Part shown: positions 1 to 64,000 of the stretch, one piece after another
How the letters are laid out: every line of letters starts with the position of its first letter
Position numbering within the stretch: the stretch's first letter is position 1
Assembly (NCBI GenBank): GCA_045606105.1
Contig: JAZURI010000003.1
Span: 32,001-96,000, forward strand
Reading direction: 5' to 3'
DNA: 64,000 nt
Source: Spirochaetia bacterium
GTDB lineage: Bacteria; Spirochaetota; Spirochaetia; CADAEX01
Notes under the pieces: generated by a model
Seen by the model: the letters and a program-made list of their open reading frames with translations, nothing else
What the model was told of the DNA's origin: nothing
Database searches by the model: none
Translations under genes and position numbers: made by a program

Positions 1-436
1 CGCTGCTCTTGAGTTTCTTCTTCAGCTCATCGTTGGCATCCCTGCGGATGTTTCTGATTGCAACACGGCTGCTTTCGGCAATGTTCTTTGCCTGTTTTGC
101 CAGCTCTTTTCTTCTCTGCTCTGTGAGAGGAGGAATGTTCAATCTGATAACCTTTCCGTCATTGTTCGGATTGAGAGACAGGTCTGACTGGAGAATTGCT
201 TTTTCGATATCCTTCATGATGCTCTTGTCCCAAGGCTGGATTGTTACCAGTCTTGCCTCAGGAACAGAGATTGTTGCCACCTGGTTGAGTGGTGTAGGTT
301 TTCCGAAATAGTTAACAGTGACTTTATCAAAAAGTGATGCAGAAGCCCGTCCTGTTCTGATTGCGCCAAGCTCTTCAGTCAGGGCAGCAATGGATTTTTT
401 CATTTTTTCTTCTGTTTTAGCTTTTACTGTTTCCAT
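1..436 (-). CDS. frr: Ribosome recycling factor (partial, runs off window start)
   Basis: Manual translation from ATG at 436: [32 protein letters not shown]..., with RRF motif IRTGRA; directly downstream of tsf. Confidence 0.95.
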
Positions 437-454
437 AGTTATCTCTTTTCGGAA

Positions 455-1297
455 TTAAGCATTGTCACCAAGTCTGTAGTAAACGTATTCAACGATTTCA
501 AGCTTTGTGCCTGCAGCTTTTGCAGTTTCGGCAAGAACCTGTGATACCTTCTTCTTGTCATCCTTAACAAACGGCTGCTCTATGAAACAGATTTCAGCAA
601 GGTGCTTGTTGAGTTTTCCCTTGATGATTCCTGCGATTACGTTGGCCGGCTTGTCCAGACCTTCAGCCTGCTTTGTGAAGATTTCTTCCTGCTCCTTGAT
701 GTACTGTGGATCAACCTTGTCTGCTGAGAGAGCTACAGGGTTGAAAGCAGCAATGTGGAGAGCACAGTCGAAAGCAAATGCCTTTACAGCTTCGTTTTCG
801 AATGCAGCCTTGTCTTCTGCCTTGAATTTTACGATAACACCGATGTTTCCCACACCGTGTACGTAGTTGATTGCATATTCGTTGTCAGCAACGTCGAGAA
901 CTGTGAATCTTGCAAGAGCCATGTTCTCCTTGATTGTTGCGATAGCTTCCTTAACCATAAGCTCAAGCTTTTCTGTGATGGCTGTAGCGCCTGATGCAAG
1001 GATTTCATCTGCAATTTCGTTTCCGAGAGCGATGAATTTCTCGTTTCTTGCAACAAAGTCTGTTTCGCAGGAGAGCTCCAGGATAACTGCCTTTCCGTCC
1101 TTGATAACTGTGAAGATCTTTCCTTCTTTAGTTGCTCTTTCACTTCTTTTTGCTGCAGCTGCAAGTCCCTTTTCCTTGAGGATCTTCACTGCTTTTTCGA
1201 AATCGCATTCTGCTTCGATGAGAGCCTTCTTGCAGTCTCCCATTCCTGCTCCTGTCTGATCTCTGAGCTTTTTTACATCGGTAGGTTTGACTTCCAT
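455..1297 (-). CDS. tsf: Elongation factor Ts
   Basis: VKKLRDQTGAGMGDCKKAL N-terminus and ELSCETDFVA motif. Confidence 0.97.
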   Translation of the reverse strand: MEVKPTDVKKLRDQTGAGMGDCKKALIEAECDFEKAVKILKEKGLAAAAKRSERATKEGKIFTVIKDGKAVILELSCETDFVARNEKFIALGNEIADEILASGATAITEKLELMVKEAIATIKENMALARFTVLDVADNEYAINYVHGVGNIGVIVKFKAEDKAAFENEAVKAFAFDCALHIAAFNPVALSADKVDPQYIKEQEEIFTKQAEGLDKPANVIAGIIKGKLNKHLAEICFIEQPFVKDDKKKVSQVLAETAKAAGTKLEIVEYVYYRLGDNA

Positions 1298-1312
1298 ATA
1301 TATTCTCCTATC

Positions 1313-2218
1313 TTATTTGTCTTCGTAGTATTTGTCTTCTTCGATTCCGTCGTCGTCATCCTCGTCTTCTTTTTCTTCTGACTCTTCAGGAATGTAGTTT
1401 GAATAATCTTCGGTTGTGTATTTTCCGCCCTTTGATTCTTCAGCAGCTTCTTCTTCAGCTTCATCTTCTGTCTTTTCGGCAGCTTCTTCACCCATGATTT
1501 CGTCATCCTGGATGTTTTCGATTACCTGAAGACCGATTTCGTTGTCAGCTTCGATAACTGCGTTTGCAATGATCTGTGTGAAAAGTGTGATAGCTCTGAT
1601 AGCATCGTCGTTGCCCGGGATAGGGTAGTCGATACCTTCAGGGTTACAGTTTGTATCTACGATAGCTACGATAGGAATGTGACACTTTCTTGCTTCTGCA
1701 ACAGCGATTGCTTCCTTCTTTGTATCGATGATGAAGATAACTCCAGGGAGATCCTTCATGTCCTTGATACCGCAGAGGTTCTTCTCAAGCTTTACCTTTT
1801 CTTTGAGAAGAAGAGCTACTTCCTTCTTTGTAAGGCTTTCGAATGTACCGTCAATTTCCATCTTTTCGATTTTTTTGAGGCGAAGAATTGATTTTTTGAT
1901 TGTTGCGAAGTTTGTGAGCATACCGCCGAGCCATCTGTTGTTAACATAGTACATGTTACATCTTTCGGCTTCTTTCTGTACTGCAAGCTGAGCCTGCTTC
2001 TTTGTACCGATGAAAAGAACGGATTTTCCGTCTTTTACTGTTGATCTGATGAACTCATAAGCATCCTTGATGGCTGTTATGGTCTTCTGAAGATCGATGA
2101 TGTGAATTCCGTTGCGCTCTGCAAAAATGAACTTTTTCATTCTTGGGTCCCAACGTTTTGTCTGATGTCCGAAATGAACACCGGATTCCAGCAGATTTTT
2201 CATTGTTACTACTGCCAT
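1313..2218 (-). CDS. rpsB: 30S ribosomal protein S2 with acidic C-terminal tail
   Basis: [19 protein letters not shown] and PGNDDAIRA motifs; start set at ATG 2218, preceded by AGGAGG. Confidence 0.97.
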
Positions 2219-2284
2219 TTTTTCCTCCTGATTTACGGTGCTTTTCACCGTTCCGTCTCTTTTTCTCGTATCTCGCTCTGAAAG

Positions 2285-2872
2285 TCAGAGTCCGACCGGA
2301 TAATGATTTTCCTGTATTATAGTAAAAAACTTTCTTAATGGCAACCCTATGACATTACTGTAGGAGCCGATAATTTTCTCCACCAGCAGTGCTCCCTTGT
2401 GCTGTATGCGGTAAGCACCTGCCGCCCCTTCCCATTCGCCAGTGGAAAGATACCATTTTATTTCTTCCTCTGAGAGGGATGCGATCCTGACGGTTGTAAC
2501 ATCGGAAGCAGAAAGTACGGTTCCTGTTTCACGGTTCATGAAGGCTACTCCCGAAATTACCTGATGCTCCCGTCCCGAAAGCTGCCGGAGAAAGCTTTCC
2601 GCTTCGGTTATGTCCCTTGGTTTTCCCATGGGCTTTCCGTCAAGGATAACAAGTGTGTCGGCAGCCGCTATCCATTTTTCGGGTCTGGTCCTGTTGTCGG
2701 CATGGGACTGCAGCGCCTTCCTGACCGCCAGCTCCTCTATTTCCTTTTCAGGCTCCAGCCAGGGAATGGTTTCGTCTGTCTGAGCCGGAATGCAGATGTG
2801 GGGAAGTCCGATTTCGGTGAACATTTCGTCCCGCCCCTTTGACCTTGATGCAAGTATGATGGTTTCGTTCAT
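2285..2872 (-). CDS. maf: Maf-family nucleotide pyrophosphatase
   Basis: IILASRS, AADTLV..GKP, AGAYRIQ and SNVIGLP motifs. Confidence 0.9.
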   Translation of the reverse strand: MNETIILASRSKGRDEMFTEIGLPHICIPAQTDETIPWLEPEKEIEELAVRKALQSHADNRTRPEKWIAAADTLVILDGKPMGKPRDITEAESFLRQLSGREHQVISGVAFMNRETGTVLSASDVTTVRIASLSEEEIKWYLSTGEWEGAAGAYRIQHKGALLVEKIIGSYSNVIGLPLRKFFTIIQENHYPVGL

Positions 2873-2950
2873 GAAGATAATCTAACAAAATTTAAAAAAA
2901 TTTCATAGGTGTGTCATTATTTGAGACACCGGACACTTTATATAAGATGT

Positions 2951-3196
2951 ATGATATCGAAACCCGGAAACAATCTCAGGATGCTGAGAAGAAGGAAAGG
3001 GCTGCTCCAGAAGGAACTGGCAGATCAGTCCGGTGTGGAACTAAGGACAATCCAGAGCTACGAACAGGGTAATAGAGAACTTGATAACAGTGAACTTGAA
3101 AATGTTCTCCGTCTGGCCATAGCTCTTGATTGTGCGGTATCAGATCTTCTTTCGGATGAAAAGCTGAAGGAACTCTGCAGGAAGGCCCGGCTCTGA
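2951..3196 (+). CDS. XRE/HTH_3 transcriptional regulator (about 81 aa)
   Basis: LRMLRRRKGLLQKELADQSGVELRTIQSYEQGNR...LAIALDC is a typical XRE helix-turn-helix. Confidence 0.85.
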   Translation: MISKPGNNLRMLRRRKGLLQKELADQSGVELRTIQSYEQGNRELDNSELENVLRLAIALDCAVSDLLSDEKLKELCRKARL

Positions 3197-3208
3197 CCGG
3201 GTTTTTTT
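3186..3208 (+). terminator. Probable intrinsic terminator overlapping the XRE gene stop
   Basis: CCCGG-ctctga-CCGGG followed by T7. Confidence 0.65.
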
Positions 3209-3226
3209 GTCATATTTCAGGGATTT

Positions 3227-3318
3227 GCCAAACACCCGAATAAAAAATCGCCAACTTACCGAATGAAAAAACGTCAGATACCCGAATGAAATCTTGCCAG
3301 ATACCCGAATGAGGTGTA
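3227..3318. repeat. Four degenerate tandem 23-bp direct repeats (consensus approx. GCCAGATACCCGAATGAAAAA)
   Basis: CCGAA core at 3236, 3259, 3282 and 3305 (exact 23-bp period), with a fifth partial core at 3323. Confidence 0.85.
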
Positions 3319-3414
3319 AGAACCGAAAAAAGTTTAAATTTTGGGGTTTCCGTAATGGTATCACTTCGGGAAAAGTAGTATATATATCTTATACTTTTTA
3401 TAAGAGAGGCAGCT

Positions 3415-4317
3415 ATGAAATTATCAAGTCTTATCAGGGAAGAAAATATCATTATCGGCAGCAATGTTTCTACCAGGGAACAGGCGATAGATGAAATGTA
3501 TTCTCTCCTGGCAAAGCGCTACAGACATGAACTCAGCGGCGTAAGCGATCCTTATAAGAACATCATGGAGAGGGAGAGCCTGGGCGGTACCGTTTTTCCA
3601 AGCGGAATAGCTATTCCCCATGCCCGTCTCGATAACTTTGACGATCTTATCATTTCCATTCTCATCCCGGCAAAACCGGTAAGGTGCGATAATGTGGAGG
3701 TACGTATCTTTGTCCTTATTCTTACATCAAAGACAGTTTCCAATACCTATCTCAACACTCTTGCAACCTTCATGAAGCTTTCCAGGAAGAAGGAGCTTTT
3801 CGGTGAATGGGCATCCTGCAGGGAGCCTGAACTCATGAAGAAGTTCTTTGACGACAACGACATAAGAATCAAGGAAGTAATTACTGTGGAGGATATCATG
3901 TCCACCGATGTTGTTACGGTAAGACAGGAGTCCACCATCAGGGAGCTTATCGATATTTTCTACAAGCACAATCTCGGATTCCTTCCGGTGGTCAATGACG
4001 AGGGGAACCTGATAGGAGAGGTGAACATCATGGCTGTCCTTCAGAAAAGCATTCCCGATTATGCGGCCCAGATGGCCAATCTCAAGTTCCTCAGCAGCTT
4101 TGAGCCTCTGGAAAGGCTTTTCCGCGAAGAGGACGAGGTTAAGGTGGCAGAAATCATGACTCCTCCTACCATTGTATTTACAAAGGAAGATACCCTTTTT
4201 GCCGCCACCATGGATTTTATCAGTAACCAGCGCCGTCACATTCCGGTGGTGGAGGGGAAGAAAATCGTGGGAATAGTAACTCTCAAGGATATTCTCCAGA
4301 AGGTTCTGAGGGGGTAG
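3415..4317 (+). CDS. PTS EIIA(Fru/Ntr)-like domain fused to a CBS-domain pair
   Basis: ERESLGGT...GIAIPHAR phospho-His motif; C-terminal VEDIMSTDV...LPVVNDEGNLIG and IPVVEGKKIVGIVT CBS repeats. Confidence 0.85.
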   Translation: MKLSSLIREENIIIGSNVSTREQAIDEMYSLLAKRYRHELSGVSDPYKNIMERESLGGTVFPSGIAIPHARLDNFDDLIISILIPAKPVRCDNVEVRIFVLILTSKTVSNTYLNTLATFMKLSRKKELFGEWASCREPELMKKFFDDNDIRIKEVITVEDIMSTDVVTVRQESTIRELIDIFYKHNLGFLPVVNDEGNLIGEVNIMAVLQKSIPDYAAQMANLKFLSSFEPLERLFREEDEVKVAEIMTPPTIVFTKEDTLFAATMDFISNQRRHIPVVEGKKIVGIVTLKDILQKVLRG

Positions 4318-5597
4318 TGATGTCTCTCATTATTGTTTCTGCTGCAATTTTTCTGGTTGTATACATATTCATCTCAACAGAGCTGATGAACAAGACCATA
4401 GTTGCCCTTTTCGGTGCCGCCGTTTATCTGGTGCTCCGGATAATAGACAGTGATGTGGCCTACGGTATCATTGACTGGAATGTTATTTTCCTTCTGGTAA
4501 GCATGATGATAATAGTGGGTATAACCAAGGAGACCGGTGTTTTCCAGTATGTGGCGGTAAAGGCTGCCAAGGCGGTGAAGGGTGAGCCGGTAAAGATCCT
4601 GATAATGCTTTCCATCATCACAGCTGTTTTTTCCGCATTCCTGGACAATGTGACCACAGTACTTATCATTGCGCCGATTACCATCCTCATTGCTGTTGAG
4701 CTTGGTATCTCGCCGATTCCGTTCATTATAAATATAGCCCTTGCTTCAAATATCGGCGGTACAGCCACTCTTATCGGAGACCCGCCAAACATCATGATCG
4801 GAAGCAAGGCCGGGTTCTCATTTCTGCAGTTCCTGGTGGTTCTGGGACCTCTGGTTCTGTTTCTTCTCGGTTTTTTTTCTCTTCTTCTCTGGATTATTTT
4901 CAGGAAAAGCCTCAGGGTTTCCCATGAAAGAAAGGCCAGAATCCTGGAATTTGACGAAAAGAAAGCCATTGCCGACAAGAAACTGCTGATAAAGTGCGGT
5001 TTTATCATGGGGCTGGTCATTACAGGCTTCATCCTTCACGGGGTGCTTCATCTGGAGGCTTCGGTTATCGCCCTTTTCGGTGCCACCCTTCTCATGGTCA
5101 TTTCGGGAAAGAAGGATATAGATGAGATTGTGAAGGATGTGGAGTGGGGAACAATCCTGTTCTTTGTGGGACTTTTCATCATGGTAGGGGGACTGGTTGA
5201 AACCGGTGCCATCAAGCTGGCCTCCGAAAAGCTTCTGGCTATCACAGCAGGTGATGTGGAGAAGACCTCGGTTCTCATGATCTGGGCTTCCGGTATTTTC
5301 TCTGCGGTGGTGGATAACATCCCTTATGTTGCAACCATGATTCCTATGGTCTCAGAAATGGAAGCAGCCATGGGAAGTGCAGCCATTGCTCCTGTATGGT
5401 GGTCGCTGGCCCTGGGTTCCTGTCTCGGAGGAAACGGTACCCTGGTGGGCGCCTCTGCCAATGTTGTGGCTGCAGGTATTGCAGGGAAGAGCGGTTTCAA
5501 GATCACATTCTGGGAATTTACCAGATACAGCTTCCTGATAATGCTGCTTACATTGCTGTTTGCCAACATCTATATCAAGTTGATTTTTTTTATGTAA
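4317..5597 (+). CDS. ArsB/NhaD-family (IT superfamily) ion transporter
   Basis: SAFLDNVTTVL, ASNIGGTATLIGDPPN, SAVVDNIPY and LGGNGTLVGASAN motifs; many TM helices. Confidence 0.88.
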   Translation: MMSLIIVSAAIFLVVYIFISTELMNKTIVALFGAAVYLVLRIIDSDVAYGIIDWNVIFLLVSMMIIVGITKETGVFQYVAVKAAKAVKGEPVKILIMLSIITAVFSAFLDNVTTVLIIAPITILIAVELGISPIPFIINIALASNIGGTATLIGDPPNIMIGSKAGFSFLQFLVVLGPLVLFLLGFFSLLLWIIFRKSLRVSHERKARILEFDEKKAIADKKLLIKCGFIMGLVITGFILHGVLHLEASVIALFGATLLMVISGKKDIDEIVKDVEWGTILFFVGLFIMVGGLVETGAIKLASEKLLAITAGDVEKTSVLMIWASGIFSAVVDNIPYVATMIPMVSEMEAAMGSAAIAPVWWSLALGSCLGGNGTLVGASANVVAAGIAGKSGFKITFWEFTRYSFLIMLLTLLFANIYIKLIFFM

Positions 5598-5618
5598 GGT
5601 GTTATACTGTAAACAAGT

Positions 5619-6227
5619 ATGCAGAAAATTATCGCGGCTGTGAACAGAAAGGCCGAGGAGCTTCTGAGAGAATCAAGGAGAAAGGCTATACATGCCCTTA
5701 TCGCTTTTGTTCCTCTCATTGCATTCCTCAGCATGAATCTGGCAGCAGTTCTTTTGCTGTCAGGTATTGTGGTTTATGCCTGGTCTGAATTTGCCCGTCT
5801 TGAGGGAAAACGCATTTTTATCATCTCGGATATAAAGGATCTTGTTTTCAGGAAACAGGATGTAAACCGTTTTGCCATGGCTCCCGTAACCCTGGCTCTC
5901 GGTGCACTCTGTTCTCTTTTTCTTTTCGAGCCTCAGATTGCGGCCGCATCCATATATTCCCTGGCTTTCGGTGACAGCTTTGCATGCCTCATGGGAAAAA
6001 GCTTCGGAAAGACAAGGATTCCCTTTGCCGGCGAAAAGACCTATGTGGGCTTCATGTCCTGCTTCGTTACCGTGTTCTTCATCACCTACGGAATGTTCGG
6101 GATGAATCCTCTCCTGGCGGCTGCCGCAGCCCTGACTGCAGCCCTGGCCGAGCTCATGCCTGCCGGAGATTATGACAACCTTATCCTTCCGTTAGCGGTA
6201 GGAACTGTCCTTTCTCTTCTTATCTGA
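5619..6227 (+). CDS. Polyprenol/phytol/dolichol kinase-like (CTP_transf_1) membrane protein
   Basis: RRKAIH, LAFGDSFACLMGKSFG, EKTYVG and DNLILP motifs. Confidence 0.8.
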   Translation: MQKIIAAVNRKAEELLRESRRKAIHALIAFVPLIAFLSMNLAAVLLLSGIVVYAWSEFARLEGKRIFIISDIKDLVFRKQDVNRFAMAPVTLALGALCSLFLFEPQIAAASIYSLAFGDSFACLMGKSFGKTRIPFAGEKTYVGFMSCFVTVFFITYGMFGMNPLLAAAAALTAALAELMPAGDYDNLILPLAVGTVLSLLI

Positions 6228-6251
6228 AAATTATCTGAAAAAATCTGAAAA
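6222..6251. repeat. Triple ATCTGAAAA micro-repeat at the end of the kinase gene
   Basis: Copies at 6222, 6233 and 6243. Confidence 0.55.
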
Positions 6252-6317
6252 ATTTTTACTCCTGTAGCATTAGATGACACACCTGTGACACTATTATTGA
6301 CTTAACAGGAGTTAAGT

Positions 6318-6719
6318 ATGAAGAAATTTACATTTTGCGTATGTCTTGCGGCCGCTGCGGCCCTGAGCCTCTACCTTTCATGTACCACCTACAATGGCAC
6401 TGCGGGTCCGGCACCCCATATTTCAGGAATGTATCTCCTTGCCCATCCCTCCGATGTAAGGGAAACCTCTCTATTTGCCCCGGGAGAAAAGATCTTTATT
6501 GAATTCTCTGCCAGTGATTCCGATATGGATATACGGAGGGTGATTATCAGGACAGACGAGGATATTTTCATCTCACTTCCGCCCCAGCCCGAAGAGGAAG
6601 CCCTGTACTATGTATCGGTTCCCGGCCTTGAAAAAGGGAAGCACAGAATCAGCATTTCCGTTGAGGACAGTGCAGGAAACAGGAGCAATGCAGTGGCGGG
6701 AAACGTAACGGTCAGATAG
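6318..6719 (+). CDS. Putative lipoprotein with an Ig-like beta domain
   Basis: MKK + hydrophobic stretch + LYLSC lipobox; beta-rich, ending VEDSAGNRS; AGGAG SD upstream. Confidence 0.65.
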   Translation: MKKFTFCVCLAAAAALSLYLSCTTYNGTAGPAPHISGMYLLAHPSDVRETSLFAPGEKIFIEFSASDSDMDIRRVIIRTDEDIFISLPPQPEEEALYYVSVPGLEKGKHRISISVEDSAGNRSNAVAGNVTVR

Positions 6720-6784
6720 TATACTTCTGTTTAGTATCCTTGGGTTTTTAGTCTTTTTTCTCCTATTAAATATAAAAAAAAAGG

Positions 6785-6866
6785 TTGACAATTTTCTCTG
6801 CCTAACCTAATAATTACTTAAGTGGTAAATTGTGGTAAATTTTGGTAGAAAGGTGGAGAAAGTAGG
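6785..6866 (+). promoter_or_regulatory. dcw promoter with MraZ-type GTGG direct-repeat boxes
   Basis: TTGACA at 6785, AT-rich -10 near 6808-6814; GTGG/TTGG repeats at about 10-bp period (6822, 6832, 6842, 6853). Confidence 0.75.
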
Positions 6867-7297
6867 TGATTTTTTCTAATAATTTGGATGACAAGGGGAG
6901 ATTGATGCTTCCTGCCAAATTGCGCTCCGAGATAAAAGGGAATACTCTGGTCATTACCCAGAGCATAGACCGTTGTCTTTGGGTATTCACCGCCGACAGA
7001 TGGGCTGAGGTTGTAAAAAGGATTACCGAAGCTTCATCCATGCTCCAGTCCAAGAAAAGAATCATGATGCGTCGTATCCTGGCTCCGGCTCAGGAGGTTG
7101 AGATTGACAAGACAGGGCGTATCAACATTGCTCCTACACTCAGGGAATATGCGGGACTTTCCAAGGAATGCCTCATCTACGAAATGAACACAGTTATCGA
7201 AATCTGGGATAAAAAGGTTCTTGAGAAATTTGAGGAGGAGGAGCAGGCTGTCATCAAGGAAGCATCTGAGGATCTCGGACAGTTTGTTCTTATTTAA
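6866..7297 (+). CDS. mraZ: Division/cell-wall cluster repressor MraZ
   Basis: LDDKGRLMLP and IDKTGRINI DxxGR repeats; IEIW. Confidence 0.93.
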   Translation: MIFSNNLDDKGRLMLPAKLRSEIKGNTLVITQSIDRCLWVFTADRWAEVVKRITEASSMLQSKKRIMMRRILAPAQEVEIDKTGRINIAPTLREYAGLSKECLIYEMNTVIEIWDKKVLEKFEEEEQAVIKEASEDLGQFVLI

Positions 7298-7298
7298 T

Positions 7299-8240
7299 AT
7301 GGAAATTGTTCATTATTCTGTATTGAAAAACGAAGTTCTCTCATTCCTTAAGCCTGACAGGCCGGGACAGCTGTTCGTGGACTGTACCACCGGCGAAGGG
7401 GGCCATTCCGAGGCTCTGCTTAAAGCTTATCCCGATATCAGACTTATCTGTCTTGATGCCGATTCCTCCATCATGGGTGTTGCAAAGGAAAGACTGGCCG
7501 GATATTCAGACCGGGTCAGATTCTTCAATACATGGTTCAATCATTTTTTTGCCTCCTATCCTCTCGGTGATGAAAGACCTGACAGGATTCTTTTCGACCT
7601 GGGAATTTCCACATATCACTATGAAAAATCGGGCAGGGGATTCTCCTTCCGCAAGGATGAACCTCTGGATATGCAGCTGGGAAGCGACCTGAGAACAGGA
7701 GCCGGTGATCTGGTAAACACTCTCAGTGCCGAAAAGCTGGCAGACATTATCTACAGATTCGGTGAGGAGCGTTATTCAAGGCGTATTGCCAGAGCTGTGG
7801 AAGAGGCCCGTAAGACAGAAGAGATCAGAACTTCCGCAGCCCTTGCGGATATAGTATACAGAGCGGTACCTGAAGCATACAGGCACGGAAAGATCCATCC
7901 TGCCACAAGAACCTTCCAGGCACTCCGCATTGCAGTGAACAGCGAGCTGACAAGGCTGCCTGAGGCCCTTGACAAGGCTCTGGAAATCCTTGCACCCGGC
8001 GGAAAGATGGGTGTCATAACATTTCATTCCCTGGAAGACAGGATCGTGAAGCAGTTCTTCAAGGAGAAGGAAAAGGATTGTATCTGTCCTCAGGAAGCAC
8101 CGAGATGTACCTGCGGCCGGAATCACAGGCAGGTGAACATAATCACAAAGCATCCTGTGGTACCGGGCGAAGAGGAAATCAGGGAAAATTCCGCATCCAG
8201 AAGCTCCAAGCTGAGAGTGGCGGAAAAGGTGGCCGTATGA
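7299..8240 (+). CDS. rsmH: 16S rRNA m4C1402 methyltransferase
   Basis: HYSVL, DCTTGEGGHS, DLGIS, TRTFQALRIAVN, ITFHSLEDRIVK. Confidence 0.96.
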   Translation: MEIVHYSVLKNEVLSFLKPDRPGQLFVDCTTGEGGHSEALLKAYPDIRLICLDADSSIMGVAKERLAGYSDRVRFFNTWFNHFFASYPLGDERPDRILFDLGISTYHYEKSGRGFSFRKDEPLDMQLGSDLRTGAGDLVNTLSAEKLADIIYRFGEERYSRRIARAVEEARKTEEIRTSAALADIVYRAVPEAYRHGKIHPATRTFQALRIAVNSELTRLPEALDKALEILAPGGKMGVITFHSLEDRIVKQFFKEKEKDCICPQEAPRCTCGRNHRQVNIITKHPVVPGEEEIRENSASRSSKLRVAEKVAV

Positions 8241-8536
8241 AGAAACACAGAGGATTTGTAATCATAGGAATGGTAATGGTCCTGGTGGGAATGTTTGCAA
8301 TAAATGTTTACCAGGGATACAGATATGAGCGTTCTCATTTTGTTGCCAGAATGAATGAGAATGAACAGGAAAAATGGTTTGAGAAAAACAAGGAGATGCT
8401 GTCGGTGCTTTCGGTAATGAATCAGAATGTCAGTTCGGCAGCATCTGAAATGGGTTTGTCCGGAACAAGGCCGGGACAGACGATACTGATTGAAACAGGG
8501 AGCCGTGAAGAATCGAATGGAGAGTGGAAAGAATGA
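8237..8536 (+). CDS. ftsL: Probable cell division protein FtsL
   Basis: Small protein with one TM and a coiled-coil between rsmH and murF; ATGA overlap. Call rests largely on position. Confidence 0.6.
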   Translation: MKKHRGFVIIGMVMVLVGMFAINVYQGYRYERSHFVARMNENEQEKWFEKNKEMLSVLSVMNQNVSSAASEMGLSGTRPGQTILIETGSREESNGEWKE

Positions 8537-9917
8537 TATAGCTCTTTCCGTAGATGAAATAGTTAGGGTAGCAGCTGCAAGGCTACTGTCTTCTGGGGAG
8601 GGGACTGCTTTTTCAAACATCTGTACAGACTCAAGGGATGCCTCATCGGGTTCAATCTTCTTTGCTTTGAAGGGGGAAAGGACTGATGGGCATAACTATA
8701 TCCGTTCCGCAGTGGCAAACGGGGCTTCACTCTGTGTAATCGATCACCTGACTCCTGAAATCGAGGATATCGCCGGAAAAAACGAATGTGCGGTGGTGCT
8801 GACGGAAAATTCTCTCACAGCGCTCCAGAAGCTGGCCGCATATTACAGACGGAAGTTCCGGGATATAACCATAGTCGGAATCACGGGCAGCAGCGGCAAG
8901 ACCACCACAAAGGAGCTTACTGCGGCAGTTCTTTCACAGCTGGGTGAAACTGTTTACACAAAGGGAAACCTTAATTCTGAAATCGGGCTTCCGTGCTCTG
9001 TTTTCAGCATCAGGCCTCATCACAGGTACGGTGTTTTCGAGATGGGAATAAACCATTTCGGAGAGATGGATATCCTGGTTGATGTGCTGCAGCCACAGAT
9101 CGGTATCATCACAAACATCGGAACAGCCCATATCGGTATCCTGGGCTCCAGGGACAATATTGCGGCGGAAAAGGGAAAGCTCTTTTCTGCAAATCCGGCT
9201 CTTGAAAAAGGGTTTATTTCGGAAAATGACGACTATTACGGAACCCTGTCGGAAATGTGCGGCAGGGAAAAGGCTGAGGGATTCGGATGCTCAATGGCAG
9301 AGAACCTTTCCCTTGCCGGAACAAATGGCTCCTCCTTTACCTTCGGTAAGGAAAAAATAGATTTCCCCCTGGTGGGAAAATACAACGTGTGCAATGCAAT
9401 GGCTGCGGCTGCGGTCGGGAAATATCTGGGTGCTTCGGACCTTCAGATCAGGAAGGCTCTGGAAAATGCTCCGGTTCTTTCCCGCCGCGGGGAAATCTGC
9501 GAAGCTGAAGGTGTTTCCATACTCTGCGACTGCTACAATGCCAATCTTGAAGCGGTAAAGGCAGTTATCGGTTTTGCCGGAACCATGGCTGACAGGCACA
9601 GGCTGGTATTTGTTATCGGTTCACTGCTGGAGCTGGGAGATGCATCCCGGGATATCCACCGTGAAATCGGAACCGAGCTGGGAAAAAGCAATGCTGCCGG
9701 AATCTTTCTTTTCGGCAAGGAGACCGAGGGAGCTGAAGAGGGACTTGCCGGTGCGGCTGGCATAAGTATTTTCAGGACAGAGGATTATGCTGAACTGGAA
9801 GCAGCTGTATGCAGCTTTGTAAAGGCCGGGGATCTGGTGGTGGTTAAGGGTTCCAGAGGAATGGAGCTGGAACGGATAGTAAATAAATTGAAGGACAGAG
9901 GAATAGATAATGTTTAA
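8517..9917 (+). CDS. murF: UDP-MurNAc-tripeptide:D-Ala-D-Ala ligase
   Basis: ITGSSGKTTTKE, EMGINHFGE, DCYNAN and VKGSRGM motifs. Confidence 0.95.
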   Translation: MESGKNDIALSVDEIVRVAAARLLSSGEGTAFSNICTDSRDASSGSIFFALKGERTDGHNYIRSAVANGASLCVIDHLTPEIEDIAGKNECAVVLTENSLTALQKLAAYYRRKFRDITIVGITGSSGKTTTKELTAAVLSQLGETVYTKGNLNSEIGLPCSVFSIRPHHRYGVFEMGINHFGEMDILVDVLQPQIGIITNIGTAHIGILGSRDNIAAEKGKLFSANPALEKGFISENDDYYGTLSEMCGREKAEGFGCSMAENLSLAGTNGSSFTFGKEKIDFPLVGKYNVCNAMAAAAVGKYLGASDLQIRKALENAPVLSRRGEICEAEGVSILCDCYNANLEAVKAVIGFAGTMADRHRLVFVIGSLLELGDASRDIHREIGTELGKSNAAGIFLFGKETEGAEEGLAGAAGISIFRTEDYAELEAAVCSFVKAGDLVVVKGSRGMELERIVNKLKDRGIDNV

Positions 9918-10968
9918 GGAACTTGCTTCTCAGCTTAATATTTTCAAATATATAACCTTCAGGGCTTCCTATGCGGCGGTGACTGCCCTGGTTCTGGCCC
10001 TGGTTCTGGGACCTCTGGTTATCAGATGGCTTAAAAAGGAAAAGATGGGACAGGTGGTCAGGGATGACGGTCCAAAGACCCATAAGGTGAAATCGGGAAC
10101 TCCTACCATGGGAGGAATCTTTATTATTGCTGCAATAGTGATGTCGGTTCTCATGTGGCAGGATCTCCGTAACGGATATACATGGATTACTCTGCTGGCA
10201 ATCCTGGGCTTCGGCGCCATCGGTTTTGCAGACGATTACCTGAAATTCTCGCTGAAGAATACCACCGGCCTGAAGGCAAGCTACAAGATGGCGGCTCAGC
10301 TGGTTGTATCTGCAGCCATAGTACTTTTCATCTATTTCAACAGAAACGAAAATACCACGCTTCTTTATCTCCCTTTCTGCAAGTATCCGATCCTGGACCT
10401 CTCCTGGATGTACATTCCTTTCGGAATCATAATTCTGGTAGGTGCTTCCAATGCCGTTAACCTGACAGACGGTCTCGACGGACTGGCCATCGGTCTGGTT
10501 TTCCTGGTGGGAATAGCATTTGCAATCCTGGCCTACATCACCGGAAGAGCCGATTATGCAGAATATCTCAGGATTCCTTACATCCAGGGTGCCGGGGAGC
10601 TTACTGTTCTCAGTCTGGCCATAGTGGGTGCCTCCATCGGATTCCTCTGGTTCAACTGTCATCCTGCTGAGGTAATGATGGGCGATACCGGAAGCCTTTC
10701 ACTGGGCGGTATCATCGGTCTGCTGGCAATTCTTCTGAAGAAAGAAATTCTCCTGATTCTTATCGGAGGGGTTTTCGTTATTGAGGCCCTTTCAGTAATT
10801 ATTCAGGTAATTTCATATAAGACAAGAAAAAAGAGAGTTTTCCTCATGGCTCCTCTGCATCATCATTTTGAGCAGAAGGGATGGAAGGAAACCAAGGTTG
10901 TGACACGCTTCTGGATTCTCGGAGGATTGTTTGTGATATTCAGTCTTTCGACCCTGAAGATTCAGTAA
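9910..10968 (+). CDS. mraY: Phospho-MurNAc-pentapeptide transferase
   Basis: KSGTPTMGG, NAVNLTDGLDGL, MGDTGS, MAPLHHHFE. Confidence 0.97.
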   Translation: MFKELASQLNIFKYITFRASYAAVTALVLALVLGPLVIRWLKKEKMGQVVRDDGPKTHKVKSGTPTMGGIFIIAAIVMSVLMWQDLRNGYTWITLLAILGFGAIGFADDYLKFSLKNTTGLKASYKMAAQLVVSAAIVLFIYFNRNENTTLLYLPFCKYPILDLSWMYIPFGIIILVGASNAVNLTDGLDGLAIGLVFLVGIAFAILAYITGRADYAEYLRIPYIQGAGELTVLSLAIVGASIGFLWFNCHPAEVMMGDTGSLSLGGIIGLLAILLKKEILLILIGGVFVIEALSVIIQVISYKTRKKRVFLMAPLHHHFEQKGWKETKVVTRFWILGGLFVIFSLSTLKIQ

Positions 10969-10979
10969 ACGGGAGAAAT

Positions 10980-12095
10980 ATGGTAAAATCGTGGTTTGAT
11001 GCATATAAAAGAGGCTCATGTGATATCTTCCTGCTGGCAGTGATTCTTCTGCTGGCAGGTTGCGGTATATGCATGCTCTTTTCAGTTTCCTATCTCAATG
11101 CCATAGCTGATGACAGGGCAGCAAACCATTATCTGATGAATCAGCTTACAGGCTTTGCGTTAGGTGCCGGCGCGGCAGCTTTCTTGGCAAACATATCCCT
11201 CAATATAGTCAGGAAACTTATCCCTGCAGTTGCTGTTTTCTGTATTGTGCTGAATATTCTTCCTGTTTTTTATCCTGAAATAAACGGTGCAAGAAGATGG
11301 ATCTTCATTCCGGGGCTTTCTTCCCTGCAGCCTTCCGAATTCCTTAAATGTGCGGTTATCCTGTATCTTGCCTGGAATTTCATGAAAATGGCAAAGAAGC
11401 AGAGTGCCAATTATGCACACTCCATATGTATTGCTGTTGTAAGCATGATAATCGTGTTCTTTATACAGAGCGACCTCTCCACATGTCTTTTCATATTTGC
11501 CCTTTGTTTTTCAATGATGGCTGTTTCACAGCTGAAGACCAGATGGGTAATACTTGCGGGAATAATTATCCTGGTACTGCTGCTTGCTGTTGTATTGACC
11601 GGAGACAGATACAGAATGGAAAGAATTGTCGGCCACATGAACCAGAGCGAGAATACAAAGGCCGAAAACTTCCAGATTTCTGCTTCCAAGAATGCAATAA
11701 GCTCAGGCGGTATCTGGGGCCGCGGAATAGGAAACGGTATATACAAGAACGAGGGCAGACTGCCGGAAGCAAAGTCAGACTTCATCTTTGCGGTAACCGG
11801 GGAGGAGCTGGGTTTTATCGGCGTTTTCTGCATCATAGCATGTTTCGTTTTCTTTGCGGTAAGGGGATATATGGGGGCATGTCTGGCCACAGATCCTTTC
11901 TGTTTCTATGTGGCATTCGGAATCACCACCTGTATTTTCTTTCAAGCTCTTATAAATATTACGGTTGTATCAGGTCTTCTGCCTGTTACAGGAATTCCTC
12001 TCCCTTTCTTTTCCCAGGGAGGGTCATCAATGGTTATAACCATGATAATGTGCGGACTTCTTCTGAATGTGACCCGCAGGGAAATCGGAGGCTAA
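10980..12095 (+). CDS. ftsW: SEDS-family peptidoglycan polymerase FtsW
   Basis: GARRWI, QPSEFLK, LPEAKSDFIF..GEELG, TGIPLPFFSQGGSS. Confidence 0.93.
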   Translation: MVKSWFDAYKRGSCDIFLLAVILLLAGCGICMLFSVSYLNAIADDRAANHYLMNQLTGFALGAGAAAFLANISLNIVRKLIPAVAVFCIVLNILPVFYPEINGARRWIFIPGLSSLQPSEFLKCAVILYLAWNFMKMAKKQSANYAHSICIAVVSMIIVFFIQSDLSTCLFIFALCFSMMAVSQLKTRWVILAGIIILVLLLAVVLTGDRYRMERIVGHMNQSENTKAENFQISASKNAISSGGIWGRGIGNGIYKNEGRLPEAKSDFIFAVTGEELGFIGVFCIIACFVFFAVRGYMGACLATDPFCFYVAFGITTCIFFQALINITVVSGLLPVTGIPLPFFSQGGSSMVITMIMCGLLLNVTRREIGG

Positions 12096-12099
12096 CGGT

Positions 12100-12933
12100 A
12101 TGAGCAGCAATATAAACATCTTTGCAGGCAACATGAGTGCTTCATTTGAACGCAGTCATAAATTACATAAGAAAGCAACAAAAAAAATCATTCTTTTCAT
12201 ATTTCTCCTGGCTCTTGGGATTGCAGTCATTGAGGCTGCATTCATGTTTATCCTGTATCCTAAGCTCTTCATCAGCAGGATTCAGGTGTCGGCATCCTCT
12301 GTCCCTTTTACCGAAAATGAACTGGCAGAACTTTCCGGTATCAGGGGCGGGGAATCTTTTTTCTCCGTTGATACAGAAGCGGCAGAGAACCGGATAATGG
12401 AAAGCGGACTTGTTTCAAGCGTAAGTGTGGAGAAGGTATTTCCTTCAGGAATAAATATTGATGCTGTAGGCAGAGAACCCTTTGCAGTAACTATGATTGA
12501 ATCGGACGGAGTTACGGTTCCTGTGGCTCTGGACCGTGAAGGGGTGGTTTTTCCTCTGCCGGACGGAACAGCCGGTATAAACATGCCGATAATTTCAGGC
12601 ATTACCATGGAAAGCTACGGCATGGGTGCAAAGATCCCTGCCATGTACATACCGTATCTCAGGAATCTTGAACAGATTTACGGAAATGATTCCCGGTTTC
12701 TGGAACAGATTTCCGAAATAAGGTTTCTTGAAAAGACGGGATCCACCTTTGATGTGATTCTGTATCCTACTGAAGGAAACATCAGGATCAGGACCGGGAA
12801 TTCCATTGACAATTCCCTGCTCAGACAGGCTTTCCTGGTTATAGATGTTATGGAAAAGAACGGCCTTTCCTCCGAGACCGAAGAGCTCGATTTCAGGAAC
12901 GGCAGAGTTGTTTATAAGGTTAAGGAGGGTTGA
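12100..12933 (+). CDS. ftsQ: Cell division protein FtsQ/DivIB
   Basis: N-terminal TM, POTRA-like VSVEKVFPS, C-terminal LDFRNG; lies between ftsW and ftsA. Confidence 0.85.
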   Translation: MSSNINIFAGNMSASFERSHKLHKKATKKIILFIFLLALGIAVIEAAFMFILYPKLFISRIQVSASSVPFTENELAELSGIRGGESFFSVDTEAAENRIMESGLVSSVSVEKVFPSGINIDAVGREPFAVTMIESDGVTVPVALDREGVVFPLPDGTAGINMPIISGITMESYGMGAKIPAMYIPYLRNLEQIYGNDSRFLEQISEIRFLEKTGSTFDVILYPTEGNIRIRTGNSIDNSLLRQAFLVIDVMEKNGLSSETEELDFRNGRVVYKVKEG

Positions 12934-14243
12934 CCTTGGCTAATGAAGAATTAATGGTTGGAATTGATATAGGCAGTTCAAGGATTGCAGTGGTTGTGGG
13001 CGAGAAAGGGGAGGACTATGACGGAAATCCTGTTCTCAGCATCATAGGTGCAGGTGAAGCTGTTTCCGACGGTGTCAGGGATGGCATCATCGTGAATATT
13101 GAAAAAACAGTCAGCCGCATCAAGGAGGCGGTGAAGTCGGCGGAAGAGATGTCGGATTGTGATATCGAGGTTATGAACTGCGGTATCGGAGGTATTCATA
13201 TCCGAGGTTTCAATTCTCCGGGAGTAGCTCCGGTTACCGGCGGAAAATCCGGAACTGAAAGGGAAGTATCGAAAAATGACATGAAGGCAGCCTGTAATTC
13301 AGCGGCTGCAGTTTCCCTGAACAACGGAGAGATGCAGTTGTGTACCATTCCTCTGTATTACAAGCTGGATGGTAATGACTGCAGGATTCTGGAGCCGGAA
13401 AACATGCTCTGCAGCCGTCTGGAGGCCGAGGTGCATATTATCACAGCAAAGGAATCTGCGGTAAAGAACCTGACTCACAGCATTACAAAGGCAGGGTATA
13501 CCATCAAGGCAAAAGCTCCTTCTGTTCTTGCAACCTGCATGGCGGTCTTTTCGGAAGAGGAAAAAAAGGGAGGAATTCTTCTTGTAGATATCGGTGCAGA
13601 TGTAACAAGCTTTGCGGTAAGTGTGGATAATGTTCCGTATTGTACAGCGGCTGTGGGTATGGGAAGCAGATACATTACTTCGGATATCTCCAAGGTTCTC
13701 GGTATCCCTTTGAATATTGCCGAGGAAATAAAGAAAAATGACGGTATCTGTCATGAAATTTACCTGCAGGAAGGAAAGGAGATAGTCCTTCCGATCAGCT
13801 GCGGTGTCCTTGCAGACAAGGCGATAAAGTGCAGTGAGGTATGTGAAATAATCCAGGCCCGTCTCTGGGAGATCTTCATGGAAATCGGAAGCATTCTGGA
13901 AACAGAAAATCAGCTTGAAAACATAAACGGCGGAATCATTTTCACCGGCGGCGGATCTCTTGTTCCCGGAATTTGTGAGCTTGCATACGAGTGTTTCGGA
14001 ATACAGGCAAGGGTAGGATTGCCGATCGGGTTTGAAGACCACACCGGCGGCAGGGTAAACAGTCCCGGGTATGCAGTGGCTCTCGGACTTGTCAAAGGGG
14101 AATATGACAATCTGGTCAGCTCCGGACAGGAACAGAAAAAAATAAAGAATCCTATCCGTCTGAAGAAAAAAGAAAAAACTCCGAAGGAAGGAAAAAAGAA
14201 CCCGGTGAAGGAGTTTTTAAAAGGTTTCTTTACTGAAGATTAA
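12930..14243 (+). CDS. ftsA: Cell division protein FtsA
   Basis: VGIDIGSS, VDIGADVT and IFTGGGS actin-fold motifs; TTG start with GGAGG SD. Confidence 0.93.
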   Translation: MTLANEELMVGIDIGSSRIAVVVGEKGEDYDGNPVLSIIGAGEAVSDGVRDGIIVNIEKTVSRIKEAVKSAEEMSDCDIEVMNCGIGGIHIRGFNSPGVAPVTGGKSGTEREVSKNDMKAACNSAAAVSLNNGEMQLCTIPLYYKLDGNDCRILEPENMLCSRLEAEVHIITAKESAVKNLTHSITKAGYTIKAKAPSVLATCMAVFSEEEKKGGILLVDIGADVTSFAVSVDNVPYCTAAVGMGSRYITSDISKVLGIPLNIAEEIKKNDGICHEIYLQEGKEIVLPISCGVLADKAIKCSEVCEIIQARLWEIFMEIGSILETENQLENINGGIIFTGGGSLVPGICELAYECFGIQARVGLPIGFEDHTGGRVNSPGYAVALGLVKGEYDNLVSSGQEQKKIKNPIRLKKKEKTPKEGKKNPVKEFLKGFFTED

Positions 14244-14267
14244 AGTTATTCAAACTGGGAGGGAAGA

Positions 14268-15479
14268 ATGACATTTGACAGCGTAGAACTTATAGAAGAT
14301 GAAATCAGAAAAGGTAAAGCAGAAATAAAGATTATCGGAATCGGCGGCGGCGGATGCAATGCCGTGAACCGTATGATTGAATCAGGGCTGGGAGAAGGGG
14401 TCCTTTTCATTGCGGCAAATACAGACCGTCAGGCCCTTGATGTATCCCTTGCAGAACTTAAGCTTCCTTTGGGTGAAAATCTTACCCACGGTCTCGGAGC
14501 CGGCGGAATCCCGGAAATCGGTGAAAAGGCAGCAAATGAAAACAAACAGGAAATAAAAGCGATTCTTGAAGGGGCGGATATGGTTTTCATCACTGCAGGA
14601 ATGGGCGGCGGAACCGGAACCGGCGGTGCCCCTGTGGTTGCAGAGATAGCCAAGGAGCTGGGAATCCTTACTGTTGCGGTAGTTACAACTCCGTTCCTGG
14701 TGGAAGGTACCGTAAAGGAAAGATATGCACAGGAAGGAATCAGTAAGCTCCGTGAAAGGGTAGATACACTTATCATTATTCCTAACGAGAATCTTTTCAA
14801 ATATCTTGACCCGAATACACCTCTGACCGAGGCCTTCAAGATGGCAGATGATACCCTCAGACAGAGTATCCTGGGTATTTCCAACCTGATTACCGGAAAC
14901 GGTGTAATAAATGTGGATTTTGCCGATGTAAAGACAACCATGAAGGACCGGGGTGATGCCGTTATAGGTATCGGTGAAGGTCATGGCGAAAACAAGGCAG
15001 TCGAGGCCATCAACAATGCCATCCATAACAAGCTTATTCAGGATATATCCATTGACGGAGCTACAAATGTTCTTGTAGGAATTACATCCGGTACAGATTT
15101 CACCACACAGGAATTCAAGACAATCCTCAGCCAGGTAAATGAAAAAACAGCCCGTGATGCCCACATTATCCACTCTCAGATGACTGATGAAAAGATGAAT
15201 GACAGCGTTGAGGTAACAATCATAGCTACCGGCTGTTCCGGAAAAAAGCTTTCCGAATCCAAAGCAGCAGTTGTTGAAGCACCTGCAGCTGAAGAGACAG
15301 CTCCTGAGGTACAGGCTGTTCCGGAACCGGAGCCTGAAGCACCTGTAACCGAGACCCGGAAGCCGGAACCTGTAAGAATTCCGGATATGAAGGGCTCCGC
15401 AAGGAACAACAATATCGAAATCCCGGCAATCAAAAGGGGCTTCGGCGAAATCATGAAAAAAATGCGCAAGGGGAACTGA
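14268..15479 (+). CDS. ftsZ: Cell division protein FtsZ
   Basis: GIGGGGCNAV, AGMGGGTGTG and INVDFADV motifs. Confidence 0.98.
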   Translation: MTFDSVELIEDEIRKGKAEIKIIGIGGGGCNAVNRMIESGLGEGVLFIAANTDRQALDVSLAELKLPLGENLTHGLGAGGIPEIGEKAANENKQEIKAILEGADMVFITAGMGGGTGTGGAPVVAEIAKELGILTVAVVTTPFLVEGTVKERYAQEGISKLRERVDTLIIIPNENLFKYLDPNTPLTEAFKMADDTLRQSILGISNLITGNGVINVDFADVKTTMKDRGDAVIGIGEGHGENKAVEAINNAIHNKLIQDISIDGATNVLVGITSGTDFTTQEFKTILSQVNEKTARDAHIIHSQMTDEKMNDSVEVTIIATGCSGKKLSESKAAVVEAPAAEETAPEVQAVPEPEPEAPVTETRKPEPVRIPDMKGSARNNNIEIPAIKRGFGEIMKKMRKGN

Positions 15480-16369
15480 TGATTGATCTGAAAAAGACTG
15501 CAGTCTGCTACGAGGATTATCTTATAAGCGAGCTCAACCTTTCTGCCGCCACCATAGAAATATACAGGCGGGAAACCGGTATGTTCTTCAGCTATCTTGA
15601 AAAAGGCAGCAGTCAACTTTCGGAAATTTCATCTTCAGACATAGAAAATTATCTGAAATACAGGACTGAAAAGGATTCCCTCTCCGCAAGGACAACAGCC
15701 AGGATCATGAGCTCTCTCCGTTCATTGTTCCGGTTCCTGCAGCTTGAGGATGTAAGAAAGGATAATCCGGTAACCGTACTGGATATGCCTAAGGGAAGTC
15801 ATACATTGCCGAGTGTTTTCAGCAGTGAGGAAATTGAATCCTTTTTCGACAGCATAGATATGGCAAAACCGGCCGGAATCCGCGACAGGGCTCTTTTCGA
15901 GGTAATCTACTCCTGCGGGCTCAGGATTTCGGAGGTGGCAGACCTTAAATGCTCCGATATTTACGGCGAAGAGGGTCTGATACGTGTTTTCGGCAAGGGA
16001 AGCAAGGAAAGAGTAGTGCCTCTCGGAGAGGTATCTCTTTATTGGATAAACAAATATTTAGAAAATGGAAGAAGAGCTCTTCTTAAAGGGAAGCAGTCTG
16101 AGTATCTTTTTATAAACTGCTTCGGAGAGAAAATAGGAAGAAAGGGTATCTGGAAGAAATTCAAGGAAATTACCGGAAAGGCTGATATGGAAGGAAAGGT
16201 TCACACCCTCAGACATTCATTTGCCACCCATCTTCTGAGAAACGGTGCAGATCTCAGGTCTGTTCAGGAAATGCTGGGACATTCGGATATTTCCACCACC
16301 CAGATATATACACATCTGAACAGAAGCGATCTGCGTAAATATTATAACGAAAATCATCCCGGAGGTTGA
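15479..16369 (+). CDS. xerD: Tyrosine recombinase, XerD-like
   Basis: RDRALFEVIYSCGLRISE, HTLRHSFATHLL, LGHSDISTTQIY. Confidence 0.88.
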   Translation: MIDLKKTAVCYEDYLISELNLSAATIEIYRRETGMFFSYLEKGSSQLSEISSSDIENYLKYRTEKDSLSARTTARIMSSLRSLFRFLQLEDVRKDNPVTVLDMPKGSHTLPSVFSSEEIESFFDSIDMAKPAGIRDRALFEVIYSCGLRISEVADLKCSDIYGEEGLIRVFGKGSKERVVPLGEVSLYWINKYLENGRRALLKGKQSEYLFINCFGEKIGRKGIWKKFKEITGKADMEGKVHTLRHSFATHLLRNGADLRSVQEMLGHSDISTTQIYTHLNRSDLRKYYNENHPGG

Positions 16370-16417
16370 AGCATAAGGGGCTGAGGAACAGTTATTAATA
16401 ATTGTCGGAGAAAAGAA

Positions 16418-17425
16418 ATGGAAAACAGAGATTACCTGGCATTTGTCATAAAGAACATAAAAGGTCTCAGAGTAACCGAAAGAATTTCCCTCCTCAGCCT
16501 TGTAGAAAAAGAGATGAATCCGGCAGGGTCCGTATCATCGGTCAGGAGTGCAGTTGAAGGCTGTTTCGTAAAAAACAGCACTGTTCTTGAGGATGCATTC
16601 AGAAAGGCTGATGAAGAAACAGCCCTTATGGAAAGAAGCGGAGTGAGCTTTGTATCGGTTTTTGATTCACGGTATCCGGACAGGCTCAGGGAAATATATG
16701 ATCCGCCCCTTATCCTCTATTACAGGGGAACACTTCCGGAAAGCTGTGAAAGGACAGTGGGAGTGGTGGGAACCAGATATGCCTGCGGTACAGCCCTTGA
16801 GGCAGCCTATGATACAGGCTTCGGACTGGGGGTCAACGGCGTGACTGTGGTTTCCGGTCTGGCAGCAGGCATAGACAGGGAAGCCCATCTGGGAAACATT
16901 GATGCAGGTGTAAAGGGAATAGCGGTTCTGGGAAACGGAATCGACATGGTTTACCCTGTGGAAAACAGGAAGCTGGCATACCGTCTTCTTGAAGAGGGCG
17001 GAGTGATTTTCAGTGAATTTGAACCGGGAATCAGGGGAACAAAATATACATTTCCCCGTCGTAACAGGATAATAAGCGGCATTTCTGCAGCTGTGGCCGT
17101 AATCCAGGCGCCTGAAAGGTCGGGTGCACTGATAACAGCCGATTTTGCGGCAGAACAGGGCCGGGAGGTTTTTATACATGAAGCAGGTCTTCCTTTCCGG
17201 GAAGGAAAAGGGGGTCTGGCACTGTGTATGGACGGAGCACCGAGCTTCGCATCTCCGGTGGAACTGGTCAGGGAAATGGGATGGGAGATTCTCAGCCGTG
17301 ACTACAGGTCGGAAAACAGCGGCGCCGATGGTCAGAACTCTCTTGCAGAGTGCGAAATCGAAGGTCTTGCGGTAAATTACCGCGGTACCTATTTTTTAAG
17401 AAACAAGGGGTCAGTTTATGCCTAA
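16418..17425 (+). CDS. dprA: DNA-processing protein DprA/Smf
   Basis: VVGTR, VSGLAAGID, FPRRNRIISG, SGALITA. Confidence 0.94.
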   Translation: MENRDYLAFVIKNIKGLRVTERISLLSLVEKEMNPAGSVSSVRSAVEGCFVKNSTVLEDAFRKADEETALMERSGVSFVSVFDSRYPDRLREIYDPPLILYYRGTLPESCERTVGVVGTRYACGTALEAAYDTGFGLGVNGVTVVSGLAAGIDREAHLGNIDAGVKGIAVLGNGIDMVYPVENRKLAYRLLEEGGVIFSEFEPGIRGTKYTFPRRNRIISGISAAVAVIQAPERSGALITADFAAEQGREVFIHEAGLPFREGKGGLALCMDGAPSFASPVELVREMGWEILSRDYRSENSGADGQNSLAECEIEGLAVNYRGTYFLRNKGSVYA

Positions 17426-19517
17426 GACATCAGAAAAAACAAAAAAGACAACATTGCTTATCGTAGAGTCTCCTGCCAAGGCAAAGACAATTGAACATTA
17501 TCTCGGAAGAGGTTACTCGGTTGAGGCTTCGGTAGGGCATCTCATAGATCTGCCTAAATCCAGGATTGCCATCGATCCGGAAAACAACTTCGAGCCTGAA
17601 TATATAACTGTACGGGGAAAGGCCGGCATTCTCAAGGAGCTTGAAAAAAAGGCATCCAAGGCTGATGTGGTTCTCCTGGCTTCCGATAATGACCGTGAGG
17701 GAGAGGCTATTTCCTATCATCTCAAGTGCGCTCTTGAAAAAAAGAACATCAATGCAAAGATTGAAAGAATCATATTCAACGAAATTACTCCGGTAGCCAT
17801 CAAGGAGGCAGTAAGATCTCCTAAGGAAATCGACATGGGTAAGGTAAATGCCCAGAAGGCCAGACGCGTGCTGGACAGGATTATCGGCTACAATCTTTCC
17901 CCTATCCTGTGGAAAAAGGTGAAGAACGGTCTTTCCGCCGGTCGTGTACAGTCCGTGGCTCTCAGGCTTATCTGCGACAGGGAACAGGAAGTTTTGGATT
18001 TCGTACCGGAAGAATACTGGAGCCTGGATGTGGAGCTTTCCAAGGGAAAATCCTCCTTTGCCGCACAGTTTGCAGGGGTTGGCGATGAAAAGGTAACCTT
18101 CGGCAGCAAGGAAGAGGCAGACAGCTTCATGAAGAAACTCGAAGGAAAGGATTTCTTGGTTTCCGATGTGAAGAAAACAGAAAAGCATATTCCGCCCAAA
18201 GCTCCGTACACCACTTCAAAGCTGCAGCAGGATGCGGCAAACAGGCTTAATTTTACCTCAAAGAAAACCATGCAGCTGGCTCAGCAGCTTTACGAAGGTA
18301 TAAACATGGGTTCCAGCCGTGTCGGTCTTATCACCTACATGAGAACCGACTCCACCCGTATCTCCAACCAGGCCCTGGATGACGTAAGGGCTTATATCGG
18401 GGCAAATTTTCCTGATCAGCTTGCTCCCAACAGCATAAACTATTCTCTTGGAAAACGGGCTCAGGATGCACACGAAGCCATCCGTCCTACCTATGTGAAA
18501 TATACACCTGACTATGTGAAGCAGTTCCTCACACCGGATCAGCTCAAGCTCTATACCATTATCTGGGAACGATTTGTTGCATCCCAGATGACAGATACCG
18601 TGCTTTCCGTAACCACAGCCGATATTCTCTGCGGCGATGCGTTGTTCCGGGTTATTGCCTCTTCCGTCAAGGAAAAGGGCTTCCAGAAGGTTCTGAAGCT
18701 CCTGGCCGTAAAGGAAAAGAGCATAAAGCTTCCGGCTCTTGCCGCAGGAGAAAAGCTCAGTTTCGAGGAATATGTTACCGAACAGCATTTTACCCAGGGG
18801 CCTTCCCGCTATACCGATGCAAGTATCGTCAAGATTCTTGAGGAAAAGGGAATCGGCCGTCCTTCCACCTACGCTCCTATCATCTCGCTTCTTCTGGAGC
18901 ACTATTATGTCGGAAGGAAAAACAAGCAGCTTATCCCTACAGCTCTGGGAAAAACCGTAAATACAATCCTCATGGCATCATTCCCTGACATTCTGGATGT
19001 GAATTTCACGGCAGAGATGGAGCAGAAGCTGGATGATGTGGAGGAATCAAAGGATAACTGGAGCCAGATGATCGGCGAATTCTACTTCCCGTTCAAGGAA
19101 CAGGCTGACAAGGTAATGTCCACACTGGAATCGGTAAGGGGAACCATGGACGAGGAAACCGAATACAGCTGCGAGCTCTGCGGAAAGCCTATGGTGAAGA
19201 AGCTGGGTCGTTTCGGTCATTTCCTGGCATGCTCAGGCTTCCCTGAATGCAAGAACACACAGTCGGTTCCGTTCTGCAGATGTCCTAAACCGGGCTGCAG
19301 CGGTCTTATAGTGGCCAGAAAGAAAAGAGGGGGTAAAAGCAAGGAATTCTACGGATGCACAAACTATCCGGAATGCGATTTCATCTGCAACCAGAAGCCT
19401 ACCGACAAGATGTGTCCCGACTGCGGATACTTCATGGTTGAACGGTACGAGAAGGAAAGGGGAACCTTCTATTCCTGTACCAATACCGAATGCAGGAACT
19501 GCGTAAAGGAAAACTGA
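17418..19517 (+). CDS. topA: DNA topoisomerase I
   Basis: IVESPAKAKTI, DNDREGEAI, SAGRVQS, ITYMRTDS and C-terminal Zn ribbons. Confidence 0.98.
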   Translation: MPKTSEKTKKTTLLIVESPAKAKTIEHYLGRGYSVEASVGHLIDLPKSRIAIDPENNFEPEYITVRGKAGILKELEKKASKADVVLLASDNDREGEAISYHLKCALEKKNINAKIERIIFNEITPVAIKEAVRSPKEIDMGKVNAQKARRVLDRIIGYNLSPILWKKVKNGLSAGRVQSVALRLICDREQEVLDFVPEEYWSLDVELSKGKSSFAAQFAGVGDEKVTFGSKEEADSFMKKLEGKDFLVSDVKKTEKHIPPKAPYTTSKLQQDAANRLNFTSKKTMQLAQQLYEGINMGSSRVGLITYMRTDSTRISNQALDDVRAYIGANFPDQLAPNSINYSLGKRAQDAHEAIRPTYVKYTPDYVKQFLTPDQLKLYTIIWERFVASQMTDTVLSVTTADILCGDALFRVIASSVKEKGFQKVLKLLAVKEKSIKLPALAAGEKLSFEEYVTEQHFTQGPSRYTDASIVKILEEKGIGRPSTYAPIISLLLEHYYVGRKNKQLIPTALGKTVNTILMASFPDILDVNFTAEMEQKLDDVEESKDNWSQMIGEFYFPFKEQADKVMSTLESVRGTMDEETEYSCELCGKPMVKKLGRFGHFLACSGFPECKNTQSVPFCRCPKPGCSGLIVARKKRGGKSKEFYGCTNYPECDFICNQKPTDKMCPDCGYFMVERYEKERGTFYSCTNTECRNCVKEN

Positions 19518-19518
19518 T

Positions 19519-20439
19519 TTGGACAGATATATTTCCTATCTTACAGATATCAGGAAACTCTCAAAGGCAACAATAAAGGCCTACACCGGGGATCTGGATG
19601 AATATTTCTCATACATGACCTCCAATGGGGAGAATCCGGATAATCCTGACAGGAACTGCGGAAGGAAATATGTGGCCCATCTGTCAAGAAAGGGATTTGA
19701 TCCGAGAAGCATCAACAGGAAAATTTCCTGCCTGAGAAAATATTATGCTTACAGGATCAGGGAAAAAGAGAGCTCCTTCAATCCTTTCGATTTTGTAAAA
19801 GCTCTGAAAACAGACCGTAAGCTGCCGGTATATCTTTCAGCCGGAGAAATAAACAGACTTGACGGTCAGACAGAAAAAAGAGAATCCGTGAGTGCTGCTC
19901 TGGGTGCCCGTGACAATGCCCTTTTCCACTTTCTCTACGCATCAGGATGCCGTATTTCCGAAGCTCTTTCCATCAATCTGGAAAAGGTGGATTTCAGCCG
20001 GAGAGAAATCGTTATCACAGGAAAGGGAAACAAGCAGCGGGTTGTTTTTTTCGGAGACCGGGGATACGAGGCTCTGGAAAAATATCTCCCTTACAGGGAA
20101 GAAATCCTGAATGCAAACCAGAGCAAAACCAAGGCCCTTTTTGTCAGCAGCAGAGGAAAGAGGCTGACAGCCGGTGGTGCTTCATACATACTCGGAAAAT
20201 ATATGGCGGAAAGCGGAATAGACAAGAAGGTTACACTTCATACCTTCAGGCACACATTTGCCACCCATATCCTGGAAAACGGAGCCGATATCAGGGCTGT
20301 ACAGGAGCTTATGGGCCATTCCGGACTTTCTTCGACACAGATTTATACCCATGTGGGAATAGGCAGACTGAAGGATATTCACCGTATTGCCCATCCCCAC
20401 GGAAGGCTTGATAACCAAGGAGAAAAACATGGAATTTAG
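19519..20439 (+). CDS. xerC: Tyrosine recombinase, XerC-like
   Basis: [40 protein letters not shown]; follows topA. Confidence 0.88.
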
Positions 20440-20962
20440 AGGAACTACCATCCTTGCCGTAAGAAAGGGGGGAAAAACAGCCATGGCCGGAGACGGACAG
20501 GTAACCCTTGACAAGACTGTAATGAAAGGACATGCGCGTAAGGTCCGCAAGATATATGACGGAAAGATTCTGGTGGGATTTGCCGGTGCTACGGCAGATG
20601 CCTTCACCCTTTTCGAGAAATTTGAAGGAAAGCTCAAGGAATTCAACGGGGACATGACCCGCAGTGCCGTAGAGCTGGCCAAGGAATGGAGAACAGACCG
20701 TGCTCTCCGTCGTCTGGAGGCAATGCTTCTGGCTGCCGATGCCGGCAAGATACTCCTTATTTCAGGTACCGGCGACGTGGTGGAGCCGGACGAGGATACC
20801 CTGGCCATCGGCTCCGGCGGAAACTATGCCTATGCTGCAGCCCTTGCCCTTCTCCGGGCCGATGTTGCAATGGAGGCATCCGAGGTGGCCAGGAAATCCC
20901 TGGAAATAGCATCTCAGATCTGTATCTATACTAACGACAATATTATCGTGGAGGAGCTCTGA
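20429..20962 (+). CDS. hslV: ATP-dependent protease subunit HslV
   Basis: [32 protein letters not shown]. Confidence 0.97.
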
Positions 20963-22320
20963 TGTTGGATTTTGATCAGCTTACACCGAAACAGATAGTT
21001 GAAGAACTTGATAAATATATCATCGGCCAGAACAATGCAAAGAAGGTCGTGGCCATGGCACTCAGGAACAGAGTCAGGAGAAAACAGCTCCCGGAGGCAC
21101 TCAGGGAAGAGGTTATTCCAAAGAACATCATCATGATCGGTTCCACAGGTGTAGGAAAGACAGAAATAGCCAGAAGACTTTCAAAGCTTTCAGGAGCCCC
21201 ATTTGTAAAGGTGGAGGCTACTAAATATACCGAGGTAGGCTATGTGGGCCGCGATGTGGAGTCCATAATCAGGGACCTTATGTCAGTGGCTGTAAACATG
21301 GTCAAGTCAGAAATGAGAAATGGTGTGGAGGCCGATGCAAAGGCCCGTGTCGAGGAACTTATCCTTGATGCCCTTCTTCCCGGAACCGGAAACAAGCCGC
21401 TTGCCGAGGGCGAAAACCAGGTTCCTCAGATTCCTGCCGGAGATTCCTCTCTCAGGGAAAAGTTCAGGAACAAGCTCCGGAACAACGAACTTGAGGAGAA
21501 GCAGATAGAGATAGATGTGAATCAGGGCGGATTCCAGCCGATGGAGATTTTTGCAGGAACCGGAATGGATGACATGGGTCTCAATTTCGGAAGCATTACC
21601 GGCATGCTGGGCAATAAGAAAAAGAAACGGAGAACCAGTGTAAAGAATGCCAGGGAGCTTCTTCTCGAAGAGGAAATTGACAAGCTTATCGATACAGACA
21701 AGGTTTCCGAAATTGCAAGAAAGCGTACCCAGGAGATGGGTATCGTGTTTATCGATGAAATTGACAAGGTGGCCGGCAGACAGAGTACCGGCGGTGCCGA
21801 TGTATCCAGGGAAGGGGTCCAGAGAGACATTCTTCCTATCGTGGAGGGCTGCAAGGTCAATACAAAATATGGAATGGTGGATACCACCCATATCCTTTTC
21901 ATTGCAGCAGGTGCTTTCCACATGAGCAAGCCGTCGGACCTTATTCCTGAGCTTCAGGGACGTTTTCCTCTCAGGGTTGAGCTGGGAAGCCTCAAGGCCG
22001 ATGAATTTGAGAAAATACTTACAGTACCGAAAAATGCACTTATCAAGCAGTATGAGGCCCTTATGGATACGGAAGGGGTAAAGCTTGAGTTCACACCGGA
22101 AGCCGTAAGAAGAATTGCGGTTATCTCGGAGGAACTGAATTCCGGTACGGAAAATATCGGGGCAAGAAGACTTCATACCATTATGGAGCTTCTTCTGGAA
22201 GAGGTCTCTTTCTCGGCTCCTGAGCTGAAGGGACAGACCATAACCATAACTCCGCAGTATGTGGACGAAAGACTTCACGGAGTATTGGGAGACCAGGATC
22301 TGGCAAAATATATCCTTTAG
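20962..22320 (+). CDS. hslU: ATP-dependent protease ATPase HslU
   Basis: GSTGVGKTEIARR, GYVGRDVES, FIDEIDK, NIGARRL. Confidence 0.98.
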   Translation: MLDFDQLTPKQIVEELDKYIIGQNNAKKVVAMALRNRVRRKQLPEALREEVIPKNIIMIGSTGVGKTEIARRLSKLSGAPFVKVEATKYTEVGYVGRDVESIIRDLMSVAVNMVKSEMRNGVEADAKARVEELILDALLPGTGNKPLAEGENQVPQIPAGDSSLREKFRNKLRNNELEEKQIEIDVNQGGFQPMEIFAGTGMDDMGLNFGSITGMLGNKKKKRRTSVKNARELLLEEEIDKLIDTDKVSEIARKRTQEMGIVFIDEIDKVAGRQSTGGADVSREGVQRDILPIVEGCKVNTKYGMVDTTHILFIAAGAFHMSKPSDLIPELQGRFPLRVELGSLKADEFEKILTVPKNALIKQYEALMDTEGVKLEFTPEAVRRIAVISEELNSGTENIGARRLHTIMELLLEEVSFSAPELKGQTITITPQYVDERLHGVLGDQDLAKYIL

Positions 22321-22331
22321 GGAGGGGAGAT

Positions 22332-23270
22332 ATGAGAGAGCAGATTTCAAACTTATGGAAAAATCTTAAAAACGGACAGAAAGTTACACTGATAATGATT
22401 TTTGTTGCTGCTTTTGCCGGAATTCTGTTTCTGTGCTCGGCAGGAACCACATCCTTCAAGACACCGCTCTTTACCGCACCTATCGGGGATAAGGATGTTA
22501 TCAGCCGTATTTCAATCCGTCTTGACCGGGCCGGTGTGGAGCATTCCCTCAGGGACGGGATGATTTTTGTAAATGACAAGGAATCTGCCGGAAAGATGGT
22601 AGCTCTTCTGGTAAGGGAAGATCTGGTGCCTAAGGAAGCTTCTCCATGGGATGTTTTCAGGATGGACAGATGGACCACCACCGATTTCGAGCGCAATGTC
22701 AATCTCCGCCGTGCCATTACAGAAGGGCTTGAAAACCATATCGAGTCCCTGGATGACATAGATAAGGCCGGAATTACCCTGGTAATGCCTGAAAAGGAGC
22801 TTTTCTCCGAGGATCAGAAAGAGGTTACCGCCTCCATTATCCTTACAGTCAGACCCGGCTCCGACTTCATCTACAACAGAAAGAAGATCGAAGGAATCAT
22901 AAAGCTGGTAAAGTTTGCGGTGGAAGGGCTTGAAACAGAAAATATCACTATCTGCGATACTGCAGGAAATGTCCTCAGCGACCTGTCGGCACTTCCTGTA
23001 CCGCCTCAGGGTATGCAGATAACCGAACCTGAACAGACCGGGATTATAAAGGAAAGCAATACTCTTTTCTTTATCGGTGAGTTCGGAGTAGGATACAATC
23101 ACATATACATGGCTCTTGGTGCTGCTGCCGTAATTGTCATTGCCGTGTTTGCAGTCAGGGGTATCAGAAAGAAAAAGGATGAAGCTCTTCTTTCAGATGC
23201 AAGGAAAATTGCTTCCGAAAATCCGGAAGAAGTTGCCAGACTTATCAAGATGTGGCTTTCGGAGGGGTAG
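22332..23270 (+). CDS. fliF: Internally deleted MS-ring protein FliF (312 aa; RBM1-RBM2 and C-terminal FliG-binding helix kept)
   Basis: TM1, WTTTDFERNVNLRRAI, TASIIL, AVEGLETENITICD, then TM2 and ENPEEVARLIKMWL; about 250 aa shorter than canonical FliF. Confidence 0.88.
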   Translation: MREQISNLWKNLKNGQKVTLIMIFVAAFAGILFLCSAGTTSFKTPLFTAPIGDKDVISRISIRLDRAGVEHSLRDGMIFVNDKESAGKMVALLVREDLVPKEASPWDVFRMDRWTTTDFERNVNLRRAITEGLENHIESLDDIDKAGITLVMPEKELFSEDQKEVTASIILTVRPGSDFIYNRKKIEGIIKLVKFAVEGLETENITICDTAGNVLSDLSALPVPPQGMQITEPEQTGIIKESNTLFFIGEFGVGYNHIYMALGAAAVIVIAVFAVRGIRKKKDEALLSDARKIASENPEEVARLIKMWLSEG

Positions 23271-23273
23271 AAT

Positions 23274-24242
23274 ATGAAGAAAAAACTTTCCGGAAAAGAG
23301 AAAGCTGCCGTATTCATCATGGCTCTGGGATCTGAGATCTCCTCTTCCGTATGCAGTCATCTCTGCAGTGAAGACCAGGAAATCCTCTCCTATGAAATAG
23401 CAGCCAGAAGAATAACCGGTGCCTGCAGCGTAAAGTCTGTTCTGTCTGAATTCAGGAATCTCATGAAGGCAGGTAACCTTACCGTTATCGGAGGAATCGA
23501 CTATGCCGGTTCAGTTCTTAAAAGGACAATGGGACTTGAAAAAGCAGAAGAAATCATCAGCCGTATTTCCCTGTTCATGCACAGGAAGCCCTTTGATTCC
23601 ATAAGAAAGGTTGCGCCGGATTCGCTTCTTGCCCTTCTGAAAGGGGAACATCCCCAGACCATAGCCGTGGTTCTTGCCAATGTGGAGCCGGAAAAGGCCT
23701 CTTCAATCCTTGCCAGACTGCCTCGTGAAATCCAGTCGGATGTGGCAAAGCGTATTGCCGTATTGGACAGAACCGAACCTGAAACTCTTCTCAGAATTGA
23801 GAAAATCATCGAAAGAAAGCATGCTATGGCTTCTGCTGCCGGAGAATACAGGGGCGGAATAGAAAGCATCATCGAAATACTGAACCATATGGACCGCAGC
23901 TCCGGGGACAATATTATAAGTACCATTCTCAGGGAGGATTCTCTCCTGTCAGCCAGACTCAGGGAAAAGAATCTCAGCTTCGACGATATTGCATTGCTGG
24001 ACAATCCTTCTGTTATCCGGATAATCAGGGAAACCGATCCGGTTGAAATCGAGAAGGCACTCCGTACAGCCGATTACAGGGTACGGGAAAAAATCATGAA
24101 CAATCTCTCCTCCGAGGTTTCCGAAAAGGTAAGAAACAACGAGGGTCGTCCTATTCTGATTGCCGATATCGAGGCTGCACAGAACAGGATAACAGGGCTT
24201 TTGAAAAAGCTTATGGAACAGGGCGAAATTGCTTTTGCATGA
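23274..24242 (+). CDS. fliG: Divergent C-ring protein FliG
   Basis: LSGKEKAA, GGIDYA, EHPQTIA, GGIESI and C-terminal GEI; MFxF motif and torque helix degenerate. Confidence 0.93.
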   Translation: MKKKLSGKEKAAVFIMALGSEISSSVCSHLCSEDQEILSYEIAARRITGACSVKSVLSEFRNLMKAGNLTVIGGIDYAGSVLKRTMGLEKAEEIISRISLFMHRKPFDSIRKVAPDSLLALLKGEHPQTIAVVLANVEPEKASSILARLPREIQSDVAKRIAVLDRTEPETLLRIEKIIERKHAMASAAGEYRGGIESIIEILNHMDRSSGDNIISTILREDSLLSARLREKNLSFDDIALLDNPSVIRIIRETDPVEIEKALRTADYRVREKIMNNLSSEVSEKVRNNEGRPILIADIEAAQNRITGLLKKLMEQGEIAFA

Positions 24243-24253
24243 AGAGGTAACTG

Positions 24254-24904
24254 ATGTCAGATATACTTTTTAAAGCCGTAGATATAGCAGAACTGGAAAA
24301 TGCCAAGGCGCTGGAGAACCGGGAAAATGCCTGTGCCGAGGCAGAAAGCATAAGGGCTCAGGCCCGTGCCGAAGCGGAGCGTATACTGGCCGAGGCTGAA
24401 AAGAATGCCCGTCTTGCCGAAAGGAAAGGGGAACAGAAGGGGCGTGATGCAGGCTTCCGGGAGGGACTTGCAGAGGTTTCCATGGTTGCGGAAAGAATCC
24501 GTTCCGTTCTTGTGAGGCTTACGGAGGAAAAGGACAGGATGCTGGCTTCTGCAGAGGATGAACTTGCCTCCCTGGCTCTTGAAATTGCAGAAAAGATAGT
24601 TAAAAGAAGCTGTGAGGAATACCGGGAAACAGCTGTTGAGAACATAAGGCATGCACTGACAGGCATCGGTGAAAGCTCAGAGGTGACAATCAGGGTCAAT
24701 CTGGAGGATATCGATATATCCCAGACCCATCTCAGGGATTTTCAGTCTGCATGTTCTGATGGCGGAAAAATCAAAATAGTACCGGAGCCGTCGGTGGAAA
24801 GGGGCGGCTGCATAGTCGAGACCGGATCATGCCGTATCGATGCCACAGTCTCATCCCAGCTCAGGGCTGTGGAAAGGATATGGAAAGATGTTCGGGAAGT
24901 ATAG
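24254..24904 (+). CDS. fliH: Export apparatus protein FliH (shortened)
   Basis: GxxxG repeats (GEQKGRDAGFREG), TIRVN, VERGGCIVET..IDAT. Confidence 0.88.
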   Translation: MSDILFKAVDIAELENAKALENRENACAEAESIRAQARAEAERILAEAEKNARLAERKGEQKGRDAGFREGLAEVSMVAERIRSVLVRLTEEKDRMLASAEDELASLALEIAEKIVKRSCEEYRETAVENIRHALTGIGESSEVTIRVNLEDIDISQTHLRDFQSACSDGGKIKIVPEPSVERGGCIVETGSCRIDATVSSQLRAVERIWKDVREV

Positions 24905-25154
24905 GGAAGCCCTTCGGAAAAGGGATACGCTGACCTTTACCGGCAGGATAGTCAAGGTTTCGGAAAACCTGGCCGAAAGCATAGGGCCGGCAGTGGCACT
25001 GGGCGATATCTGCCGCATAATTATTCCATCCACAGGCGAAGGTATCAGGGCCGAGGTAATCGGTCTGGACCGGGAAACAGTCTGCCTCAGGGCAGCCGGC
25101 TCTCTCAAGGGGGTCAGGATCGGCTCTGTAGTGGAAGCGGAAAACAGCTTGTAA
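24888..25154 (+). CDS. fliI: FliI N-terminal fragment only (88 aa, no ATPase domain); mini-protein or pseudogene
   Basis: MFGKYREAL...TGRIVKV...ESIGP..LGDIC...AEVIGL matches the FliI N-terminal beta-barrel; ends TAA TAA; no Walker A seen in the ORF-track translations downstream. Confidence 0.8.
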   Translation: MFGKYREALRKRDTLTFTGRIVKVSENLAESIGPAVALGDICRIIIPSTGEGIRAEVIGLDRETVCLRAAGSLKGVRIGSVVEAENSL

Positions 25155-25199
25155 TAAAATTTCACTTATATATCAGACCGAAAAGTTCGACAATTAAGT

Positions 25200-25604
25200 A
25201 TGGTGCAGTTTTTATATCCCGTACTAAGAGAGCCGGACATTCTCAGGAAATATCCCACAGAAATCGTTGATATGACAAAAATCGGCAATTCAGTGAAGAG
25301 AATCACTGCCGAGGTTATAATCCCTGGAGTAGGCTTTGCCTCCGTATCCCTGAAATTCAACGGTAACAGGTTCACCATGGATATTGCTGTAAACCGCAGC
25401 GGGGTAAAGAAGCTGGTGGAGGAGAGAATCCATGAGCTTGTAAGCAGGTATAAATCCCCCGATTATATCCTTACAGAGCTTTCCGTAAGGCTGGATGAGG
25501 AAAGGCTGTGCACATCCGGTTCCTGTCTCGATATCATGTCTGACAGGTGGCTCAATATCGTTTATCCCGACTCATCATCATGTCATCTGGAAACCTTTGC
25601 CTAA
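25200..25604 (+). CDS. Hypothetical protein resembling a stand-alone FliK C-terminal (T3S4) domain
   Basis: IIPGVGFASVSLKFNGNRFTMDIAVNRSGVKKLVEERIHELVSRY resembles the L.P..LG.V.I...beta-beta-alpha pattern; lies where fliK is expected. Confidence 0.5.
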   Translation: MVQFLYPVLREPDILRKYPTEIVDMTKIGNSVKRITAEVIIPGVGFASVSLKFNGNRFTMDIAVNRSGVKKLVEERIHELVSRYKSPDYILTELSVRLDEERLCTSGSCLDIMSDRWLNIVYPDSSSCHLETFA

Positions 25605-25675
25605 TAATATATTTATATTAAATAATAAAGAAACAGTTTGCAAAATTACGGTATGTTTGCTAAAATATATGCAGT
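25605..25675 (+). promoter_or_regulatory. Sigma70-type promoter inside the fla cluster
   Basis: AT-rich UP tract, TTGCAA (25638-43), 17-nt spacer, TGc-TAAAAT (25661-66), ATG 9 nt later. Confidence 0.7.
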
Positions 25676-26647
25676 ATGCAGGATGGGGCATGGGATTACA
25701 GTTCTTATAAATCTCTGTTGACAGCTTTTTCGGAAGCTTTTGCTCTCCTTGCATCCGTAAAAAACGGTATTTCCATTGAATTTTCAGAACTGAAGCAGAC
25801 AGTTTACAGCCGATATGTAAGGTCTCAGCCAAGCTATACCGCATCACTTCTTCTTGACTGGAACGGAATCGGGATTACGGCAGATGCAGATCCCGGTCTT
25901 TCATTTTACGTGCTGGAGAGACTTCTCGGAGGAAACGGCAGTCCGGGTATAGTGAACAGGCCTCTTTCGGTAATAGAGCAGGCTGTGGTTTCAGATTTTT
26001 TTTCAAGGCTTGCGGAGGGGCTGGGTACTGTTGCCGGCTGGTGCGGTTCAGAAGCTCCGGAATGGAAAAAGCTTTATCCTTCGGTATCGGAGACAGGGCT
26101 TACAGAGGAGGAATCCCCGGTTGTCATCCTGTCTTTCAATGCAGACGGAAAAAAGGATAACCTTAGAATTGTTTTCCCTGCAGCTGCAGGCAGTGCATTA
26201 TGTGCCCTGTTGTCAGAGGCTTTTGCCGAAGATGGCAGTGTAAGGTTTTCTGCAGAGACGGAGGGAGTGGTTCTTTCTGAAACGGAAAGGGCAGATCTGG
26301 GAATCGGCGATGTTATTGCATTGGGTAAACCGGGAAACCTGCTGCAGTTCAGGATCGGAAAGAAGTTATGCTGCAGATGTGAAACCGGTCTGTCAGGGGA
26401 TAAACCTGCGGTACGGACCGTGGATGTCATGCCGGAGCCTGAAAGGGATGGGACTGTAACCGTTCTTTTCGGCCGGGGAAGGATCGGAGTGGCTCAGGCG
26501 GCGGCTCCGGAAAAGGGAATAACAGCCCTGGTGGACAGAAAAAAGGGAGAGCCGGCCGGGCTTCTTGTCTCAGGAAAGGCTGTTGCTCTGTGTGAATTTG
26601 TAATGCTTGAGGATAAGCTGGGAGTGCGTATCATAAAGTTGATTTGA
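25676..26647 (+). CDS. fliM: FliM middle/SpoA domains fused to a FliN-like SpoA domain; no CheY-binding N-terminus
   Basis: LERLLGGNG...RPLSVIE (FliM middle), LGIGDVIAL...GKKLCCRCETG (SpoA1), VTVLFGR...GEPAGLLVSGKAVALCEFVMLEDKLGVRI (FliN SpoA). Confidence 0.8.
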   Translation: MQDGAWDYSSYKSLLTAFSEAFALLASVKNGISIEFSELKQTVYSRYVRSQPSYTASLLLDWNGIGITADADPGLSFYVLERLLGGNGSPGIVNRPLSVIEQAVVSDFFSRLAEGLGTVAGWCGSEAPEWKKLYPSVSETGLTEEESPVVILSFNADGKKDNLRIVFPAAAGSALCALLSEAFAEDGSVRFSAETEGVVLSETERADLGIGDVIALGKPGNLLQFRIGKKLCCRCETGLSGDKPAVRTVDVMPEPERDGTVTVLFGRGRIGVAQAAAPEKGITALVDRKKGEPAGLLVSGKAVALCEFVMLEDKLGVRIIKLI

Positions 26648-26678
26648 ATATGATGTTTTAAAATCTCTGGGAGGGGAC

Positions 26679-27173
26679 GTGAAAAACATTCTTTTAACAA
26701 TAATTTTGTCTCTTAATATATTTTCTGCACAGCATGTGTTCTGTGATACATTTTCTGCTGCGGATGAAAGTTCATTATCCATAGGGGGCGGCAGCAGTGC
26801 CGGTGTCCGGGCTGCTTCTCCGGTATTTTCCTCAGGGGACCTTTTCAGGATGATACTGGTTCTGGTGCTGGTTACCGCACTGATCTATGCAGTTTTCCAT
26901 CTCCTCAGGAAATTCCGTTTTTCAGAGAACGGGGGAGACAAGGGGGATATCCGCATTCTTTCCAGCAAGGGACTGGGACCTGGAAAGGCACTCCATGTGG
27001 TTGAGATTGCCGGCCGGTATTTTGTTATCGGTGCTTCCGACAACTCTGTTTCATGTATTACCGAGCTTACGGAGGAAGAGGGAAGGAAAATCGGTACCGG
27101 ACAATCCGTATCAGGCTTCTCCCTTGCGGAAAATCTCCGTAAAATCAAGGCCTGCAGGGAGAGACTGAAATGA
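26679..27173 (+). CDS. fliO: FliO/FliZ export-gate assembly factor
   Basis: TM followed by IRILSSKGLGPGKALHVVEIAGRYFVIGASDNSVSCI; immediately upstream of fliP. Confidence 0.85.
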   Translation: MKNILLTIILSLNIFSAQHVFCDTFSAADESSLSIGGGSSAGVRAASPVFSSGDLFRMILVLVLVTALIYAVFHLLRKFRFSENGGDKGDIRILSSKGLGPGKALHVVEIAGRYFVIGASDNSVSCITELTEEEGRKIGTGQSVSGFSLAENLRKIKACRERLK

Positions 27174-27952
27174 AAAAAGTACTTCTTCTGGTTTTACTTA
27201 TGGGATTATTCCTTTCTGCAGAGCTCTTTGCTTCCGAAAGCAATGCTTCAGGCGGTTTTGCCCTCCCTTCCGTAGAAATAAACATGGGAGAAGGGGCTGT
27301 AAACACCGGTGACAATGAAAAGACTGCCTCCTCCATAAAGCTGCTGCTGCTCCTTTCAGTAATTGCCATAGCCCCTTCGGTGCTGCTTCTCTGCACCTCC
27401 TTCATAAGGATAGCCGTGGTTCTGGATTTCATAAAGCGTTCCCTGTCGCTGCAGCAGACTCCACCCAATCAGATAATCATGGGACTGGCCCTTTTCCTTA
27501 CGGTCTTCATCATGTGGCCTGTCTTTGACGATATTTATCAGAATTCCTTCAAGCCTTTTTCCCAGGGGGAGATAGAGGCTTCCGAAATGTATGGCAGGGC
27601 TGAAAAGCCTCTCAGGATATTCATGTACAACCAGCTCAGGGATAACCCGGAAAACATCAGGCTTTTCATGAATCTCAGCGGTCTTCCGAAGCCGGCAAAC
27701 CTTTCCGAGGTTCCGACCTATGTCCTGGTTCCTGCCTTTGCACTCAACGAACTTACGGTGGCGTTCAGGATCGGTGTCCTTATTTTCATACCGTTCCTGG
27801 TTATAGATATGATAGTGGCATCCATTCTCATGTCCATGGGGATGGTCATGGTACCACCTGTAATGGTGTCTCTTCCGTTCAAGCTGATGGTATTTGTCCT
27901 TGCTGACGGATGGAACCTTATAATTGGCCGGTTGCTCAGCAGCTTTGTCTAG
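27170..27952 (+). CDS. fliP: Export gate protein FliP
   Basis: TSFIRIAVVL, QQTPPNQI, PAFALNELTVAF, LMSMGMVMVPP, LPFKL..DGW. Confidence 0.97.
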   Translation: MKKVLLLVLLMGLFLSAELFASESNASGGFALPSVEINMGEGAVNTGDNEKTASSIKLLLLLSVIAIAPSVLLLCTSFIRIAVVLDFIKRSLSLQQTPPNQIIMGLALFLTVFIMWPVFDDIYQNSFKPFSQGEIEASEMYGRAEKPLRIFMYNQLRDNPENIRLFMNLSGLPKPANLSEVPTYVLVPAFALNELTVAFRIGVLIFIPFLVIDMIVASILMSMGMVMVPPVMVSLPFKLMVFVLADGWNLIIGRLLSSFV

Positions 27953-27960
27953 GAGATAAA

Positions 27961-28230
27961 ATGGAACTCGGTGATGCTGTATACATTTTCAAGACATCCC
28001 TGATTCAGGTACTGCTTGTTGCCTCTCCGGTGCTTCTGGTCAGTCTTCTTGTGGGGCTGATAGTGTCGTTTTTCCAGTCGGCAACCTCAATCCACGAGCA
28101 GACTCTGGTATTTATTCCTAAAATTCTGGCAGTTCTCCTGGTCCTGATACTTCTGGGGGGCTGGATGATTTCTGCCATAGAGCAGTATACGCTGCATATA
28201 TTTGACATGATTCCGGGGATGACTGAATGA
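27961..28230 (+). CDS. fliQ: Export gate protein FliQ
   Basis: VGLIVSFFQSATSIHEQTLVFIPKI; AGGAG SD before ATG 27961. Confidence 0.95.
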   Translation: MELGDAVYIFKTSLIQVLLVASPVLLVSLLVGLIVSFFQSATSIHEQTLVFIPKILAVLLVLILLGGWMISAIEQYTLHIFDMIPGMTE

Positions 28231-28943
28231 ACTGGTGGCTTTTTTTCCTGGCCTTTGCCAGAATATTTGCCTTGATGCAGACTGCACCTCTTCTCTCATC
28301 AAGAAGCGTTCCGCTCCTGGTCCGCATCGCCATGTCCCTTTTTACAGCCTACGGAGTCACACCGGCCCTTACCGGAATTGTCATACCACAGGATCCGGTT
28401 TCATATTATCTCCTGCTGGCAGGAGAGGCCATGCTGGGAGCGGCAATGGGACTCTTCATGCAGATGGCTTATATGGTATTCCTTTCTGCCGGCCGGTTCA
28501 TGGGACTCTGTTTCGGAAATTTTTCGGGGGATGCCGATTCTCCGGTTGCCGGTCTCATGAATTATGCCGCAGTTTTCGTATTTCTGGCCGCATCGGGGCT
28601 CTACAGCCTTTTCTTTATAGGGGTTACCTCCTCCTTCAAGGCTCTTTCGGCCTACGACATTGCAGCCTGCAGGGAGGGAATGGCATTGCTCCTGACAAGG
28701 GGTTTTTCTGCAATGTTTGCCAAGGCACTACTGACAGCACTGCCCGTGATTGCCGTTCCTCTTCTTGTTACATTGATTACCGGGATTCTGAGACACATGG
28801 ATTTCGGCTGGAGTGCGGCCATGGTTACCGGAATCATAATGCTGGCCTTTGTCCTTCCGTTCCTTATGGATAGCTTCGGAAGCTTCATCGACAGCAGCTT
28901 TGACATAGTTTCGGGATGGATTTCATCGGGAGGAAGCCTATGA
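28227..28943 (+). CDS. fliR: Divergent export gate protein FliR
   Basis: FARIFALMQTAPLLSS..VP..VR and GEAMLG motifs; hydrophobic; between fliQ and flhB. Confidence 0.85.
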   Translation: MNWWLFFLAFARIFALMQTAPLLSSRSVPLLVRIAMSLFTAYGVTPALTGIVIPQDPVSYYLLLAGEAMLGAAMGLFMQMAYMVFLSAGRFMGLCFGNFSGDADSPVAGLMNYAAVFVFLAASGLYSLFFIGVTSSFKALSAYDIAACREGMALLLTRGFSAMFAKALLTALPVIAVPLLVTLITGILRHMDFGWSAAMVTGIIMLAFVLPFLMDSFGSFIDSSFDIVSGWISSGGSL

Positions 28944-29632
28944 TTGATGAAATCCGTGAGGTAAAGGCCACTGCCCGAAGGGTGAAAAAGGCTTCTGAAA
29001 GGGGAGATTCACCGAGAAGCAGGGAATTTGCAATGGCTTTTTCACTTCTGGCCGTACTGCTTGTCACCTTGGTTTTCGGAAAATATTTTCTCGGATGCAT
29101 CAGGGAAACCGTTGCTTCCTTTATCGGTTATGCAGTGGAGGGTGAGCTTGACGGAAAGGCTGCAGCCATGGCCTTCGGATGCTTTGTCCGGGTATGTGTT
29201 CCCTATTTTGCGGTGCTGGCTGCCGTGACCTGGATGACAGAGGTCAGTCAGGTGGGCTTTGTATTCGTTACCGGGGAAAAAAGAAAAATGGGAAAAAAGA
29301 CCCCATCCTCCGGATGGATCGGTGGAATTCTTTCCCTGCTCAGGACTGCTGCGGTGACAGCGGTGGTTTTCCTGGCTGTAAAAAGCGATTTCAACCGGCT
29401 TGCCGGTATGACAGATATGATGTTTACCTTTGTATTTGTTTTCAGGGTTCTTCTTTATGTGGGAATCCTTCTGGTGATTTCTGCATCTGCAGATTACTTG
29501 ATTGCCAGGTTCCTTCACAGGGAATCTCTCCGTATGACCAGAAGGGAGCTTTCGGAAGAACAGAGGGATGAAATGGGAGATCCGGCTGTAAAGGCCAGAC
29601 TTGACGAGAGAATGAAACAGCTTCTGAGCTGA
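28940..29632 (+). CDS. flhB: FlhB transmembrane part only (230 aa; stops before the NPTH site)
   Basis: KATARRVKKASERGDSPRSRE, QVGF, LRMTRRELSEEQRDEMGDPAVKAR, then stop. Confidence 0.88.
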   Translation: MIDEIREVKATARRVKKASERGDSPRSREFAMAFSLLAVLLVTLVFGKYFLGCIRETVASFIGYAVEGELDGKAAAMAFGCFVRVCVPYFAVLAAVTWMTEVSQVGFVFVTGEKRKMGKKTPSSGWIGGILSLLRTAAVTAVVFLAVKSDFNRLAGMTDMMFTFVFVFRVLLYVGILLVISASADYLIARFLHRESLRMTRRELSEEQRDEMGDPAVKARLDERMKQLLS

Positions 29633-29646
29633 AAGGGCTTTGATAT

Positions 29647-31668
29647 ATGATGAAAGAGAGAAAAAACAGCAATATTCTGGTGCCGCTGATAGTGCTTGTG
29701 GTGGTAGCGATGATAATAATACCAATGCCGGTACCGCTGCTTGATATCTTTATGGCAGCCAACCTGCTTTTCAGCCTTGCGGTACTGCTGATGGTCATCT
29801 ACACCGGAAAGCCTTCCGATTTTTCGGTTTTCCCGACCATGCTTCTTGTCTCCACCGTATTCGGACTGGGGCTGAATGTATCCTCCACCAGGCTTATCCT
29901 TTCCAAAGGGGCCGAATTTGACGGCAAGCTTATCAGGGCCTTCGGAAACTTTGTCGTAGGTTCATCGGGAAATGAGGGTCTTGTAATCGGTCTGATCATC
30001 TTTGTCATCTTTATCCTTGTCCAGCTGATCGTAATAACCAAGGGTGCCGGAAGAGCTGCCGAGGTTGCTGCCAGGTTCAATCTGGATGCCATGAACCAGC
30101 GGAATCTCTCCATCGATGCCGATGTGGCAGGGGGCCATATTACAGCAGCTGAAGGGGAAATACGGAAAAAGGAGTATCAGCAGGAAACTGATTTCTACAA
30201 GAGCATGGACGGTGCCTCCAAGTTTGTTTCCGGAAATGTAAAGGTGGGAATCGTCATCACATTGGTCAATATCATCGGCGGTATAATCATCGGAATGCTG
30301 CTCAGGAAGGAAAGCTTCGGTCTGGCTGTGGCAAACTATACAGCCCTTACCATCGGAGACGGTCTTGTAACCCAGTTCCCTTCCATTATGATTTCGGTAG
30401 CCACTGCCATCATAGTCACCAGCTCCACCGGTTCCGGCTCGCTGGCAGCCGACTTTGCCGGACAGTTTTCCAAAAGGCCGGAAATATACCGTATCCTTGC
30501 AGTTTTTTCAGTAATAATGGCCCTTCTTCCGGGCTTCAGAAGAGCATGGTACATTTTCATTCCTCTGGGAATCTTTCTTTTCTATCTGGGACACAAACTG
30601 GGACAGTCAGGTTCCGTTCCTGAAAAAGAGGAGAAACCCGAAACAAAGCCGGAAAGTGCCGCCCCTGCCGCAGACATAAGCATTTCCCCAGTGTCAGAGG
30701 TTCATCCTCTCTATCTGGGACTGGGATACGGTCTTTACAGATTTGCATCTGACAGCACCATGTTCGGAAACCGTATAACGGAACTCCGGAAAAAAATAGC
30801 ATCTGAACTGGGATTTGCCATTCCTCCGGTCAGGATAACAGATAACCTTAATCTTAAGCCGGCGGAATACAGTATCAGGATCAGGGATGTGGAGGCAGCC
30901 AGGGCTTCTGTCCGTGCAGACAAGCTTGTGGCCATAGCCGACGGTCCGGTATCGGACAAGGTGCTCCGAAATCTGGGTGAGGAATTCAATGAACCGGTCT
31001 ACGGAAAAAAAGCCTGCTGGATTTCGGCAGAAGAGAGGGAAAATGCCCGGGACAAAGGGTGTATAGTTACAGATATACCGTCTCTCATTATTGTCCATAT
31101 GGAGGAGATAATCAGGAGAAATGCCGCTGACCTCCTTGACCGTCAGACTGTGCAGTCCATGCTGGATGAGCTTTCAAAAAGACATCCTGCCGCAGTAAAG
31201 GAGACCATGAAGCTTCTTACTCTGATAGATATACACAAGGTGCTCAGGAATCTGCTCAAGGAACAGGTTTCCATCCGGGATCTGGGACTGATTCTTGAAA
31301 CTCTCGGCGACAGCGTTTCTGTCTCCGGGGATATCGGATATCTTACGGAAGAGACACGCCGGGGACTCAGACGGCAGATTTCACACAGCTATGCAGATGA
31401 AGGAATGCATCTCCATGTCATTACACTCAGCAGCGAAACAGAGAAAAAGCTTCTGGAAAATCCTTATGATATCAGATTCAACGAAAAGCTTGCAGGAAGG
31501 GTAATGGAGCTGGCAGAGGGAAGAAACGTGGTTCTTATGTGCAGAAAGGAGCTCAGGGCCGGTCTGGGAGCCCTTCTTGCCGGAAAAAAGAGCTTTGTTC
31601 CGGTATTATCGGCAGATGAGAAGGCAGATGACATAATTATTGAATTCCACGGAAAGGTTGATGTATGA
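29647..31668 (+). CDS. flhA: Export apparatus protein FlhA
   Basis: FSVFPTMLL, LNVSSTRLIL, VITKGAGRAAEVAARFNLDAM, MDGASKFV, TIGDGLV, LLKEQVSIRDL. Confidence 0.96.
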   Translation: MMKERKNSNILVPLIVLVVVAMIIIPMPVPLLDIFMAANLLFSLAVLLMVIYTGKPSDFSVFPTMLLVSTVFGLGLNVSSTRLILSKGAEFDGKLIRAFGNFVVGSSGNEGLVIGLIIFVIFILVQLIVITKGAGRAAEVAARFNLDAMNQRNLSIDADVAGGHITAAEGEIRKKEYQQETDFYKSMDGASKFVSGNVKVGIVITLVNIIGGIIIGMLLRKESFGLAVANYTALTIGDGLVTQFPSIMISVATAIIVTSSTGSGSLAADFAGQFSKRPEIYRILAVFSVIMALLPGFRRAWYIFIPLGIFLFYLGHKLGQSGSVPEKEEKPETKPESAAPAADISISPVSEVHPLYLGLGYGLYRFASDSTMFGNRITELRKKIASELGFAIPPVRITDNLNLKPAEYSIRIRDVEAARASVRADKLVAIADGPVSDKVLRNLGEEFNEPVYGKKACWISAEERENARDKGCIVTDIPSLIIVHMEEIIRRNAADLLDRQTVQSMLDELSKRHPAAVKETMKLLTLIDIHKVLRNLLKEQVSIRDLGLILETLGDSVSVSGDIGYLTEETRRGLRRQISHSYADEGMHLHVITLSSETEKKLLENPYDIRFNEKLAGRVMELAEGRNVVLMCRKELRAGLGALLAGKKSFVPVLSADEKADDIIIEFHGKVDV

Positions 31669-32531
31669 TCGGTGATTATTCCTTAGTTGTCAGAGCCCTT
31701 GAAAGGATAGAAAAAAAACTGGATTCCGGTATCGGTACAACAGCTGTGCCCGATAATATTCTCTATACCGAGGAGCTTCTCCGTTCAAACGATTTTTCCC
31801 ATTCCTTTATCAGGAAAATATCGGAGACCCTGATGAGGGAGGTTTCCTACGAGAATCTTCTGAGCAGAGGCTATGTGCTGAAGAGAATCAGGGATCTTAT
31901 TCTTGATAATATAAATATTTATGATATTACAGAGCCTTATGTTCCGGAAATTACGGTGTTGCTGGGCCCAACCGGAGTCGGAAAGACCACCACGGTAGCC
32001 AAGCTTGCCGCAGAGAACATAAAGAAAGGGCGGCGTACAGGAATCATCACCACCGATTATTTCAAGGCAGGAGCTGCCGAGCAGATAGAGACCCTGGCCA
32101 AGATCATGAAGATTCCTTATGTTTCAATCCGTAATTCCGAGGATATGGAAAGACAGATTGACGAATGGAGCAGTGCCATGGATTCCATCCTGGTGGACTC
32201 CGTAGGAAAAAGCCCCAGGGATGAAATGCTTTCGTCGGGAGATGTGATGGCAGGCTGCGGACAGGCGGCTCACAGGTTCCTGGTGGTAAGTGCCTCCACA
32301 AAAGGGTCCGACCTGGTAAGGATCATGAAGCAGTTCGATATTTTCGGATACGATTCCGTTATATGCACGAAGCTGGACGAGACCTACCATATCGGCAACC
32401 TTATTTCCGCACTTGCGGAGGCAGACAGAAGCATAGCCTACATAACTACGGGGCAGAAGATACATGTAAATATAGAGAAGGCCTCAAAGGAAAGGCTTCT
32501 CGGTTATCTGGAAGGATTTGCTGCAGTATGA
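31665..32531 (+). CDS. flhF: SRP-type GTPase FlhF (N-terminal B domain largely absent)
   Basis: GPTGVGKTTTVAKLAA, DSVGKSPRD, TKLDET, YITTGQ; follows flhA. Confidence 0.88.
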   Translation: MIGDYSLVVRALERIEKKLDSGIGTTAVPDNILYTEELLRSNDFSHSFIRKISETLMREVSYENLLSRGYVLKRIRDLILDNINIYDITEPYVPEITVLLGPTGVGKTTTVAKLAAENIKKGRRTGIITTDYFKAGAAEQIETLAKIMKIPYVSIRNSEDMERQIDEWSSAMDSILVDSVGKSPRDEMLSSGDVMAGCGQAAHRFLVVSASTKGSDLVRIMKQFDIFGYDSVICTKLDETYHIGNLISALAEADRSIAYITTGQKIHVNIEKASKERLLGYLEGFAAV

Positions 32532-33340
32532 TTGAAGAGGATGTTATGGATAAAGCAGATTTTTTGACTGATGAAGAAAGAATGGAGCAGGAGCTCTGGA
32601 AAAAATATAAGGAAACCGAGAATCCGGAACTGGAAAACCAGATAATCAAGAAATATCTTTACCTGGTCAAATATGTGGCAGGTAAGATTCCGCTGAATCC
32701 GGGTTCAGGGGTGGAGTTTGAAGATTACTGCGGCTTCGGAGTACTGGGTCTTCTGGATGCAGTCAGGAAATTTGACCTGGGAAAAAATACTAAATTCAAG
32801 ACCTATGCCATTATCAAGATCAGGGGAGCCATAATCGATGAAATGAGAAAGCTGGATTTTTTCCCAAGATCGGTTCACCAGACTGCCAAGGCTATCGAGG
32901 ACAATATCAGAATTCTGGAGGAGAAGCTGGAAAGAGTTCCGAGTGATGAGGAAATTGCGGAGCACATGAATATTTCTGTCCAGGAATTCAGACGGAAGCT
33001 TCAGAGAGTCAGCTGTACCACCATTATCTCCCTTAATGAGCAGTGGGCTTCCGGTGACAACGACAAGCTATCCCTGCTTGATACCCTTGAATCCCCGGCC
33101 GGTCTTAATCCCGAAACCATAGCAGAACGGAAGGAGATCATCAGGGTGGTTTCCGATGCCATCATGACACTTCCTGAAAAGGAGAGACAGGTACTCTTCC
33201 TGTATTACAAGGAGGAGCTTACTTTGAAGGAAATCGGCAATACCCTTGATGTTACCGAATCGAGAATATCGCAGCTTCATGCCAAGGCTGTACTGACCCT
33301 CAGAACCAGGCTTTCAAATTCAAGAAGGGGAATCTGTTGA
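32528..33340 (+). CDS. fliA: FliA/WhiG (sigma-28) RNA polymerase sigma factor
   Basis: GLLDAVRKFD, FKTYAIIKIRGAIIDEMR, YYKEELTLKEIG..LDVTESRISQLH; ATGA overlap with flhF. Confidence 0.95.
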   Translation: MIEEDVMDKADFLTDEERMEQELWKKYKETENPELENQIIKKYLYLVKYVAGKIPLNPGSGVEFEDYCGFGVLGLLDAVRKFDLGKNTKFKTYAIIKIRGAIIDEMRKLDFFPRSVHQTAKAIEDNIRILEEKLERVPSDEEIAEHMNISVQEFRRKLQRVSCTTIISLNEQWASGDNDKLSLLDTLESPAGLNPETIAERKEIIRVVSDAIMTLPEKERQVLFLYYKEELTLKEIGNTLDVTESRISQLHAKAVLTLRTRLSNSRRGIC

Positions 33341-33642
33341 TCTGGCTGCTTGTTTCCGTAAACCTGGTGTTTCTCCTGGTGGCTCTTTTTGTCATCCGCC
33401 GATATTTCAGGCGTGTTTCCGGGGAGCTCAATTCCCTTGTGGAGGAGTTCAACAGAAATGCGGAAAGAAATCTGATACTTCTGGAAGACAGGCTGCGCAG
33501 GATAGACAATCCCGACGACCGTACCCTTTACCAGGTCAGGCTTCTTCATAAAGAGGGGCTTTCGGAGGCGGAAATTGCGGAAAAGCTTTCGCTTCCCCTT
33601 TCTCAGGTCTCCTTTATCATAGATTTTTCAGATAAGCTCTGA
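33337..33642 (+). CDS. Small protein with N-terminal TM, coiled-coil and C-terminal HTH-like segment; last gene of the fla cluster
   Basis: ELNSLVEEFNRNAERNLILLEDR; LHKEGLSEAEIAEKLSL; TTGA overlap with fliA. Confidence 0.7.
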   Translation: MIWLLVSVNLVFLLVALFVIRRYFRRVSGELNSLVEEFNRNAERNLILLEDRLRRIDNPDDRTLYQVRLLHKEGLSEAEIAEKLSLPLSQVSFIIDFSDKL

Positions 33643-35107
33643 CAGCTTTTTCGGCAACAGCCCTTTCATCCCAGGTTATAGATCCATCCTTGTAGATGAT
33701 GGAGGATTCATGTCCCTTGCCAAGAAGAAGTACCGTATCTCCCGGTTCTGCTGTTTCCACCGCCTTTTCTATGGCTTTCACCCTGTCAGGAATCTTATAG
33801 AGCATTTCCTTCGGGAAACTGCTTTCAATGCCGGCTGCAATATCATCAATCACCGCCATACTCTCTTCTCCTCTCGGATCCTCATCCGCCAGGATAATGA
33901 CATCGCAGTATTCAGAAGCTATTTTTCCCTGGATAGCCCTTTTTTCGGTATCCCGTTCCCCGGCCGAGCCGAAAACCGCAATCAGCTTGTTTTCAGTCTG
34001 TTTCTTCATCATCGGGAACAGCTTGGTAAAGGCACCGGGAGTGTGGGCATAATCCACGATAAGGTTGAAATCCTGTCCGCAGTCAACAACCTCCATGCGT
34101 CCCTTCACCGATTTAAGCTTTCCTGAAAGGGCAAATACCTCAGCCGGATTGATACCTGTAATCTTTATCACAGCCAGAGCTGTACCCAGAAAATTCTCCA
34201 CATTGAAAAGCCCCGGAATATTTATCCTGCAGCTGTATCTCTTTCCTTCAAGGACTGCGGTGAAATCTGTACCTGAATTGCTGGCTGCTATATCCTCGGC
34301 ATGGATATGGGCTTCAGGGTCTGAAACAGAGTATGTGTATACCGGCACCTTGGATGCCTCGATGAAGTGCGGTGCAAAGCGGTCATTTTTGTTGACTATG
34401 TTGAAAAGTGTACTTTTTCTGAAAAGATTGGCCTTGTCATCGGCATATTTTTCTATTGTTCCGTGAAATTCCAGATGCTCGTGGGAGATATTGGTCATGA
34501 TTCCTGCCTTGTACTCCACATCGTTGAGCCTCATGGTCCTGTCCGAAAGACCGTGGGAGGTGGATTCCAGGGCAGCATAGATACATCCCTTTCTTGTCAT
34601 TTCATCCAGTATCATCATTATTTCCGAGGATTCCGGAGTGGACTGCCTGTAAGGGTTCTTGATTATGCTTTCTCCGTCCGAATATTCCACGGTTGAAAGG
34701 AAACCGGTCTTCCGTCCCAGGAGATTCAGCATCTGGTAGAGAAAAAAAACCGAGGAGCTCTTGCCGTCCGTTCCCGTAACTCCTATGACACTGAGCCTGG
34801 AGGAGGGATGGTCGTAAAGGGCGGAAGCGAGGGCCGACATGGTTTTTTTCGGATTATCAGTCTGCACATAGGTTACATTTTCCCTGAGGACAGCCGGTAA
34901 TACCGATGTGAATACAGCTGTTGCCCCCTTGTCTGCAGCCGCATCTATGTATCTGTTTCCGTCGGTATGGATTCCCTCGAATGCAAAGAAAGCAAAATTC
35001 CTGCCGCATCTCCTGGAATCGTAGGTCACACCCTCTATATCAATATTCACATTGCCCTTTACTTCTGAAAAGTTGCAATGTTTGAGCAAATCAGATAGTT
35101 TTTTCAT
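33617..35107 (-). CDS. murE: UDP-MurNAc-dipeptide:diamino-acid ligase
   Basis: YDSR, GVTGTDGKSS, STPE, EHLEFHG, VDYAHTP, LLGKGHE. Confidence 0.95.
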   Translation of the reverse strand: MKKLSDLLKHCNFSEVKGNVNIDIEGVTYDSRRCGRNFAFFAFEGIHTDGNRYIDAAADKGATAVFTSVLPAVLRENVTYVQTDNPKKTMSALASALYDHPSSRLSVIGVTGTDGKSSSVFFLYQMLNLLGRKTGFLSTVEYSDGESIIKNPYRQSTPESSEIMMILDEMTRKGCIYAALESTSHGLSDRTMRLNDVEYKAGIMTNISHEHLEFHGTIEKYADDKANLFRKSTLFNIVNKNDRFAPHFIEASKVPVYTYSVSDPEAHIHAEDIAASNSGTDFTAVLEGKRYSCRINIPGLFNVENFLGTALAVIKITGINPAEVFALSGKLKSVKGRMEVVDCGQDFNLIVDYAHTPGAFTKLFPMMKKQTENKLIAVFGSAGERDTEKRAIQGKIASEYCDVIILADEDPRGEESMAVIDDIAAGIESSFPKEMLYKIPDRVKAIEKAVETAEPGDTVLLLGKGHESSIIYKDGSITWDERAVAEKAVRAYLKNL

Positions 35108-35159
35108 GTATAATATGTTATCAATAATAGTGGAAATCTGCAAGGTTTCGGAGGAATTT

Positions 35160-35528
35160 ATGTTTACACTGCGGGTGGAGGACTGGTTTGCCGCAGCCCA
35201 TTATCTTGAAAACTATCACGGCAAATGCGAAAACCTTCACGGACATAACTACAAGGTACGGGTTTATGTTTCGGGAACAGAGCTGGGTCCCGGAGGGATG
35301 CTCATCGATTTTGCCCTGCTGAAGAAAATGGTGAAGGAGATACTGGACAAGCTGGATCACCGGAATCTCAACGACCTGCCCTGCTTCAGCGGTACCGAGC
35401 CGAGTGCGGAAAACATCAGCAGGTTCATTTTCAGGGAGCTGAAACCGATGCTTCCTTCCAATGTTGCCCTTTCGGGTGTGGAGATTTTTGAAACCGAAAA
35501 GAACTGCGTGCTTTACAGGGAGGACTGA
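35160..35528 (+). CDS. queD: 6-carboxytetrahydropterin synthase
   Basis: FAAAH...GKCENLHGHNY, LDHRNLND, PSAENI, ETEKN. Confidence 0.93.
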   Translation: MFTLRVEDWFAAAHYLENYHGKCENLHGHNYKVRVYVSGTELGPGGMLIDFALLKKMVKEILDKLDHRNLNDLPCFSGTEPSAENISRFIFRELKPMLPSNVALSGVEIFETEKNCVLYRED

Positions 35529-36176
35529 ATGAAAATTTTCATTATTTCAGATATACACGGCAATGATGACTTCATGCCGGTGGAAGAGGAGATAGCACAG
35601 GCCGATCTGGTTCTCTGTGCAGGGGATCTTACCCATTTTGATACTGCGGAAAAGGGGATGGCTACAGCCGAAAAGCTTCTTTCCCTCAATCCGTCAACCC
35701 GGTTCGTGTCGGGAAACTGCGATTCCCCGGCCCTGGAGGGAATGCTGGCTGAAAAAGGGGTCTCTCTCCACGGGAAAAGCGTGACCTTTGAGAAAAACGG
35801 GGAAAAACTGGTGATTTCAGGGCTGGGCGGTTCCCTTACCACGCCCATGTCCACACCGAACACCTGGAGCGAGGCAGAGGCTTCCCCTCTTGTCGGAGCC
35901 CTGGATCCCGATACCGACATACTTCTGACCCATCAGCCACCATACGGTTCCAAGGCCGACATAGTCATGAAGATAAAGCATGTGGGAAGCCGGGAGCTTG
36001 AAAGATTCATAAAGGAGAATTCTCCACTGCTTTCGGTCTGCGGTCATATTCATGAATCCTTCGGTGTTTCGGAAATAGGAAAAACCAGGGTTGTCAATCC
36101 AGGTTCCTACAGGGAAGGAAGATATGCTGTTGTCACTGTTTCGGGAAAAGAGATCGTAAGCATCGATCTGAAATAA
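35529..36176 (+). CDS. Icc-like metallophosphoesterase
   Basis: SDIHG, AGDLT, GNCD, HQPP, CGHIHES, NPGS. Confidence 0.9.
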   Translation: MKIFIISDIHGNDDFMPVEEEIAQADLVLCAGDLTHFDTAEKGMATAEKLLSLNPSTRFVSGNCDSPALEGMLAEKGVSLHGKSVTFEKNGEKLVISGLGGSLTTPMSTPNTWSEAEASPLVGALDPDTDILLTHQPPYGSKADIVMKIKHVGSRELERFIKENSPLLSVCGHIHESFGVSEIGKTRVVNPGSYREGRYAVVTVSGKEIVSIDLK

Positions 36177-36240
36177 AACAGTTGTTTTTTTGTCACTTTT
36201 TTAATATTCTATTGTTTATAAGTTAGTAAGGAGATAAATC

Positions 36241-37665
36241 ATGGGACTTAAACTGTTCAACACAATGGGACGCTGCGTACAGGATTTTGTACCGATAGAA
36301 GAGGGAAAGGCAGGTTTTTACTGCTGCGGACCCACTGTTTATAACTTTGCCCATATCGGAAACCTTAAGACATACATTTTTGAAGATTTTCTTAAAAGAA
36401 CACTCATGTATCTTGGCTACAAGGTCAAGCATGTAATGAATATCACCGATGTAGGACATCTTACCGACGATGCGGACGAGGGAGAGGACAAGATGGCCAA
36501 AAGTGCCCGCGAAAAGGGGCAGAGCGTCTACGAGATTGCCGAATTCTACACAAAGGCATTCTTCAGCGACATAGACCGTCTCAACATCATCCATCCTACC
36601 ATCAGCTGCAAGGCCACAGAGCATATCAAGGAAATGATCGAGCTGGTTAAGGTCCTGGAGGAAAAGGGCTTTACCTACGAGGCCGGAGGAAACATCTACT
36701 TCTCCATAGACAAATTCCCGGAGTACGGAAAAATGGCTCTTCTGGACAGGCAGAACCTTCAGGCCGGAGCAAGGATCGAGGTGGACGGCAACAAGAGGAA
36801 TCCTTACGATTTTGTTCTCTGGTTCACAAAATCCAAGTTCGAGAATCACGCCATGATCTGGGATTCCCCATGGGGAAAAGGATATCCGGGCTGGCATCTG
36901 GAGTGCAGTGCCATGAGCATGAAATACCTGGGAAAGCATTTCGATATCCACTGCGGTGGTATAGACCACATCAATATCCATCACACCAACGAGATTGCCC
37001 AGTCTGAAGCAGCCACCGGTGAAAAATGGGTAAATTACTGGCTTCACGGAGAATTTCTGGTAATGAACAAGGCAAAGATGTCAAAATCTGCCGGAAATTT
37101 CCTTACAATCGATTCACTGGCGGAAAAGGGATACGATGCACTGGATTACCGCTATTTCTGTCTCGGCGGCCATTACAGGTCCCAGCTCCAGTTCAGCTTT
37201 GAATCGCTGGATGCTGCCAAAAAGGCCAGAAGAAACCTGAATACAAAGGTTGCCGAGCTCAAGGCTGCTGCAAAGCCGGCAGACAAGGGAGCCCTTTCAG
37301 AAGAGGCACTGGCTTATATCAGGACCTTTACGGAGGATATTTCCGACGATCTCAACAGCCCGAGAGCACTTGCCAGGGTATGGACCCTTCTCAAGGACGG
37401 AAAGCTTTCAGACAGTGAGAAGCTTTACCTTCTTCTCGATTTTGACAAGGTGCTGGGACTCAGGCTCAAGGATGCACAGCTTCCTCCTCAGGAGAGCTGC
37501 GAAGAGGAAATCAGCGACGAAATCAAGGATCTGATCAGACAGCGCAACGAGGCAAGAAAGGCAAAGGATTTTGCTGCTGCAGACTTCTGCAGGGATAAAA
37601 TCAGGGAGCTTGGTTACGAAATAAAGGATACTCCTCAGGGAACTATCTGTAAAAAATGTAACTAA
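36241..37665 (+). CDS. cysS: Cysteine-tRNA ligase
   Basis: [27 protein letters not shown]. Confidence 0.98.
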
Positions 37666-37688
37666 TTCTGAAACAGGTTGTTTAAGTA

Positions 37689-38216
37689 ATGGAAGATAAG
37701 GCACGAAAGGAATTTTTTGAAAAGGCTTACAGGGAAATCTTTCCCGTTGTAATCAAGGTGTCTTATCATATTACAAAGAATATGGAGGCTGCACAGGATG
37801 TGTGTCAGGAGGCTTTTATAAAGTTTTACCACCGTTCTGTTCCTCTTCCCAATGTGGATGAGGCCAGATACTGGCTTATAAGGGTGGTGAAGAATCTTTC
37901 CCTGAACTATCTGGAACGGGAGAAGCTTAAATCCCGGACCTTTGAAAAGATGGTAAAGAGTGAGCCTGTTTATACCGATGATACGGGTGAGAGAAGCCTT
38001 CTTAAAAAAGAGACGGCGGCCCTGGTGAACGAAGCACTGGAAAAGCTGCCCGAAAAGCTGAAGACCCCTGTTATTCTCAGGGAATTCGGCGGAATGAACT
38101 ATAAAGATATTGCCAAGGTTCTCGGTATCAGCGAGAGCAATGTAAAGATAAGGATTTTCAGGGGTAGGGAGGCTCTTGAAAATCTGTTGAACAGAGGAGA
38201 GGTATATGTGCCCTGA
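37689..38216 (+). CDS. ECF RNA polymerase sigma factor
   Basis: AQDVCQEAF, WLIRVVKN, LREFGGMNYKDIA..LGISESNVKIRIFRGR. Confidence 0.92.
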   Translation: MEDKARKEFFEKAYREIFPVVIKVSYHITKNMEAAQDVCQEAFIKFYHRSVPLPNVDEARYWLIRVVKNLSLNYLEREKLKSRTFEKMVKSEPVYTDDTGERSLLKKETAALVNEALEKLPEKLKTPVILREFGGMNYKDIAKVLGISESNVKIRIFRGREALENLLNRGEVYVP

Positions 38217-38757
38217 GTTGGATATTCTTTCTACATATTACGACAACGAAATCGAAGCTTCCCTTAGAGAAAAGATCAAGAAGCATGTGGATTCCTGCCC
38301 CTCATGTCAGGAAAAGCTTGCCGAATTTGATAAAATATCGGAAATGCTCCATGAAGATGAGCCCGATTTTGACGAAGCCCAGAGCAATGTCTGGGACAGG
38401 ATCATGAACAGTATCGATACCGAAGAGGAAACACCGGAAGCCGTGACCCCTTCTCCTGCCACCTTCTGGCACAGGAAAATACAGCTTTCAGTTCCGGCCG
38501 CCGCTGCCCTGGCAGCTGCCTTCATAGCAGTTTTCTCAATCGGCATGTTCAGCTTCTTTGCCGGCAGGAGCAATGTTCCTACCAACATGAATCCTGAAAT
38601 AAGCATTACCGATGCCTCAGGTTCTGTCATTGATGACAATCTTCTGAACGACAAGGCCATCGAATTCAATATTCCGGTTGCAAACAACTATATCAGGGCC
38701 GGTGAGCCTATGCTCATCAGGGAAGTGGATTTCAGGAACAGGAACGGAAGATACTGA
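38206..38757 (+). CDS. Zinc-binding (ZAS) anti-sigma factor with one TM
   Basis: MCP...LSTYYDNE...HVDSCPSC (HxxxCxxC), followed by a TM. Confidence 0.88.
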   Translation: MCPELDILSTYYDNEIEASLREKIKKHVDSCPSCQEKLAEFDKISEMLHEDEPDFDEAQSNVWDRIMNSIDTEEETPEAVTPSPATFWHRKIQLSVPAAAALAAAFIAVFSIGMFSFFAGRSNVPTNMNPEISITDASGSVIDDNLLNDKAIEFNIPVANNYIRAGEPMLIREVDFRNRNGRY

Positions 38758-38760
38758 TAT

Positions 38761-39189
38761 ATGAAAAGATTTCTCTGCTGTCTGTTATTTTTAGCTGCCC
38801 CGTTTTATCTTTTTGCCCAGGATTCGGCATACAATGTCTCCATGGAGCTGAAGATCACCGACGGAACAAATCAGCAGACAGTTTCCGATTCCCATGTAAA
38901 CCATGTGACAACTGCCGGAAAACCGGTAACACTCAATATCAACGGCGGAAATTTCAAGGCCGCTGTTATTATTACCCTTTATAATCAGGGCGAAGATTCC
39001 CTGGTTCTTCTTACCCAGAGCAGGGTGGTTTCCACAGACGGTGAGAAAAAGGTCCTGGCAACCGCAAAATCCATTCCGGTGGAGCTTGGGGAAAAGATTC
39101 TCTATTTCCCTCTCGGAATTCTCAGCAAGCCGAATAAAGACGGATACAGCTGTATTCTTGAGCTTCAGGTAACACGGCAGATGCAATGA
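38761..39189 (+). CDS. Exported hypothetical protein
   Basis: Signal peptide and beta-rich body; within the ECF operon. Confidence 0.7.
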   Translation: MKRFLCCLLFLAAPFYLFAQDSAYNVSMELKITDGTNQQTVSDSHVNHVTTAGKPVTLNINGGNFKAAVIITLYNQGEDSLVLLTQSRVVSTDGEKKVLATAKSIPVELGEKILYFPLGILSKPNKDGYSCILELQVTRQMQ

Positions 39190-40820
39190 AACGGTCTGCA
39201 CTCTTTTCCGAAATTACAGCATTCCTGCTTCTTTTTGCCCTTATAGGGGCTTTTCTTTTTATAAGGCAGATTAGGCACGAGGAGCCGGTAATAAAAAGCA
39301 TTACTCCGGAAATCGGCAATCCGGGCGATATCCTGGAGCTTCAGGGAATAAGGTTCGGAGAGTCCCGTTCATCCACAGGTCCCGTAAAGCCGCTGGGCTC
39401 GTCGGTGTTCATAGGCGACAGGAGACTTGTCATTTCCGATTATCTTCTGTGGAGCGATGAAAAAATCAGAATCCGGCTTCCCGATGATATCAGGTCCGGC
39501 TTTGTTATGATTGAAAACAAGAAGGGATTCAGCAATAAGCTTCTCTTTACCAGCCGTCAGGAGATTCCAGTAACCGTGGAGGATACGGTTATCAGGGGAA
39601 CACCCTATATTTCAGGTCTTACGGCCGATTCACCATCCATCGGGGATGAGATTGTCATAGAGGGAAAAGGCTTCGGCTTCGAGCAGGGAACAGGAAAGGT
39701 TTTCTTCTCGCTGATTGTTCCTGAGGAAAAGGTTTCAGGCTTGGGAATCAGGGAATTTACCCCTGAATTTGCCGAATATTCCTATGTGGACTGGAGCGAT
39801 ACCGCCATCAGGCTCCGTATTCCGGACGGCGCGGTTTCGGGAAATATATATGTTCTCACAGACCGGGGAAAAAGCAATTATTTCTATCTGGACATGAATG
39901 AAAACCAGATGGGCAAAAGCTATGTAAGTCCGGCCGGCTACGAGATAACCTACGACATAGAGCTTTTCAATCCGGGGGTGGAGACAGACAATACCCTTTC
40001 CCTCTGGGTTCCCCATTTTATCTCAAGACCTGAGCAGAGAATCATAGAGAGCTCCTCCGGGGAGACACCTGAAATTTCAGGCTACAGGGATACCATGCTC
40101 TACAGGTTTACCGGTGAAAAGATAGGCAGCGGACTTATCCTAGGCAATTCCTCCATTTTTGAGCGCTATGAGACAAAGACCTCTGTCACTCCGTCCAGGG
40201 TGAGAAGAGACTACAGGAAGGATTCCGTTTTCTACAGGAACTATACCAGGGAAGAATTCCTGATTCCTGTGGAAGCACCCGAAATTGCCATAGAACTGAA
40301 AAAAATATCGGTAAACAACAATCCATATACCACATGCCGCAATATCTATAACCATATCTGCCGTATCCTCACCAAGGATGAAAATTGGGGAGAAAACGAT
40401 GTACTGGCATCCCTTGAGAAAAAGAAGGGAGATTCCTATGCCTATTCCATTCTCTTTACCGCAATGGCCAGAAAGGCCGGAATTCCTGCCAGACCTGTAG
40501 CAGGCTTCTATGTTCCGGAGGACCATAAGACAGTACGGCACTTCTGGGCCGAGTTCTTCATACCCGGCATCGGATGGATTCCGGTGGATCCGTTTCTCGG
40601 TGACAGCAAGGATAAATCCGCATATTATTTCGGCAACCAGGATTCCTCCCATATTGTCTTTTCAAAAGGAATCGTGAACCTTCCTATACTGAATCCGGCA
40701 GGGCACCGCATGTTCAGGGATAAGATGTACTATCTCCAGAATGTCTATGCAGAGACTCTGGGACAGGATGAGTATCTGGATGTGGACTGGAAGGATCTGA
40801 AAATCCTCTCCTGGTGGTAA
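39186..40820 (+). CDS. Membrane-anchored IPT/TIG-repeat protein with a transglutaminase-like domain
   Basis: Two P.I.S.TP...G..FG...WSD..I repeats; GDSYAY...AGIPARPVAG...HFWAEF...WIPVDP. Confidence 0.85.
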   Translation: MKRSALFSEITAFLLLFALIGAFLFIRQIRHEEPVIKSITPEIGNPGDILELQGIRFGESRSSTGPVKPLGSSVFIGDRRLVISDYLLWSDEKIRIRLPDDIRSGFVMIENKKGFSNKLLFTSRQEIPVTVEDTVIRGTPYISGLTADSPSIGDEIVIEGKGFGFEQGTGKVFFSLIVPEEKVSGLGIREFTPEFAEYSYVDWSDTAIRLRIPDGAVSGNIYVLTDRGKSNYFYLDMNENQMGKSYVSPAGYEITYDIELFNPGVETDNTLSLWVPHFISRPEQRIIESSSGETPEISGYRDTMLYRFTGEKIGSGLILGNSSIFERYETKTSVTPSRVRRDYRKDSVFYRNYTREEFLIPVEAPEIAIELKKISVNNNPYTTCRNIYNHICRILTKDENWGENDVLASLEKKKGDSYAYSILFTAMARKAGIPARPVAGFYVPEDHKTVRHFWAEFFIPGIGWIPVDPFLGDSKDKSAYYFGNQDSSHIVFSKGIVNLPILNPAGHRMFRDKMYYLQNVYAETLGQDEYLDVDWKDLKILSWW

Positions 40821-41444
40821 TTAATAAAGAATCCTGAAAAAAGTGTTTCCAATGGCAGAAATCGTTGTATTTCCCCCTGCCTTGCGGTATTTTATCAGCT
40901 GCTGGAAATTTTCCTGGGTCTGGATAGGGGCAAAAAGCTCTCCTCTCTCCTTAAGCTGATCTGTAAAGAGATTTGTAAGGGTTGTTATTCCCCCCTGTAT
41001 GAAGATTATGTCAAAAGGTCCCTTGTCGGAAAAATAACCGTAGTTGCTGCCGTAGTAGGCGGTGATGTTATCAAGTCCCTTTTCGGAGAAGATTGCTGTA
41101 TAGGTTTCTGAATTCCGTCCTGTTTCTATAAGGTAGATTTCCGGAAACAGCTTTGCAAAAACCGATGCGCAGTAACCGCCGTTGTTGGCAATTATCAGTA
41201 CCCTGGCGTTTTCATAGGTCGATATGTTCCTGAGAACCAGGTTGAGGTCGGAATCGGATGGAATCCTGCCGTCATCCGCAAGAGGTACGGAGGAATCGTC
41301 GTAGACATAGCTTTTCAGTTCGTCGGGAATGAAGTCCCCTCTGTCTGTGCTGCGGAGAATCTCCTCATACTGGGGAGCCTTGTTCTGGGCAGCCGGCTGA
41401 AACACGGCAATCATCATTAATATAAACAGGAAAACCAATCTCAT
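40821..41444 (-). CDS. Protein-L-isoaspartate methyltransferase-like protein, divergent, with signal peptide
   Basis: DRGDFIP...YVYDD..VPL, GPFDIIF, QLKERGELFAP resemble PIMT; SAM motif degenerate. Confidence 0.65.
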   Translation of the reverse strand: MRLVFLFILMMIAVFQPAAQNKAPQYEEILRSTDRGDFIPDELKSYVYDDSSVPLADDGRIPSDSDLNLVLRNISTYENARVLIIANNGGYCASVFAKLFPEIYLIETGRNSETYTAIFSEKGLDNITAYYGSNYGYFSDKGPFDIIFIQGGITTLTNLFTDQLKERGELFAPIQTQENFQQLIKYRKAGGNTTISAIGNTFFRILY

Positions 41445-41508
41445 TGCCGGAATGATACTCACTTTTTTTCAAAAAATAAATAGAAATAAGAAAAAAACAA
41501 AAAAAATG

Positions 41509-41538
41509 TTGACTTATGCAAAAAGAGGGTGTTATCCT
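41509..41538 (+). promoter_or_regulatory. Sigma70-type promoter of hup
   Basis: A-tract, TTGACT, 18-nt spacer, TGt-TATCCT. Confidence 0.6.
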
Positions 41539-41595
41539 AAAATTGAAGTTCCTATAAGGGAAAAACCTTAAATGTTACACGATAGGAGAATTATT

Positions 41596-41868
41596 ATGTC
41601 CAAAACAGAACTTATTGATTTCATTGCTGCTGAAAGCGGAATTTCAAAAGCTGCTGCAGCCAAGGCACTCAACGCTACACTTGATGGGATCACAAAGGGC
41701 GTCAAAGAGGACGGCAAAGTTGTTCTTGTAGGATTCGGTACTTTTGCTGCTAAGGAAAGAGCTGCAAGAAGCGGTATCAACCCACTTACAAAAAAACCTC
41801 TTGAAATTCCTGCAAAGAAAGTTGCAGTTTTCAAAGCCGGAAGCAAATTTAAAGATGCTATAAAATAA
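41596..41868 (+). CDS. hup: HU family DNA-binding protein
   Basis: MSKTELI, LVGFGTF, ARSGINPLT, FKAGSKFK. Confidence 0.96.
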   Translation: MSKTELIDFIAAESGISKAAAAKALNATLDGITKGVKEDGKVVLVGFGTFAAKERAARSGINPLTKKPLEIPAKKVAVFKAGSKFKDAIK

Positions 41869-41891
41869 TTAAATTTTATGCATACAGTATG

Positions 41892-41929
41892 TACCTCTGT
41901 GATATAGCTTCATGGGGGTATTTTTTTTT
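41892..41929 (+). terminator. Intrinsic terminator after hup
   Basis: TACCTCTGTGA / TCATGGGGGTA stem (with G-U pairs) followed by T9. Confidence 0.7.
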
Positions 41930-41934
41930 AAATT

Positions 41935-42864
41935 ATGTACGGAAAAGTTTTATTCGGAATCAACAATATATATACGGTCAGACCTGCAGAAGGGGCTGAT
42001 GTAATGTGCCGCATCAAGGGCAAGGTCCTGAAGGGCTGCGAGAATGTCTACAATCCCATTACCGCCGGAGATGAGGTGGAATTTGAAAATTCCCTTATTA
42101 CAGCTCTGCTTCCCAGAAGGAATGCACTGACCAGATGGAACCGGAAAAGGATGATGAGCCAGGTGATTGCAGCCAATCTCGATGTCCTTTTTGTGGTATC
42201 CGCAGCGGGAGAGCCTCCGTTCAGGCCCCGTTTTGTGGACAAGATAATAGCAAACTCCTGTAACAAGTATAAGGATGATTATGAAATAGTCCTGGTCATG
42301 AACAAATGTGACTTAGGTGTGGATGAGGATATCATGGAGCGGCTTGAAAACTATAAGGAAATAGGCCTTAAGGTTTTCTTTGTATCTGCGTCCACCGGAG
42401 AGGGAATCGATGAGCTTAGGGCTTATGCCAGAGGTAAATACTGTGCCTTTGCCGGACAGTCCGGTGTGGGAAAGTCCTCCCTTCTCAATGCTCTCAACAG
42501 CGAGGTATCCCGCAGGGTGGGAGAGGTATCCAGGAAATATAACAGAGGAAGGCATGTGACCAACTATTCCCTTTTTGTTCCCGACAATGAATACGGCGGC
42601 GGAATTACCGATACTCCGGGAATCAGGGAAATATTCGTGGACGGCATAGAGCCTGAGGAGCTGATTCTCCATTTCATGGAGCTGGCACCATATTACGGAA
42701 AATGCAGCTATTCCTCATGTACCCATACGGTGGAGCCGGGCTGTGCCGTAACCGAGGCGGCTGCGGCAGGAAAGATCCACCCCGACAGGTTCGAGGCATA
42801 CAGAAGGACCTACAGTGAGCTGACAGAGCAGGCAGCGGAAATATATGGAAAAACATATTCTTGA
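41935..42864 (+). CDS. rsgA: Ribosome small subunit-dependent GTPase A
   Basis: NKCDL, GQSGVGKSSL, RGRHVT, DTPG and C-terminal C..C.H..EPGC. Confidence 0.95.
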   Translation: MYGKVLFGINNIYTVRPAEGADVMCRIKGKVLKGCENVYNPITAGDEVEFENSLITALLPRRNALTRWNRKRMMSQVIAANLDVLFVVSAAGEPPFRPRFVDKIIANSCNKYKDDYEIVLVMNKCDLGVDEDIMERLENYKEIGLKVFFVSASTGEGIDELRAYARGKYCAFAGQSGVGKSSLLNALNSEVSRRVGEVSRKYNRGRHVTNYSLFVPDNEYGGGITDTPGIREIFVDGIEPEELILHFMELAPYYGKCSYSSCTHTVEPGCAVTEAAAAGKIHPDRFEAYRRTYSELTEQAAEIYGKTYS

Positions 42865-45181
42865 CATATCGGGCTTTGAGGCCGTTAAGGAAGGGCTGAA
42901 GCAGTATACGGTATCGGAGGGGGGAGCCGCCCTCATAGAGAGGCAGGAGCCGGAAAGCGACTATGCCAGGTGGAGGGAAAGGCAGGATATTTTCTGTGCC
43001 CTCAAGCTGGTCCTTTCCAGGGCAACATCCTTTCCGTCGGTAACCTTTCCCGAAATATCCCATTATGCGGTAAAGGCAGCCAAGGAGGGGGCTGTACTGG
43101 AGGCCGTTGAGCTGGCATCGGTATATGTTTTCCTTAAAAGTGCGGCGGTTCTCAGGCGTTTTCTCTTTTCCCTGGAAGGCTTTGAAACAGTACGGTTTTT
43201 AGGGGACTATGAGGAGTTCCTTGATCTCAGGAATGAAATATCCAGATATCTTCTTCCCAACGGAACCCTGAAAGAGGACAGCATCAGGGAGCTTACCTCC
43301 ATAAAGAAAAGAATAGCCGCAACCAACCGGCTCATAGCCAGGACTGCAGACGAATATCTCCAGAACAGCGAATACAGAAGCTTCTGGCAGGAGAGCAATG
43401 TCACCATGAGGGACGGAAGGGCAGTACTTCCTCTCAAGGCCAATTTCAAGGGGCGTGTCCAGGGAATCATCCATTCCTCCTCCTTCAGGGGAAACACCAT
43501 CTTCATAGAACCGGCCGGCATGGTGGAAAAAAATAACCAGCTCATGGAGCTTGAGGAGGAATACAGAAGGGAAATCTTCAAGATTCTCAGGAATCTTACC
43601 TTCAAGGTAGGCTTTGTTTCAGAGGGGCTGGTAAGGCTTTCGCAGCAGATAGCCCTTTTTGACAGCTATTACAGCCGTGTACGGTATACCGATTCCTACG
43701 GAGGAACCATTCCGGACCATTCCGAAAGGGGGATAACCCTCTACGATGCACGACATCTGCTTCTGGGAGATAGGGCGGTGCCGGTGGATATCCTTATCAA
43801 GGAAAACATAAACATTCTCCTGATAAGCGGTCCTAATACAGGAGGAAAGACAGTAGCGCTTAAAACAGCGGCCCTTATGGTGCTGATGAACCAGTTCAAC
43901 CTGGGAATCCCTGCACGGGAAGGAAGCTCGCTGCCGTTTTTCGACAATGTCCTGGCCGATATAGGAGACGGACAATCCATAGCCGATTCCCTTTCCACAT
44001 TCTCTGCCCACATGAAGAACATTTCCCATATCCTGGAAACAGGGACTGAAAAATCCCTTATCCTGCTGGATGAGCCGGGAACAGGAACCGACCCTGACGA
44101 AGGGGCAGCCATTGCCATGTCGGTATTTGACAGCATTGCGGAAAGGAATGCACTGGCCCTGGTTACCACCCATCAGTCCGTAATCAAGAATTATGCCTTT
44201 GTAAACTCATTTGCAGAAAATATTTCGGTAAAGTACGATCCCGAAACCTTCACTCCGGAATACAAGCTGGTTTACGGAGTACCGGGAGAGAGCTTCGGTA
44301 TAGATATAGCGGGCAAGAACGGAATCCCTGAGAGCATAATCGGCAAGGCCAGGGAATATCTGGGCAGCGAAAAGATAAACATCAACCTTCTTCTCAAGCA
44401 GATCAGCGAAAAGCATGCAGAGCTGGAGGAACGGGAGGCATCAATCAGAAGCTCAGAAAACGAGATAAAGGAGAGCCGGAGAGAGCTGTCTCTGAAGAAG
44501 CTTCAGCTGCAGCAGAAGGAATATGAAATCAGGAAAAATGAAAGTGTATCCTATTCAAGACTGGTAAGCGAAACCTCAAGCCGCCTGGAAAACATGGTCA
44601 GGGAGCTGCGGGAAGGGGAGATTACCAAGGAAAAAACCAAGGCTGTAAAGAAATTCATAGATGAAATCCACGAAAACGAGGAAAAGCTGAAGCAGAAGGC
44701 CGAAGCCCTTAAAACCGAGGCTGCGGAAGAGGATATTGTCTATAAGCAGGATGATCCCGTCTATGTGGGAGAAAGCCGTCAGGACGGAGTGATTATCCGG
44801 GAGATGAAAAAAGGAAAATATCTGGTGGCTGTGGGCCAGCTGAGAATCGTGGTGGACAGCAAGGATCTTTCTCCCGGAAAAGCAAAGGAAGAGAAAGGAA
44901 AGATAACAAGGTCTGTACTCAGCAGCTACAGAAAACCTGAATTTGAACTGGATATAAGGGGCTGCAGACTGGATGAGGCCATAGCCCAGCTGGAAAGACA
45001 GATGGACAGCGTCCTTCTCTGCGGATTGAATGAATTTTCTGTAATACACGGTACGGGGGAGGGAATACTGCAGAAGGGAGTCCGGGATTTTCTTTCCGGC
45101 AACAGGAATGTGGATTCCTTTAAATTTGCCACCCCTGAAAACGGCGGATTCGGAAAGACTCTGGTAAAGCTGGTAAAATGA
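42845..45181 (+). CDS. mutS2: Endonuclease MutS2
   Basis: SGPNTGGKT, LSTFSAH, LLDEPGTGTDP and Smr domain (IHGTGEGIL). Confidence 0.95.
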   Translation: MEKHILDISGFEAVKEGLKQYTVSEGGAALIERQEPESDYARWRERQDIFCALKLVLSRATSFPSVTFPEISHYAVKAAKEGAVLEAVELASVYVFLKSAAVLRRFLFSLEGFETVRFLGDYEEFLDLRNEISRYLLPNGTLKEDSIRELTSIKKRIAATNRLIARTADEYLQNSEYRSFWQESNVTMRDGRAVLPLKANFKGRVQGIIHSSSFRGNTIFIEPAGMVEKNNQLMELEEEYRREIFKILRNLTFKVGFVSEGLVRLSQQIALFDSYYSRVRYTDSYGGTIPDHSERGITLYDARHLLLGDRAVPVDILIKENINILLISGPNTGGKTVALKTAALMVLMNQFNLGIPAREGSSLPFFDNVLADIGDGQSIADSLSTFSAHMKNISHILETGTEKSLILLDEPGTGTDPDEGAAIAMSVFDSIAERNALALVTTHQSVIKNYAFVNSFAENISVKYDPETFTPEYKLVYGVPGESFGIDIAGKNGIPESIIGKAREYLGSEKININLLLKQISEKHAELEEREASIRSSENEIKESRRELSLKKLQLQQKEYEIRKNESVSYSRLVSETSSRLENMVRELREGEITKEKTKAVKKFIDEIHENEEKLKQKAEALKTEAAEEDIVYKQDDPVYVGESRQDGVIIREMKKGKYLVAVGQLRIVVDSKDLSPGKAKEEKGKITRSVLSSYRKPEFELDIRGCRLDEAIAQLERQMDSVLLCGLNEFSVIHGTGEGILQKGVRDFLSGNRNVDSFKFATPENGGFGKTLVKLVK

Positions 45182-45723
45182 TGGAAAAAAAAGAACTGAG
45201 AAAAGAGATAAAAAGAAGATTCGCAGCTCTGGCAAGGGAAGAATTTTCCGTAAAAAGTGCGGTAGTTCTGGAAAAGCTGAAAGCGCTCCCGGAATGGAAT
45301 AAAGCAGGGACAATCTTTGCCTTTATCTCCATGAAGGATGAAATAGATACGGAAGCAATACTTACGGAAATCCTTGCAGCCGGAAAAAAGCTGGCTGTTC
45401 CCCGCATCGATGGGGAAAATCTGGTTTTCCACCTTATAGAAAGCATAACCGAAGGGCTGGTACCCGACTGTTACGGAATCCCGGAGCCTGAGGCCTCAGC
45501 TCTGGTGGCAATTCCGGCCGGAAACGACATGATGCTGATTCCCGGGCTGGCCTTTGACAGCCGCAATAACAGGCTGGGGCGTGGCAAGGGCTTCTACGAC
45601 CGATACCTGGCATCCATTCCGGAAGCTATATCCAGAATCGGAATCTGCTACGATTTCCAGATGGTGGAGGCAGTGCCCACAGAGCCTCACGACAGACCTC
45701 TGGACATGATAATTTACGGATAA
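45178..45723 (+). CDS. 5-formyltetrahydrofolate cyclo-ligase
   Basis: KKELRKE, IPGLAFD..RLGRGKGFYDRYL, EPHD. Confidence 0.93.
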   Translation: MMEKKELRKEIKRRFAALAREEFSVKSAVVLEKLKALPEWNKAGTIFAFISMKDEIDTEAILTEILAAGKKLAVPRIDGENLVFHLIESITEGLVPDCYGIPEPEASALVAIPAGNDMMLIPGLAFDSRNNRLGRGKGFYDRYLASIPEAISRIGICYDFQMVEAVPTEPHDRPLDMIIYG

Positions 45724-45727
45724 GACA

Positions 45728-46618
45728 ATGTATGAAATCAAGGAACTGACCCCAAGATGCCTTTTTATGGAAAGCCCTGCAAAGATAGGGATAATCAGGC
45801 TTTCTGAAAGCGAAGTGTGCCTTATAGACAGCGGAAGCGACAAGGAGGCCGGGAGAAAGGTACGGCAGCAGCTGGATGCAAACAAGTGGAAGCTGAAAGC
45901 CATATTCAACACCCATTCCAATGCCGACCATATCGGAGGAAATGCCTATCTGCAGAAGCAGACCGGATGTGAGATATATGCACCGGGAATAGAGTGCAGC
46001 TTCACCCGTCATCCTATACTGGAGCCCTCGTTTCTTTATGGCGGATACCCTTTTTCTGAGCTCAGGCACAAGTTTCTTCTGGCACAGGAAAGCAATGTCC
46101 GGCCCTTGACCGCAGATGTACTGCCTGAAGGGATGACAGCAATTCCATTGCCGGGCCATTTTTTCGACATGACAGGATTTACCGTTGAGGATGGCGGAAA
46201 AAAGGTTATCTATCTGGCAGATTCCCTTTCGGGAGAGGCAACCCTGAAAAAATACCGCATAGGTTTTATCTACGATGTGGGCCGTTATCTGGAGACCCTG
46301 GAAAAGGTAAAGAAGCTGGAGGCCGATATATTTGTACCATCCCATGCGGCGGTGACTGACAACATAGCACCCCTGGCACAGACAAACATTGACAATGTAC
46401 TGGAAAACGGGGAAATCATCCTGGAAATATGCAGTGAAGCTACCTGTTTCGAGACTGTCCTGAAAAAGCTCTTTGACAGATACGGCCTTACAATGAATGC
46501 CCAGCAGTATGTCCTGGTGGGAAGTACCGTACGGAGCTATCTTACCTGGCTGAAGGAAACCGGCCGGCTGGAAATGATTTTCGAGAGCAACATGATGCTC
46601 TGGAAAAGAAAAAAATAA
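45728..46618 (+). CDS. MBL-fold metallo-hydrolase
   Basis: LIDSG, NTHSNADHIGG, LPGH, VPSH. Confidence 0.9.
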   Translation: MYEIKELTPRCLFMESPAKIGIIRLSESEVCLIDSGSDKEAGRKVRQQLDANKWKLKAIFNTHSNADHIGGNAYLQKQTGCEIYAPGIECSFTRHPILEPSFLYGGYPFSELRHKFLLAQESNVRPLTADVLPEGMTAIPLPGHFFDMTGFTVEDGGKKVIYLADSLSGEATLKKYRIGFIYDVGRYLETLEKVKKLEADIFVPSHAAVTDNIAPLAQTNIDNVLENGEIILEICSEATCFETVLKKLFDRYGLTMNAQQYVLVGSTVRSYLTWLKETGRLEMIFESNMMLWKRKK

Positions 46619-46708
46619 AAAAATTTTACCGATACATGTCAATTTTTCTCATACAGACCCCTTGTATGAATCAAAAAGGGGTGAATAACACCACAGTGCG
46701 ATTTTTTT

Positions 46709-48079
46709 TCAGAAGAACTTTGCAATATATCCCTGTATAAAGATTATAAACAGGATTACCGGCAGGATGTACTTGGAGTACCATCTCAGCTTTTCAGGCA
46801 TTGCAATACCGTTTCCGGTGTTCGCTTCCTTGATGAAATTGTTCCAGCCCCAGCCGTACTTGTCTGAAACGCAGAACAGTACATAAGTCAAAGAGCCCAG
46901 TACCAGCAGGTTGTTGCTCAGGATAAAATCTTCCAGGTCCAGGATTGTGGAGCCCGGTCCCAGCGGCTGGATGAAGGAAAGCACATTGAATCCCAGGGCT
47001 GCCGGCAGGGAAAGGATTATCATGGCAAAGATGTTTGTAAGGCAGGATTTTCTTCTGCTCCAGCCCCACAGGTCCATTCCGAAGGAAACTATGTTTTCAA
47101 ATACGGCCACTATTGTGGAAAGTGCCGCAAAGAGAAGGAACAGGAAGAAAAGCGATCCCCAGATGCGTCCTCCCGGCATGTTGGAAAAAACCAGGGGAAG
47201 GGTTTCAAATATAAGTCCCGGTCCCGCACCCGGATTCACCCCGTATGCAAAGCATGCCGGAATGATGATGAGTCCCGAAGTAAATGCTACAAAGGTATCC
47301 AGGGCCGCAATTGAAAGGGCCTCTCCGAAAAGTCTTCTTTCCTTCTTGATATAGCTTCCGAAGATAGCCATTGATCCTACACCGATGGAGAGGGTGAAGA
47401 ATGCCTGACCGATGGCGGCAAAAAGCACTTCTCCGATGGAATGATTAGTTATTCTGGAAAAATCGGGAACAAGATAATATCTCAGTCCCTCTTTCGAGCC
47501 GGGAAGGATAATGGAATGGATAGCCAGAAGTACAATGATTACAAGCAGTGTCAGCATCATGAACTTGGTTATCTTTTCAACTCCCTTCTTGAGTCCCATG
47601 GAGCAGATAAGGAAGCCGGAACCAACTGTCAGCATCATGTATTTGACCATGGATCCCGGATTTGAAATAAGGGCTCCGAACTGTGCCGCTATATCAGGTG
47701 CGGTTGCTCCTATAAAATCCCCATTGAGGCTTTTCAGCAGATATGCGAACATCCAGCCTGTCACACTGGTGTAGAACATCATCAGCATGTAGTTTCCGAT
47801 TACTCCCACATAGCCCATTATGTGCCATTTGGTTCCCTTCGGCTCCAGTACCCTGAATGATTTTGCAATACTTTTCTGGGAAGCTCTTCCTACGGAGAAC
47901 TCCATGGTCATTATAGGAAGCCCGAAAATGATGAGGAAAAGAAGGTATATGAGGATAAAAGCAGCTCCTCCGTACTCCCCGACTATATACGGAAATCTCC
48001 AGACATTTCCAAGTCCTATGGCGCATCCCGCCGATATAAGTATAAAACCGAGTCGTGAGTTGAACTTTTCTCTTTCCAT
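46709..48079 (-). CDS. Sodium-dependent transporter, NSS/SNF family
   Basis: AGCAIGLGNVWRFPY, QAFFTLSIG, GPGLIF. Confidence 0.94.
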   Translation of the reverse strand: MEREKFNSRLGFILISAGCAIGLGNVWRFPYIVGEYGGAAFILIYLLFLIIFGLPIMTMEFSVGRASQKSIAKSFRVLEPKGTKWHIMGYVGVIGNYMLMMFYTSVTGWMFAYLLKSLNGDFIGATAPDIAAQFGALISNPGSMVKYMMLTVGSGFLICSMGLKKGVEKITKFMMLTLLVIIVLLAIHSIILPGSKEGLRYYLVPDFSRITNHSIGEVLFAAIGQAFFTLSIGVGSMAIFGSYIKKERRLFGEALSIAALDTFVAFTSGLIIIPACFAYGVNPGAGPGLIFETLPLVFSNMPGGRIWGSLFFLFLLFAALSTIVAVFENIVSFGMDLWGWSRRKSCLTNIFAMIILSLPAALGFNVLSFIQPLGPGSTILDLEDFILSNNLLVLGSLTYVLFCVSDKYGWGWNNFIKEANTGNGIAMPEKLRWYSKYILPVILFIIFIQGYIAKFF

Positions 48080-48149
48080 TTTCTTCTCCTAAAAAACATT
48101 ATAATTCTAGCCTTAATTCAATCGGGTTGCAAGTATATTGATTATCAAT

Positions 48150-48199
48150 TTGACTGTATGCTTGAATAAAATATTCTATAGTGATATTCTTAAACCATT
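48150..48199 (+). promoter_or_regulatory. thrS promoter(s)
   Basis: TTGAAT (48162)-17-TGa-TATTCT (48185-90); second candidate TTGACT (48150)-16-TATTCT. Confidence 0.65.
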
Positions 48200-49939
48200 A
48201 TGGCAGATGAAAAATTAAGTATTATCAGGCATTCCGCATCCCATGTAATGGCTGCTGCAGTGCTTCAGATGTTTCCCGATGCAAGAATAGCTATCGGACC
48301 ATCAATTGAAAATGGTTTTTATTACGATTTTGAGCTTCCGCGTCCATTGAAGAAGGACGATTTTCCTGAAATCGAAGAGAGAATGAAGGGAATTATCGAC
48401 CAGAAGCAGGATTTTATCCGCAGGGAGGTAACCAGAGCCGAGGCTCTCGAGCTTTTCAAGGATCAGCCTTACAAGACAGAGCTTATCAATGACCTTCCGG
48501 AAGACGAAATCATTTCTATCTATACTGTTGATAAATTCACGGACCTTTGCCGCGGTCCCCATGTAGAAAATACAAAGATGATCAATCCACAGGCTGTAAA
48601 GCTCCTTTCCATTGCAGGGGCTTACTGGAGAGGTGATGAAAAACGCCCTATGCTCCAGCGTATCTATGCCACAGCCTTCACCAATCCAAAGGATCTCCGT
48701 CTCTATCTCCAGCATCTTGAGGAGCTTGAAAAAAGAGATCACCGCAAGATCGGCAAGGAGCTTGACCTTTTCCACATCGATGACGAGAATCCGGGTCAGG
48801 TTTTCTGGCATTCCAAGGGTTGGACCATCTACCGCATCCTGGAGGACTATGTCCGCGCCAAGATCAAGGAAGACGGCTATATCGAGGTAAAGACCCCTTT
48901 TGTCATGCCTCAGTCTCTCTGGGAAAGATCTGGCCACTGGGCAAAATATAAGAAGAACATGTTCATTACAGAGAGTGAAAAGCGTATTTTCGCCCTCAAG
49001 CCGATGAACTGTCCGGGGCATATCGAGATTTTCAAGCAGGGGCTCAAGAGCTACCGCGATCTTCCTCTCAGGATGGCTGAGTTCGGAAGCTGTACCAGAA
49101 ACGAACCTTCAGGAACCCTTCACGGTGTAATGCGTGTAAGAGGCTTTGTCCAGGACGATGCCCATATCTTCTGTACAGAGGAGCAGATCCCTTCAGAGGT
49201 TGCAAAGTTCTGTCATCTTCTCAAGGACATTTACAGGGATTTCGGATTTACAGAGGACAAGATTATCGTTAAGTTCTCAACCCGTCCCGAGCTCCGTGTA
49301 GGTGATGATGCCACATGGGACAGGGCAGAGGCTGCTCTTGCAGATGCTTGTACAAAGGCAGGACTTGAGTATGAGATTTCTCCAGGCGAGGGTGCATTTT
49401 ACGGACCTAAGCTTGAGTTCACTTTGGTAGATGCTCTGGGCAGACACTGGCAGTGCGGTACAATCCAGGTAGACTATCAGCTTCCTTCAGGGGAAAGACT
49501 TAATGCCGAATATGTGGGTGAGGACAATGCAAAGCATAATCCTGTAATGCTCCACAGGGCTGTACTCGGTTCCCTGGAACGCTTTATCGGTATTCTTCTT
49601 GAAAACTTTGCAGGAGCTCTTCCTGTATGGCTTGCTCCGGAGCAGGCAATGGTTATTCCTGTAGCTCCGGCCTTCAACGAATATGCCGGAAAGGTTCTGG
49701 AAACTCTTAAGAAGGCCGGTATCCGTGCCGTTCTCGACGACAGCGAACAGCGCATGAATGCCAAGATCAGAGCTGCACAGGGACAGAAGATTCCGTATAT
49801 GTTCATTATCGGTGAAAACGAGGCCAATGAAGGCAAGGCTTCCATCAGACTCAGAACCGGAAAGCAGATGAACGGACTTACTCTTGAAGAATCTGTAAAT
49901 TTTGTACTTGACAAAATTGAGAAAAAAGAAGAAATATAA
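48200..49939 (+). CDS. thrS: Threonine-tRNA ligase (lacks TGS domain)
   Basis: [35 protein letters not shown]. Confidence 0.98.
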
Positions 49940-49963
49940 TAATAGGAGATTAACAGAATATCC

Positions 49964-50047
49964 ATGAAAAGAAACTATATGATAAAATCATTTTTTTACT
50001 TTAGTTTTTTTGCCTCACCTTTGTGCATGGATTTTGCTGTGGTCTAG
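49964..50047 (+). CDS. Phe/Tyr-rich attenuator leader peptide (27 aa)
   Basis: Manual translation MKRNYMIKSFFYFSFFASPLCMDFAVV*; precedes a terminator and the aro operon. Confidence 0.8.
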   Translation: MKRNYMIKSFFYFSFFASPLCMDFAVV

Positions 50048-50067
50048 TACGTTGTGCTAACTTTATC

Positions 50068-50103
50068 AGGCTCTGCAGTAAAATCTGCAGAGCCTTTTTT
50101 TTT
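50068..50103 (+). terminator. Attenuator terminator of the aro operon
   Basis: AGGCTCTGCAG-taaaat-CTGCAGAGCCT, a perfect 11-bp stem followed by a T run. Confidence 0.9.
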
Positions 50104-50121
50104 GTTTAAAGGAGTTTTTTT

Positions 50122-51135
50122 ATGGTAATTATTTTGAAGGAAGGGGCAGAGAAAGCCAGGATAGATTACCTGGTCAATCTGCTGAAGGGAAAAAATCTTG
50201 ATGTCCATGCTGTAAGCGGTTCCGAAAAGACTATTCTCGGACTTATCGGAGATACAGCCAAACTTGATATAGACCTGGTAAAATGTCTGGATATCGTCAG
50301 CGATGTAAAGCGTATCCAGGAGCCATATAAGAGTGTAAACAGAAAATTTCATCCGGATGACACAGTTGTTACGGTAAATGACAATATAAAGATCGGAGGG
50401 GGCCATTTCCAGCTGATTGCAGGTCCTTGTTCCGTTGAATCCCAGGATCAGGTGGCTCTTATTGCCGAAAAGGTAAAGGAGGCCGGTGCCGGAATGCTCA
50501 GAGGAGGTGCTTTCAAGCCTCGTACTTCTCCGTATGCTTTCCAGGGGCTTGGTGCCGAGGGTATCAGATATCTTGAAAACGCCAAGGAAAAGGTGGGAAT
50601 CCCTATTGTTACCGAAATCATGGATATTTCCAGACTTCCTCTTTTCGAGAATGTGGACATTATCCAGGTAGGTGCCAGAAACATGCAGAACTTCGAGCTT
50701 CTGAAGGAGCTTGGTCATACAAGAAAGCCTATTCTGCTCAAGAGGGGACTTTCCAATACCATCGAGGAGCTTCTCATGAGTGCCGAATATATCATGGCCG
50801 GAGGAAACGAACAGGTTATCCTTTGCGAAAGAGGTATTCGTACCTTCGAGACAGCCACCAGAAATACCTGTGACATTGCAGCTGTACCGCTTCTGAAGGA
50901 GCTTACCCATCTGCCGGTAATTGTTGACCCAAGCCATGCCACAGGAAAGGCCATATTGGTAAAGCCTCTGGCTCTGGCCGCAGTTGCTGCCGGTGCCGAC
51001 GGACTTATTATCGAGGTTCACAACGATCCTCAGCATGCAAGATGCGACGGTCCTCAGTCTCTTACTCCGGAGGCCTTCCTGGATCTGGCAAGGTGTGTTG
51101 AGCAGATCCGTCCTTATGCATACAGAAGAGGCTGA
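50122..51135 (+). CDS. aroF: DAHP synthase, type I-beta with N-terminal regulatory domain
   Basis: IAGPCSVES, RGGAFKPRTSPYAFQG, GARNMQN, DPSH. Confidence 0.95.
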   Translation: MVIILKEGAEKARIDYLVNLLKGKNLDVHAVSGSEKTILGLIGDTAKLDIDLVKCLDIVSDVKRIQEPYKSVNRKFHPDDTVVTVNDNIKIGGGHFQLIAGPCSVESQDQVALIAEKVKEAGAGMLRGGAFKPRTSPYAFQGLGAEGIRYLENAKEKVGIPIVTEIMDISRLPLFENVDIIQVGARNMQNFELLKELGHTRKPILLKRGLSNTIEELLMSAEYIMAGGNEQVILCERGIRTFETATRNTCDIAAVPLLKELTHLPVIVDPSHATGKAILVKPLALAAVAAGADGLIIEVHNDPQHARCDGPQSLTPEAFLDLARCVEQIRPYAYRRG

Positions 51136-51141
51136 CAGGAT

Positions 51142-52158
51142 ATGATAACCATTCGGAGAGGTATGATCAGGGAAGCAGGCTCGTTTTTAAGTTCCCTGCT
51201 GAAGGGGAGGAAAGCTCTTGTTGTTTCCGATGACAATGTGGCGCCCCTTTATTCGGGAGTCTTGATTTCGTCCCTGGAGCAGGCCGGCTATGAGGTGTCG
51301 CTTTATGTTTTTCCCCACGGAGAGGAGCATAAGAGCCTTAAGACAGTGGAGGAGATTCTTGAATCTGCGGGAAGAAGCAATTTTTCCAGAAGCGATTTCT
51401 TTGTTTCCCTGGGTGGGGGAATCTGCGGCGACATGACCGGTTTTGCCGCTGCCGTTTACCAGAGAGGAATAGATTATGTGCAGATTCCCACTACCTTGCT
51501 GGCAGCTGTGGATGCCTCTTCCGGCGGAAAAACCGGTGTGAATCTGGCCTCCGGAAAGAATCAGGCCGGTGCCTTTCATCTTCCCAAGGCGGTTATCTTT
51601 GATCCCGATACTCTGAAAACCCTTTCCGGATCCTGTATCAATGACGGCAAGGCAGAGATAATAAAGCACGGTATCCTGTCCGGAGGTGAGCTTTTTGAGC
51701 TTGTCGTAAAGGGCAGGATAATGGAGGATATAGAGCATGTGGTTGCCTTGAACGTGGCTGTGAAGGAGTCCTATGTGGAGCAGGATCTTCACGATAAAGG
51801 GGTCCGGCAGCTTCTTAATTTCGGGCATACAATAGGGCATGCAATAGAAAAATGCAGCAATTATACCATATCCCACGGTCAGGCTGTGGCAATGGGAATG
51901 GTGGCTGAAACACAGGCTTTTATCAAACTATACAATGAAAAGTCTATAATGTTAGATATTATTAAAAATATACTTTTAAAAAACAATATAAAATATGATA
52001 TCGGTTACAGTGCAGAGGAGCTGTATCAGGCAGCACTCCATGACAAGAAAACTGCTCTCGGACATATCAATATCATAGCTCCCGAGGCAGTGGGCCGATG
52101 TACTTTAAGGTCACTTCCCGCAGACCGTCTGAGGGAATATATCGAGGCAGGTCTATGA
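51142..52158 (+). CDS. aroB: 3-dehydroquinate synthase
   Basis: LGGGICGDMTGF, PTTLLAAVDASSGGKTGVN, LNFGHTIGHAIE. Confidence 0.96.
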   Translation: MITIRRGMIREAGSFLSSLLKGRKALVVSDDNVAPLYSGVLISSLEQAGYEVSLYVFPHGEEHKSLKTVEEILESAGRSNFSRSDFFVSLGGGICGDMTGFAAAVYQRGIDYVQIPTTLLAAVDASSGGKTGVNLASGKNQAGAFHLPKAVIFDPDTLKTLSGSCINDGKAEIIKHGILSGGELFELVVKGRIMEDIEHVVALNVAVKESYVEQDLHDKGVRQLLNFGHTIGHAIEKCSNYTISHGQAVAMGMVAETQAFIKLYNEKSIMLDIIKNILLKNNIKYDIGYSAEELYQAALHDKKTALGHINIIAPEAVGRCTLRSLPADRLREYIEAGL

Positions 52159-53405
52159 TGGATATTATCGTAAACCCGGCTCCTCTTTCAGGCCGGCTCC
52201 CTGCCCCCGATTCCAAGTCCGATATCCACAGGAAGCTTATCTGTGCCGCCCTCTGCGAAACAGAAACCTTTATCGGTACCGTTGATACCGGTTACTGTGA
52301 TGATGTCCTGGCTACCGTCGGTTGTCTCAGGGCTCTGGGTGCAGATATTGCTGTTGTTCCGGAAAAAGGGATGAGGGTTCTTCCGGTAAGGACTTCATCC
52401 TCCGTTCCTGTGTTGGACTGCCGGGAATGCGGCTCCACACTCAGGTTCCTGGTTCCGGTGGCGGCCGGGCTTTATGATGAGTGCCGTTTTACCGGTGCCG
52501 CTTCCCTGGCCGGCAGACCGCTGGCTCCTCTGCTGGAAGCCATGGCTTTTCACGGAAAGAGATACGATTCCTCCAGGCTTCCTCTGACCTTGAGCGGAAA
52601 GCTTGCATCCGGAGAATATGTTCTGCCGGGAAATATCAGCTCCCAGTTTATATCAGGGCTCCTTTTTACCCTGCCTTTCCTTGATGGGGACAGCAGCATA
52701 AGGCTTACTTCAGCATTGGAATCGGCAGAATATGCTGAAATGACAATCAGGGTCCTGAAGCAGTTCGGAATAGAAATCGGCCGCCTTGGACCGGTTGATG
52801 CTTCTGCCGGTTCAGCCGGGGACAGAGGTTTCATTGTCAGAGGGGGACAGAGGTTTGTCTCTCCGGGCAGTGTCAGAGCCGAAGGGGACTGGTCTTCATG
52901 TTCCTTTCTCAGCCCTTTCGGTGCCGTATATACAGGGCTTGATGAAAATTCACTGCAGCCGGACAGGGCTGTAATAAAATATATGAAAATGATGAAGCCG
53001 GGGACAGAGGTTGATGAGCTTCATATTGATGTTTCCCAGAATCCGGATCTGGTTCCCGTCCTTTCTGTCATGGCCTGTTCGGTCAGGGGTCGTGTGTTTC
53101 TGGAGAACGGGGCGCGGCTCAGGATTAAGGAGAGCGACAGGCTGACCTCCTGTGCCGCAATGCTCAGGAGTCTGGGAGGAAATGTTACCGAGCTGGCCGA
53201 TTCCCTTGTCATAGAGGGATGCGGTTCTCTGGAAGGGGGAACCGTGGATAGCTTCAACGATCACAGAATAGTCATGGCTGCATCAGCTGCAGCTGTTTTA
53301 TGCCGTACTCCCGTGACCATCAGGGGAGCAGAGGCTGTAAATAAATCCTATCCCGGTTTTTTCAGGGATTTTACCAGAGCAGGAGGTAGTTACAATGTCA
53401 TTTAA
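52155..53405 (+). CDS. aroA: EPSP synthase
   Basis: SKSDIHR, ECGSTLRF, SSQFISGLL, LRIKESDR, NDHRI, KSYPGFF. Confidence 0.95.
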   Translation: MMDIIVNPAPLSGRLPAPDSKSDIHRKLICAALCETETFIGTVDTGYCDDVLATVGCLRALGADIAVVPEKGMRVLPVRTSSSVPVLDCRECGSTLRFLVPVAAGLYDECRFTGAASLAGRPLAPLLEAMAFHGKRYDSSRLPLTLSGKLASGEYVLPGNISSQFISGLLFTLPFLDGDSSIRLTSALESAEYAEMTIRVLKQFGIEIGRLGPVDASAGSAGDRGFIVRGGQRFVSPGSVRAEGDWSSCSFLSPFGAVYTGLDENSLQPDRAVIKYMKMMKPGTEVDELHIDVSQNPDLVPVLSVMACSVRGRVFLENGARLRIKESDRLTSCAAMLRSLGGNVTELADSLVIEGCGSLEGGTVDSFNDHRIVMAASAAAVLCRTPVTIRGAEAVNKSYPGFFRDFTRAGGSYNVI

Positions 53406-54486
53406 TTTCGGAAAGAATATACATTTTTCAGTTTTCGGTCAGTCCCATTCCAGGGCTATGGGGGTGGTTATCGATACCCTTCCTGCCGGTATTTCCGTTG
53501 ATATGGAAAAGGTGGAGGCCTTCATGGCCAGAAGAAGACCTGGTTCATGGCTTACTACAGCCAGGAAGGAGGAGGACAAGGCTGAAATCATTTCCGGTCT
53601 TGCAGAGGGAAAAACCTGCGGATCGCCCCTTTGTGCCGTTATTCAGAACAAGGATTGCCGTTCCTCCGATTATGACAAGCTGAAAAAGGTTCCCCGTCCC
53701 ATGCATGCCGATTATCCGGCCTTTGTGAAATACGACGGGTTCAATGATATTGCAGGCGGTGGCCACTTTTCCGGCCGTCTTACCGCTCCGCTCTGCTTTG
53801 CAGGGGCTCTCTGCATGCAGCTTCTTGAGGAAAAGGGAATTTATATCGGAGCCCATCTTGCATCTGTAGGGGACGGGGCCGACTCCTATTTCGATCCTGT
53901 CAATACCGATGCCGGAATACTGAAGAAGCTGAAGGAGGCTGAATTTCCGGTTCTGGATGAGCAGGCCGGCGAGGTGATGAAGCAGCAGATTTCCGTGGTG
54001 AAGGCAGCGGCCGACTCCATAGGTGGTGTTGTTGAATGCTGTATTATCGGTCTGCCGGCCGGTGTGGGGGAAAGCGGCTTCGATTCCATGGAAAGCAATC
54101 TGGCAAAGATCCTTTTTGCCGTTCCTGCCGTAAAAGGGGTGGAGTTCGGATGCGGATTTGCCGCTGCCGGAATGAGGGGAAGCGAGCATAACGATCCTTA
54201 CTGCATGGACAAGGATGGCAATGTCAGAACCAGAAGCAACAATCACGGCGGTATCCTGGGCGGCCTTTCCACCGGCATGCCTGTAATATTCCGTGTCGCC
54301 TTCAAGCCGACCCCATCCATCGGTCTGGCCCAGGAGAGCGTTAACCTTGATGAAAAATCCAATACAGTGCTTCAGATTGAGGGCAGACACGATCCTTGCG
54401 TGGCTGTCAGGGCTGTTCCCTGTGTAGAGGCAGCGGCCGCCCTTGTTATCTATGATTACCTTGCCGGCAGCAAAGGAGGCTTGTGA
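53395..54486 (+). CDS. aroC: Chorismate synthase
   Basis: GQSHS, PRPMHAD, GGHFSGRLT, FKPTPSI, GRHDPC. Confidence 0.96.
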   Translation: MSFNFGKNIHFSVFGQSHSRAMGVVIDTLPAGISVDMEKVEAFMARRRPGSWLTTARKEEDKAEIISGLAEGKTCGSPLCAVIQNKDCRSSDYDKLKKVPRPMHADYPAFVKYDGFNDIAGGGHFSGRLTAPLCFAGALCMQLLEEKGIYIGAHLASVGDGADSYFDPVNTDAGILKKLKEAEFPVLDEQAGEVMKQQISVVKAAADSIGGVVECCIIGLPAGVGESGFDSMESNLAKILFAVPAVKGVEFGCGFAAAGMRGSEHNDPYCMDKDGNVRTRSNNHGGILGGLSTGMPVIFRVAFKPTPSIGLAQESVNLDEKSNTVLQIEGRHDPCVAVRAVPCVEAAAALVIYDYLAGSKGGL

Positions 54487-55706
54487 TGTATGCCCTTATA
54501 GGAGAAAAGCTGGGACACAGCTACTCACCTCTGATCCATTCCTTTTTCGGAATCCATGACTACAGGCTTGTTTCCATGCCTCCCTCTGAACTGGAAGCTT
54601 TCTTTGAGAAAAGGAAATTCAAGGGAATAAATGTTACCATTCCCTACAAGAAATCGGTAATCCCTTATCTTGATGAAATATCCCCGGAGGCTGAAAAGAT
54701 AGGGAGCATCAATACCATCGTCAACAGGGACGGCAGGCTTGTGGGATACAATACCGATTATTTCGGATTTCTTTATACAGCCGATAATGCAGGGATAGAG
54801 CTGAGGGGAAAAAACATACTGATACTGGGAAGCGGCGGTGCCTGTGCGGCAGTGAAGGCAGCCTGCGGGGACAGAGGTGCAGCCTCCGTAACCGTGGCCT
54901 CCAGGACAGGGGAAACCAATTACGGAAATATCTACCAGCTTGAAAATACCCAGGTCATCATCAATACCACTCCTGTGGGAATGTACCCCAATAACGGTGA
55001 CAGACTTGTAGATCCCGGCCGTTTTCCGGCCTGCGAAGGGGTTATTGACCTTATATACAATCCTCTTTATACCGGACTGCTCCTGGATGCCCGGAAGCTG
55101 GGGATAAAAACTGCCAACGGTTTTCCCATGCTGGTGGCTCAGGCAAAATATGCTTCTGACATCTTCAAAGGGATAAAAAGGGAGGATTCCATCATAGAGG
55201 AGGCCCTGAAAAAGGCTCTTTCTGTGGTTTCCAACCTGGTTCTGGTAGGGATGCCGGGCTGCGGAAAGAGTACGGTGGGAAGAAGCCTTTCTGCCATGCT
55301 GAACCGGAAGGTCCTGGATACCGATGCCATTATAGAGAAGAAGACAGGACATTCCATTCCGTGGATATTTGACAAGGAGGGTGAAAGTTCCTTCAGGGAG
55401 ACAGAACGGGCTGTCATTGAATCGGTGGGGAAGGAGAAAGGGTATATCATCTCCACAGGGGGAGGCTCTGTTCTGGACGAAAAGAATGTGGATGCCCTGA
55501 GACAGAACGGTATTGTGGTATTTCTGGAAAGGGACCTGAAGAGGCTGGCCATAAAAGGGCGTCCTTTATCCAAAAGCGGCAAGCTTGATGAAATGTATGC
55601 CGCAAGGTTACCATTCTACAAAAAGGCAAGTGACATCATCGTGAAGAACAATTATCAGGCTGATGATACTGCCTACAATATTCTGAAGGAGCTGGGATGG
55701 CTATGA
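54486..55706 (+). CDS. Shikimate dehydrogenase-shikimate kinase fusion (AroE-AroK)
   Basis: HSYSPLIH, NVTIPYK, NTDYFG and GSGGA, then GMPGCGKST, FRETE, STGGG, RPL. Confidence 0.93.
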   Translation: MYALIGEKLGHSYSPLIHSFFGIHDYRLVSMPPSELEAFFEKRKFKGINVTIPYKKSVIPYLDEISPEAEKIGSINTIVNRDGRLVGYNTDYFGFLYTADNAGIELRGKNILILGSGGACAAVKAACGDRGAASVTVASRTGETNYGNIYQLENTQVIINTTPVGMYPNNGDRLVDPGRFPACEGVIDLIYNPLYTGLLLDARKLGIKTANGFPMLVAQAKYASDIFKGIKREDSIIEEALKKALSVVSNLVLVGMPGCGKSTVGRSLSAMLNRKVLDTDAIIEKKTGHSIPWIFDKEGESSFRETERAVIESVGKEKGYIISTGGGSVLDEKNVDALRQNGIVVFLERDLKRLAIKGRPLSKSGKLDEMYAARLPFYKKASDIIVKNNYQADDTAYNILKELGWL

Positions 55707-56131
55707 AGAAGATACTTGTGATAAACGGCCCCAATCTCAACATGCTGGGGATAAGAGAGCCTGAAATTTACGGAAGAACCACATACGGAGAGCTGGTCTC
55801 CATGCTGGAGAGCTGGGGTAAGGAGCTGGGGACAGAGGTGAAGACCTTCCAGAGCAACCACGAAGGGGCCATCATCGATGAAATCCAGGCTGCATACAGG
55901 GTTTACGACGGCATAGTCATCAATCCGGGAGGATATACCCATACCAGCGTGGCTATTCCCGATGCCATCAGGGCTGTGGGGATTCCTGCCGTGGAGGTCC
56001 ATATTTCCGATGTGGATTCCCGTGAGGAATACAGGAAAATATCCTATGTTTCCGGAGCCTGCATAGCTGTCATAAAAGGAAAAGGGCTTCCCGGTTACAG
56101 GGAAGCCCTTCAGATACTGTCCGACAGATAA
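55703..56131 (+). CDS. aroQ: Type II 3-dehydroquinate dehydratase
   Basis: NGPNLNMLGIREPEIYG, QSNHEG, NPGGYTHTS, EVHIS. Confidence 0.96.
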   Translation: MKKILVINGPNLNMLGIREPEIYGRTTYGELVSMLESWGKELGTEVKTFQSNHEGAIIDEIQAAYRVYDGIVINPGGYTHTSVAIPDAIRAVGIPAVEVHISDVDSREEYRKISYVSGACIAVIKGKGLPGYREALQILSDR

Positions 56132-56136
56132 TTCTC

Positions 56137-57468
56137 TTACATTGTGCCGGTGGCATTCTGCCAGTCGAAGTAGGCACAGAGATAATTGTAAACCGATGAG
56201 ATATGGTTCAGCTCAGCCGATTCCAGGGATATTCTTGTATCCTTCAGCTCCAGCTGGGTCATTACACCGTTCTCAAAGGAGGTTTCCGCAATGTCGTATG
56301 CCTGCTTTGCTGTAGTCAGTGTGGTTTCGGCCAGTGCGATACTCTCGAATTCCTTCTGGAGTGTCAGGTAAATCTGCCTGAGCTCAGTAATGATATCCTC
56401 TCTTTTCTGCTGAAGCTTGATTTCGGTCTGTTCAGCCTCCAGCTTCACCTGTCTGTCCTGGGCTGTAAGGGCTCCTCCTGAAAAGATCGGAAGTGATACG
56501 GTAAGTCCTACGGAGAAGACATCCCTGTCATTTTCGCTGAAGGCTTTTCCGATATCGTTGTCAGATGCCGAATAACCGTAGGATGCATCCAGGGATACAG
56601 TAGGGTAGTGATTTGCCCTGTTGGCTTTTATATTCAGCTCTCTCAGCCTTTTTTCACCCAGCAGTGCCTTGTAGTCGGCTCTTTCTGCCAGAACCTCACC
56701 GAAGGAAATCTGGTTAGGCATATCGGGATAAACCGTAAAATCGCCTGAAATCCTTACATCCTCCTCCTGAGGGATTCCTGCCAGGTTTTTCAGGTTGATA
56801 AGACAGATCTCCTTGTTCATCTTGGCATTGGTTGTTTCAGGAACCGCCATTTTCCAGTCTACCTCCGCATTGAGGAAGGCCAGCTTGGAGACAATTCCTG
56901 TCTCATATTTCTTCTTCATGAGTTCATAATGCTCAAAGGCCCTTTTTTCGGTCTCCTTCTTGATGTTATAGAGCATTTCCAGAAGATAGCACTGGAAGAA
57001 AACCTTTTTTGCCGCTGTGATTATGGCATCGTTCTGGGCTTCGTACACCGATTTTGACATGCTCTTGTATTCCTTGCTGGCCTTGATGGCATTCAGGACA
57101 TTGAGGTTGAAAATTTCCTGTGAAAGACCGAGCCCGAAGCTGAAGTCGTAATCCTTGTTCACATCCACATCGGCATAGTTGAAGTTTCCGGTAGTCTTGT
57201 CTGCGGAAACCGCTGTCATCTGCTCCACATCTATGAAGTTCCTTGTTAAGGAAGAACTGAGCCCGATGGATGGAAGTGCCTGTGACCTGGCCAGCTTCAC
57301 CTGTTCATCAGAGGTTTTGAGCTGTGATGCTGCCAGCATGAGATCCTTGTTGTTCTTTTCCACCATGGAAAGGTAATCCTCCATGGTATATTCCTTTGAA
57401 AAGGCCGGAGCCGCAGCCAGAAGCATGACTCCGATCAAAAATATTGTTAATGTTCTACTGAATTTCAT
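56137..57468 (-). CDS. TolC-family outer membrane efflux protein
   Basis: Signal peptide and two OEP repeats (LPSIGLS / YPTVSLD, LPIFSGG); in the RND operon. Confidence 0.9.
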   Translation of the reverse strand: MKFSRTLTIFLIGVMLLAAAPAFSKEYTMEDYLSMVEKNNKDLMLAASQLKTSDEQVKLARSQALPSIGLSSSLTRNFIDVEQMTAVSADKTTGNFNYADVDVNKDYDFSFGLGLSQEIFNLNVLNAIKASKEYKSMSKSVYEAQNDAIITAAKKVFFQCYLLEMLYNIKKETEKRAFEHYELMKKKYETGIVSKLAFLNAEVDWKMAVPETTNAKMNKEICLINLKNLAGIPQEEDVRISGDFTVYPDMPNQISFGEVLAERADYKALLGEKRLRELNIKANRANHYPTVSLDASYGYSASDNDIGKAFSENDRDVFSVGLTVSLPIFSGGALTAQDRQVKLEAEQTEIKLQQKREDIITELRQIYLTLQKEFESIALAETTLTTAKQAYDIAETSFENGVMTQLELKDTRISLESAELNHISSVYNYLCAYFDWQNATGTM

Positions 57469-60400
57469 TAGCTTTCAGCTCCTGTAATTAATGCCTGTTT
57501 CTTTTCCTTTTTCTCCTTTCTGCCTGAAAAAAGGAACTGGGATGCCGGGATGATATAAAGGGTCAGTACTGTTGAAACCAACAGACCTCCTACACTTACC
57601 AGACCCATCGGCTGTCTCATTTCCACCCCCTGTGCACCGATACCGATGGCCATAGGAAGAAGACCAAGGATAGTGGCGATGTTTGACATGAGGATAGCCT
57701 TCAGCTTTGTAGGACAGGCCTCGATAAGGGCATCCTTCATGGACATTCCCTGCTCACGCCTCAGCTGGTTGGTGTAGTCCAGGATAAGGATAGCGTTGTT
57801 TACTACCATACCTACAAGCATGATGATAGCCATCATACCGATAAAGTTCATCTTGATTCCGGTCAGGAGGAAGATGGCGACAACACCGATCATGGCCAGC
57901 GGAACCGTGGAAAGGATAAGCACCGGCTGCCAGAGGTTTTCCAGGATTGCTGCCAGAAGCATGTATGTCAGTACTATGGCAATGATGAATACCAGGGCCA
58001 TCTGCTGCATGGTCTTGGTCATCTCTTCCGCATTTCCGGCCGGCTGGTACATGTATCCGTAAGGGAAGTCTATTTCTCCGATAATATTCTCTATTTCCGC
58101 AAGGATGGTACTCTGGGCATGACCCGGTGCCACATCGGCGGTAAACTCGATTACCTTTTCCCTGTCGGATCTGGTGATCTTGTTGAAGCCTTCGGTATAC
58201 TTGATATCTGCAAAATGGGAAACAGGGAATATTCCTTTCGGTGTGGAAACCATTACATTCCTGATATCCTCATAGCTCTTGATGTTTTCATCAACAAGGA
58301 TAACCTTGATGTCATATTCCTCTCCGCCGTCCTTGAACTGTGTCATGTCCATACCGTCCAGGGCAGTTCTCAGGGTTACGGCAATTTCCTGTACAGATGT
58401 TCCTGTATCGGAAATCTTTTTAAGGTCAGGAGTTATGGTAATTTCAGGTGCTCCGGACTTGCTGGTGGTGTTAAGGTTCATTACACCCGGAATCCTTTCA
58501 ATGAGAGGATAGATCTCATTCTTGTATTCATCCAGCTTATGCATGTCAGGTCCCTTGAGATAGAAGTCGATAGGGGCGCTGCTTGGTCCGTTGGCTGCAG
58601 ATGCAGCTCTGATTACCGCACCCGGAAGGTCTGAAAGGTCCTTGGTTATCATACCTGCTATCTGTGTTGTGGTATAAGGTCTATCTGCCTTAGGCACCAG
58701 GGTAAGGGTAACCTTGGCCACGTTTACACCTGTATCGATGATAGAGAGTCTTCCGATGGTGGTTGTTCCCTGCTCGATATAATCGGTATATTTCTTAAGC
58801 CTGTTTTCTACTATCTTTGTGAATTCTGTGGTAGACTCAAGGTCATTTCCCTTGGCCAGCTCCATTTCAATTTCGATTTTTCCCTGGTCCATGTCAGGCA
58901 TGAACTCAAACGGAATATATTTGAAAAGGTACATTGATGCAACAAACAGCACGAAGGAGGCTCCCACTACCATGAGACATCTGAGCTTTGTTCCGAGAAT
59001 GGCGGAAACAGTCTTCTTGTAGGCTCTTTCCCAGGATTTGAACATGGCTTCCAGCTTATCTCCGATAACATGCTTCTTGTTGTCCTTTTCAGGAATGATG
59101 TAGGCTGCCAGCATAGGGGTAAGGGTAAAGGCAATGAAAAGAGAGAACAGTGTTGCAAAAACTACAGCCAGGGCAAACTCTGCCAGGAACTGACCGATGA
59201 TACTGTTCATGGTACCCAGCGGAAGGAATACCGCAACGTTGGTAAGGGCTGATGCCAGAACTGCCACCGCAATCTCTGTTGTACCCTTGGAAGCGGCTTT
59301 CTTGCTGGATTCCCCGTTTTCCTTGTGTCTGAAAATGTTTTCCAGGATAACTACGGAGTTCATTACCAATACACCTACGGCAGTGGAAAGTCCCATGAGT
59401 GACATTACATTGAGGGAATATCCCATTATCTGCATTGTAATGAAGGTCGGAATGATGGAAATAGGCATTGTAACCGCTACAATGATGGTAGACCTGAAGG
59501 AGTGGAGGAAGAACAGGAGAATGGCTGCTGTAAACAGGATACCAAGGATGATGTTTGACATGGTATCATCAATGGAGTTCTGTGTTACGGAAGCTTCCTC
59601 TGCTGTAATGTAAAGGTTTACACCTGCAGGAAGCTCGCTGCTGATGTCCCTGATTACCTTTTCAATTCCTTTATAGATTTCTACAGCGTTTCCTTCCGAT
59701 GTCTTGGTGATTTCGAAAAGGATGGCGTTGTCGTTTCTGATGTCTTCCTTCAGGTTGAAATAGATAGTCCTCTCCCTGGCCTTTTCATGGGAGTCGGTAA
59801 CAGTGGCCACATCCTTTATTTTCTTGTAGCCCTTGCCTGTAGGGATTTCAAGCTCTCCCACAGCCTCTATGGTTTCGAATTCACCGTCAAACTTTACGGA
59901 AAACTCCTGTCCCTTGTCCTGGAAGGTTCCGGTAGGAAGGTTGATGTTTGAAGCAGCCAGTACATTGTTTACCTGCACCAGGGAAATCTGGTTCTGGAAA
60001 ACAACCTTGTTGTCAAATTCCACATGGATCTCTCTTTCGAGACCTCCTGTAAGGGTGGTTTCACCTACACCGTTTACCTGTGAGAAAAGGTTCTTTATTT
60101 TCTTGTCGGCCAGGTCATAAAGCTCTGTCATGGAGATCTGGCTGCTGTCTCCTGCCAGAAGTACATTCATGATCGGCTGTTCGTTGATGTTGATCTTGAT
60201 GATTTCCGGTGCATCGGCTCCGTCGGGAAGATCTCCCAGGATGTTGTCTACCTTGTTGGTGGTTTCCTGGACCGCCGTGTCCTGGTCTTTTCCCATCTCA
60301 AATTTCAGCAGTATCAGCGCCACGTTTTCAAGGGAGTAGGAGGTTATCTCATCCAGTCCGCTGATCATGGATACCGCATCCTCGATTTTCTTGGTTACCT

Positions 60401-60584
60401 GGGATTCAATCAGGTCAGGGGAGGCACCTGTGTACTGTACCTGAACTACTACATAAGGAAGATCGACAGATGGTGTGATGTTTGTAGGAAGGGTGGTGTA
60501 TGCCAGTCCTCCGAACAGAATAAGGCCTATGATGACCATAGACATGAGAACAGGCCTTTTTATAGATAATTCAGCAATATTCAT
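57468..60584 (-). CDS. RND permease, AcrB/SwrC-like
   Basis: SIKRPV, GASP..IES.VTK.IE, NSVVILENI, VNNAILILD; 1038 aa. Confidence 0.95.
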   Translation of the reverse strand: MNIAELSIKRPVLMSMVIIGLILFGGLAYTTLPTNITPSVDLPYVVVQVQYTGASPDLIESQVTKKIEDAVSMISGLDEITSYSLENVALILLKFEMGKDQDTAVQETTNKVDNILGDLPDGADAPEIIKININEQPIMNVLLAGDSSQISMTELYDLADKKIKNLFSQVNGVGETTLTGGLEREIHVEFDNKVVFQNQISLVQVNNVLAASNINLPTGTFQDKGQEFSVKFDGEFETIEAVGELEIPTGKGYKKIKDVATVTDSHEKARERTIYFNLKEDIRNDNAILFEITKTSEGNAVEIYKGIEKVIRDISSELPAGVNLYITAEEASVTQNSIDDTMSNIILGILFTAAILLFFLHSFRSTIIVAVTMPISIIPTFITMQIMGYSLNVMSLMGLSTAVGVLVMNSVVILENIFRHKENGESSKKAASKGTTEIAVAVLASALTNVAVFLPLGTMNSIIGQFLAEFALAVVFATLFSLFIAFTLTPMLAAYIIPEKDNKKHVIGDKLEAMFKSWERAYKKTVSAILGTKLRCLMVVGASFVLFVASMYLFKYIPFEFMPDMDQGKIEIEMELAKGNDLESTTEFTKIVENRLKKYTDYIEQGTTTIGRLSIIDTGVNVAKVTLTLVPKADRPYTTTQIAGMITKDLSDLPGAVIRAASAANGPSSAPIDFYLKGPDMHKLDEYKNEIYPLIERIPGVMNLNTTSKSGAPEITITPDLKKISDTGTSVQEIAVTLRTALDGMDMTQFKDGGEEYDIKVILVDENIKSYEDIRNVMVSTPKGIFPVSHFADIKYTEGFNKITRSDREKVIEFTADVAPGHAQSTILAEIENIIGEIDFPYGYMYQPAGNAEEMTKTMQQMALVFIIAIVLTYMLLAAILENLWQPVLILSTVPLAMIGVVAIFLLTGIKMNFIGMMAIIMLVGMVVNNAILILDYTNQLRREQGMSMKDALIEACPTKLKAILMSNIATILGLLPMAIGIGAQGVEMRQPMGLVSVGGLLVSTVLTLYIIPASQFLFSGRKEKKEKKQALITGAES

Positions 60585-60590
60585 GATATA

Positions 60591-61634
60591 TTACTCCTGA
60601 TCTATAACCCTGATTGTTGTTCCGTCGGAAATGTTCCTGTTTCCGTCAGTGATAAGGGCATCTCCGAACTTGAGACCGCTGATGATCTCCACCTGGTCCT
60701 TGAAGTTCTTTCCTGTCACGATCTGCTTTCTTACAGCCTTGTTGTCCTGTGCCAGGAAAACGAAAGCCTTCTCTCCCTGGAAAATAATATTCTTTCTTTC
60801 AAGAACAACGATATTCTGCTTTTCGTATGTTACCAGGGTAATCTTTGCATTTACACCGCTGGGGATAGTGGTTCCGTTGTTGATGAATTCGATTACGGCA
60901 CCGAAAGCCTGCTTGTCAGGGTTCATGGCCAGGTCCAGCTGGACAATCTTTCCCTCGATGAAGTTTCCTTCCCATGTGGCTGTTGCTGTATCTCCCAGCT
61001 TTACGGAGCTGATATCCTTTTCCTGGATCCAGATCCTGCTTTTCAGCCTGCTGATGTCGGAAACGGCAAAAAGCACATCTCCCGATTTTACATCATCGGT
61101 TTCGGTAACATTCATTCTGGTAAGTGTTCCGCTGATAGGGGCAATGACATCAATTTTTTCCTTTACATTGTTCCAGTTGGCCAGGCTCACCTCGTACTGG
61201 GTCTTGGCATTGTCATAGTCCTGTTTTGAAATACCCTGGGCTTTGAAAAGGGCAGACATTCTATCAAAGGTGGCCTTTGCATTTTCATAGGAGGTTTTCA
61301 GCTGATAATAGTTGGCAGCCGGGTTGTTCTTAGGGAATGATACGATTACATCATCCTTCTTTACCTGATCTCCTACGGAAAAATGGATTTTTTCCACGGA
61401 ATCATCTATTTTTGCAGATGCTGTGGATTCCTTGATACCGTTTACTGCAGAATCATATGTAAGGATATATCTGAAATTAGCCGGTTTCAGGGACTTCACA
61501 TTTACAGGAACCCCCTCCTCGGCATGAATCTGGGCCATGCTTTTTGTATTTATCTCCTCGTCGCTTTTCTTGCTGCAGCCTGTAAAAGCCAATGATGCTG
61601 CAAGTACTGCAACTCCTAAAATCCTGATGTTCAT
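60591..61634 (-). CDS. RND periplasmic adaptor (lipoprotein)
   Basis: FTGC lipobox, VGDQVKKDD, APISG, VEIISGL..GD. Confidence 0.92.
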   Translation of the reverse strand: MNIRILGVAVLAASLAFTGCSKKSDEEINTKSMAQIHAEEGVPVNVKSLKPANFRYILTYDSAVNGIKESTASAKIDDSVEKIHFSVGDQVKKDDVIVSFPKNNPAANYYQLKTSYENAKATFDRMSALFKAQGISKQDYDNAKTQYEVSLANWNNVKEKIDVIAPISGTLTRMNVTETDDVKSGDVLFAVSDISRLKSRIWIQEKDISSVKLGDTATATWEGNFIEGKIVQLDLAMNPDKQAFGAVIEFINNGTTIPSGVNAKITLVTYEKQNIVVLERKNIIFQGEKAFVFLAQDNKAVRKQIVTGKNFKDQVEIISGLKFGDALITDGNRNISDGTTIRVIDQE

Positions 61635-62293
61635 TTTCCCTCCTGATAAATCTTGTAGCTATGAAAAATACCTTCTATGAATCTGTCTATGACATTGTCC
61701 ACTGTTTCCTTGTCCAGTTCCGGAAAGGGCTTGGAAAGATGTCCGATAAGCCCGTCCACAAAGGAACTCATGGCAATGAAGCTTTCGTAGATCTCCTGTT
61801 TCTTTTCCGGCTCCTGTGTAATATCGATGCCGTATCCTCTGCAGGTTCTATCCACTATGGCATCCCGCATTTCAGTACTTGAAAGGGAATGCTTCTCGTT
61901 GGTTATAGCCATGAATATCTTGTCTGAAAGGGTCTGCTCCTCATTAAGGAAGGTATTCATCAGCACCTTTCTCTTTACTCTGACAGATTTGTTGTCTATA
62001 TACCAGTGACACAGACCCTTGATGGTGTTGGTTATCTTTTCCTGCGGTGTTTTTCCGGTTTCATAGAAAAAATTCAGCTTATCCGAAGTTTCTTCATATA
62101 ATGTTCCGGCAATACAGAGCAGTATATCTTCCTTGTTCTTGAAATACCAGTAAAAAGCTCCTCTGGTAACTTTAGCCAGCTTGCATATATCGCTGATCTT
62201 GGCTCTGGAATAACCCATCTTGTCGAAAACAGTCACTGCTGATTCGATTATGGCGAGCCTGGTTTTTTCTGCATCTTCATGTGTTCGTTTCAT
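61631..62293 (-). CDS. TetR/AcrR-family regulator
   Basis: MKRTHEDAEKTRLAIIESA...VTRGAFYWYFKNKEDI; GAGGTG SD before ATG 62293. Confidence 0.93.
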   Translation of the reverse strand: MKRTHEDAEKTRLAIIESAVTVFDKMGYSRAKISDICKLAKVTRGAFYWYFKNKEDILLCIAGTLYEETSDKLNFFYETGKTPQEKITNTIKGLCHWYIDNKSVRVKRKVLMNTFLNEEQTLSDKIFMAITNEKHSLSSTEMRDAIVDRTCRGYGIDITQEPEKKQEIYESFIAMSSFVDGLIGHLSKPFPELDKETVDNVIDRFIEGIFHSYKIYQEGK

Positions 62294-62310
62294 GGACACC
62301 TCTTAAAGTT

Positions 62311-62367
62311 TACATACAAACAGTTTGTTTATAAAAGGAATATAATAATAACATTTTAATAAGTCAA
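62311..62367 (-). promoter_or_regulatory. tetR-RND promoter and palindromic operator
   Basis: Minus-strand TTGACT-17-TATATT; palindrome ACAAAC-a-GTTTGT at 62316-62328. Confidence 0.7.
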
Positions 62368-62400
62368 TAATAAACAGATATTTTTGAAGGGATTTTCAAT

Positions 62401-62424
62401 AAAAAAGGCTTCCCTCCGGAAGCC
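62401..62424 (-). terminator. Intrinsic terminator after the TPR lipoprotein gene
   Basis: GGCTTCC/GGAAGCC stem with a T run on the minus strand. Confidence 0.7.
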
Positions 62425-62430
62425 CTTGTG

Positions 62431-62850
62431 TTATTTTCGTTTAAGCCAGCTGAAAAGGGATTTCTTATTCTTTTCCTTTTCTATTTCCGCAAGAATCTTA
62501 TGGGCCATTACCCTAGGCCATTCAGGATAGTATATTGCTTCGTCAGTTTCATATTTGTCCAGAAGCTGTCTGAAAAGGGCCTCTGATTCATCATATTTTT
62601 CCTGCTTGTATTTAATAAAAGCAATTTCGTACTCTGCTTCGATTATCTTGTTCTTCATATCAGGATAACGGAGCATGAATTCCTCGTAGTAGGCGATAGC
62701 CAGCTTGTATCTGTTCCAGTTTATTACAGCCTCCTGAGCCTTCTGGAAAAATTCCTCCGGAGTAACATTTTCATCCTTCAGATCCTTTGGAACCGATGAA
62801 CAGGATGCGAGAAAAACTGCAAGTGTTATAAAAAGAATTATTTTTTTCAT
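62431..62850 (-). CDS. TPR lipoprotein, BamD-like
   Basis: LASC lipobox; FQKAQEA...AIAYYEEF..RYP...EAEYEIA TPR pattern. Confidence 0.75.
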   Translation of the reverse strand: MKKIILFITLAVFLASCSSVPKDLKDENVTPEEFFQKAQEAVINWNRYKLAIAYYEEFMLRYPDMKNKIIEAEYEIAFIKYKQEKYDESEALFRQLLDKYETDEAIYYPEWPRVMAHKILAEIEKEKNKKSLFSWLKRK

Positions 62851-62914
62851 ATTGATCCTTAAACCTCAGTTATCATAACATAATCATCTTTTTTATGTCT
62901 ACAGAAATTATATT

Positions 62915-63583
62915 CTAAAAAAAGTAATAAACCTCGGGTTCGAAAAGCTCCTCTGTTTTTTCCTTTTCTGTTTCCAGCTCCTCAAGGTTTCCCGAAAAGC
63001 TGCTTATTTTCCAGCTGTCATCAACCTTTTCAAGGGTGAATTCACAGATACAGGAGCCTTTTTTTCCGAATCCCCTTACCGCAACCAGGGCCTTTCCCCC
63101 GTTTTCACGGCTCTGACCTATCCTGATTTCCTCAGGGATGTATCCGTTTTTTCTCCATTCCTCGAACAGCATGGTAAGAACCACCCTGTTTTCCTGTGTG
63201 AAAAGGGCTTCTGCCTGCTTTCTCAGGTTTCCGGCCTCATAGCATCTGAAGAAGCTCCGTACTGCATTTTCCGGAGTACCGGCCTCATCCTCCGGTGTCA
63301 GGTTTCCTATGATGAAGTCCTTGGGGTAGATTCCCTCTCCGGTACCGGTCATGAGAAATCGTCTGCTGCCGTAGTTATCTGCCGACAGCCTGCGGTTTTC
63401 CTTTGTTTCAGGCTTGTTTCTGGATTCGATTATGGATTTTTCCAGCTCTCCGATCCTGTCGGTGCCAAGCTCTGCCGCCGGGGCTTTATTGTCCTGTGCC
63501 GGAACAGTTTCCGCCGAAGGGCTCTCTTTTGAGCATGAAACCGTGAGTAAGATAATTAATACGAAACAGAGAAGCTTGTCCAT
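62915..63583 (-). CDS. Hypothetical lipoprotein with NTF2-like C-terminus
   Basis: TVSC lipobox; TPENAVRSFF...LEKVDDSWKI. Confidence 0.65.
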   Translation of the reverse strand: MDKLLCFVLIILLTVSCSKESPSAETVPAQDNKAPAAELGTDRIGELEKSIIESRNKPETKENRRLSADNYGSRRFLMTGTGEGIYPKDFIIGNLTPEDEAGTPENAVRSFFRCYEAGNLRKQAEALFTQENRVVLTMLFEEWRKNGYIPEEIRIGQSRENGGKALVAVRGFGKKGSCICEFTLEKVDDSWKISSFSGNLEELETEKEKTEELFEPEVYYFF

Positions 63584-63638
63584 TTATTAAAATATAGCAT
63601 ATAAAAATCCATTTGAAAATAGCCGGAGCCATTATCCC

Positions 63639-63667
63639 TTGACATTAGAATTTTTGAGGTCTAATAT
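63639..63667 (+). promoter_or_regulatory. Sigma70 promoter of fba
   Basis: TTGACA-17-TAATAT. Confidence 0.7.
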
Positions 63668-63704
63668 TATAGAAACCCAAAAAAATTAATGGAGCGTGCT
63701 TAAT

Positions 63705-64000
63705 ATGGTAAGTTACAAAGAACTGGGATTGGTAAATACCAGGAAAATGTTTGAAAAGGCGGTAAAGGAGTCTTATGCGGTTCCTGCATATAATTTCAAC
63801 AACATGGAACAGCTTCAGGCTATCATCATGGCTTGTGTAGAGACAAAATCTCCCGTAATCATTCAGGTTTCATCCGGTGCCAGAAAATATGCAAACCCGA
63901 ACCTTCTCAAGAATATGGCAAAAGGGGCAGTGGAATATGCTCACGAGCTGGGATATGACATTCCTATTTGTCTTCACCTTGACCACGGAGATACTTTCGA
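63705..64000 (+). CDS. fba: Class II fructose-bisphosphate aldolase (partial)
   Basis: Manual translation MVSYKELGLVNTRKMF...YAVPAYNFNNMEQ...SPVIIQVS...LHLDHGD. Confidence 0.95.
   Translation, partial: MVSYKELGLVNTRKMFEKAVKESYAVPAYNFNNMEQLQAIIMACVETKSPVIIQVSSGARKYANPNLLKNMAKGAVEYAHELGYDIPICLHLDHGDTF

What the first reader, a model, noticed from the sequence alone, without database searches (positions are those of the whole stretch)
22332..33642. Streamlined, motility-stripped flagellar basal-body/export operon: candidate new non-flagellar type III-derived machine
Seen: only 11 bp separate hslU from fliF. The cluster is fliF'-fliG-fliH-fliI'-(fliK-C-like)-fliM/N-fliO-P-Q-R-flhB'-flhA-flhF'-fliA-orf, all open frames, most joined by 4-bp overlaps or gaps under 35 bp, with no frameshift debris over 11 kb. 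Known: in Borrelia this locus after hslVU also carries flgB, flgC, fliE, fliJ-like, flgD, flgE, motA, motB, fliL, fliN and flhG. All are absent here except a FliN-like domain fused to FliM. Inference: what remains is the inner-membrane ring, C-ring and export gate, and each truncation removes the part that contacts a lost partner. That pattern fits exaptation into a rod-less, non-rotating, ATPase-less secretion or channel complex better than random decay. It differs from injectisomes and Buchnera-type basal bodies, and resembles the FliOPQR-FlhAB 'CORE' set proposed to have flagellum-independent roles. Function is unknown.
Basis: partly seen in the sequence, partly recalled or inferred. Interest (0 to 1): 0.93.

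Follow-up and report, generated by a model that had tools for sequence, protein, structure and literature searches.

The report
Flagellum-less spirochete keeps flagellar export core
A small gut spirochete that has lost its flagella still keeps, under selection, the flagellar protein-export gate together with its sigma factor and anti-sigma factor, so the remnant probably has a job other than swimming.

Summary
Window 22332-33642 holds 15 intact, tightly packed flagellar genes after hslVU. The 99%-complete genome has no flagellin, rod, hook, FliE, stator, CheW or full FliI.

It is not decay. All 9 species of the genus lack filament and rod, yet all keep FliF and FlhA. The other three genera of the family, 11 of 11 genomes, are flagellated. 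Retained genes have dN/dS of 0.03-0.21 in six sister species and 0.09-0.33 in the window's lineage.

- The genus has three layouts. Six species keep a full FliI and a FliJ-like gene, so "ATPase-less" holds only for the window's lineage.
- One species has lost FliH, FliI and FliM/N.
- The invariant set is FliF (RBM1-2 plus FliG-binding tail), FliOPQR, the FlhB membrane part, FlhA, FlhF, FliA and, in 5 of 5 tested, FlgM.

Conserved sigma-28 promoters precede flgM and envelope or division genes. My best reading, inferred, is a rod-less gate that exports FlgM and so controls sigma-28. A second spirochete family shows a similar stripped cluster. This is a new variant of a known kind.

The parts
20387..22320 (+). 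hslV-hslU, the housekeeping head of the transcription unit. fliF' starts 11 bp after hslU.
   Evidence: Pfam Proteasome and AAA_2. The same topA-xerC-hslVU-fliF order is seen in all relatives.
22332..23270 (+). fliF', 312 aa. It has TM1, RBM1-RBM2, a short linker, TM2 and the C-terminal FliG-binding tail. RBM3 (S-ring and collar) is deleted internally.
   Evidence: Pfam YscJ_FliF only. NCBIfam fliF positions 9-223 of 555. Alignment to 569-aa FliF. AF2 pLDDT 75.7, with Foldseek hits to FliF RBM1/2, EscJ and PrgK. dN/dS 0.06-0.16.
23274..24242 (+). fliG, 322 aa, with all three domains.
   Evidence: Pfam FliG_N, FliG_M and FliG_C. An EHPQT motif is kept and part of the C-terminal charged helix is changed. 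dN/dS 0.05-0.16.
24254..24904 (+). fliH, 216 aa.
   Evidence: Pfam FliH, E 1e-23. dN/dS 0.07-0.13.
24840..25154 (+). FliI N-terminal fragment. The likely start is 24888, giving 88 aa. It has the FliH-binding N terminus and the beta-barrel, but no ATPase domain.
   Evidence: NCBIfam fliI_yscN positions 12-94 of 440. Alignment. The same fragment is in G005, with dN/dS 0.27 and bootstrap upper bound 0.50. Complex model with FliH2 scored 0.67 against a best control of 0.08.
25200..25604 (+). FliK C-terminal (T3S4) domain remnant, 134 aa.
   Evidence: Pfam Flg_hook, E 4e-4, below cut-off. hhalign to residues 294-363 of the motile relative's 400-aa FliK gave probability 88% and E 3e-6. Present in 8 of 9 species. 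dN/dS 0.12-0.29.
25676..26647 (+). FliM-FliN fusion, 323 aa. It has the FliM middle domain plus two SpoA domains, and no CheY-binding N-terminal peptide.
   Evidence: Pfam FliM and FliMN_C, the latter with 2 stretches. NCBIfam fliM and fliN. Two SpoA stretches in the G005 ortholog. Sequences.
26679..28943 (+). fliO (26679-27173), fliP (27170-27952), fliQ (27961-28230) and fliR (28227-28943).
   Evidence: Pfam FliO, FliP, Bac_export_3 and Bac_export_1. Present in 9 of 9 species.
28916..29632 (+). flhB', 230-238 aa. It has the membrane domain and linker only. The C-terminal autocleaving switch domain is absent.
   Evidence: Pfam Bac_export_2 positions 4-240 of 335. NCBIfam flhB positions 6-245 of 348. 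The same truncation is in 8 of 9 species. G001 is full length, but the NPTH of the motile relative's FlhB reads GKDG there.
29647..31668 (+). flhA, 673 aa, full length including the cytoplasmic domain.
   Evidence: Pfam FHIPEP positions 1-653 of 657, E 2e-198. Present in 9 of 9 species. dN/dS 0.06-0.21.
31665..32531 (+). flhF, 288 aa. It has the NG GTPase domains, and the N-terminal B region is shortened. No flhG follows.
   Evidence: Pfam SRP54. NCBIfam FlhF. The motile relative's FlhF is 379 aa and its flhG has no counterpart here.
32363..33340 (+). fliA (sigma-28). The likely start is 32528 or 32546, giving 264-270 aa.
   Evidence: Pfam sigma-70 regions 2, 3 and 4. Start codons. dN/dS 0.05-0.08 in type B species.
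33337..33642 (+). 101-aa membrane-anchored ORF with a C-terminal helix-turn-helix-like segment. It is present in layouts A and C, and an orfX-like ORF follows fliA in family f39.
   Evidence: Weak region-4-like matches. The G001 ortholog matches DUF6115 and SpiroCoCo_C weakly. dN/dS 0.18. tblastn hit in L099.

Best explanation
The cluster is what remains of the spirochete periplasmic-flagellum operon after the whole motility part was lost: rod, hook, filament, stator and chemotaxis input.

Shown:
- The remnant is an intact gene set maintained by selection.
- Its parts are an SctJ-like FliF ring without RBM3, the FliOPQR-FlhB(TM)-FlhA gate, a FliG / FliM-FliN / FliH scaffold with a FliI stub, FlhF, sigma-28 (FliA) and, elsewhere in the genome, FlgM.

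Inferred:
- FlhF places a rod-less export gate in the inner membrane.
- The gate uses the proton-motive force to pass FlgM into the periplasm, perhaps with a few other late-type substrates docked on FlhA's cytoplasmic domain.
- This frees sigma-28.
- In this genus sigma-28 no longer drives flagellin. It drives flgM itself and envelope or division genes: a LysM-M23 peptidase, SPOR and GerMN proteins, glmS, a secreted 154-aa protein, and in six species ftsK plus the export genes.

On this reading the machine survives as a secretion-coupled switch for cell-envelope genes, not as a motor. The cytoplasmic accessories (FliI, FliJ, FliH, FliM/N, FliK-C) raise efficiency and are being shed lineage by lineage.
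For: 1. Motility parts are absent.
- G000 is 99% complete and has no Flg_bb_rod, Flg_bbr_C or flagellin.
- Its only MotA_ExbB match is a 205-aa ExbB followed by an ExbD-like ORF.
- Its only ATP-synt_ab proteins are V-type A and B subunits and Rho.
- tblastn with the motile relative's operon found no flgB, flgC, fliE, fliJ, flgD, flgE, motA, motB or fliL, and for flhG only weak matches at other loci.
- Across the genus: flagellin 0 of 9, Flg_bbr_C 0 of 9, Flg_bb_rod 0 of 9, FliE 0 of 9, CheW 0 of 9.
- The three other genera of the family have flagellin and rod in 11 of 11 genomes.

2. Retention under selection.
- FlhA is present in 9 of 9 species and FliF in 9 of 9.
- No stop or frameshift was seen in any retained gene of the fetched loci.
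- In type B species pairs with dS 0.25-1.3, dN/dS is 0.03-0.21 for every retained gene. Housekeeping genes give 0.03-0.12.
- For G000 against G005, dN/dS is 0.09-0.33, and 0 of 300 bootstraps reached 1 for the FliI stub, FliK-C, orfX, FliM/N or FliH.

3. Change of constraint.
- Between two motile genera, FliG is 96% and FliM 95% identical while HslU is 80%.
- Between this genus and the motile one, FliG is 43-44% and FliM 25% identical while HslU is 70%.

4. Regulatory circuit.
- FliA is intact.
- FlgM scores above the Pfam cut-off in 5 of 5 genomes tested. It is syntenic, has dN/dS 0.19-0.30, and has a GCCGATA(T/A) -10 element upstream in G000, G002 and G006 (G001 has GTCGATAT; the G005 upstream region is off the contig).
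- The pattern TAAA-N14-16-GCCGATAW gave 56 hits in the 9 genomes, against 7 for the reversed control.
- Conserved intergenic sites lie 18-32 bp before the starts of ftsK, a 154-aa secreted protein, LysM-M23 peptidases and glmS, and 8 bp before the start of a GerMN protein. The site of the SPOR protein lies 79 bp before its start, inside the preceding ORF.
- The G000 orthologs carry strict or near-consensus sites.

5. The FliI stub.
- It is predicted to bind FliH2. The score was 0.67 against a best control of 0.08. The calibration mark was reached by 58 of 80 solved complexes and 2 of 110 mismatched pairs.
- Partner pLDDT was at least 81 and at least 87% of contacts agreed between runs.
- This is a textbook pair, so the pass may reflect likeness to solved structures.

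6. Export without the ATPase is possible in Salmonella (PMC4230889, abstract read).

7. A second family, f39, has the cluster hslU-fliF-fliM-fliOPQR-flhBA-flhF-fliA-orfX. Flagellin was found in 0 of 4 and rod in 0 of 4 of its genomes.
Against: - No export, assembly or transcription has been shown. The RNA-library contigs cover the cluster and its flanks evenly, so DNA carry-over cannot be excluded.
- The FlhB C domain is missing in 8 of 9 species. In model flagella that domain is needed for export (recalled, not tested here). The gate could therefore be export-dead or work differently.
- FliPQR-FlhB gates are described as closed until FliE and the rod assemble (recalled).
- FlgM could control sigma-28 without being secreted.
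- The FliK-C remnant is retained without its known partner, the FlhB C domain. This reading does not explain that.
- dN/dS is 2-4 times higher in the window's lineage than in type B species. FliI and FliJ are lost there, and G001 has lost FliH, FliI and FliM/N. Erosion is continuing.
- Strict sigma-28 sites at these genes were not found in two motile relatives. Whether the regulon is ancestral or rewired is open.
- Some strict sites lie inside conserved coding sequence and are probably chance: the rnfC and nucleoside phosphorylase sites.
- In family f39 FlgM is only sub-threshold, in 3 of 4 genomes.
Confidence: 0.45

Rival explanations
1. The stripped apparatus is a general protein exporter. 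It moves non-flagellar cargo such as enzymes or adhesion and envelope factors from the cytoplasm to the periplasm. This is what has been proposed for flagellum-less Lysobacter and for Buchnera basal bodies. Control of sigma-28 would then be incidental.
For: The conservation and selection evidence is the same as for the best explanation. The full FlhA cytoplasmic domain is kept. Six species keep FliH, FliI and a FliJ-like gene, which is a full export engine. Precedent: the Lysobacter enzymogenes OH11 fT3SS is reported to secrete non-flagellar proteins (PMC7688988, abstract read).
Against: No candidate cargo was identified. The sigma-28-driven envelope proteins that I looked at carry ordinary N-terminal signal peptides or membrane anchors, so they need no T3SS. 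No secretin or other outer-membrane conduit was found in 5 of 5 genomes. The substrate-docking FlhB C domain is lost in 8 of 9 species. One species has dropped the ATPase complex and the C-ring altogether.
Confidence: 0.2
2. The complex is kept for a structural or positional role and not for transport. With FlhF it would be a polar or division-site landmark or a membrane-shaping platform. This is comparable to the proposed CORE platform for nanotubes or to the 'hat-like' inner-membrane structure linked to fT3SS proteins.
For: FlhF is retained in 9 of 9 species without FlhG. In six species the export genes lie directly behind ftsK under one sigma-28 promoter. The invariant set equals CORE plus FliF, FlhF and FliA. 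Literature: CORE platform (PMC6456723, search listing abstract start and strain-list passages seen) and the hat-like structure (PMC9380563, abstract read).
Against: The nanotube role of CORE is disputed (PMC7532143, 'Bacterial nanotubes as a manifestation of cell death', search listing only). Purifying selection also acts on FlhA's cytoplasmic substrate-docking domain, with dN/dS 0.07-0.10, and on FliH and FliI. Those are transport parts. There is no direct evidence for any landmark function.
Confidence: 0.12
3. The cluster is a slowly decaying relic with no function of its own. It survives because it is co-transcribed with hslVU and because fliA and flgM have other duties.
For: Three different reduction states exist within one genus. 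dN/dS is raised in the window's lineage. Retained proteins diverge far faster, relative to HslU, than in motile relatives. The gene-order link to hslVU is confirmed.
Against: There was no stop or frameshift in any retained gene of the fetched loci, up to 17 genes in each of 9 species, at synonymous distances of 0.25 to above 1.5. dN/dS is 0.03-0.21 for every gene in type B species, about the same as murE and topA. These genomes are 1.2-1.8 Mb and streamlined, with about 96% of G000 lying in long ORFs, and useless DNA is deleted in such genomes. In type B species the second locus is not linked to hslVU but is still intact. A distant family reached a similar set.
Confidence: 0.07
4. The organism still builds a flagellum. 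The missing genes would lie in unassembled parts of the genome or be too divergent to detect.
For: All nine genomes are draft assemblies, 74-99% complete.
Against: Nine independent assemblies all lack five separate gene families, each of which scored in 4 of the tool's 14 control genomes. In motile relatives these genes sit inside the very operon that is contiguous here, and the junctions leave no room for them. FliF lacks the rod-holding RBM3.
Confidence: 0.02

Closest known systems
Flagellar type III export apparatus of motile spirochetes (same family, genomes G011 and G015)
   Same: The genes are orthologous and in the same order after topA-xerC-hslVU: fliF, fliG, fliH, fliI..., fliM, fliO-R, flhB, flhA, flhF, fliA.
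   Different: Missing here are flgB, flgC, fliE, fliJ, most of fliK, flgD, flgE, motAB, fliL, most of fliY, and flhG. FliF lacks RBM3, FlhB lacks its C domain and FliI is reduced to about 90 aa. The proteins are 25-53% identical, against 77-96% between the two motile genera.
Buchnera aphidicola flagellar basal bodies without filament (recalled, not read here)
   Same: A host-associated bacterium with a reduced genome keeps flagellar export and basal-body genes without flagellin or stator. A transport role has been proposed.
   Different: As recalled, Buchnera keeps rod, hook and outer rings. Here rod, hook and FliE are absent in 9 of 9 species, and the MS-ring protein has lost its rod-facing domain.
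[quoted passage not shown]
   Same: Flagellar export genes are retained and functional without flagellin. They are reported to be co-opted for secretion and for control of another process.
   Different: By its abstract, OH11 still secretes the hook cap FlgD and needs FliI. The spirochete set has no hook-related genes, and in the window's lineage no ATPase.
Non-flagellar T3SS (injectisome)
   Same: The architecture converges on it. It has an RBM1-RBM2 inner ring protein like SctJ, with Foldseek hits to EscJ, PrgK and MxiJ. It has a FliM-FliN fusion with two SpoA domains like SctQ, a FliH/SctL homolog, a T3S4-domain protein like SctP, and the SctRSTUV homologs.
   Different: It is not descended from that clade. 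Every protein scores best as the flagellar ortholog and sits in the flagellar locus. No secretin was found in 5 of 5 genomes. Needle, translocon and SctD were not searched for. FliG, FliO and FlhF are kept, and the FlhB/SctU C domain is lost.
Sigma-28/FlgM secretion checkpoint; in Bacillus subtilis sigma-D also drives autolysins for cell separation (recalled)
   Same: FliA and FlgM are both present. There are sigma-28-type promoters at flgM and at peptidoglycan-related genes such as the LysM-M23 peptidase, SPOR protein and glmS.
   Different: There is no hook-basal body whose completion could be sensed, and there are no flagellar late genes left to regulate. FlgM export is inferred, not shown.
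CORE (FliOPQR-FlhBA) platform and 'hat-like' fT3SS-related structure (PMC6456723; PMC9380563 abstract)
   Same: The invariant membrane set here equals CORE. A flagellum-independent role is implied.
   Different: Those reports concern flagellated species. Here the flagellum is gone, and FliF, FlhF, FliA and FlgM co-persist. The nanotube function is disputed (PMC7532143, listing).
Chlamydial orphan flagellar genes (FliF-, FliI- and FlhA-like) with sigma-28 (recalled, not read here)
   Same: A non-motile lineage keeps a few flagellar export homologs, a short FliF-like protein and a sigma-28 that regulates non-flagellar genes.
   Different: As recalled, Chlamydiae have a complete injectisome that these orphans may join, and they lack a flagellar FliPQR-FlhB set. 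Here the flagellar gate is complete and no injectisome was detected.

Membership tests
Bacterial flagellum (motility organelle) | Flagellin filament | tested here: not met
   PF00669 had no match in G000 and matched 0 of 9 species of the genus, against 11 of 11 in the other genera of the family.
Bacterial flagellum (motility organelle) | Axial rod and hook proteins and FliE | tested here: not met
   PF00460 matched 0 of 9, PF06429 0 of 9 and PF02049 0 of 9. tblastn with the relative's FlgB, FlgC, FliE, FlgD and FlgE gave nothing.
Bacterial flagellum (motility organelle) | MotA/MotB stator | tested here: not met
   The relative's MotA and MotB gave no tblastn hit. The only MotA_ExbB match is a 205-aa ExbB next to an ExbD-like ORF. 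The family matched only ExbB-sized frames, in 4 of 9 species.
Bacterial flagellum (motility organelle) | MS-ring FliF with RBM3 collar | tested here: not met
   There is no YscJ_FliF_C match, and the alignment shows an internal deletion. G001 keeps a partial RBM3 in a 470-aa protein.
Flagellar type III export apparatus (fT3SS core) | FliP, FliQ, FliR, FlhB and FlhA (plus FliO) as intact genes of flagellar ancestry | tested here: met
   Pfam and NCBIfam matches. Synteny with the motile relative. Present in 9 of 9 species.
Flagellar type III export apparatus (fT3SS core) | FlhB C-terminal autocleaving switch domain (NPTH) | tested here: not met
   The profile is covered only to position 240 of 335. 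It is absent in 8 of 9 species. G001 is full length, but the NPTH of the motile relative's FlhB reads GKDG there. That NPTH is the cleavage motif is recalled, not tested.
Flagellar type III export apparatus (fT3SS core) | FliH-FliI-FliJ ATPase complex | tested here: not met
   In G000 and G005 only a FliI stub of about 90 aa remains, and no FliJ. A full FliI and a FliJ-like gene are present in the six type B species; in G008 the contig ends inside fliI.
Non-flagellar T3SS (injectisome) | Outer-membrane secretin SctC | tested here: not met
   PF00263 was over its cut-off in 0 of 5 genomes. The weak hit is an ABC permease.
Non-flagellar T3SS (injectisome) | Proteins belong to the Sct clade and not the flagellar clade | tested here: not met
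   NCBIfam scores: fliF 188.8 bits against SctJ 36.1, and flhB 90.4 against SctU 70.9. The genes sit in the flagellar locus.
Non-flagellar T3SS (injectisome) | Needle, inner rod, translocon, SctD | not tested
   No family search was run for these.
Sigma-28/FlgM secretion-coupled regulatory circuit | Sigma-28 (FliA) and the anti-sigma factor FlgM both present | tested here: met
   FliA has regions 2, 3 and 4. FlgM PF04316 scored 43.1 bits against a cut-off of 25 in G000, and was over the cut-off in 5 of 5 genomes.
Sigma-28/FlgM secretion-coupled regulatory circuit | Sigma-28-type promoters at target genes, conserved between species | tested here: met
   56 hits against 7 in the reversed control in 9 genomes. 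Orthologous intergenic sites. The consensus used is recalled from Bacillus and enteric sigma-28 promoters.
Sigma-28/FlgM secretion-coupled regulatory circuit | FlgM is exported through the gate | not testable with these tools
   This needs fractionation or reporter assays.
Buchnera-type filament-less basal body | Hook-basal body (rod, hook, rings) retained without flagellin | tested here: not met
   Rod and hook families matched 0 of 9 species.

The most novel reading that the evidence does not exclude
Two separate spirochete families have reduced the periplasmic flagellum to the same minimal machine: an RBM1-2 FliF ring, the FliOPQR-FlhB-FlhA gate, FlhF and sigma-28 (with FlgM clearly present in this genus, only sub-threshold in f39). 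In this genus the machine has also converged on injectisome-like parts: an SctJ-like ring, an SctQ-like FliM-FliN fusion and an SctP-like T3S4 protein. On this reading it is a living example of the 'motility-stripped, secretin-less' stage that has been postulated on the way from flagellum to non-flagellar T3SS. It would work as a free-standing secretion-coupled switch that ties sigma-28 control of division and peptidoglycan genes to the state of an inner-membrane export gate.
Probability: 0.3. Interest if true: 0.9.

Novelty: new variant of a known kind. Interest (0 to 1): 0.78.

Why it matters
Flagellar export genes without a flagellum are known from a few cases: Buchnera, Lysobacter, Chlamydia and the disputed CORE idea. 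What such remnants do is still an open question.

This case is clean and comparative.
- A whole genus of gut spirochetes, nested among flagellated relatives, has no axial, stator or chemotaxis genes.
- It keeps the export core under purifying selection.
- It shows graded loss of accessories, which marks out the indispensable set.
- It has an intact sigma-28/FlgM pair with a conserved, non-flagellar set of promoters.

That turns a vague question into testable ones. Does a rod-less gate lacking the FlhB C domain export FlgM? Does it gate envelope and division genes?

It also bears on how non-flagellar T3SS could arise from flagella, because several of its parts have independently taken injectisome-like forms. 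A similar stripped cluster in a second family suggests a repeatable evolutionary endpoint.

Tried and rejected
Expression. The look-up of sequencing runs found the stretch in animal gut and faeces metagenomes of 8 studies and in 2 RNA libraries. Read laying showed only assembled contigs, with flat cover over the cluster, hslVU and the opposite-strand murE alike. This cannot show transcription, so I draw nothing from it.

Sigma-70 promoter and terminator scan of 17000-36000. It gave 38 sites against 20.8 expected and 31 against 20.0 expected. This was not informative.

The 8-mer GCCGATAW. It is over-represented in the window, at 17 against 2.7 expected. Genome-wide, 272 of 279 copies lie inside ORFs. 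I rejected it as a promoter signal on its own. Only sites with a -35 element or in intergenic positions were used.

Strict sigma-28 sites inside rnfC (opposite strand) and inside a nucleoside phosphorylase gene are conserved, but this is probably because the coding sequence is conserved. They are not counted as regulon members.

Secretin. The sub-threshold hit in G000 and G005 is a BPD_transp_2 permease.

Short FliF-like representatives. P0122, P0124, P0131, P0144, P0148 and P0074 looked like other RBM3-less forms. Their sequences have no second membrane helix or C-terminal tail and are fragments or garbled. Only the best 150 of 5184 hits were visible.

PDB sequence search with the FliK-C-like profile gave nothing below E 0.5.

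Motile relatives G011 and G015 have few strict sigma-28 sites, 4 against 2 and 10 against 4 in the control, and none at the orthologs of the genus's target genes. Whether the regulon is ancestral stays open.

Literature. Four searches found no paper on a flagellum-less spirochete that retains the export core. One preprint (PMC12236494, passages read) describes the non-spiral Sphaerochaeta-type clade as having almost no motility genes and infers a single loss of the spiral shape. Supplements were closed and not consulted. Its supplementary tables could list this genus.

Full report
WHAT IS IN THE WINDOW

The window is G000:C3:32001-96000. The genome has 1.465 Mb in 11 contigs, is 99% complete and has about 46% G+C.

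From 17418 the + strand reads topA, xerC, hslV and hslU. Eleven bases after hslU come fifteen further ORFs up to 33642, followed by a convergent murE. Pfam and NCBIfam identify them as follows:
- FliF, 312 aa, with the YscJ_FliF domain only.
- FliG, with N, M and C domains.
- FliH.
- A fragment of about 90-104 aa that matches only the first ~95 positions of FliI/SctN models.
- A 134-aa ORF with a weak Flg_hook (FliK C-terminal) match.
- A 323-aa FliM with two FliN-type SpoA stretches.
- FliO, FliP, FliQ and FliR.
- An FlhB that stops at profile position 240 of 335.
- A full FlhA.
- A 288-aa FlhF.
- FliA.
- A 101-aa membrane-anchored ORF.

Junctions are 11, 3, 11, -17, 45, 71, 31, -4, 8, -4, -28, 14, -4, 14 and -4 bp.

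WHAT IS MISSING

A motile genome of the same family (G011) carries this order at the same place: hslU-flgB-flgC-fliE-fliF(569)-fliG-fliH-fliI(438)-fliJ-orf211-fliK(400)-flgD-flgE-orf65-motA-motB-fliL-fliM-fliY-fliO-P-Q-R-flhB(401)-flhA-flhF(379)-flhG-orf204-fliA.

tblastn of all these proteins against the whole G000 genome found no flgB, flgC, fliE, fliJ, fliK (by this test), flgD, flgE, motA, motB or fliL. For flhG it found only weak ParA-like hits.

Family searches agree:
- No Flg_bb_rod, Flg_bbr_C or flagellin.
- The only MotA_ExbB protein is a 205-aa ExbB followed by an ExbD-like ORF.
- The only ATP-synt_ab proteins are a V-type A/B pair and Rho.

THE GENUS

The held collection has eight further species of the same genus, of 1.2-1.8 Mb. 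Including G000, the counts are:
- FlhA 9 of 9 and FliF 9 of 9.
- Flagellin 0 of 9, rod/hook C-terminal domain 0 of 9, rod N-terminal domain 0 of 9, FliE 0 of 9 and CheW 0 of 9.
- The other three genera of the family: flagellin 11 of 11 and rod 11 of 11.

The loss is therefore old and shared, and the remnant has persisted through the diversification of the genus. Completeness ranges from 74 to 99%. No single absence is proof, but nine concordant assemblies are.

THREE LAYOUTS

Type A (G000 and G005) is the contiguous cluster of the window, with the same FliI stub and the same FliK-C remnant in both.

Type B (G002, G003, G004, G006, G007, G008) has two loci.
- Locus (i) is topA-xerC-hslVU-fliF'(314)-fliG-fliH-fliI-fliJ-like. 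The FliI is full length at 437 aa, 61% identical to the motile FliI, with the P-loop lysine and threonine present. In G008 the contig ends inside fliI, so its fliJ was not seen.
- Locus (ii) is LysM gene-ftsK-a 103-aa FliG-M-only protein-a 295-aa sigma-like protein-FliK-C(118)-FliM/N(328)-fliOPQR-flhB'(243)-flhA-flhF(329)-fliA.

Type C (G001, 96% complete) has hslU-fliF(470, part of RBM3 kept)-a degenerate 221-aa fliG. Elsewhere it has fliOPQR-flhB(348)-flhA-flhF(365)-fliA-orfX. It has no FliM/N-type domain and no FliI anywhere. Its FlhB is full length, but the NPTH of the motile relative reads GKDG.

The invariant set is FliF (RBM1-2, second membrane helix, C-terminal tail), FliOPQR, the FlhB membrane part, FlhA, FlhF and FliA.

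'ATPase-less' is thus a late loss in the window's lineage, not a property of the system.

ANATOMY OF THE TRUNCATIONS

FliF' aligns to full-length FliF over residues 1-220. It then jumps to the second membrane helix and the C-terminal helix. That helix reads ENPEEVARLIKMWLSEG here and EHPEDVAQLIRTWLIEE in the motile relative. In model systems, as recalled, this is the peptide that binds FliG-N.

An AlphaFold model from a 40-sequence alignment had mean pLDDT 75.7. Its best PDB matches were the FliF RBM1/RBM2 rings (8wkq, 7cik, 6sd2, 8fte) and SctJ proteins (EscJ 1yj7, PrgK 5tcp, MxiJ 8axn).

Other truncations:
- FliM has lost the N-terminal LSQxEIDxLL-type peptide seen in the motile FliM, and has gained a second SpoA domain from FliY/FliN.
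- The 134-aa ORF is the T3S4 domain of FliK. hhalign of its 8-member family against the relative's FliK gave probability 88% and E 3e-6, over FliK residues 294-363, which is that protein's Flg_hook domain.
- FliG keeps the EHPQT motif. It has changed part of the C-terminal charged helix and the segment before it. That these are stator contacts is recalled, not tested.

SELECTION

Nei-Gojobori estimates on codon alignments:
- Type B species pairs have dS 0.25-1.3 and dN/dS 0.03-0.21 for every retained gene. Values: fliF 0.06-0.08, fliG 0.05-0.10, fliH 0.07-0.13, fliI 0.06-0.08, fliJ-like 0.13-0.17, FliK-C 0.12-0.20, fliM/N 0.09-0.18, fliP 0.05-0.07, flhB' 0.15-0.21, flhA 0.06-0.09, flhF 0.05-0.09, fliA 0.05-0.08.
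- Housekeeping genes in the same pairs: topA about 0.05, hslU 0.03-0.05, murE 0.05-0.07.
- For G000 against G005, dS is 0.7-2.6, so partly saturated, and dN/dS is 0.09-0.33. Housekeeping there: hslU 0.045 and murE 0.11.
- Bootstraps over codons gave no replicate at or above 1, in 0 of 300 each, for the FliI stub (0.27, upper bound 0.50), FliK-C, orfX, FliM/N and FliH.

The proteins have nevertheless changed a great deal. FliG is 96% and FliM 95% identical between two motile genera whose HslU is 80% identical. They are 43-44% and 25% identical between this genus and the motile one, where HslU is 70%. The constraint was reshaped after motility was lost and then held.

THE FliI STUB

A complex model of two FliH chains and the 88-aa stub scored 0.67, against 0.08 for the best of three controls.
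- The calibration mark was reached by 58 of 80 solved complexes and 2 of 110 mismatched pairs.
- Partner pLDDT was at least 81, and at least 87% of contacts agreed between runs.
- The interface uses stub residues 1-20 and the FliH C-terminal domain.

FliH-FliI is a solved textbook pair. The pass therefore shows that the likeness is preserved, not that binding occurs.

FlgM, the anti-sigma-28 factor, scores above the Pfam cut-off in 5 of 5 genomes tested. In G000 it is a 94-aa ORF at C1:32482-32766. It lies in the same neighbourhood in each genome, has dN/dS 0.19-0.30, and G000, G002 and G006 have a GCCGATA(T/A) -10 element upstream; G001 has GTCGATAT and the G005 upstream region is off the contig.

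The recalled sigma-28 consensus TAAA-N14-16-GCCGATAW occurs 56 times in the nine genomes, against 7 for the reversed pattern. Many sites are orthologous and intergenic. They lie 18-32 bp before the start codons of these genes, except for the GerMN site at 8 bp and the SPOR site (79 bp before the start, inside the preceding ORF):
- ftsK, which in type B heads the export-gene locus.
- A 154-aa signal-peptide protein.
- LysM-repeat M23 peptidases, in types B and C.
- glmS.
- A GerMN-domain membrane protein.
- In type A, a SPOR-domain protein.

The G000 orthologs carry strict or one-off sites:
- p154: TAAA-N15-TCCGATAA.
- LysM-M23: TAAA-N16-GTCGATAA.
- GerMN: TAAA-N16-TCCGATAA.
- glmS: GCCGATAA.
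- SPOR: strict consensus.

Two motile relatives have few strict sites and none at these orthologs. Whether this regulon is old or rewired is open.

HOW IT MOST LIKELY WORKS

Shown: the parts list, its conservation and selection, the loss of all axial and motor parts, and the FliA/FlgM pair with conserved promoters.

Inferred: the steps below.
1. FlhF seeds a FliF'-ringed FliPQR-FlhB'-FlhA gate.
2. FliG, FliM/N, FliH and, where present, FliI and FliJ act as a sorting and loading platform.
3. FlgM is passed to the periplasm by the proton-motive force. In model systems, as recalled, FlgM is brought by sigma-28 as its chaperone to FlhA's cytoplasmic domain.
4. Freed sigma-28 transcribes envelope and division genes and flgM.

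Export without the ATPase is documented in Salmonella (PMC4230889, abstract).

The loss of the FlhB C domain fits a gate that no longer handles rod- or hook-type substrates. That domain is recalled to dock those substrates and to be switched by FliK. It is also the main objection, because that domain is needed for export in model flagella. The retained FliK-C remnant is unexplained. I put this reading at about 0.45. That the remnant is functional in some way I put at about 0.85-0.9.

BEYOND THE GENUS

I sampled 151 genomes of the class, each at least 90% complete.
- 133 have FHIPEP and 124 have flagellin.
- 18 lack both, which is complete loss.
- Nine have FHIPEP without flagellin: the five sampled species of this genus and all four sampled genomes of another family (f39, 4.6-7 Mb).

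In f39 the rod domain is absent in 4 of 4 genomes. The locus of G070 reads hslU-fliF(551, with RBM3)-fliM(291)-fliO-P-Q-R-flhB(365)-flhA-flhF-fliA-an orfX-like ORF. FliG is encoded elsewhere in 4 of 4. FlgM is only sub-threshold, in 3 of 4.

Its FliA is 70% identical to the motile relative's and 49% to G000's, so this is an independent reduction to a similar set.

COMPARISON WITH WHAT IS KNOWN

By descent the system is a flagellar T3SS core. It is not a flagellum, because filament, rod, hook, stator and RBM3 were tested and not met. It is not an injectisome, because it has no secretin and its proteins have flagellar affinity.

It differs from known cases as follows:
- Buchnera-type basal bodies keep rod and hook (recalled).
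- Lysobacter OH11 still secretes FlgD and needs FliI (abstract).
- Chlamydial orphans coexist with an injectisome (recalled).

It resembles the CORE set. However, CORE's proposed nanotube role is disputed.

Four literature searches found no description of this genus or of a flagellum-less spirochete that keeps the export core. A 2025 preprint treats loss of motility in spirochetes as the Sphaerochaeta-type complete loss.

VERDICT

This is a new variant of a known kind: a flagellar export remnant with a non-motility role. It is unusually well delimited by comparative data and comes with a concrete, testable mechanism.

Noticed in passing
G000 outside the window: C1:32453-32766 (flgM and its -10), C5:77069-77827, C11:183-679, C6:3013-3835, C2:258606-259620, C2:311159-312420: This flagellum-less genus has a conserved set of sigma-28-type promoters in front of flgM and envelope or division genes: a SPOR protein, a 154-aa secreted protein, a GerMN protein, a LysM-M23 peptidase and glmS. 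Strict-pattern hits numbered 56 against 7 in the reversed control across 9 genomes.
   Followed up: partly
L099 (G070:C1:3736000-3755900), about 8200-19900, minus strand: A second spirochete family (f39, 4.6-7 Mb genomes) has a similar stripped cluster: hslU-fliF-fliM-fliOPQR-flhB-flhA-flhF-fliA-orfX-like. Flagellin was found in 0 of 4 and the rod domain in 0 of 4 genomes. This looks like an independent reduction.
   Followed up: partly
L021 (G006:C87), oriented 2219-5833; the same in L022-L026: In six sister species the export-gene locus is headed by ftsK behind a consensus sigma-28 promoter. It contains two extra genes: a 103-aa protein made only of a FliG middle domain, and a 295-aa protein with weak sigma-70/ECF-like matches.
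   Followed up: partly
L027 (G001:C6), flhB at 5941-6987, minus strand: G001 keeps a full-length FlhB, but the NPTH of the motile relative's FlhB reads GKDG. That genome has lost FliH, FliI and FliM/N, and its FliG is a degenerate 221-aa protein.
   Followed up: partly
window, 17 sites, e.g. 20284, 24162, 25809, 33398: The 8-mer GCCGATAW is over-represented, at 17 against 2.7 expected. Genome-wide there are 279 copies, and 272 lie inside ORFs. This is probably a codon-usage effect (Ala-Asp-Ile/Asn-type codon runs), not promoters.
   Followed up: yes
G000:C8:8225-10309 and C9:81640-83133: The only ATP-synt_ab proteins in the genome are a V-type A/B pair and Rho. No F1 alpha/beta pair was found. 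This may matter for how the proton-motive force is made.
   Followed up: no
window about 15515-16360 (C3:47515-48360): A second XerC/XerD-like recombinase lies upstream of topA. It is 35% identical to the motile relative's XerC. The same paralog sits upstream of topA in the sister species.
   Followed up: no
class-level sample: 18 of 151 sampled genomes of the class, in five families, lack both FlhA and flagellin. Complete loss is therefore the commoner outcome, and retention of the core is the exception.
   Followed up: partly
window 25637-25666: A sigma-70-like site, TTGCAA-17-TAAAAT with TG before the -10, lies in the 71-bp gap just upstream of fliM/N. It may be an internal promoter. The scan as a whole was not informative.
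   Followed up: no

Follow-up and report, generated by a model that had tools for sequence, protein, structure and literature searches.

The window, meaning the whole stretch of 64,000 nucleotides that was analysed, comes from a spirochaete genome of 1.465 Mb (99.03% complete, draft in 11 contigs) and carries a flagellar operon with a shortened fliF; the gene order is hslU-fliF-fliG-fliH, and in the flagellated relative flgB, flgC and fliE stand between hslU and fliF. The features are given below with the evidence for each in brackets.

22332..23270, + strand: fliF, short form, 312 aa (Pfam, ORF, AlphaFold2 model, structure searches)
22371..22442, + strand: FliF TM1, residues 14-37 (AlphaFold2 helix; hydrophobic sequence)
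22491..22616, + strand: FliF RBM1, residues 54-95 (AlphaFold2 alpha-beta-beta-alpha unit; fold matches; dN/dS 0.07-0.10)
22683..22958, + strand: FliF RBM2, residues 118-209, the most constrained part (AlphaFold2 RBM fold; fold matches)
22995..23093, + strand: Pro/Ala/Glu-rich disordered linker of FliF, residues 222-254, standing in place of RBM3/collar (pLDDT below 50)
23094..23165, + strand: FliF TM2, residues 255-278 (AlphaFold2 model)
23166..23267, + strand: short cytoplasmic tail of FliF with putative FliG-binding helix, residues 279-312 (alignment to solved FliF)
23274..24242, + strand: fliG, 322 aa, all three domains (N, M, C) present; the EHPQT motif is retained and the charges of the torque helix are not (Pfam)
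24254..24904, + strand: fliH, 216 aa (Pfam)
24840..25154, + strand: fliI remnant, 104-aa frame, N-terminal beta-barrel only, ATPase domain deleted (Pfam, tblastn, alignment)
25200..25604, + strand: ORF resembling the C-terminal domain of FliK only, 134 aa (weak Pfam Flg_hook match, below cut-off)
25676..26647, + strand: switch protein of fliM-fliN type, 323 aa, carrying a tandem pair of SpoA (FliMN_C) domains (Pfam)
26679..27173, + strand: fliO (Pfam)
27170..27952, + strand: fliP (Pfam)
27910..28230, + strand: fliQ (Pfam)
28227..28943, + strand: fliR (Pfam)
28916..29632, + strand: flhB, membrane domain only, 238 aa, C-terminal autocleavage domain missing (Pfam profile positions 4-240 of 335)
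29647..31668, + strand: flhA, full length, 673 aa (Pfam)
31665..32531, + strand: flhF, 288 aa; the N-terminal ~90 residues of the relative's protein have no counterpart (Pfam)
32363..33340, + strand: fliA (sigma-28), start probably internal because FliA of relatives has 265 aa (Pfam)

Regarding the genes downstream of fliF, an in-frame ATG at 24888 would make the fliI remnant 88 aa long, the FliK-C-like ORF is conserved in eight genomes, and no separate fliN was found in the window genome. In FliG, the MSKRAA..(K/R)D(E/D) motif of motile species is replaced in the window genome by LSSEVSEKVRNN, a change that, judged from the sequence, suggests a loss of rotation.

As for FliF itself, the sequence-only reading had described a 312-aa protein with recognisable ends to its RBM1-RBM2 region and to its tail, and both strings quoted for them are present, ENITICDTAGNVLSD at residues 203-217 and ENPEEVARLIKMWL at residues 295-308. 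The Pfam result was also as anticipated: PF01514 (YscJ_FliF) is the only model matched (residues 56-216, E 6.4e-37, 127.6 bits against a cut-off of 24.4), and PF08345 (YscJ_FliF_C, the RBM3/collar model) is absent, with zero matches at E<=1 across the whole window genome. The best solved-structure match is a flagellar M-ring protein of 569 aa (E 6.5e-65), to which residues 7-222 align at 14-230 and residues 275-310 at 533-566, so that about 300 residues of the reference are replaced by about 52, corresponding to linker and TM2. Alignments to relatives and to the solved FliF bear out the proposed in-frame deletion that keeps RBM1-RBM2 and the C-terminal helix.

The AlphaFold2 model (mean pLDDT 70.8) places two predicted TM helices on either side of the periplasmic region, one at 14-37 and the other from 255; the latter helix, 255-296, comprises TM2 and its cytoplasmic continuation, and a further helix is predicted at 298-311. 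An RBM3 within the linker would have overturned the earlier reading, and none was detected; the linker consists of 33 disordered residues and is too short for any RBM. The C-terminal motif, lying in the part that aligns to residues 533-566 of the solved FliF, is conserved and its binding to FliG is putative; a complex prediction of FliG 1-110 with FliF 262-312 scored 0.26, against a mark of 0.32, and speaks neither for binding nor against it. The short FliF is a naturally minimised MS-ring protein in which a flexible tether links TM1, RBM1 and RBM2 to TM2 and the presumed FliG-binding helix.

Compared with canonical FliF (PF01514 plus PF08345; the solved examples matched include that of Salmonella and the 569-aa M-ring protein), the short form has in common TM1, RBM1, RBM2, TM2, the C-terminal helix and the position between hslU and fliG. 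Missing from it are RBM3/beta-collar (~220 aa) and the greater part of the cytoplasmic linker (~45 aa), and the genomes in which it occurs yielded no gene for rod, hook or filament. The proposed convergence on the injectisome protein SctJ holds as a likeness in domain architecture only: the fold of the model matches FliF RBM1-RBM2 and also the SctJ family members EscJ, PrgK and MxiJ (Foldseek matches 1yj7, 5tcp, 4oyc and 8axn for this family; E 1e-7 to 8e-4), and in both proteins the periplasmic part consists of RBM1-RBM2 only, followed by a C-terminal TM helix. Homologues of the companions of SctJ (SctN/L/O/Q/R/S/T/U/V) accompany the short FliF too. Unlike SctJ, it has an N-terminal TM helix in place of a lipoprotein signal (Cys35, near the end of TM1, is missing in the nearest relative and in a clade of six species, and there is no conserved lipobox), and it keeps the putative FliG-binding tail together with a fliG gene. 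By its sequence the protein is a FliF orthologue, nearer to FliF than to SctJ. Finally, no secretin (PF00263) was found in the five genomes searched, and the flagellar loci that were read contain neither SctD nor a needle gene.

Gene content of the genus and comparison with known systems

The genus consists of Spirochaetia with small genomes (1.2-1.8 Mb) recovered from animal-gut metagenomes. Nine genomes were compared; the window genome (G000) and its nearest relative (G005) were treated as one pair, and the six-species clade was compared separately. A colinear FliF of 311-314 aa occurs in eight of the nine species, and seven of the eight other FliFs of the genus are colinear with that of the window over the full length (57-76% identity); taken as frames, those eight are shortened to 322-475 aa, and the frames of the 25 other genomes with a match have 570-592 aa. 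The exception within the genus is G001, with a 470-aa FliF retaining part of RBM3. In a collection of 5.8 billion proteins, 48 clusters of 293-315 aa match the short form with 97-100% coverage and carry PF01514 only, and among the best 150 of 1.84 billion representative proteins the only end-to-end match comes from the representative of its own family.

The genus keeps fliF, fliG, fliH, the fused fliM-N, fliOPQR, flhA and an flhB reduced to its membrane domain, in addition to flhF, fliA and flgM. FlhA and FliP are intact and single copy in 9/9 genomes, FliQ and FliR are present as well, and FlhF is kept in all nine at the loci read. The entire C-terminal domain of FlhB is missing in 8/9 genomes; G001 has it, with GKDG replacing the NPTH autocleavage site of the relative. 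FliI and FliJ were lost in the window lineage: the ATPase domain of FliI and FliJ are missing in G000 and G005, and the window genome keeps FliH. This loss had escaped the earlier reader of the sequence. Within the six-species clade, FliI is full-length in five genomes and cut at a contig end in the sixth (G008), and G002 has a FliJ-like ORF (Pfam FliJ E 9e-4, below cut-off). In G001 FliG is down to a mini-version of 221 aa, and FliM/N and FliI are missing; G286, from another spirochaete lineage, has FliF and the gate, and no fliG in the locus read.

Regarding the axial parts, the suggested loss of flgB, flgC and fliE was confirmed by tblastn with the operon of the flagellated relative in the window genome and by the rod profile in nine genomes: neither Flg_bb_rod (PF00460) nor flagellin (PF00669) was detected in any of the nine (0/9 each), and no rod or hook gene was found in them. 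With queries from the flagellated relative, tblastn gave no match in the window genome for fliJ, flgD (hook cap), flgE, motA, motB and fliL, and chemoreceptor (MCP) genes were found in 0/5 genomes searched. MotA_ExbB frames of 203-227 aa are present in G000, G005 and G001; that of G000, with ~205 aa, is by its size more likely ExbB/TolQ than MotA. What is left in the genus is essentially the set of genes common to flagella and injectisomes.

Among known systems, Buchnera aphidicola is likewise non-motile, with a reduced genome and a partial flagellar gene set, and its basal-body remnant was reportedly proposed as a protein transporter by Maezawa et al. in 2006. In Buchnera the genes for rod, ring and hook remain and FliF is of full length, whereas in the spirochaete genus no axial part was found and FliF is trimmed.

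A literature search, covering sources other than subscription journals, found no RBM3-less spirochaete FliF and no rod-less flagellar core in Spirochaetia. The nearest case it turned up is the FliF of Chlamydiaceae, a protein of ~330 aa from a non-flagellated host with two RBM-like units instead of three (Bergeron 2016, PMC4768692). It is short like that of the spirochaetes, but it lacks RBM1 and consists of RBM2, a second RBM-like unit that is unassigned and, as a fusion, a FliG-M-like domain, whereas the spirochaete protein has RBM1 and RBM2, with FliG as a separate protein; moreover, Chlamydiaceae have a full injectisome with few flagellar genes, and the spirochaetes the whole flagellar export core.

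As for the non-flagellar type III systems (NF-T3SS), the ancestral ones and the 'Myxo' loci of Myxococcales resemble the genus in that shared genes are kept, flagellum-specific ones are lost and there is no secretin, and conservation over long divergence argues for a function in both. NF-T3SSs are described as monophyletic, which implies a single exaptation (Abby & Rocha 2012, PMC3459982). The spirochaete case would differ as an independent event within Spirochaetia, involving flagellar orthologues within a flagellar operon context.

Selection and the proposed rod-less export apparatus

In MS-ring structures RBM3 builds the S-ring and the beta-collar that sleeve the rod, the FliPQR-FlhB gate is enclosed by RBM2, and the C-terminal helix of FliF docks FliG. 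We consider it probable that the short FliF forms an SctJ-like ring that scaffolds a rod-less export apparatus opening into the periplasm. Once the rod was lost, RBM3 and the collar would have become dispensable and been deleted, with RBM2 and the FliG-docking helix remaining under strong constraint. The resulting inner-membrane ring would most likely hold the gate (FliOPQR, the FlhB membrane domain and FlhA) and carry a non-rotating cytoplasmic platform of FliG, fused FliM-N and FliH, with FliI and FliJ in the sister clade; substrates would be released into the periplasm, since there is no rod above the gate. In broader terms, a non-flagellated gut spirochaete has probably kept the stripped core of its flagellum as a machine for export or signalling. 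Against this stands the loss of the FlhB C-terminal domain in eight genomes, as no export-competent system is known to do without it.

Self-assembly of the short FliF is not a given, as the Salmonella RBM1-RBM2 construct is monomeric and oligomerisation requires RBM3 (PMC8786727); the gate may have to serve as a template for assembly. Abby & Rocha propose that the path to injectisomes started when flagellum-specific genes were lost and the shared T3SS genes kept (PMC3459982); it is this shared set that is left in the genus. The genus would offer a living, non-pathogenic example of a step proposed for the origin of injectisomes, which arose independently and can be compared with the real injectisome lineage. 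The short FliF is a natural experiment on whether RBM1-RBM2 alone can ring FliPQR, and at what stoichiometry, and it bears on the origin of the symmetry mismatch of the MS-ring and on the need for RBM3. If export is true, the gate of the window lineage, which is kept with neither ATPase domain, FliJ nor FlhB C-domain, would be a smaller working core than any other studied.

The shortened FliF is under purifying selection, as the sequence-only reading had supposed, with dN/dS of 0.073 in the six species and 0.157 for the G000-G005 pair; the control gene hslU gave 0.039 and 0.045, respectively. Constraint peaks where function predicts, in RBM2 (0.017 and 0.055) and, among the six species, in the putative FliG-binding tail (0.024; the G000-G005 pair has 0.19 there), and the linker (14% identity between clades, dN/dS 0.22-0.26) is, with TM2, among the least constrained parts. 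Every other retained flagellar gene with a computable value (fliA has none for G000-G005) falls within 0.06-0.31; the synonymous divergences behind these ratios span 0.6-2.7 and are near or beyond saturation for G000-G005. Examples are fliH with 0.09-0.12, fliP with 0.06-0.09, and the FliK-C-like ORF with 0.18-0.27.

These values bear on an alternative that we hold unlikely, namely that the locus is functional and non-secretory: FliF, FliG, FliM/N and FlhF would form a landmark or scaffold at the pole or division site, or FlhA would act as an ion channel, the gate serving for assembly only. In polar flagellates FlhF directs the flagellum to the cell pole, and its retention in the nine genomes suits such a role; so does the second locus of the six species, which follows ftsK and a stand-alone gene for a FliG_M domain behind a sigma-28-like promoter. 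An FlhB devoid of its C-domain and, in the window lineage, the missing ATPase also fit a machine that does not export. Nevertheless, constraint on FliP, FliQ, FliR and FlhA is among the strongest of all (six species: 0.056-0.09), the six species have an intact FliH and, in all but one, a full-length FliI, together with the FliJ-like gene read in G002, and both G001 and G286 keep FliF and the gate without C-ring or ATPase, which suggests that it is the gate that cannot be lost.

Less can be said for a slowly decaying relic, in which the short FliF would be one erosion step with no present function; we regard this as improbable. The reduction is indeed progressive and lineage-specific (partial RBM3 and mini-FliG in G001, no FliI catalytic domain and no FliJ in G000 and G005, both kept in the six-species clade), dN/dS of the flagellar genes is about twice as high in G000-G005 as in the six species, FlhA branches are accelerated, being much longer than those of hslU, and FliF was wholly lost in other families of Spirochaetia (0/38 genomes in f13). 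The higher dN/dS, the long FlhA branches and the loss of FliI and FliJ could reflect relaxed constraint. Against decay stand the low dN/dS ratios at such divergences and their distribution along FliF, the open frames in all nine genomes and in the 48 protein clusters, and the persistence of the 15-gene set after the operon was split into two loci in the six species.

With regard to the integrity of the sequence, an assembly collapse at the junction, which would have spoken against the deletion, is not seen: contigs (rather than raw reads) bridge 22995-23093 without indels. A single 9244-nt contig of run X1 covers 22000-25800 with 25 substitutions and zero gaps with respect to the window, a 1240-nt contig of run X9, an RNA library, covers 22479-23718 and so crosses the fliF junction, and the four runs compared over the junction show zero indels and zero joints. 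Nineteen runs from 10 studies contain the window stretch, those whose word share was small being left out of any habitat inference, and expression of the locus is suggested by contigs from the one RNA library, which possibly contains DNA. An artefact of assembly or gene calling (collapse, chimera or frameshift) is practically negligible, in spite of the draft state of the genome and of several other database 'short FliFs' that proved frameshifted or cut at contig ends, given the identical architecture in eight separately assembled genomes, the agreement of contigs from the runs of different studies, and a TM2 and tail that stay in frame. The short FliFs rejected were P0051, P0054, P0056, P0082, P0087, P0105, P0122, P0124, P0131, P0144, P0148 and P0214, fragments that lack TM2 and tail and prove to be frameshifted, truncated or duplicated, G187, G220 and G234, which are cut at contig ends, and G269 and G388, both placed at contig starts by their coordinates.

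FlgM and a possible sigma-28 regulon

Regarding what the rod-less export apparatus might secrete, we put forward, tentatively and as less than likely, that the genus and, independently, at least one other spirochaete lineage (G286) represent a second natural conversion of a flagellum into a type III system for purposes other than motility, exporting FlgM to switch a sigma-28 regulon. Such a conversion would be separate from that of the injectisome and would repeat three of its moves: FliF would have been trimmed to an SctJ-like ring of two RBMs, FliM and FliN joined in one SctQ-like protein that has two SpoA domains, and all axial parts discarded. Export of the anti-sigma factor FlgM through the rod-less gate to the periplasm would free FliA (sigma-28), which would drive a regulon of cell-envelope and division genes. 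If true, this would explain the persistence of partial flagellar gene sets in non-motile bacteria.

The flgM gene is intact (94 aa, N-terminus conserved) in 8/9 genomes of the genus and in G286, whereas no flgM was found in the families from which FliF is wholly missing. The missing domain of FlhB governs late-substrate export in model organisms, which counts against export of FlgM; the FlgM-FliA pair could also work without any export.

As for the promoters, TAAA-N14-16-GCCGATA, which we take to be the sigma-28 consensus, has 68 matches in the nine genomes against 20 for the reversed control, a modest enrichment for an assumed consensus, among kin that are not independent. The scan of the window genome by itself gave 18 matches, which acquire meaning only in the genus-wide comparison. 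Within the window TAAA-N14-16-CCGATA has no match, and the flagellar operon shows only sigma-70-like consensus matches, which carry no evidential weight. Two other candidates are probably not promoters: a 25-nt element shared by G000 and the six species has no Rfam match and no convincing downstream gene, and another recurrent match lies inside a coding frame that continues upstream.

Orthologous genes carry TAAA-N14-16-GCCGATA in different clades. The sigma-28-type promoter candidates precede genes for a SPOR protein, a membrane protein with a GerMN domain, a LysM-M23 peptidoglycan hydrolase and a small outer-membrane-like protein, and ftsK and glmS also carry a predicted promoter of this type in the six species; the sigma-D regulon of Bacillus subtilis, with its autolysin branch, would be a parallel to the proposed FliA regulon.

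Architecture of the short FliF and integrity of its frame

Position 22332-23270 (+) had been read from the sequence alone as a FliF lacking RBM3 and the beta-collar through in-frame loss; the 312-aa frame is open, and both sequence strings quoted for it are present. As that reading expected, YscJ_FliF (PF01514) is the sole Pfam domain (residues 56-216, E 6.4e-37), and PF08345, the model for RBM3 and the collar, had no match in the protein and none at E<=1 across the whole genome (1,464,972 bases, 11 contigs, 99.03% complete). The closest solved structure is a 569-aa flagellar M-ring protein that aligned in two pieces, residues 7-222 with 14-230 of the chain and 275-310 with 533-566; therefore, about 52 residues stand in for about 300 of a normal FliF. 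The AlphaFold2 model (60-sequence alignment, mean pLDDT 70.8) has these parts:

14-37, TM1, transmembrane helix
54-95, RBM1
118-209, RBM2
222-254, linker, pLDDT below 50
255-296, long helix formed by TM2 and its continuation
298-311, terminal helix

Pro, Ala and Glu are abundant in the linker, whose identity between clades is only 14%; it is too small to hold an RBM3, which rules out a hidden one. Foldseek against the PDB returned RBM1-RBM2 chains of FliF together with the SctJ family (EscJ 1yj7, PrgK 5tcp/4oyc, MxiJ 8axn). Sequence and context make the protein an orthologue of FliF, although RBM3, a defining feature of that family, is missing; its architecture equals that of SctJ, the inner-ring protein of injectisomes, although it has neither the lipoprotein signal nor the partners of SctJ.

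As for an assembly collapse at the deletion junction, window 22300-25700 was present (at least half of its words) in 19 public sequencing runs from 10 studies, recorded as metagenomes of animal gut or faeces, including sheep, and one metatranscriptome library. Four runs, all as contigs, were aligned to the stretch, and none had an indel or a joint. In X1, a single 9244-nt contig spans 22000-25800 without a gap and differs by 25 substitutions; this run is possibly the source sample and its independent support is weak, while X9, X4 and X14 come from other studies. A 1240-nt contig of X9, the RNA library, spans 22479-23718 and crosses both the junction and the fliF/fliG border. Contigs of this library fill all 30 bins, a coverage compatible with transcription of the locus but no proof of it, since such libraries can contain DNA.

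A reduced flagellar gene set across the genus

In the window, topA, xerC, hslV and hslU are followed immediately by fliF; in G011, a flagellated relative of the same family, flgB, flgC and fliE separate hslU from fliF. The genes after fliF are:

fliG, 322 aa, three domains complete
fliH, 216 aa
24840-25154 (+), fliI remnant, reduced to the N-terminal beta-barrel domain (104-aa frame), double stop at its end
25200-25604 (+), FliK-C-like ORF, 134 aa, weak similarity, confined to the C-terminal domain of FliK
25676-26647 (+), fliM-fliN type switch protein, 323 aa, front FliM-like, followed by two SpoA (FliMN_C) domains in tandem
fliO, fliP, fliQ, fliR, all present
28916-29632 (+), flhB, 238 aa, membrane domain only, with a GDPxVK motif just before its end
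flhA, 673 aa, full length
flhF, 288 aa
32363-33340 (+), fliA (sigma-28), listed frame 325 aa, overlapping flhF by about 170 nt

The true start of fliA is probably internal, because its relatives have 265 aa. No separate fliN lies beside the switch protein, whose layout resembles injectisome SctQ or FliY. With the G011 operon proteins as tblastn queries, flgB, flgC, fliE, fliJ, flgD, flgE, motA, motB, fliL and flhG were not found in the whole genome, and neither was any FliI beyond the N-terminal piece; the proposed loss of flgB, flgC and fliE is confirmed. This stand-alone FliI-N remnant stands beside an intact FliH.

The eight further species of the genus (genomes of 1.2-1.8 Mb) all have shortened FliF frames, against 570-592 aa in the 25 other Spirochaetia genomes matched in the same search. 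Seven of the eight have a FliF of 311-314 aa, colinear with the window protein end to end (57-76% identity); the eighth, G001, has 470 aa, keeping part of PF08345 without the collar insertion. A shortened cytoplasmic segment before the terminal helix is common to all three FliF lineages of the genus, which suggests that FliF may have been trimmed stepwise. FHIPEP (FlhA) and FliP are found in 9/9 genomes of the genus, Flg_bb_rod (rod/hook) and Flagellin_N in 0/9; MCPsignal and Secretin had no match in the five genomes searched.

G005, the nearest relative, has one operon as in the window, with fliI cut at the identical place and the fragment still open (dN/dS 0.29). In the six-species clade, the flagellar genes are divided between locus A (hslU-fliF-fliG-fliH-fliI) and locus B (fliK-C-like, fliM/N, fliO, fliP, fliQ, fliR, truncated flhB, flhA, flhF, fliA). 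FliI of locus A is full length (453-455 aa) in five species, the copy of the sixth (G008) being cut by a contig end; in G002, the only genome read there, fliI is followed by a 122-aa FliJ-like coiled-coil ORF (Pfam FliJ E 9e-4, below the cut-off). FlhB stops after the membrane domain in 8/9 genomes; that of G001 retains the C-domain, but with GKDG at the position of the relative's NPTH. This C-domain is the usual partner of FliK, and the FliK-C-like ORF persists although the C-domain is deleted, being kept in 8 genomes at 118-134 aa with a dN/dS of 0.18-0.27. G001 keeps FliF and the gate without FliM/N or FliI; its FliG is a 221-aa mini-FliG (locus L031, 6365-7027 (+)) with N, M and C domains all shortened yet recognisable, and in the partner FliF tail the conserved Trp is replaced (…LIKSMLAEE). 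The genes kept amount to the set common to flagella and injectisomes, plus FliG, FliO, FlhF and FliA; the shared list (homologues of SctJ, L, N, O, P, Q, R, S, T, U, V) is taken from PMC3459982.

Selection was estimated by the Nei-Gojobori method on codon alignments.

dN/dS in the six-species clade (15 pairs, dS about 0.6-1.0) and between the window genome and G005 (dS about 0.7-2.7, near or beyond saturation)
Gene or segment; six species; window genome vs G005
fliF; 0.073; 0.157
fliG; 0.081; 0.159
fliH; 0.094; 0.12
fliI (remnant in window genome and G005); 0.075; 0.29
fliK-C-like; 0.175; 0.27
fliM/N; 0.143; 0.31
fliP; 0.056; 0.09
flhB; 0.173; 0.21
flhA; 0.076; 0.21
hslU (control); 0.039; 0.045
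FliF RBM1; 0.072; 0.10
FliF RBM2; 0.017; 0.055
FliF linker; 0.22; 0.26
FliF TM2; 0.16; 0.29
FliF C-terminal tail; 0.024; 0.19

The selection proposed for the gate-housing and FliG-binding ends of FliF is borne out, RBM2 and the tail having the lowest values in the six species; constraint is weaker in the lineage of the window genome and G005, where the tail rises. Branches of the FlhA tree are far longer than those of hslU in all three lineages, which could reflect a changed function or a relaxation of constraint.

FliG of the window genome retains the EHPQT motif. Its C-terminal helix, MSKRAA..(K/R)D(E/D) in Thermotoga, Vibrio and G011, reads LSSEVSEKVRNN, and LSPELSKLLSQPD with a two-residue deletion in the six-species clade. 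Charged residues of this helix are said (Lloyd and Blair) to contact the stator, and their loss agrees with the absence of motA and motB; FliG thus bears signs of a scaffold kept and a rotation probably gone. A stand-alone 103-aa FliG middle-domain protein (Pfam E 3.3e-10) is encoded in G002 (L060, 5182-5493 (+)), where its gene separates ftsK from locus B of the six-species clade; the window genome has a weak FliG-like tblastn match at C11:112888-113349.

Rarity of the form and a second lineage

In a collection of 5.8 billion proteins, the short FliF matched 127. The top 48 clusters, 293-315 aa long with 97-100% coverage and 52-99% identity, carry PF01514 alone and, where the source is named, are FliF of Spirochaetia or Spirochaetales MAGs. 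A library of 1.84 billion representatives yielded 5184 matches at E<=0.001, and the only end-to-end match among the best 150 of them is the family's own representative; other short entries read in this library are fragments, frameshifts or one duplication.

FliF occurs in 329/401 Spirochaetia genomes sampled, and six frames under 500 aa stand outside the genus among the best 150 matches listed. Three are cut by contig ends, as their sequences revealed, and two lie at contig starts, judged by coordinates. The sixth, from another family (G286, a complete 4.6-Mb genome), is a genuine short FliF of 450-455 aa with the RBM3 core, TM2 and tail but no collar (L067, G286:C1:2968500-2973500). Its operon reads hslV-hslU-fliF-fliO-fliP-fliQ-fliR, then flhA (L067, L071); the genome has FlgM and no match to Flg_bb_rod or FliMN_C, and seems to hold a flagellar relic of independent origin, made up of FliF and gate. 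From the gene sets of G001 and G286, FliF and the gate are the common denominator, the C-ring and ATPase being kept in some lineages only.

A putative periplasmic export apparatus and its sigma-28 context

For the architecture, gene set, conservation and selection documented at this locus, the best explanation, which we hold to be fairly probable, is that an SctJ-like ring of short FliF scaffolds a rod-less export apparatus opening into the periplasm, the normal site of flagellum building in spirochaetes. RBM2, with RBM1, would assemble around FliPQR-FlhB as SctJ does around SctRST; the flexible tether would lead the chain back to the membrane, where the terminal helix may hold FliG and, via FliG, the FliM/N protein and FliH, with FliI and FliJ joining this platform where present. 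With no FliE or rod above the gate, exported proteins would enter the periplasm. The observation made in the sequence-only reading is confirmed and its interpretation supported, with caveats: an RBM1-RBM2 construct from Salmonella stays monomeric without RBM3 (PMC8786727), which bears on ring assembly; as for export, the FlhB C-terminal domain is missing in 8/9 genomes and the ATPase is lost in the window's lineage, while ATPase-independent export has been reported in Salmonella (PMC4230889).

Regarding known reductions, Buchnera keeps rod and hook, whereas the rod/hook family was not found in the nine genomes of this genus. No RBM3-less FliF or rod-less flagellar core in spirochaetes was found described in the full-text literature searched. 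The nearest published case, chlamydial FliF, differs in which domain it has lost, in its FliG fusion and in standing beside an injectisome (PMC4768692); a survey of flagellar loss gives nearly complete sets for Spirochaetota, on the basis of complete genomes and not MAGs (PMC12199754).

The sigma factor FliA is kept in 9/9 genomes of the genus. The window genome, itself without flagella, has an intact flgM (C1:32572-32751; L102 1411-1695; 94 aa, Pfam E 5e-11) adjoining rsmI as in flagellated G011; FlgM was also found in G286 and in 7/8 further species of the genus, the orthologues being 50-69% identical with a common N-terminus MTIN... Families without FliF are also without FlgM (f7 0/6, f13 0/38, f19 0/5, f20 0/7, f25 0/1), and one family has FliF in 37/37 genomes and FlgM in 0/37, so FlgM is not required for a flagellum. 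FlgM is kept where the gate persists without a flagellum, in two lineages at most as kin are not independent.

A scan of the nine genomes with the sigma-28 consensus TAAA-N14-16-GCCGATA gave 68 matches, against 20 for the reversed control. Conserved instances, counted 8-80 nt upstream of start codons, precede:

small signal-peptide (OMP-like) protein, 148-153 aa; six species, and the window genome's orthologue with the variant TCCGATA
GerMN-domain membrane protein; both clades
SPOR-domain protein; window genome (a matching pattern alone in G005)
LysM-M23 peptidase; two of six species and G001
ftsK, head of locus B; read in 2/6 species (L080, L083), pattern at the matching place in 2 more
glmS; read in 3/6 species, pattern at the matching place in 3 more
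nrdR; read in G006, same pattern in G002

Loci with such patterns are L107 183-626 (-), L108 548-1339 (+) and L109 675-1328 (+) in the window genome, and L091, L099, L101, L086, L083 and L100 in relatives. The pattern recurs at orthologues across clades for the OMP-like, GerMN and LysM-M23 genes, and the set looks like a candidate envelope and division regulon, reminiscent of the autolysin branch of the B. subtilis sigma-D regulon. In B. subtilis, FlgM leaves via the flagellar export apparatus; that the gate exports it here as the switch of the sigma-28 regulon is conceivable, if rather doubtful.

A 25-nt element, TAAACATTC(A/T)GC(A/G)GGAGCGCCGATA, with no Rfam match and no obvious gene, is conserved together with its following sequence in the window genome (L088 around 1501; C2:289780) and the six species (L072, L082, L089 in relatives).

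Follow-up and report, generated by a model that had tools for sequence, protein, structure and literature searches.

A FliG without torque residues, under purifying selection in a remodelled flagellar gene cluster of an apparently stator-less gut spirochaete

What would keep the rotor protein FliG in a genome that seems to have no stator for it to work against? The question is raised by a window of 64,000 nucleotides (the whole stretch of DNA analysed) from a Spirochaetia bacterium whose genome, G000, is 1.46 Mb long and 99% complete. An intact open reading frame of 322 aa at 23274..24242, on the plus strand like every feature of the window described below, encodes a FliG in which all three Pfam domains exceed their gathering scores (FliG_N 1.4e-30, spanning the whole profile, 1-104/104; FliG_M 1.2e-23; FliG_C 6.9e-20). 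The protein scores 262.3 bits with the NCBIfam fliG equivalog model TIGR00207 (cut-off 226.7), where FliG of the motile sister genus scores 493.4, and its best solved relatives by HMMER are FliG chains (e.g. 1lkv, 6.9e-39). The gene sits between fliF and fliH, as in the flagellar operon, and the order dprA-topA-xerC-hslV-hslU-fliF-fliG-fliH is that of the sister-genus operon. Identity to the FliG of that operon is 43%, versus only 21-35% for the second FliG-like matches in relatives, and a divergent FliG1 paralogue was rejected on these figures and on synteny. By gene order and identity, the gene is orthologous, by vertical descent, to the operon FliG of spirochaetes (FliG2 type). In the literature available outside subscription journals and supplements, a search found no description of a FliG without torque residues, nor of the genus to which G000 belongs.

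In E. coli FliG, R281, D288, D289 and R297 contact MotA, and the MFxF motif is the hinge used in switching. A passage of PMC7564593 has MotA R90/E98 pairing with FliG D289/R281. The initial annotation, working by eye, held that R281 has here become E, D288/D289 N/N and R297 L, that two residues are deleted, and that NLSF stands in place of MFxF. HMMER alignments to the FliG of T. maritima (1lkv), Vibrio (8z4d) and H. pylori (3usw) reproduce that alignment, two-residue gap included. MAFFT alignment with the annotated E. coli K-12 record, on which the E. coli numbering was also checked, gives R/E/N/N/L for the K/R/D/D/R at 264/281/288/289/297 (R264, E281, N288, N289 and L295 in the protein's own numbering). 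Both methods place the remodelled torque-helix segment, with its deletion, at 24056..24200. NLSF, replacing MFVF, lies at 23970..23981 (residues 233-236; HMMER and the alignment of relatives), and in that alignment all 12 relatives from outside the genus have MFVF itself, arginine at both 281 and 297, and two acidic residues at 288/289. Because proper alignment restores none of the charged positions and no motile relative carries the substitutions (the motile sister genera show the canonical state at each of the sites), both grounds on which the claim might have fallen are removed.

The genus is represented by nine genomes, all but G000 being metagenome bins of 74-99% completeness, and eight of them have a whole FliG. 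Compared with four outside relatives (three of the sister genus and one of another family of the class), these eight have R for K at 264, E or D for R at 281, Q, S or N for E at 288, and N or P for D at 289, each without exception on either side (8/8 and 4/4). R297, present in 4/4 outside relatives, is kept in six of the eight, with P in G005 and L in G000, and the two-residue deletion of the torque helix is common to all eight. Across a 39-residue torque segment the motile sister genera are identical to one another at 38-39 positions, while the G000 protein matches a motile orthologue at only 12/39; structure prediction makes the helix at residues 280-288 short. The loss of the torque residues is, on these alignments, not a matter of chance, and the conserved charges and MFxF hinge of a torque-generating rotor FliG are, as aligned, gone from the G000 protein.

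The EHPQ motif in the FliM-contact region had been called intact, and all four residues are indeed in place at 125-128 (23646..23657; MAFFT alignment), with EQPQ in the G002 group of the genus. The FliF-binding N-terminus had been called intact as well; this holds for the domain, which matches the full FliG_N profile, while binding to FliF is a prediction from conservation of domain and motif. The predicted fold has a mean pLDDT of 80.4 (83-90 in blocks of the C-domain). Modelling of FliG residues 105-200 with residues 1-190 of the FliM/N fusion described below gives a complex score of 0.17 (mark 0.32), which speaks neither for binding nor against it.

The absence of motA and motB from the cluster, also remarked on in the initial annotation, extends to the whole 99%-complete genome and, for the stator families, to the genus. 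In profile searches MotA_N is matched in 0/9 genus genomes versus 8/11 sister-genus genomes, Flagellin_N and Flg_bbr_C each in 0/9 versus 11/11, and G000 has no match to MotB_plug; CheW and MCPsignal likewise have none in that genome. When 32 sister-operon proteins are searched by tblastn against the whole of G000, 14 find no match, flgB, flgC, fliE, fliJ, flgD, flgE, motA and motB among them, and FlhG is not found by tblastn in the same genome. The sole MotA_ExbB match in G000 is a 205-aa protein that scores 61 bits as TolQ/ExbB and only 19.8 bits with the MotA model; it was rejected as a hidden stator on its length, its better score as TolQ/ExbB and its lack of MotA_N. Assembly gaps were rejected as the cause of the missing genes, since the sequence runs on unbroken across the deletions (from the end of hslU at 22320 to the start of fliF at 22332, and from the end of the FliK-like frame at 25604 to the start of the FliM/N fusion at 25676) and stator, rod/hook and flagellin families were found in none of the nine genomes. 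By these searches G000 has none of the rod, hook and filament genes of a complete flagellum, and this uncultured, small-genome, animal-gut genus appears to have shed its stators, its chemotaxis and all axial parts of the flagellum.

The genes that remain around fliG are themselves remodelled, and the altered set is conserved throughout the genus. Upstream, hslU (20962..22320; Pfam, synteny, tblastn) adjoins fliF where the sister genus has flgB-flgC-fliE. FliF (22332..23270, 312 aa) keeps TM1, RBM1-2, TM2 and the C-terminal FliG-binding helix, the whole of RBM3/collar being deleted; alignment with the sister-genus protein covers only aa 11-229 of 569, and profile coverage is 9-223/555. Downstream lies fliH (24254..24904, 216 aa; FliH 9.9e-24, omega 0.124), followed by a small frame at 24888..25154 that corresponds to the FliI N-terminal domain only (Pfam, tblastn; a conserved frame in G005, omega 0.31), no FliI ATPase domain having been found anywhere in the G000 genome. 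A 134-aa frame at 25200..25604 weakly resembles the FliK C-terminal domain (Flg_hook 4.2e-4, below cut-off) and has homologous frames in G005 and six further genomes of the genus. FliM and FliN(Y) are fused into one protein (25676..26647, 323 aa) composed of the FliM middle domain and two tandem SpoA domains; it has no N-terminal CheY-binding segment, and its LLGGxG...NRPxSxxEQ motif is invariant across the genus and motile FliM. Then come fliO, fliP, fliQ and fliR, the export gate (26679..28943; Pfam); flhB (28916..29632), 238 aa of membrane part only, with the C-terminal switch domain gone (profile 4-240/335); an intact flhA (29647..31668, 673 aa; 2.2e-198); flhF (31665..32531, 288 aa; tblastn, NCBIfam); and fliA, of the sigma-28 family (32576..33340; 251.7 bits as FliA/WhiG subfamily, cut-off 189.6). 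FliP and FlhA are found in 9/9 genus genomes, FliP with 251 bits versus 252 in motile kin, and FlhF and FliA are retained genus-wide. Identity of the cluster proteins to sister-genus flagellar proteins is 23-64%, FliM, FlhB and FliH being lowest. Judged by domain content, the membrane parts of the export apparatus are all present (FliP, FliQ, FliR, FlhA, and FlhB as its membrane part only), and the ATPase complex of FliI, FliH and FliJ is represented in G000 only by FliH and the FliI N-domain frame.

The explanation we favour, with a probability of roughly 0.7, is that FliG now acts as a static adaptor, part of a relic type III export core of flagellar origin in a stator-less gut spirochaete. 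With nothing left to push or to switch, FliG would have lost the charges that contact the stator, the MFxF hinge and two residues of the torque helix, and would itself have been retained. FliG_N would hold the C-terminal helix of the shortened, SctJ-like FliF, and FliG_M, through EHPQ, the FliM-FliN fusion with its two SpoA domains; the fusion would dock FliH, plus FliI and FliJ in some species, and the FliF/FliG/FliM-FliN/FliH assembly would lie beneath the FliPQR-FlhB-FlhA gate. FliG and its partners in G000 may assemble a ring, and the apparatus may still carry something over the inner membrane, either ions or proteins bound for the periplasm. The structural, non-rotating C-ring that was first proposed for this locus appears to be supported, by purifying selection, by the shift of constraint off the C-domain and by the retention of the FliF helix and LLGGxG. 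Several observations count against an export core. FliI is not found in three of the nine genomes, G000 included, although FliH is kept; no canonical rod, hook, filament or FlgD gene, as export substrate, was found in G000; FlhB is without its cytoplasmic switch domain; and G001 keeps the gate with a FliG of only 221 aa that has internal deletions and with no FliM/N found, so that at least one lineage can do without a FliG-based platform.

Some of these points would also suit an explanation that we regard as unlikely, in which the cluster is a non-functional remnant heading toward Sphaerochaeta-like full loss and FliG is a pseudogene that has not yet broken, its torque residues having been the first to drift. 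That such loss can go to completion in spirochaetes is shown by Sphaerochaeta (PMC3372971). Gene subsets do differ between members of the genus (intact FliI and FliJ occur in the G002 group only, and the FliG of G001 is degraded), FliI and FliK are reduced to fragments, the known substrates are not found by tblastn across the whole G000 genome, and FliG is some 4-10 fold less constrained than in motile kin, which counts against the export core as well. Estimated by NG86, omega in the 15 pairs within the G002 group (dS 0.26-0.93) is 0.049-0.097 for the whole protein, 0.033-0.107 for the N domain, 0-0.072 for M, 0.076-0.154 for C and 0-0.22 for the torque segment; for G000 versus G005 (dS 1.6) the values are 0.159, 0.221, 0.140, 0.116 and 0.149, and for the motile sister genera 0.012-0.020, 0.019-0.039, 0.011-0.015, 0.005-0.011 and 0.006-0.013. 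FliG_C, the most constrained domain in motile genera, is the least constrained in the G002 group, an order not shown by the G000-G005 pair, whose omega is rough because its dS is near saturation.

FliG is nevertheless still under purifying selection, with omega of 0.05-0.16 versus 0.01-0.02 in motile relatives. That this holds over dS of 0.26-1.6, with no stop or frameshift in FliG in eight of nine species and with the torque segment itself at 0-0.22, argues against drift toward a pseudogene. So does the architecture that the two main clades of the genus have in common (no RBM3 in FliF, two residues deleted in FliG, FliM fused to FliN, and FlhB cut off in the same place), as does a FliP that scores as in motile kin. 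Every retained cluster gene is an intact frame in both G000 and G005, with omega between 0.09 and 0.33 where dS is estimable (FliA excluded); hslU and hslV stand at 0.045 and 0.055 in the same comparison. Differences between strains point the same way: among the 40 listed out of 114, two fall inside fliG, both synonymous, and most of those listed that fall in cluster genes are synonymous; the comparison (4 runs) shows no indels.

Less probable again is that FliG, perhaps with FlhF, FliF and sigma-28, has been kept for work unconnected with export, for instance to mark a pole, to cue cell division or shape, or to act as a regulatory checkpoint, and that the gate persists for a reason of its own. 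The genus-wide presence of FlhF and FliA, with FlhG not found, would fit such a role, and G001 has a gate without an intact FliG, so the two are separable; but fliG is still sandwiched by fliF and fliH, the conserved parts of FliG, FliF and FliM are their partner-contact motifs, and no other partner of FliG was found in the present analysis. Very improbable is a rotor re-wired to another partner, with some rotation or force coupling persisting and the genome's only MotA/ExbB-family pair (on contig C9, one TolQ/ExbB-like gene, then a small, ExbD-like frame) as candidate: residue 281 has acquired the opposite charge, not merely a neutral one, in all eight whole FliGs of the genus, and the remodelled torque segment is under renewed, purifying constraint, but rod, hook and filament genes were not found, leaving nothing to turn, FliF is without RBM3, the ExbB-like protein is TolQ/ExbB by score, on another contig and without MotA_N, the 147-aa frame downstream of it matched no NCBIfam family, and R297 is gone in G000 and G005.

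A static adaptor in an export core can be set beside several known systems. With canonical FliG (E. coli, Salmonella, T. maritima, spirochaete FliG2) the G000 protein shares three domains, a pass with TIGR00207, EHPQ and the fliF-fliG-fliH placement; it differs in having lost R281, D288, D289 and R297, in R for K264, in the shortened torque helix and NLSF for MFVF, in a genome where MotA/B were not found, and in a C domain that is the least, not the most, constrained (G002-group pairs). Buchnera aphidicola is also a reduced-genome, host-associated bacterium with flagellar type III export and ring genes and no filament. Passages of PMC13468123 and PMC8109811 describe its basal bodies as filament-less and as used or suspected for secretion, retention implying a function other than motility, and the former gives 26 basal-body genes, 12 flg genes among them. 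In G000, by contrast, no flg rod/hook gene or fliE was found; the spirochaete FliF is without RBM3, FlhB without its C-domain, FliM fused to FliN and FliI missing in 3/9, and the ancestral flagellum is periplasmic. The secretin-less 'Myxo' T3SS of Myxococcales has no FlgBCDEK, FliE or MotAB, and translocation is proposed, in a part of Abby & Rocha 2012 (PMC3459982), to have been kept there after motility was lost. The T3SS core of G000 lacks the same genes, but it keeps the FliG that is absent from 'Myxo', is recognisably flagellar by synteny, and arose by reduction recently and independently, inside the Spirochaetia. Sphaerochaeta, non-motile coccoid spirochaetes, have likewise abandoned periplasmic-flagellum motility, whereas the genus of G000 retains about 13-15 flagellar genes under selection.

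The layout of a FliF with RBM1-2 only presumably corresponds to that of SctJ, and that of a two-SpoA FliM/N to SctQ. It is conceivable, at somewhat under even odds, that the genus is an independent replay of the proposed first step in the origin of injectisomes, from the core of a spirochaete periplasmic flagellum to a dedicated inner-membrane translocase with neither rod nor stator. This translocase would comprise the SctJ-like FliF, the SctQ-like FliM-FliN fusion, FlhB without the switch domain and a stand-alone FliK C-terminal-like protein, and the stator-facing surface of FliG would have been rebuilt and then re-stabilised by selection for a static or partner-binding role. A profile search of G000 for the secretin SctC gives one match of 16.5 bits, below the 27.5-bit cut-off; the needle protein SctF profile has no match in G000 and likewise matched 0/14 control genomes.

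Related genomes here share a rotor protein without torque and switching residues, yet purifying selection on it persists. In the best-sampled clade that constraint is concentrated on the FliG domains predicted to bind FliF and FliM, and the core around FliG, remodelled in a consistent way, has come to resemble injectisome parts in its layout. The genus may be a natural intermediate of the flagellum-to-secretion-system transition, for which phylogeny has hitherto been the sole ground of inference (PMC3459982). The scaffold role of FliG would here have been split from its motor role by natural mutation, a separation of use to structure-function studies of the C-ring.

Contigs of RNA library X9 (at least 95% identity, nearly all at least 99%) fall in 30/30 bins of 19500-34000, and those of X20, a second run of the same study, in 19/30, DNA carry-over being possible in both. 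A scan of the genome with a sigma-28 promoter consensus, for a regulon or substrates, gives 6 strict matches, close to the 4 or so expected by chance on a rough estimate. One of them precedes a 218-aa membrane ORF (C5:77069) by 78 nt.

The window encodes a FliG that has lost its stator-contact charges and its hinge. With numbering taken from the fliG of the annotated E. coli K-12 record, alignment places K, R, D, D and R at E. coli positions 264, 281, 288, 289 and 297, and the window FliG has R, E, N, N and L there (its own residues R264, E281, N288, N289 and L295). When HMMER aligns the protein with the FliG chains of T. maritima, Vibrio and H. pylori, the same substitutions and the same 2-residue gap appear, so that R281>E, D288/D289>N/N, R297>L and the 2-residue deletion, all read by eye in the initial annotation, are borne out. 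Two motif readings made there also hold: the MFxF position (MFVF) reads NLSF (nt 23970-23981, +), and the FliM-contact motif EHPQ is preserved (nt 23646-23657, +). Of 41 genomes searched (the window's own, G000, and 40 relatives), 37 have a FliG match; the alignment takes in 20 FliGs of the operon type, of which 8 belong to the window's genus and 12 to other genera. All 12 non-genus proteins lack these substitutions and retain R281, the acidic pair 288/289, R297 and MFVFED. All eight genus proteins have the 2-residue deletion, an acidic residue (E or D) at 281 and no charge at either 288 or 289. Six of them (the six-genome G002 group) retain R297, which is replaced by P in G005 and by L in G000. 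The 39-residue torque segment is identical at 38-39 of 39 positions among three motile sister genera, and at 12 of 39 between G000 and a motile orthologue. Because the substitutions hold in a proper alignment and the non-genus FliGs keep the canonical residues, the loss of charge is neither undone by realignment nor common to motile relatives.

The fliG gene (23274-24242, +) is an intact ORF of 322 amino acids, inside which the peptide first remarked on is encoded (24056-24200, +). Its three Pfam domains exceed their gathering scores (FliG_N 1.4e-30, FliG_M 1.2e-23, FliG_C 6.9e-20), and it scores 262.3 bits against the NCBIfam fliG equivalog (cut-off 226.7; motile sister-genus FliG, 493.4). 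The solved structures matched by phmmer, 16 distinct chain sequences led by T. maritima 1lkv (6.9e-39), are without exception FliG or FliF-FliG fusions. The local gene order, dprA-topA-xerC-hslV-hslU-fliF-fliG-fliH, agrees with the sister-genus operon, annotated in full from the complete genome G011 (hslU-flgB-flgC-fliE-fliF-fliG-fliH-fliI-fliJ-...-fliK-flgD-flgE-...-motA-motB-...-fliM-fliY-fliOPQR-flhB-flhA-flhF-flhG-...-fliA). This synteny, 43% identity to the G011 operon FliG (vs 21-35% for second FliG-like matches in relatives) and a single FliG_C match in a profile search of G000 make the window FliG the operon (FliG2-type) orthologue. Elsewhere in G000, beyond the window, a weak match resembling the FliG middle domain (C11:112807-113133, -; E 5.4e-6) has three in-frame stops; it is perhaps a dead fragment, perhaps an MgtE-N-like region. 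An AlphaFold2 model of the window FliG from a 52-sequence alignment is all-helical, with mean pLDDT 80.4 and C-domain blocks at 83-90; its pTM of 0.34 is in keeping with three domains joined flexibly. The FliG fold is predicted to be kept, with a short helix (residues 280-288) at the torque position.

Purifying selection on FliG continues. By NG86, each of the 15 G002-group pairs has an omega within 0.049-0.097 (dS 0.26-0.93); the value is 0.159 for G000 vs G005 (dS 1.6, near saturation) and 0.012-0.020 among three motile sister genera. By domain, C is the most constrained in the motile genera (C 0.005-0.011, M 0.011-0.015, N 0.019-0.039) and the least constrained in the G002 group (C 0.076-0.154, M 0-0.072, N 0.033-0.107); the G000-G005 pair, with dS near saturation, does not follow the G002-group order (N 0.221, M 0.140, C 0.116). 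For the torque segment, the G002 group gives an omega of 0-0.22, the G000-G005 pair 0.149 and the motile genera 0.006-0.013, and therefore the new sequence has itself been conserved after a burst of change. Every retained gene of the cluster is an intact ORF in G000 and G005, with omega between them from 0.090 (FliP) to 0.331 (FliM/N), dS being inestimable for FliA; the neighboring hslU and hslV give 0.045 and 0.055. Contigs of four public runs have no indels across 19500-34000, and among 40 listed of 114 strain differences, fliG has two, both synonymous, FliP 5 synonymous and 0 non-synonymous, and FliR 9 and 2.

Stator, chemotaxis and axial genes were not found, either in the cluster or in the rest of the genome. 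G000 (1,464,972 bases in 11 contigs, 99% complete) has 0 matches in a family search to Flagellin_N, Flg_bb_rod, Flg_bbr_C, CheW, MCPsignal or MotB_plug. Whole-genome tblastn finds no match for 14 of 32 G011 operon proteins (flgB, flgC, fliE, fliJ, fliK, flgD, flgE, motA, motB, fapA and four unnamed ORFs). The absence of motA/motB first noted for the cluster therefore extends genome-wide, and MotA_N is found in 0/9 genomes of the genus (8/11 in sister genera, where the three misses fall in genomes 58%, 81% and 99% complete and the model scores near its cut-off). The single MotA_ExbB match in G000 lies on another contig, where a 147-aa ORF comes after it. This protein of 205 aa scores as TolQ/ExbB and not as MotA: TolQ (61 bits) and ExbB are its best NCBIfam models, and the MotA model gives 19.8 bits. 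The losses fall within contiguous sequence, both where hslU ends (22320) and fliF starts (22332) and where a FliK-like ORF ends (25604) and the FliM/N gene starts (25676). Across the genus (nine genomes, 1.2-1.8 Mb, 74-99% complete), Flagellin_N and Flg_bbr_C are each found in 0/9 genomes (both 11/11 in sister genera), FlhA (FHIPEP; open frames of 674-692 aa) and FliP in 9/9, FliMN_C in 8/9 (9/11 in sister genera) and the FliI C-domain in 6/9, with none found in G000, G001 or G005. The relatives are metagenome bins titled "Spirochaetia bacterium", mostly from ruminant fore-stomach, and the public runs that contain the cluster come from 8 studies of animal gut or faeces metagenomes.

The core around FliG is remodelled. 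FliF is 311-314 aa in G000, G005 and the G002 group; TM1 and ring-building regions RBM1-2 are strongly conserved with the motile protein, RBM3 is cleanly and entirely deleted, and TM2 and the C-terminal FliG-binding helix are retained. The FliM-like protein (25676-26647, +) starts without the CheY-binding segment, which makes up the first ~45 residues of canonical FliM, and shares with motile FliM an invariant LLGGxG...NRPxSxxEQ block. In eight of the nine genomes it has two tandem SpoA matches within a single 323-340-aa frame, and its extra SpoA domain, at the C-terminal end, matches the end of sister-genus FliY in the alignment. The protein is therefore a FliM-FliN(Y) fusion, with a layout resembling that of injectisome SctQ. 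FlhB (28916-29632, +) is the membrane part only, stopping at one place just past it in eight genus genomes (238-250 aa); the G001 protein, at 348 aa, is full length. A small ORF whose best NCBIfam match is FliI/YscN (24888-25154, +; profile 12-94/440) comprises the FliI N-domain and no more, and is conserved between G000 and G005 (54% identity, omega 0.31); neither genome has an ATPase domain of FliI, while fliH adjoins this ORF. The FliK C-domain-like ORF just upstream of the fusion (25200-25604, +; 134 aa) has a weak likeness (Pfam Flg_hook 4.2e-4, below cut-off) and is conserved in 8 genus genomes at 118-134 aa, the homologues in the 7 others (118-133 aa) likewise lying just before the fusion; it persists even though FlhB is without its C-domain and a hook gene was not found.

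Reduction in G001 has taken another route. This genome is the exception in having a longer FliF (470 aa, part of RBM3 kept) and a FliG of 221 aa, shortened by internal deletions and without the 2-residue deletion. At this locus (L030, G001:C2 7951-10399) FliG is followed by a 107-aa FliK-like remnant and thiI. FliM/N was not found in G001, and its gate cluster is intact on another contig.

Within the flagellar basal body, FliG_N holds on to the C-terminal end of FliF and FliG_M to FliM; FliH is docked by SpoA domains and, with FliI, feeds FlhA. These contacts agree with the solved complexes in the phmmer listing for the window FliG. FliG here would be a static adaptor, holding the cytoplasmic platform beneath the FliPQR-FlhB-FlhA export gate, because the stator-contact charges and hinge are lost, stator, chemotaxis and axial genes were not found, and purifying selection continues, centered on the N and M domains (G002 group), with the FliF and FliM partner motifs conserved and the gate in 9/9 genomes. 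The structural, non-rotating reading of the initial annotation is supported and extended by the stator absence, the selection on FliG and the partner motifs, the assembly of a ring being predicted. That the apparatus translocates something we can only infer, because it has no known substrate, its FlhB has no switch domain and the ATPase is missing from G000. The system is a relic of the flagellar export core, carried by a bacterium that is host-associated and reduced; it converges on injectisome-like part layouts and gives natural separation-of-function evidence for FliG.

Known reductions differ from this one. Buchnera has filament-less basal bodies with 26 genes, flg genes included, and now a described secreted effector (PMC13468123); the genus here is more reduced. 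Sphaerochaeta has lost all motility genes (PMC3372971). Abby and Rocha propose that injectisomes started by losing flagellum-specific genes with translocation retained, and describe a secretin-less Myxococcales relic without FlgBCDEK, FliE, FliG, FlgH and MotAB (PMC3459982); unlike that relic, the genus here is still clearly flagellar, because FliG is kept. G000 has one sub-threshold secretin match (16.5 bits); an injectisome needle search had no match in G000, but its control likewise had none in any of the 14 control genomes, so that this miss carries no weight. A literature search, with supplements and subscription journals outside its scope, found no description of the genus or of a FliG lacking torque residues.

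The GTPase FlhF and the sigma-28 factor FliA (31665-33340, +) are retained throughout the genus, FliA although flagellin and other usual sigma-28 targets were not found. FlhG was not found in G000 by tblastn, the sole match being weak and ParA/MinD-like (contig C10). Directly after fliA lies a 101-aa ORF (33337-33642, +), conserved with 63% identity in G005 and 29% in G001; no NCBIfam family matches it, and such Pfam matches as it has are weak and sigma-70-like. Sigma-28-consensus-like sites number about the chance level genome-wide; one of six, outside the window at C5:77069 (+) of G000, is followed at 78 nt by an ORF of 218 aa that has a membrane helix at its N-terminus.
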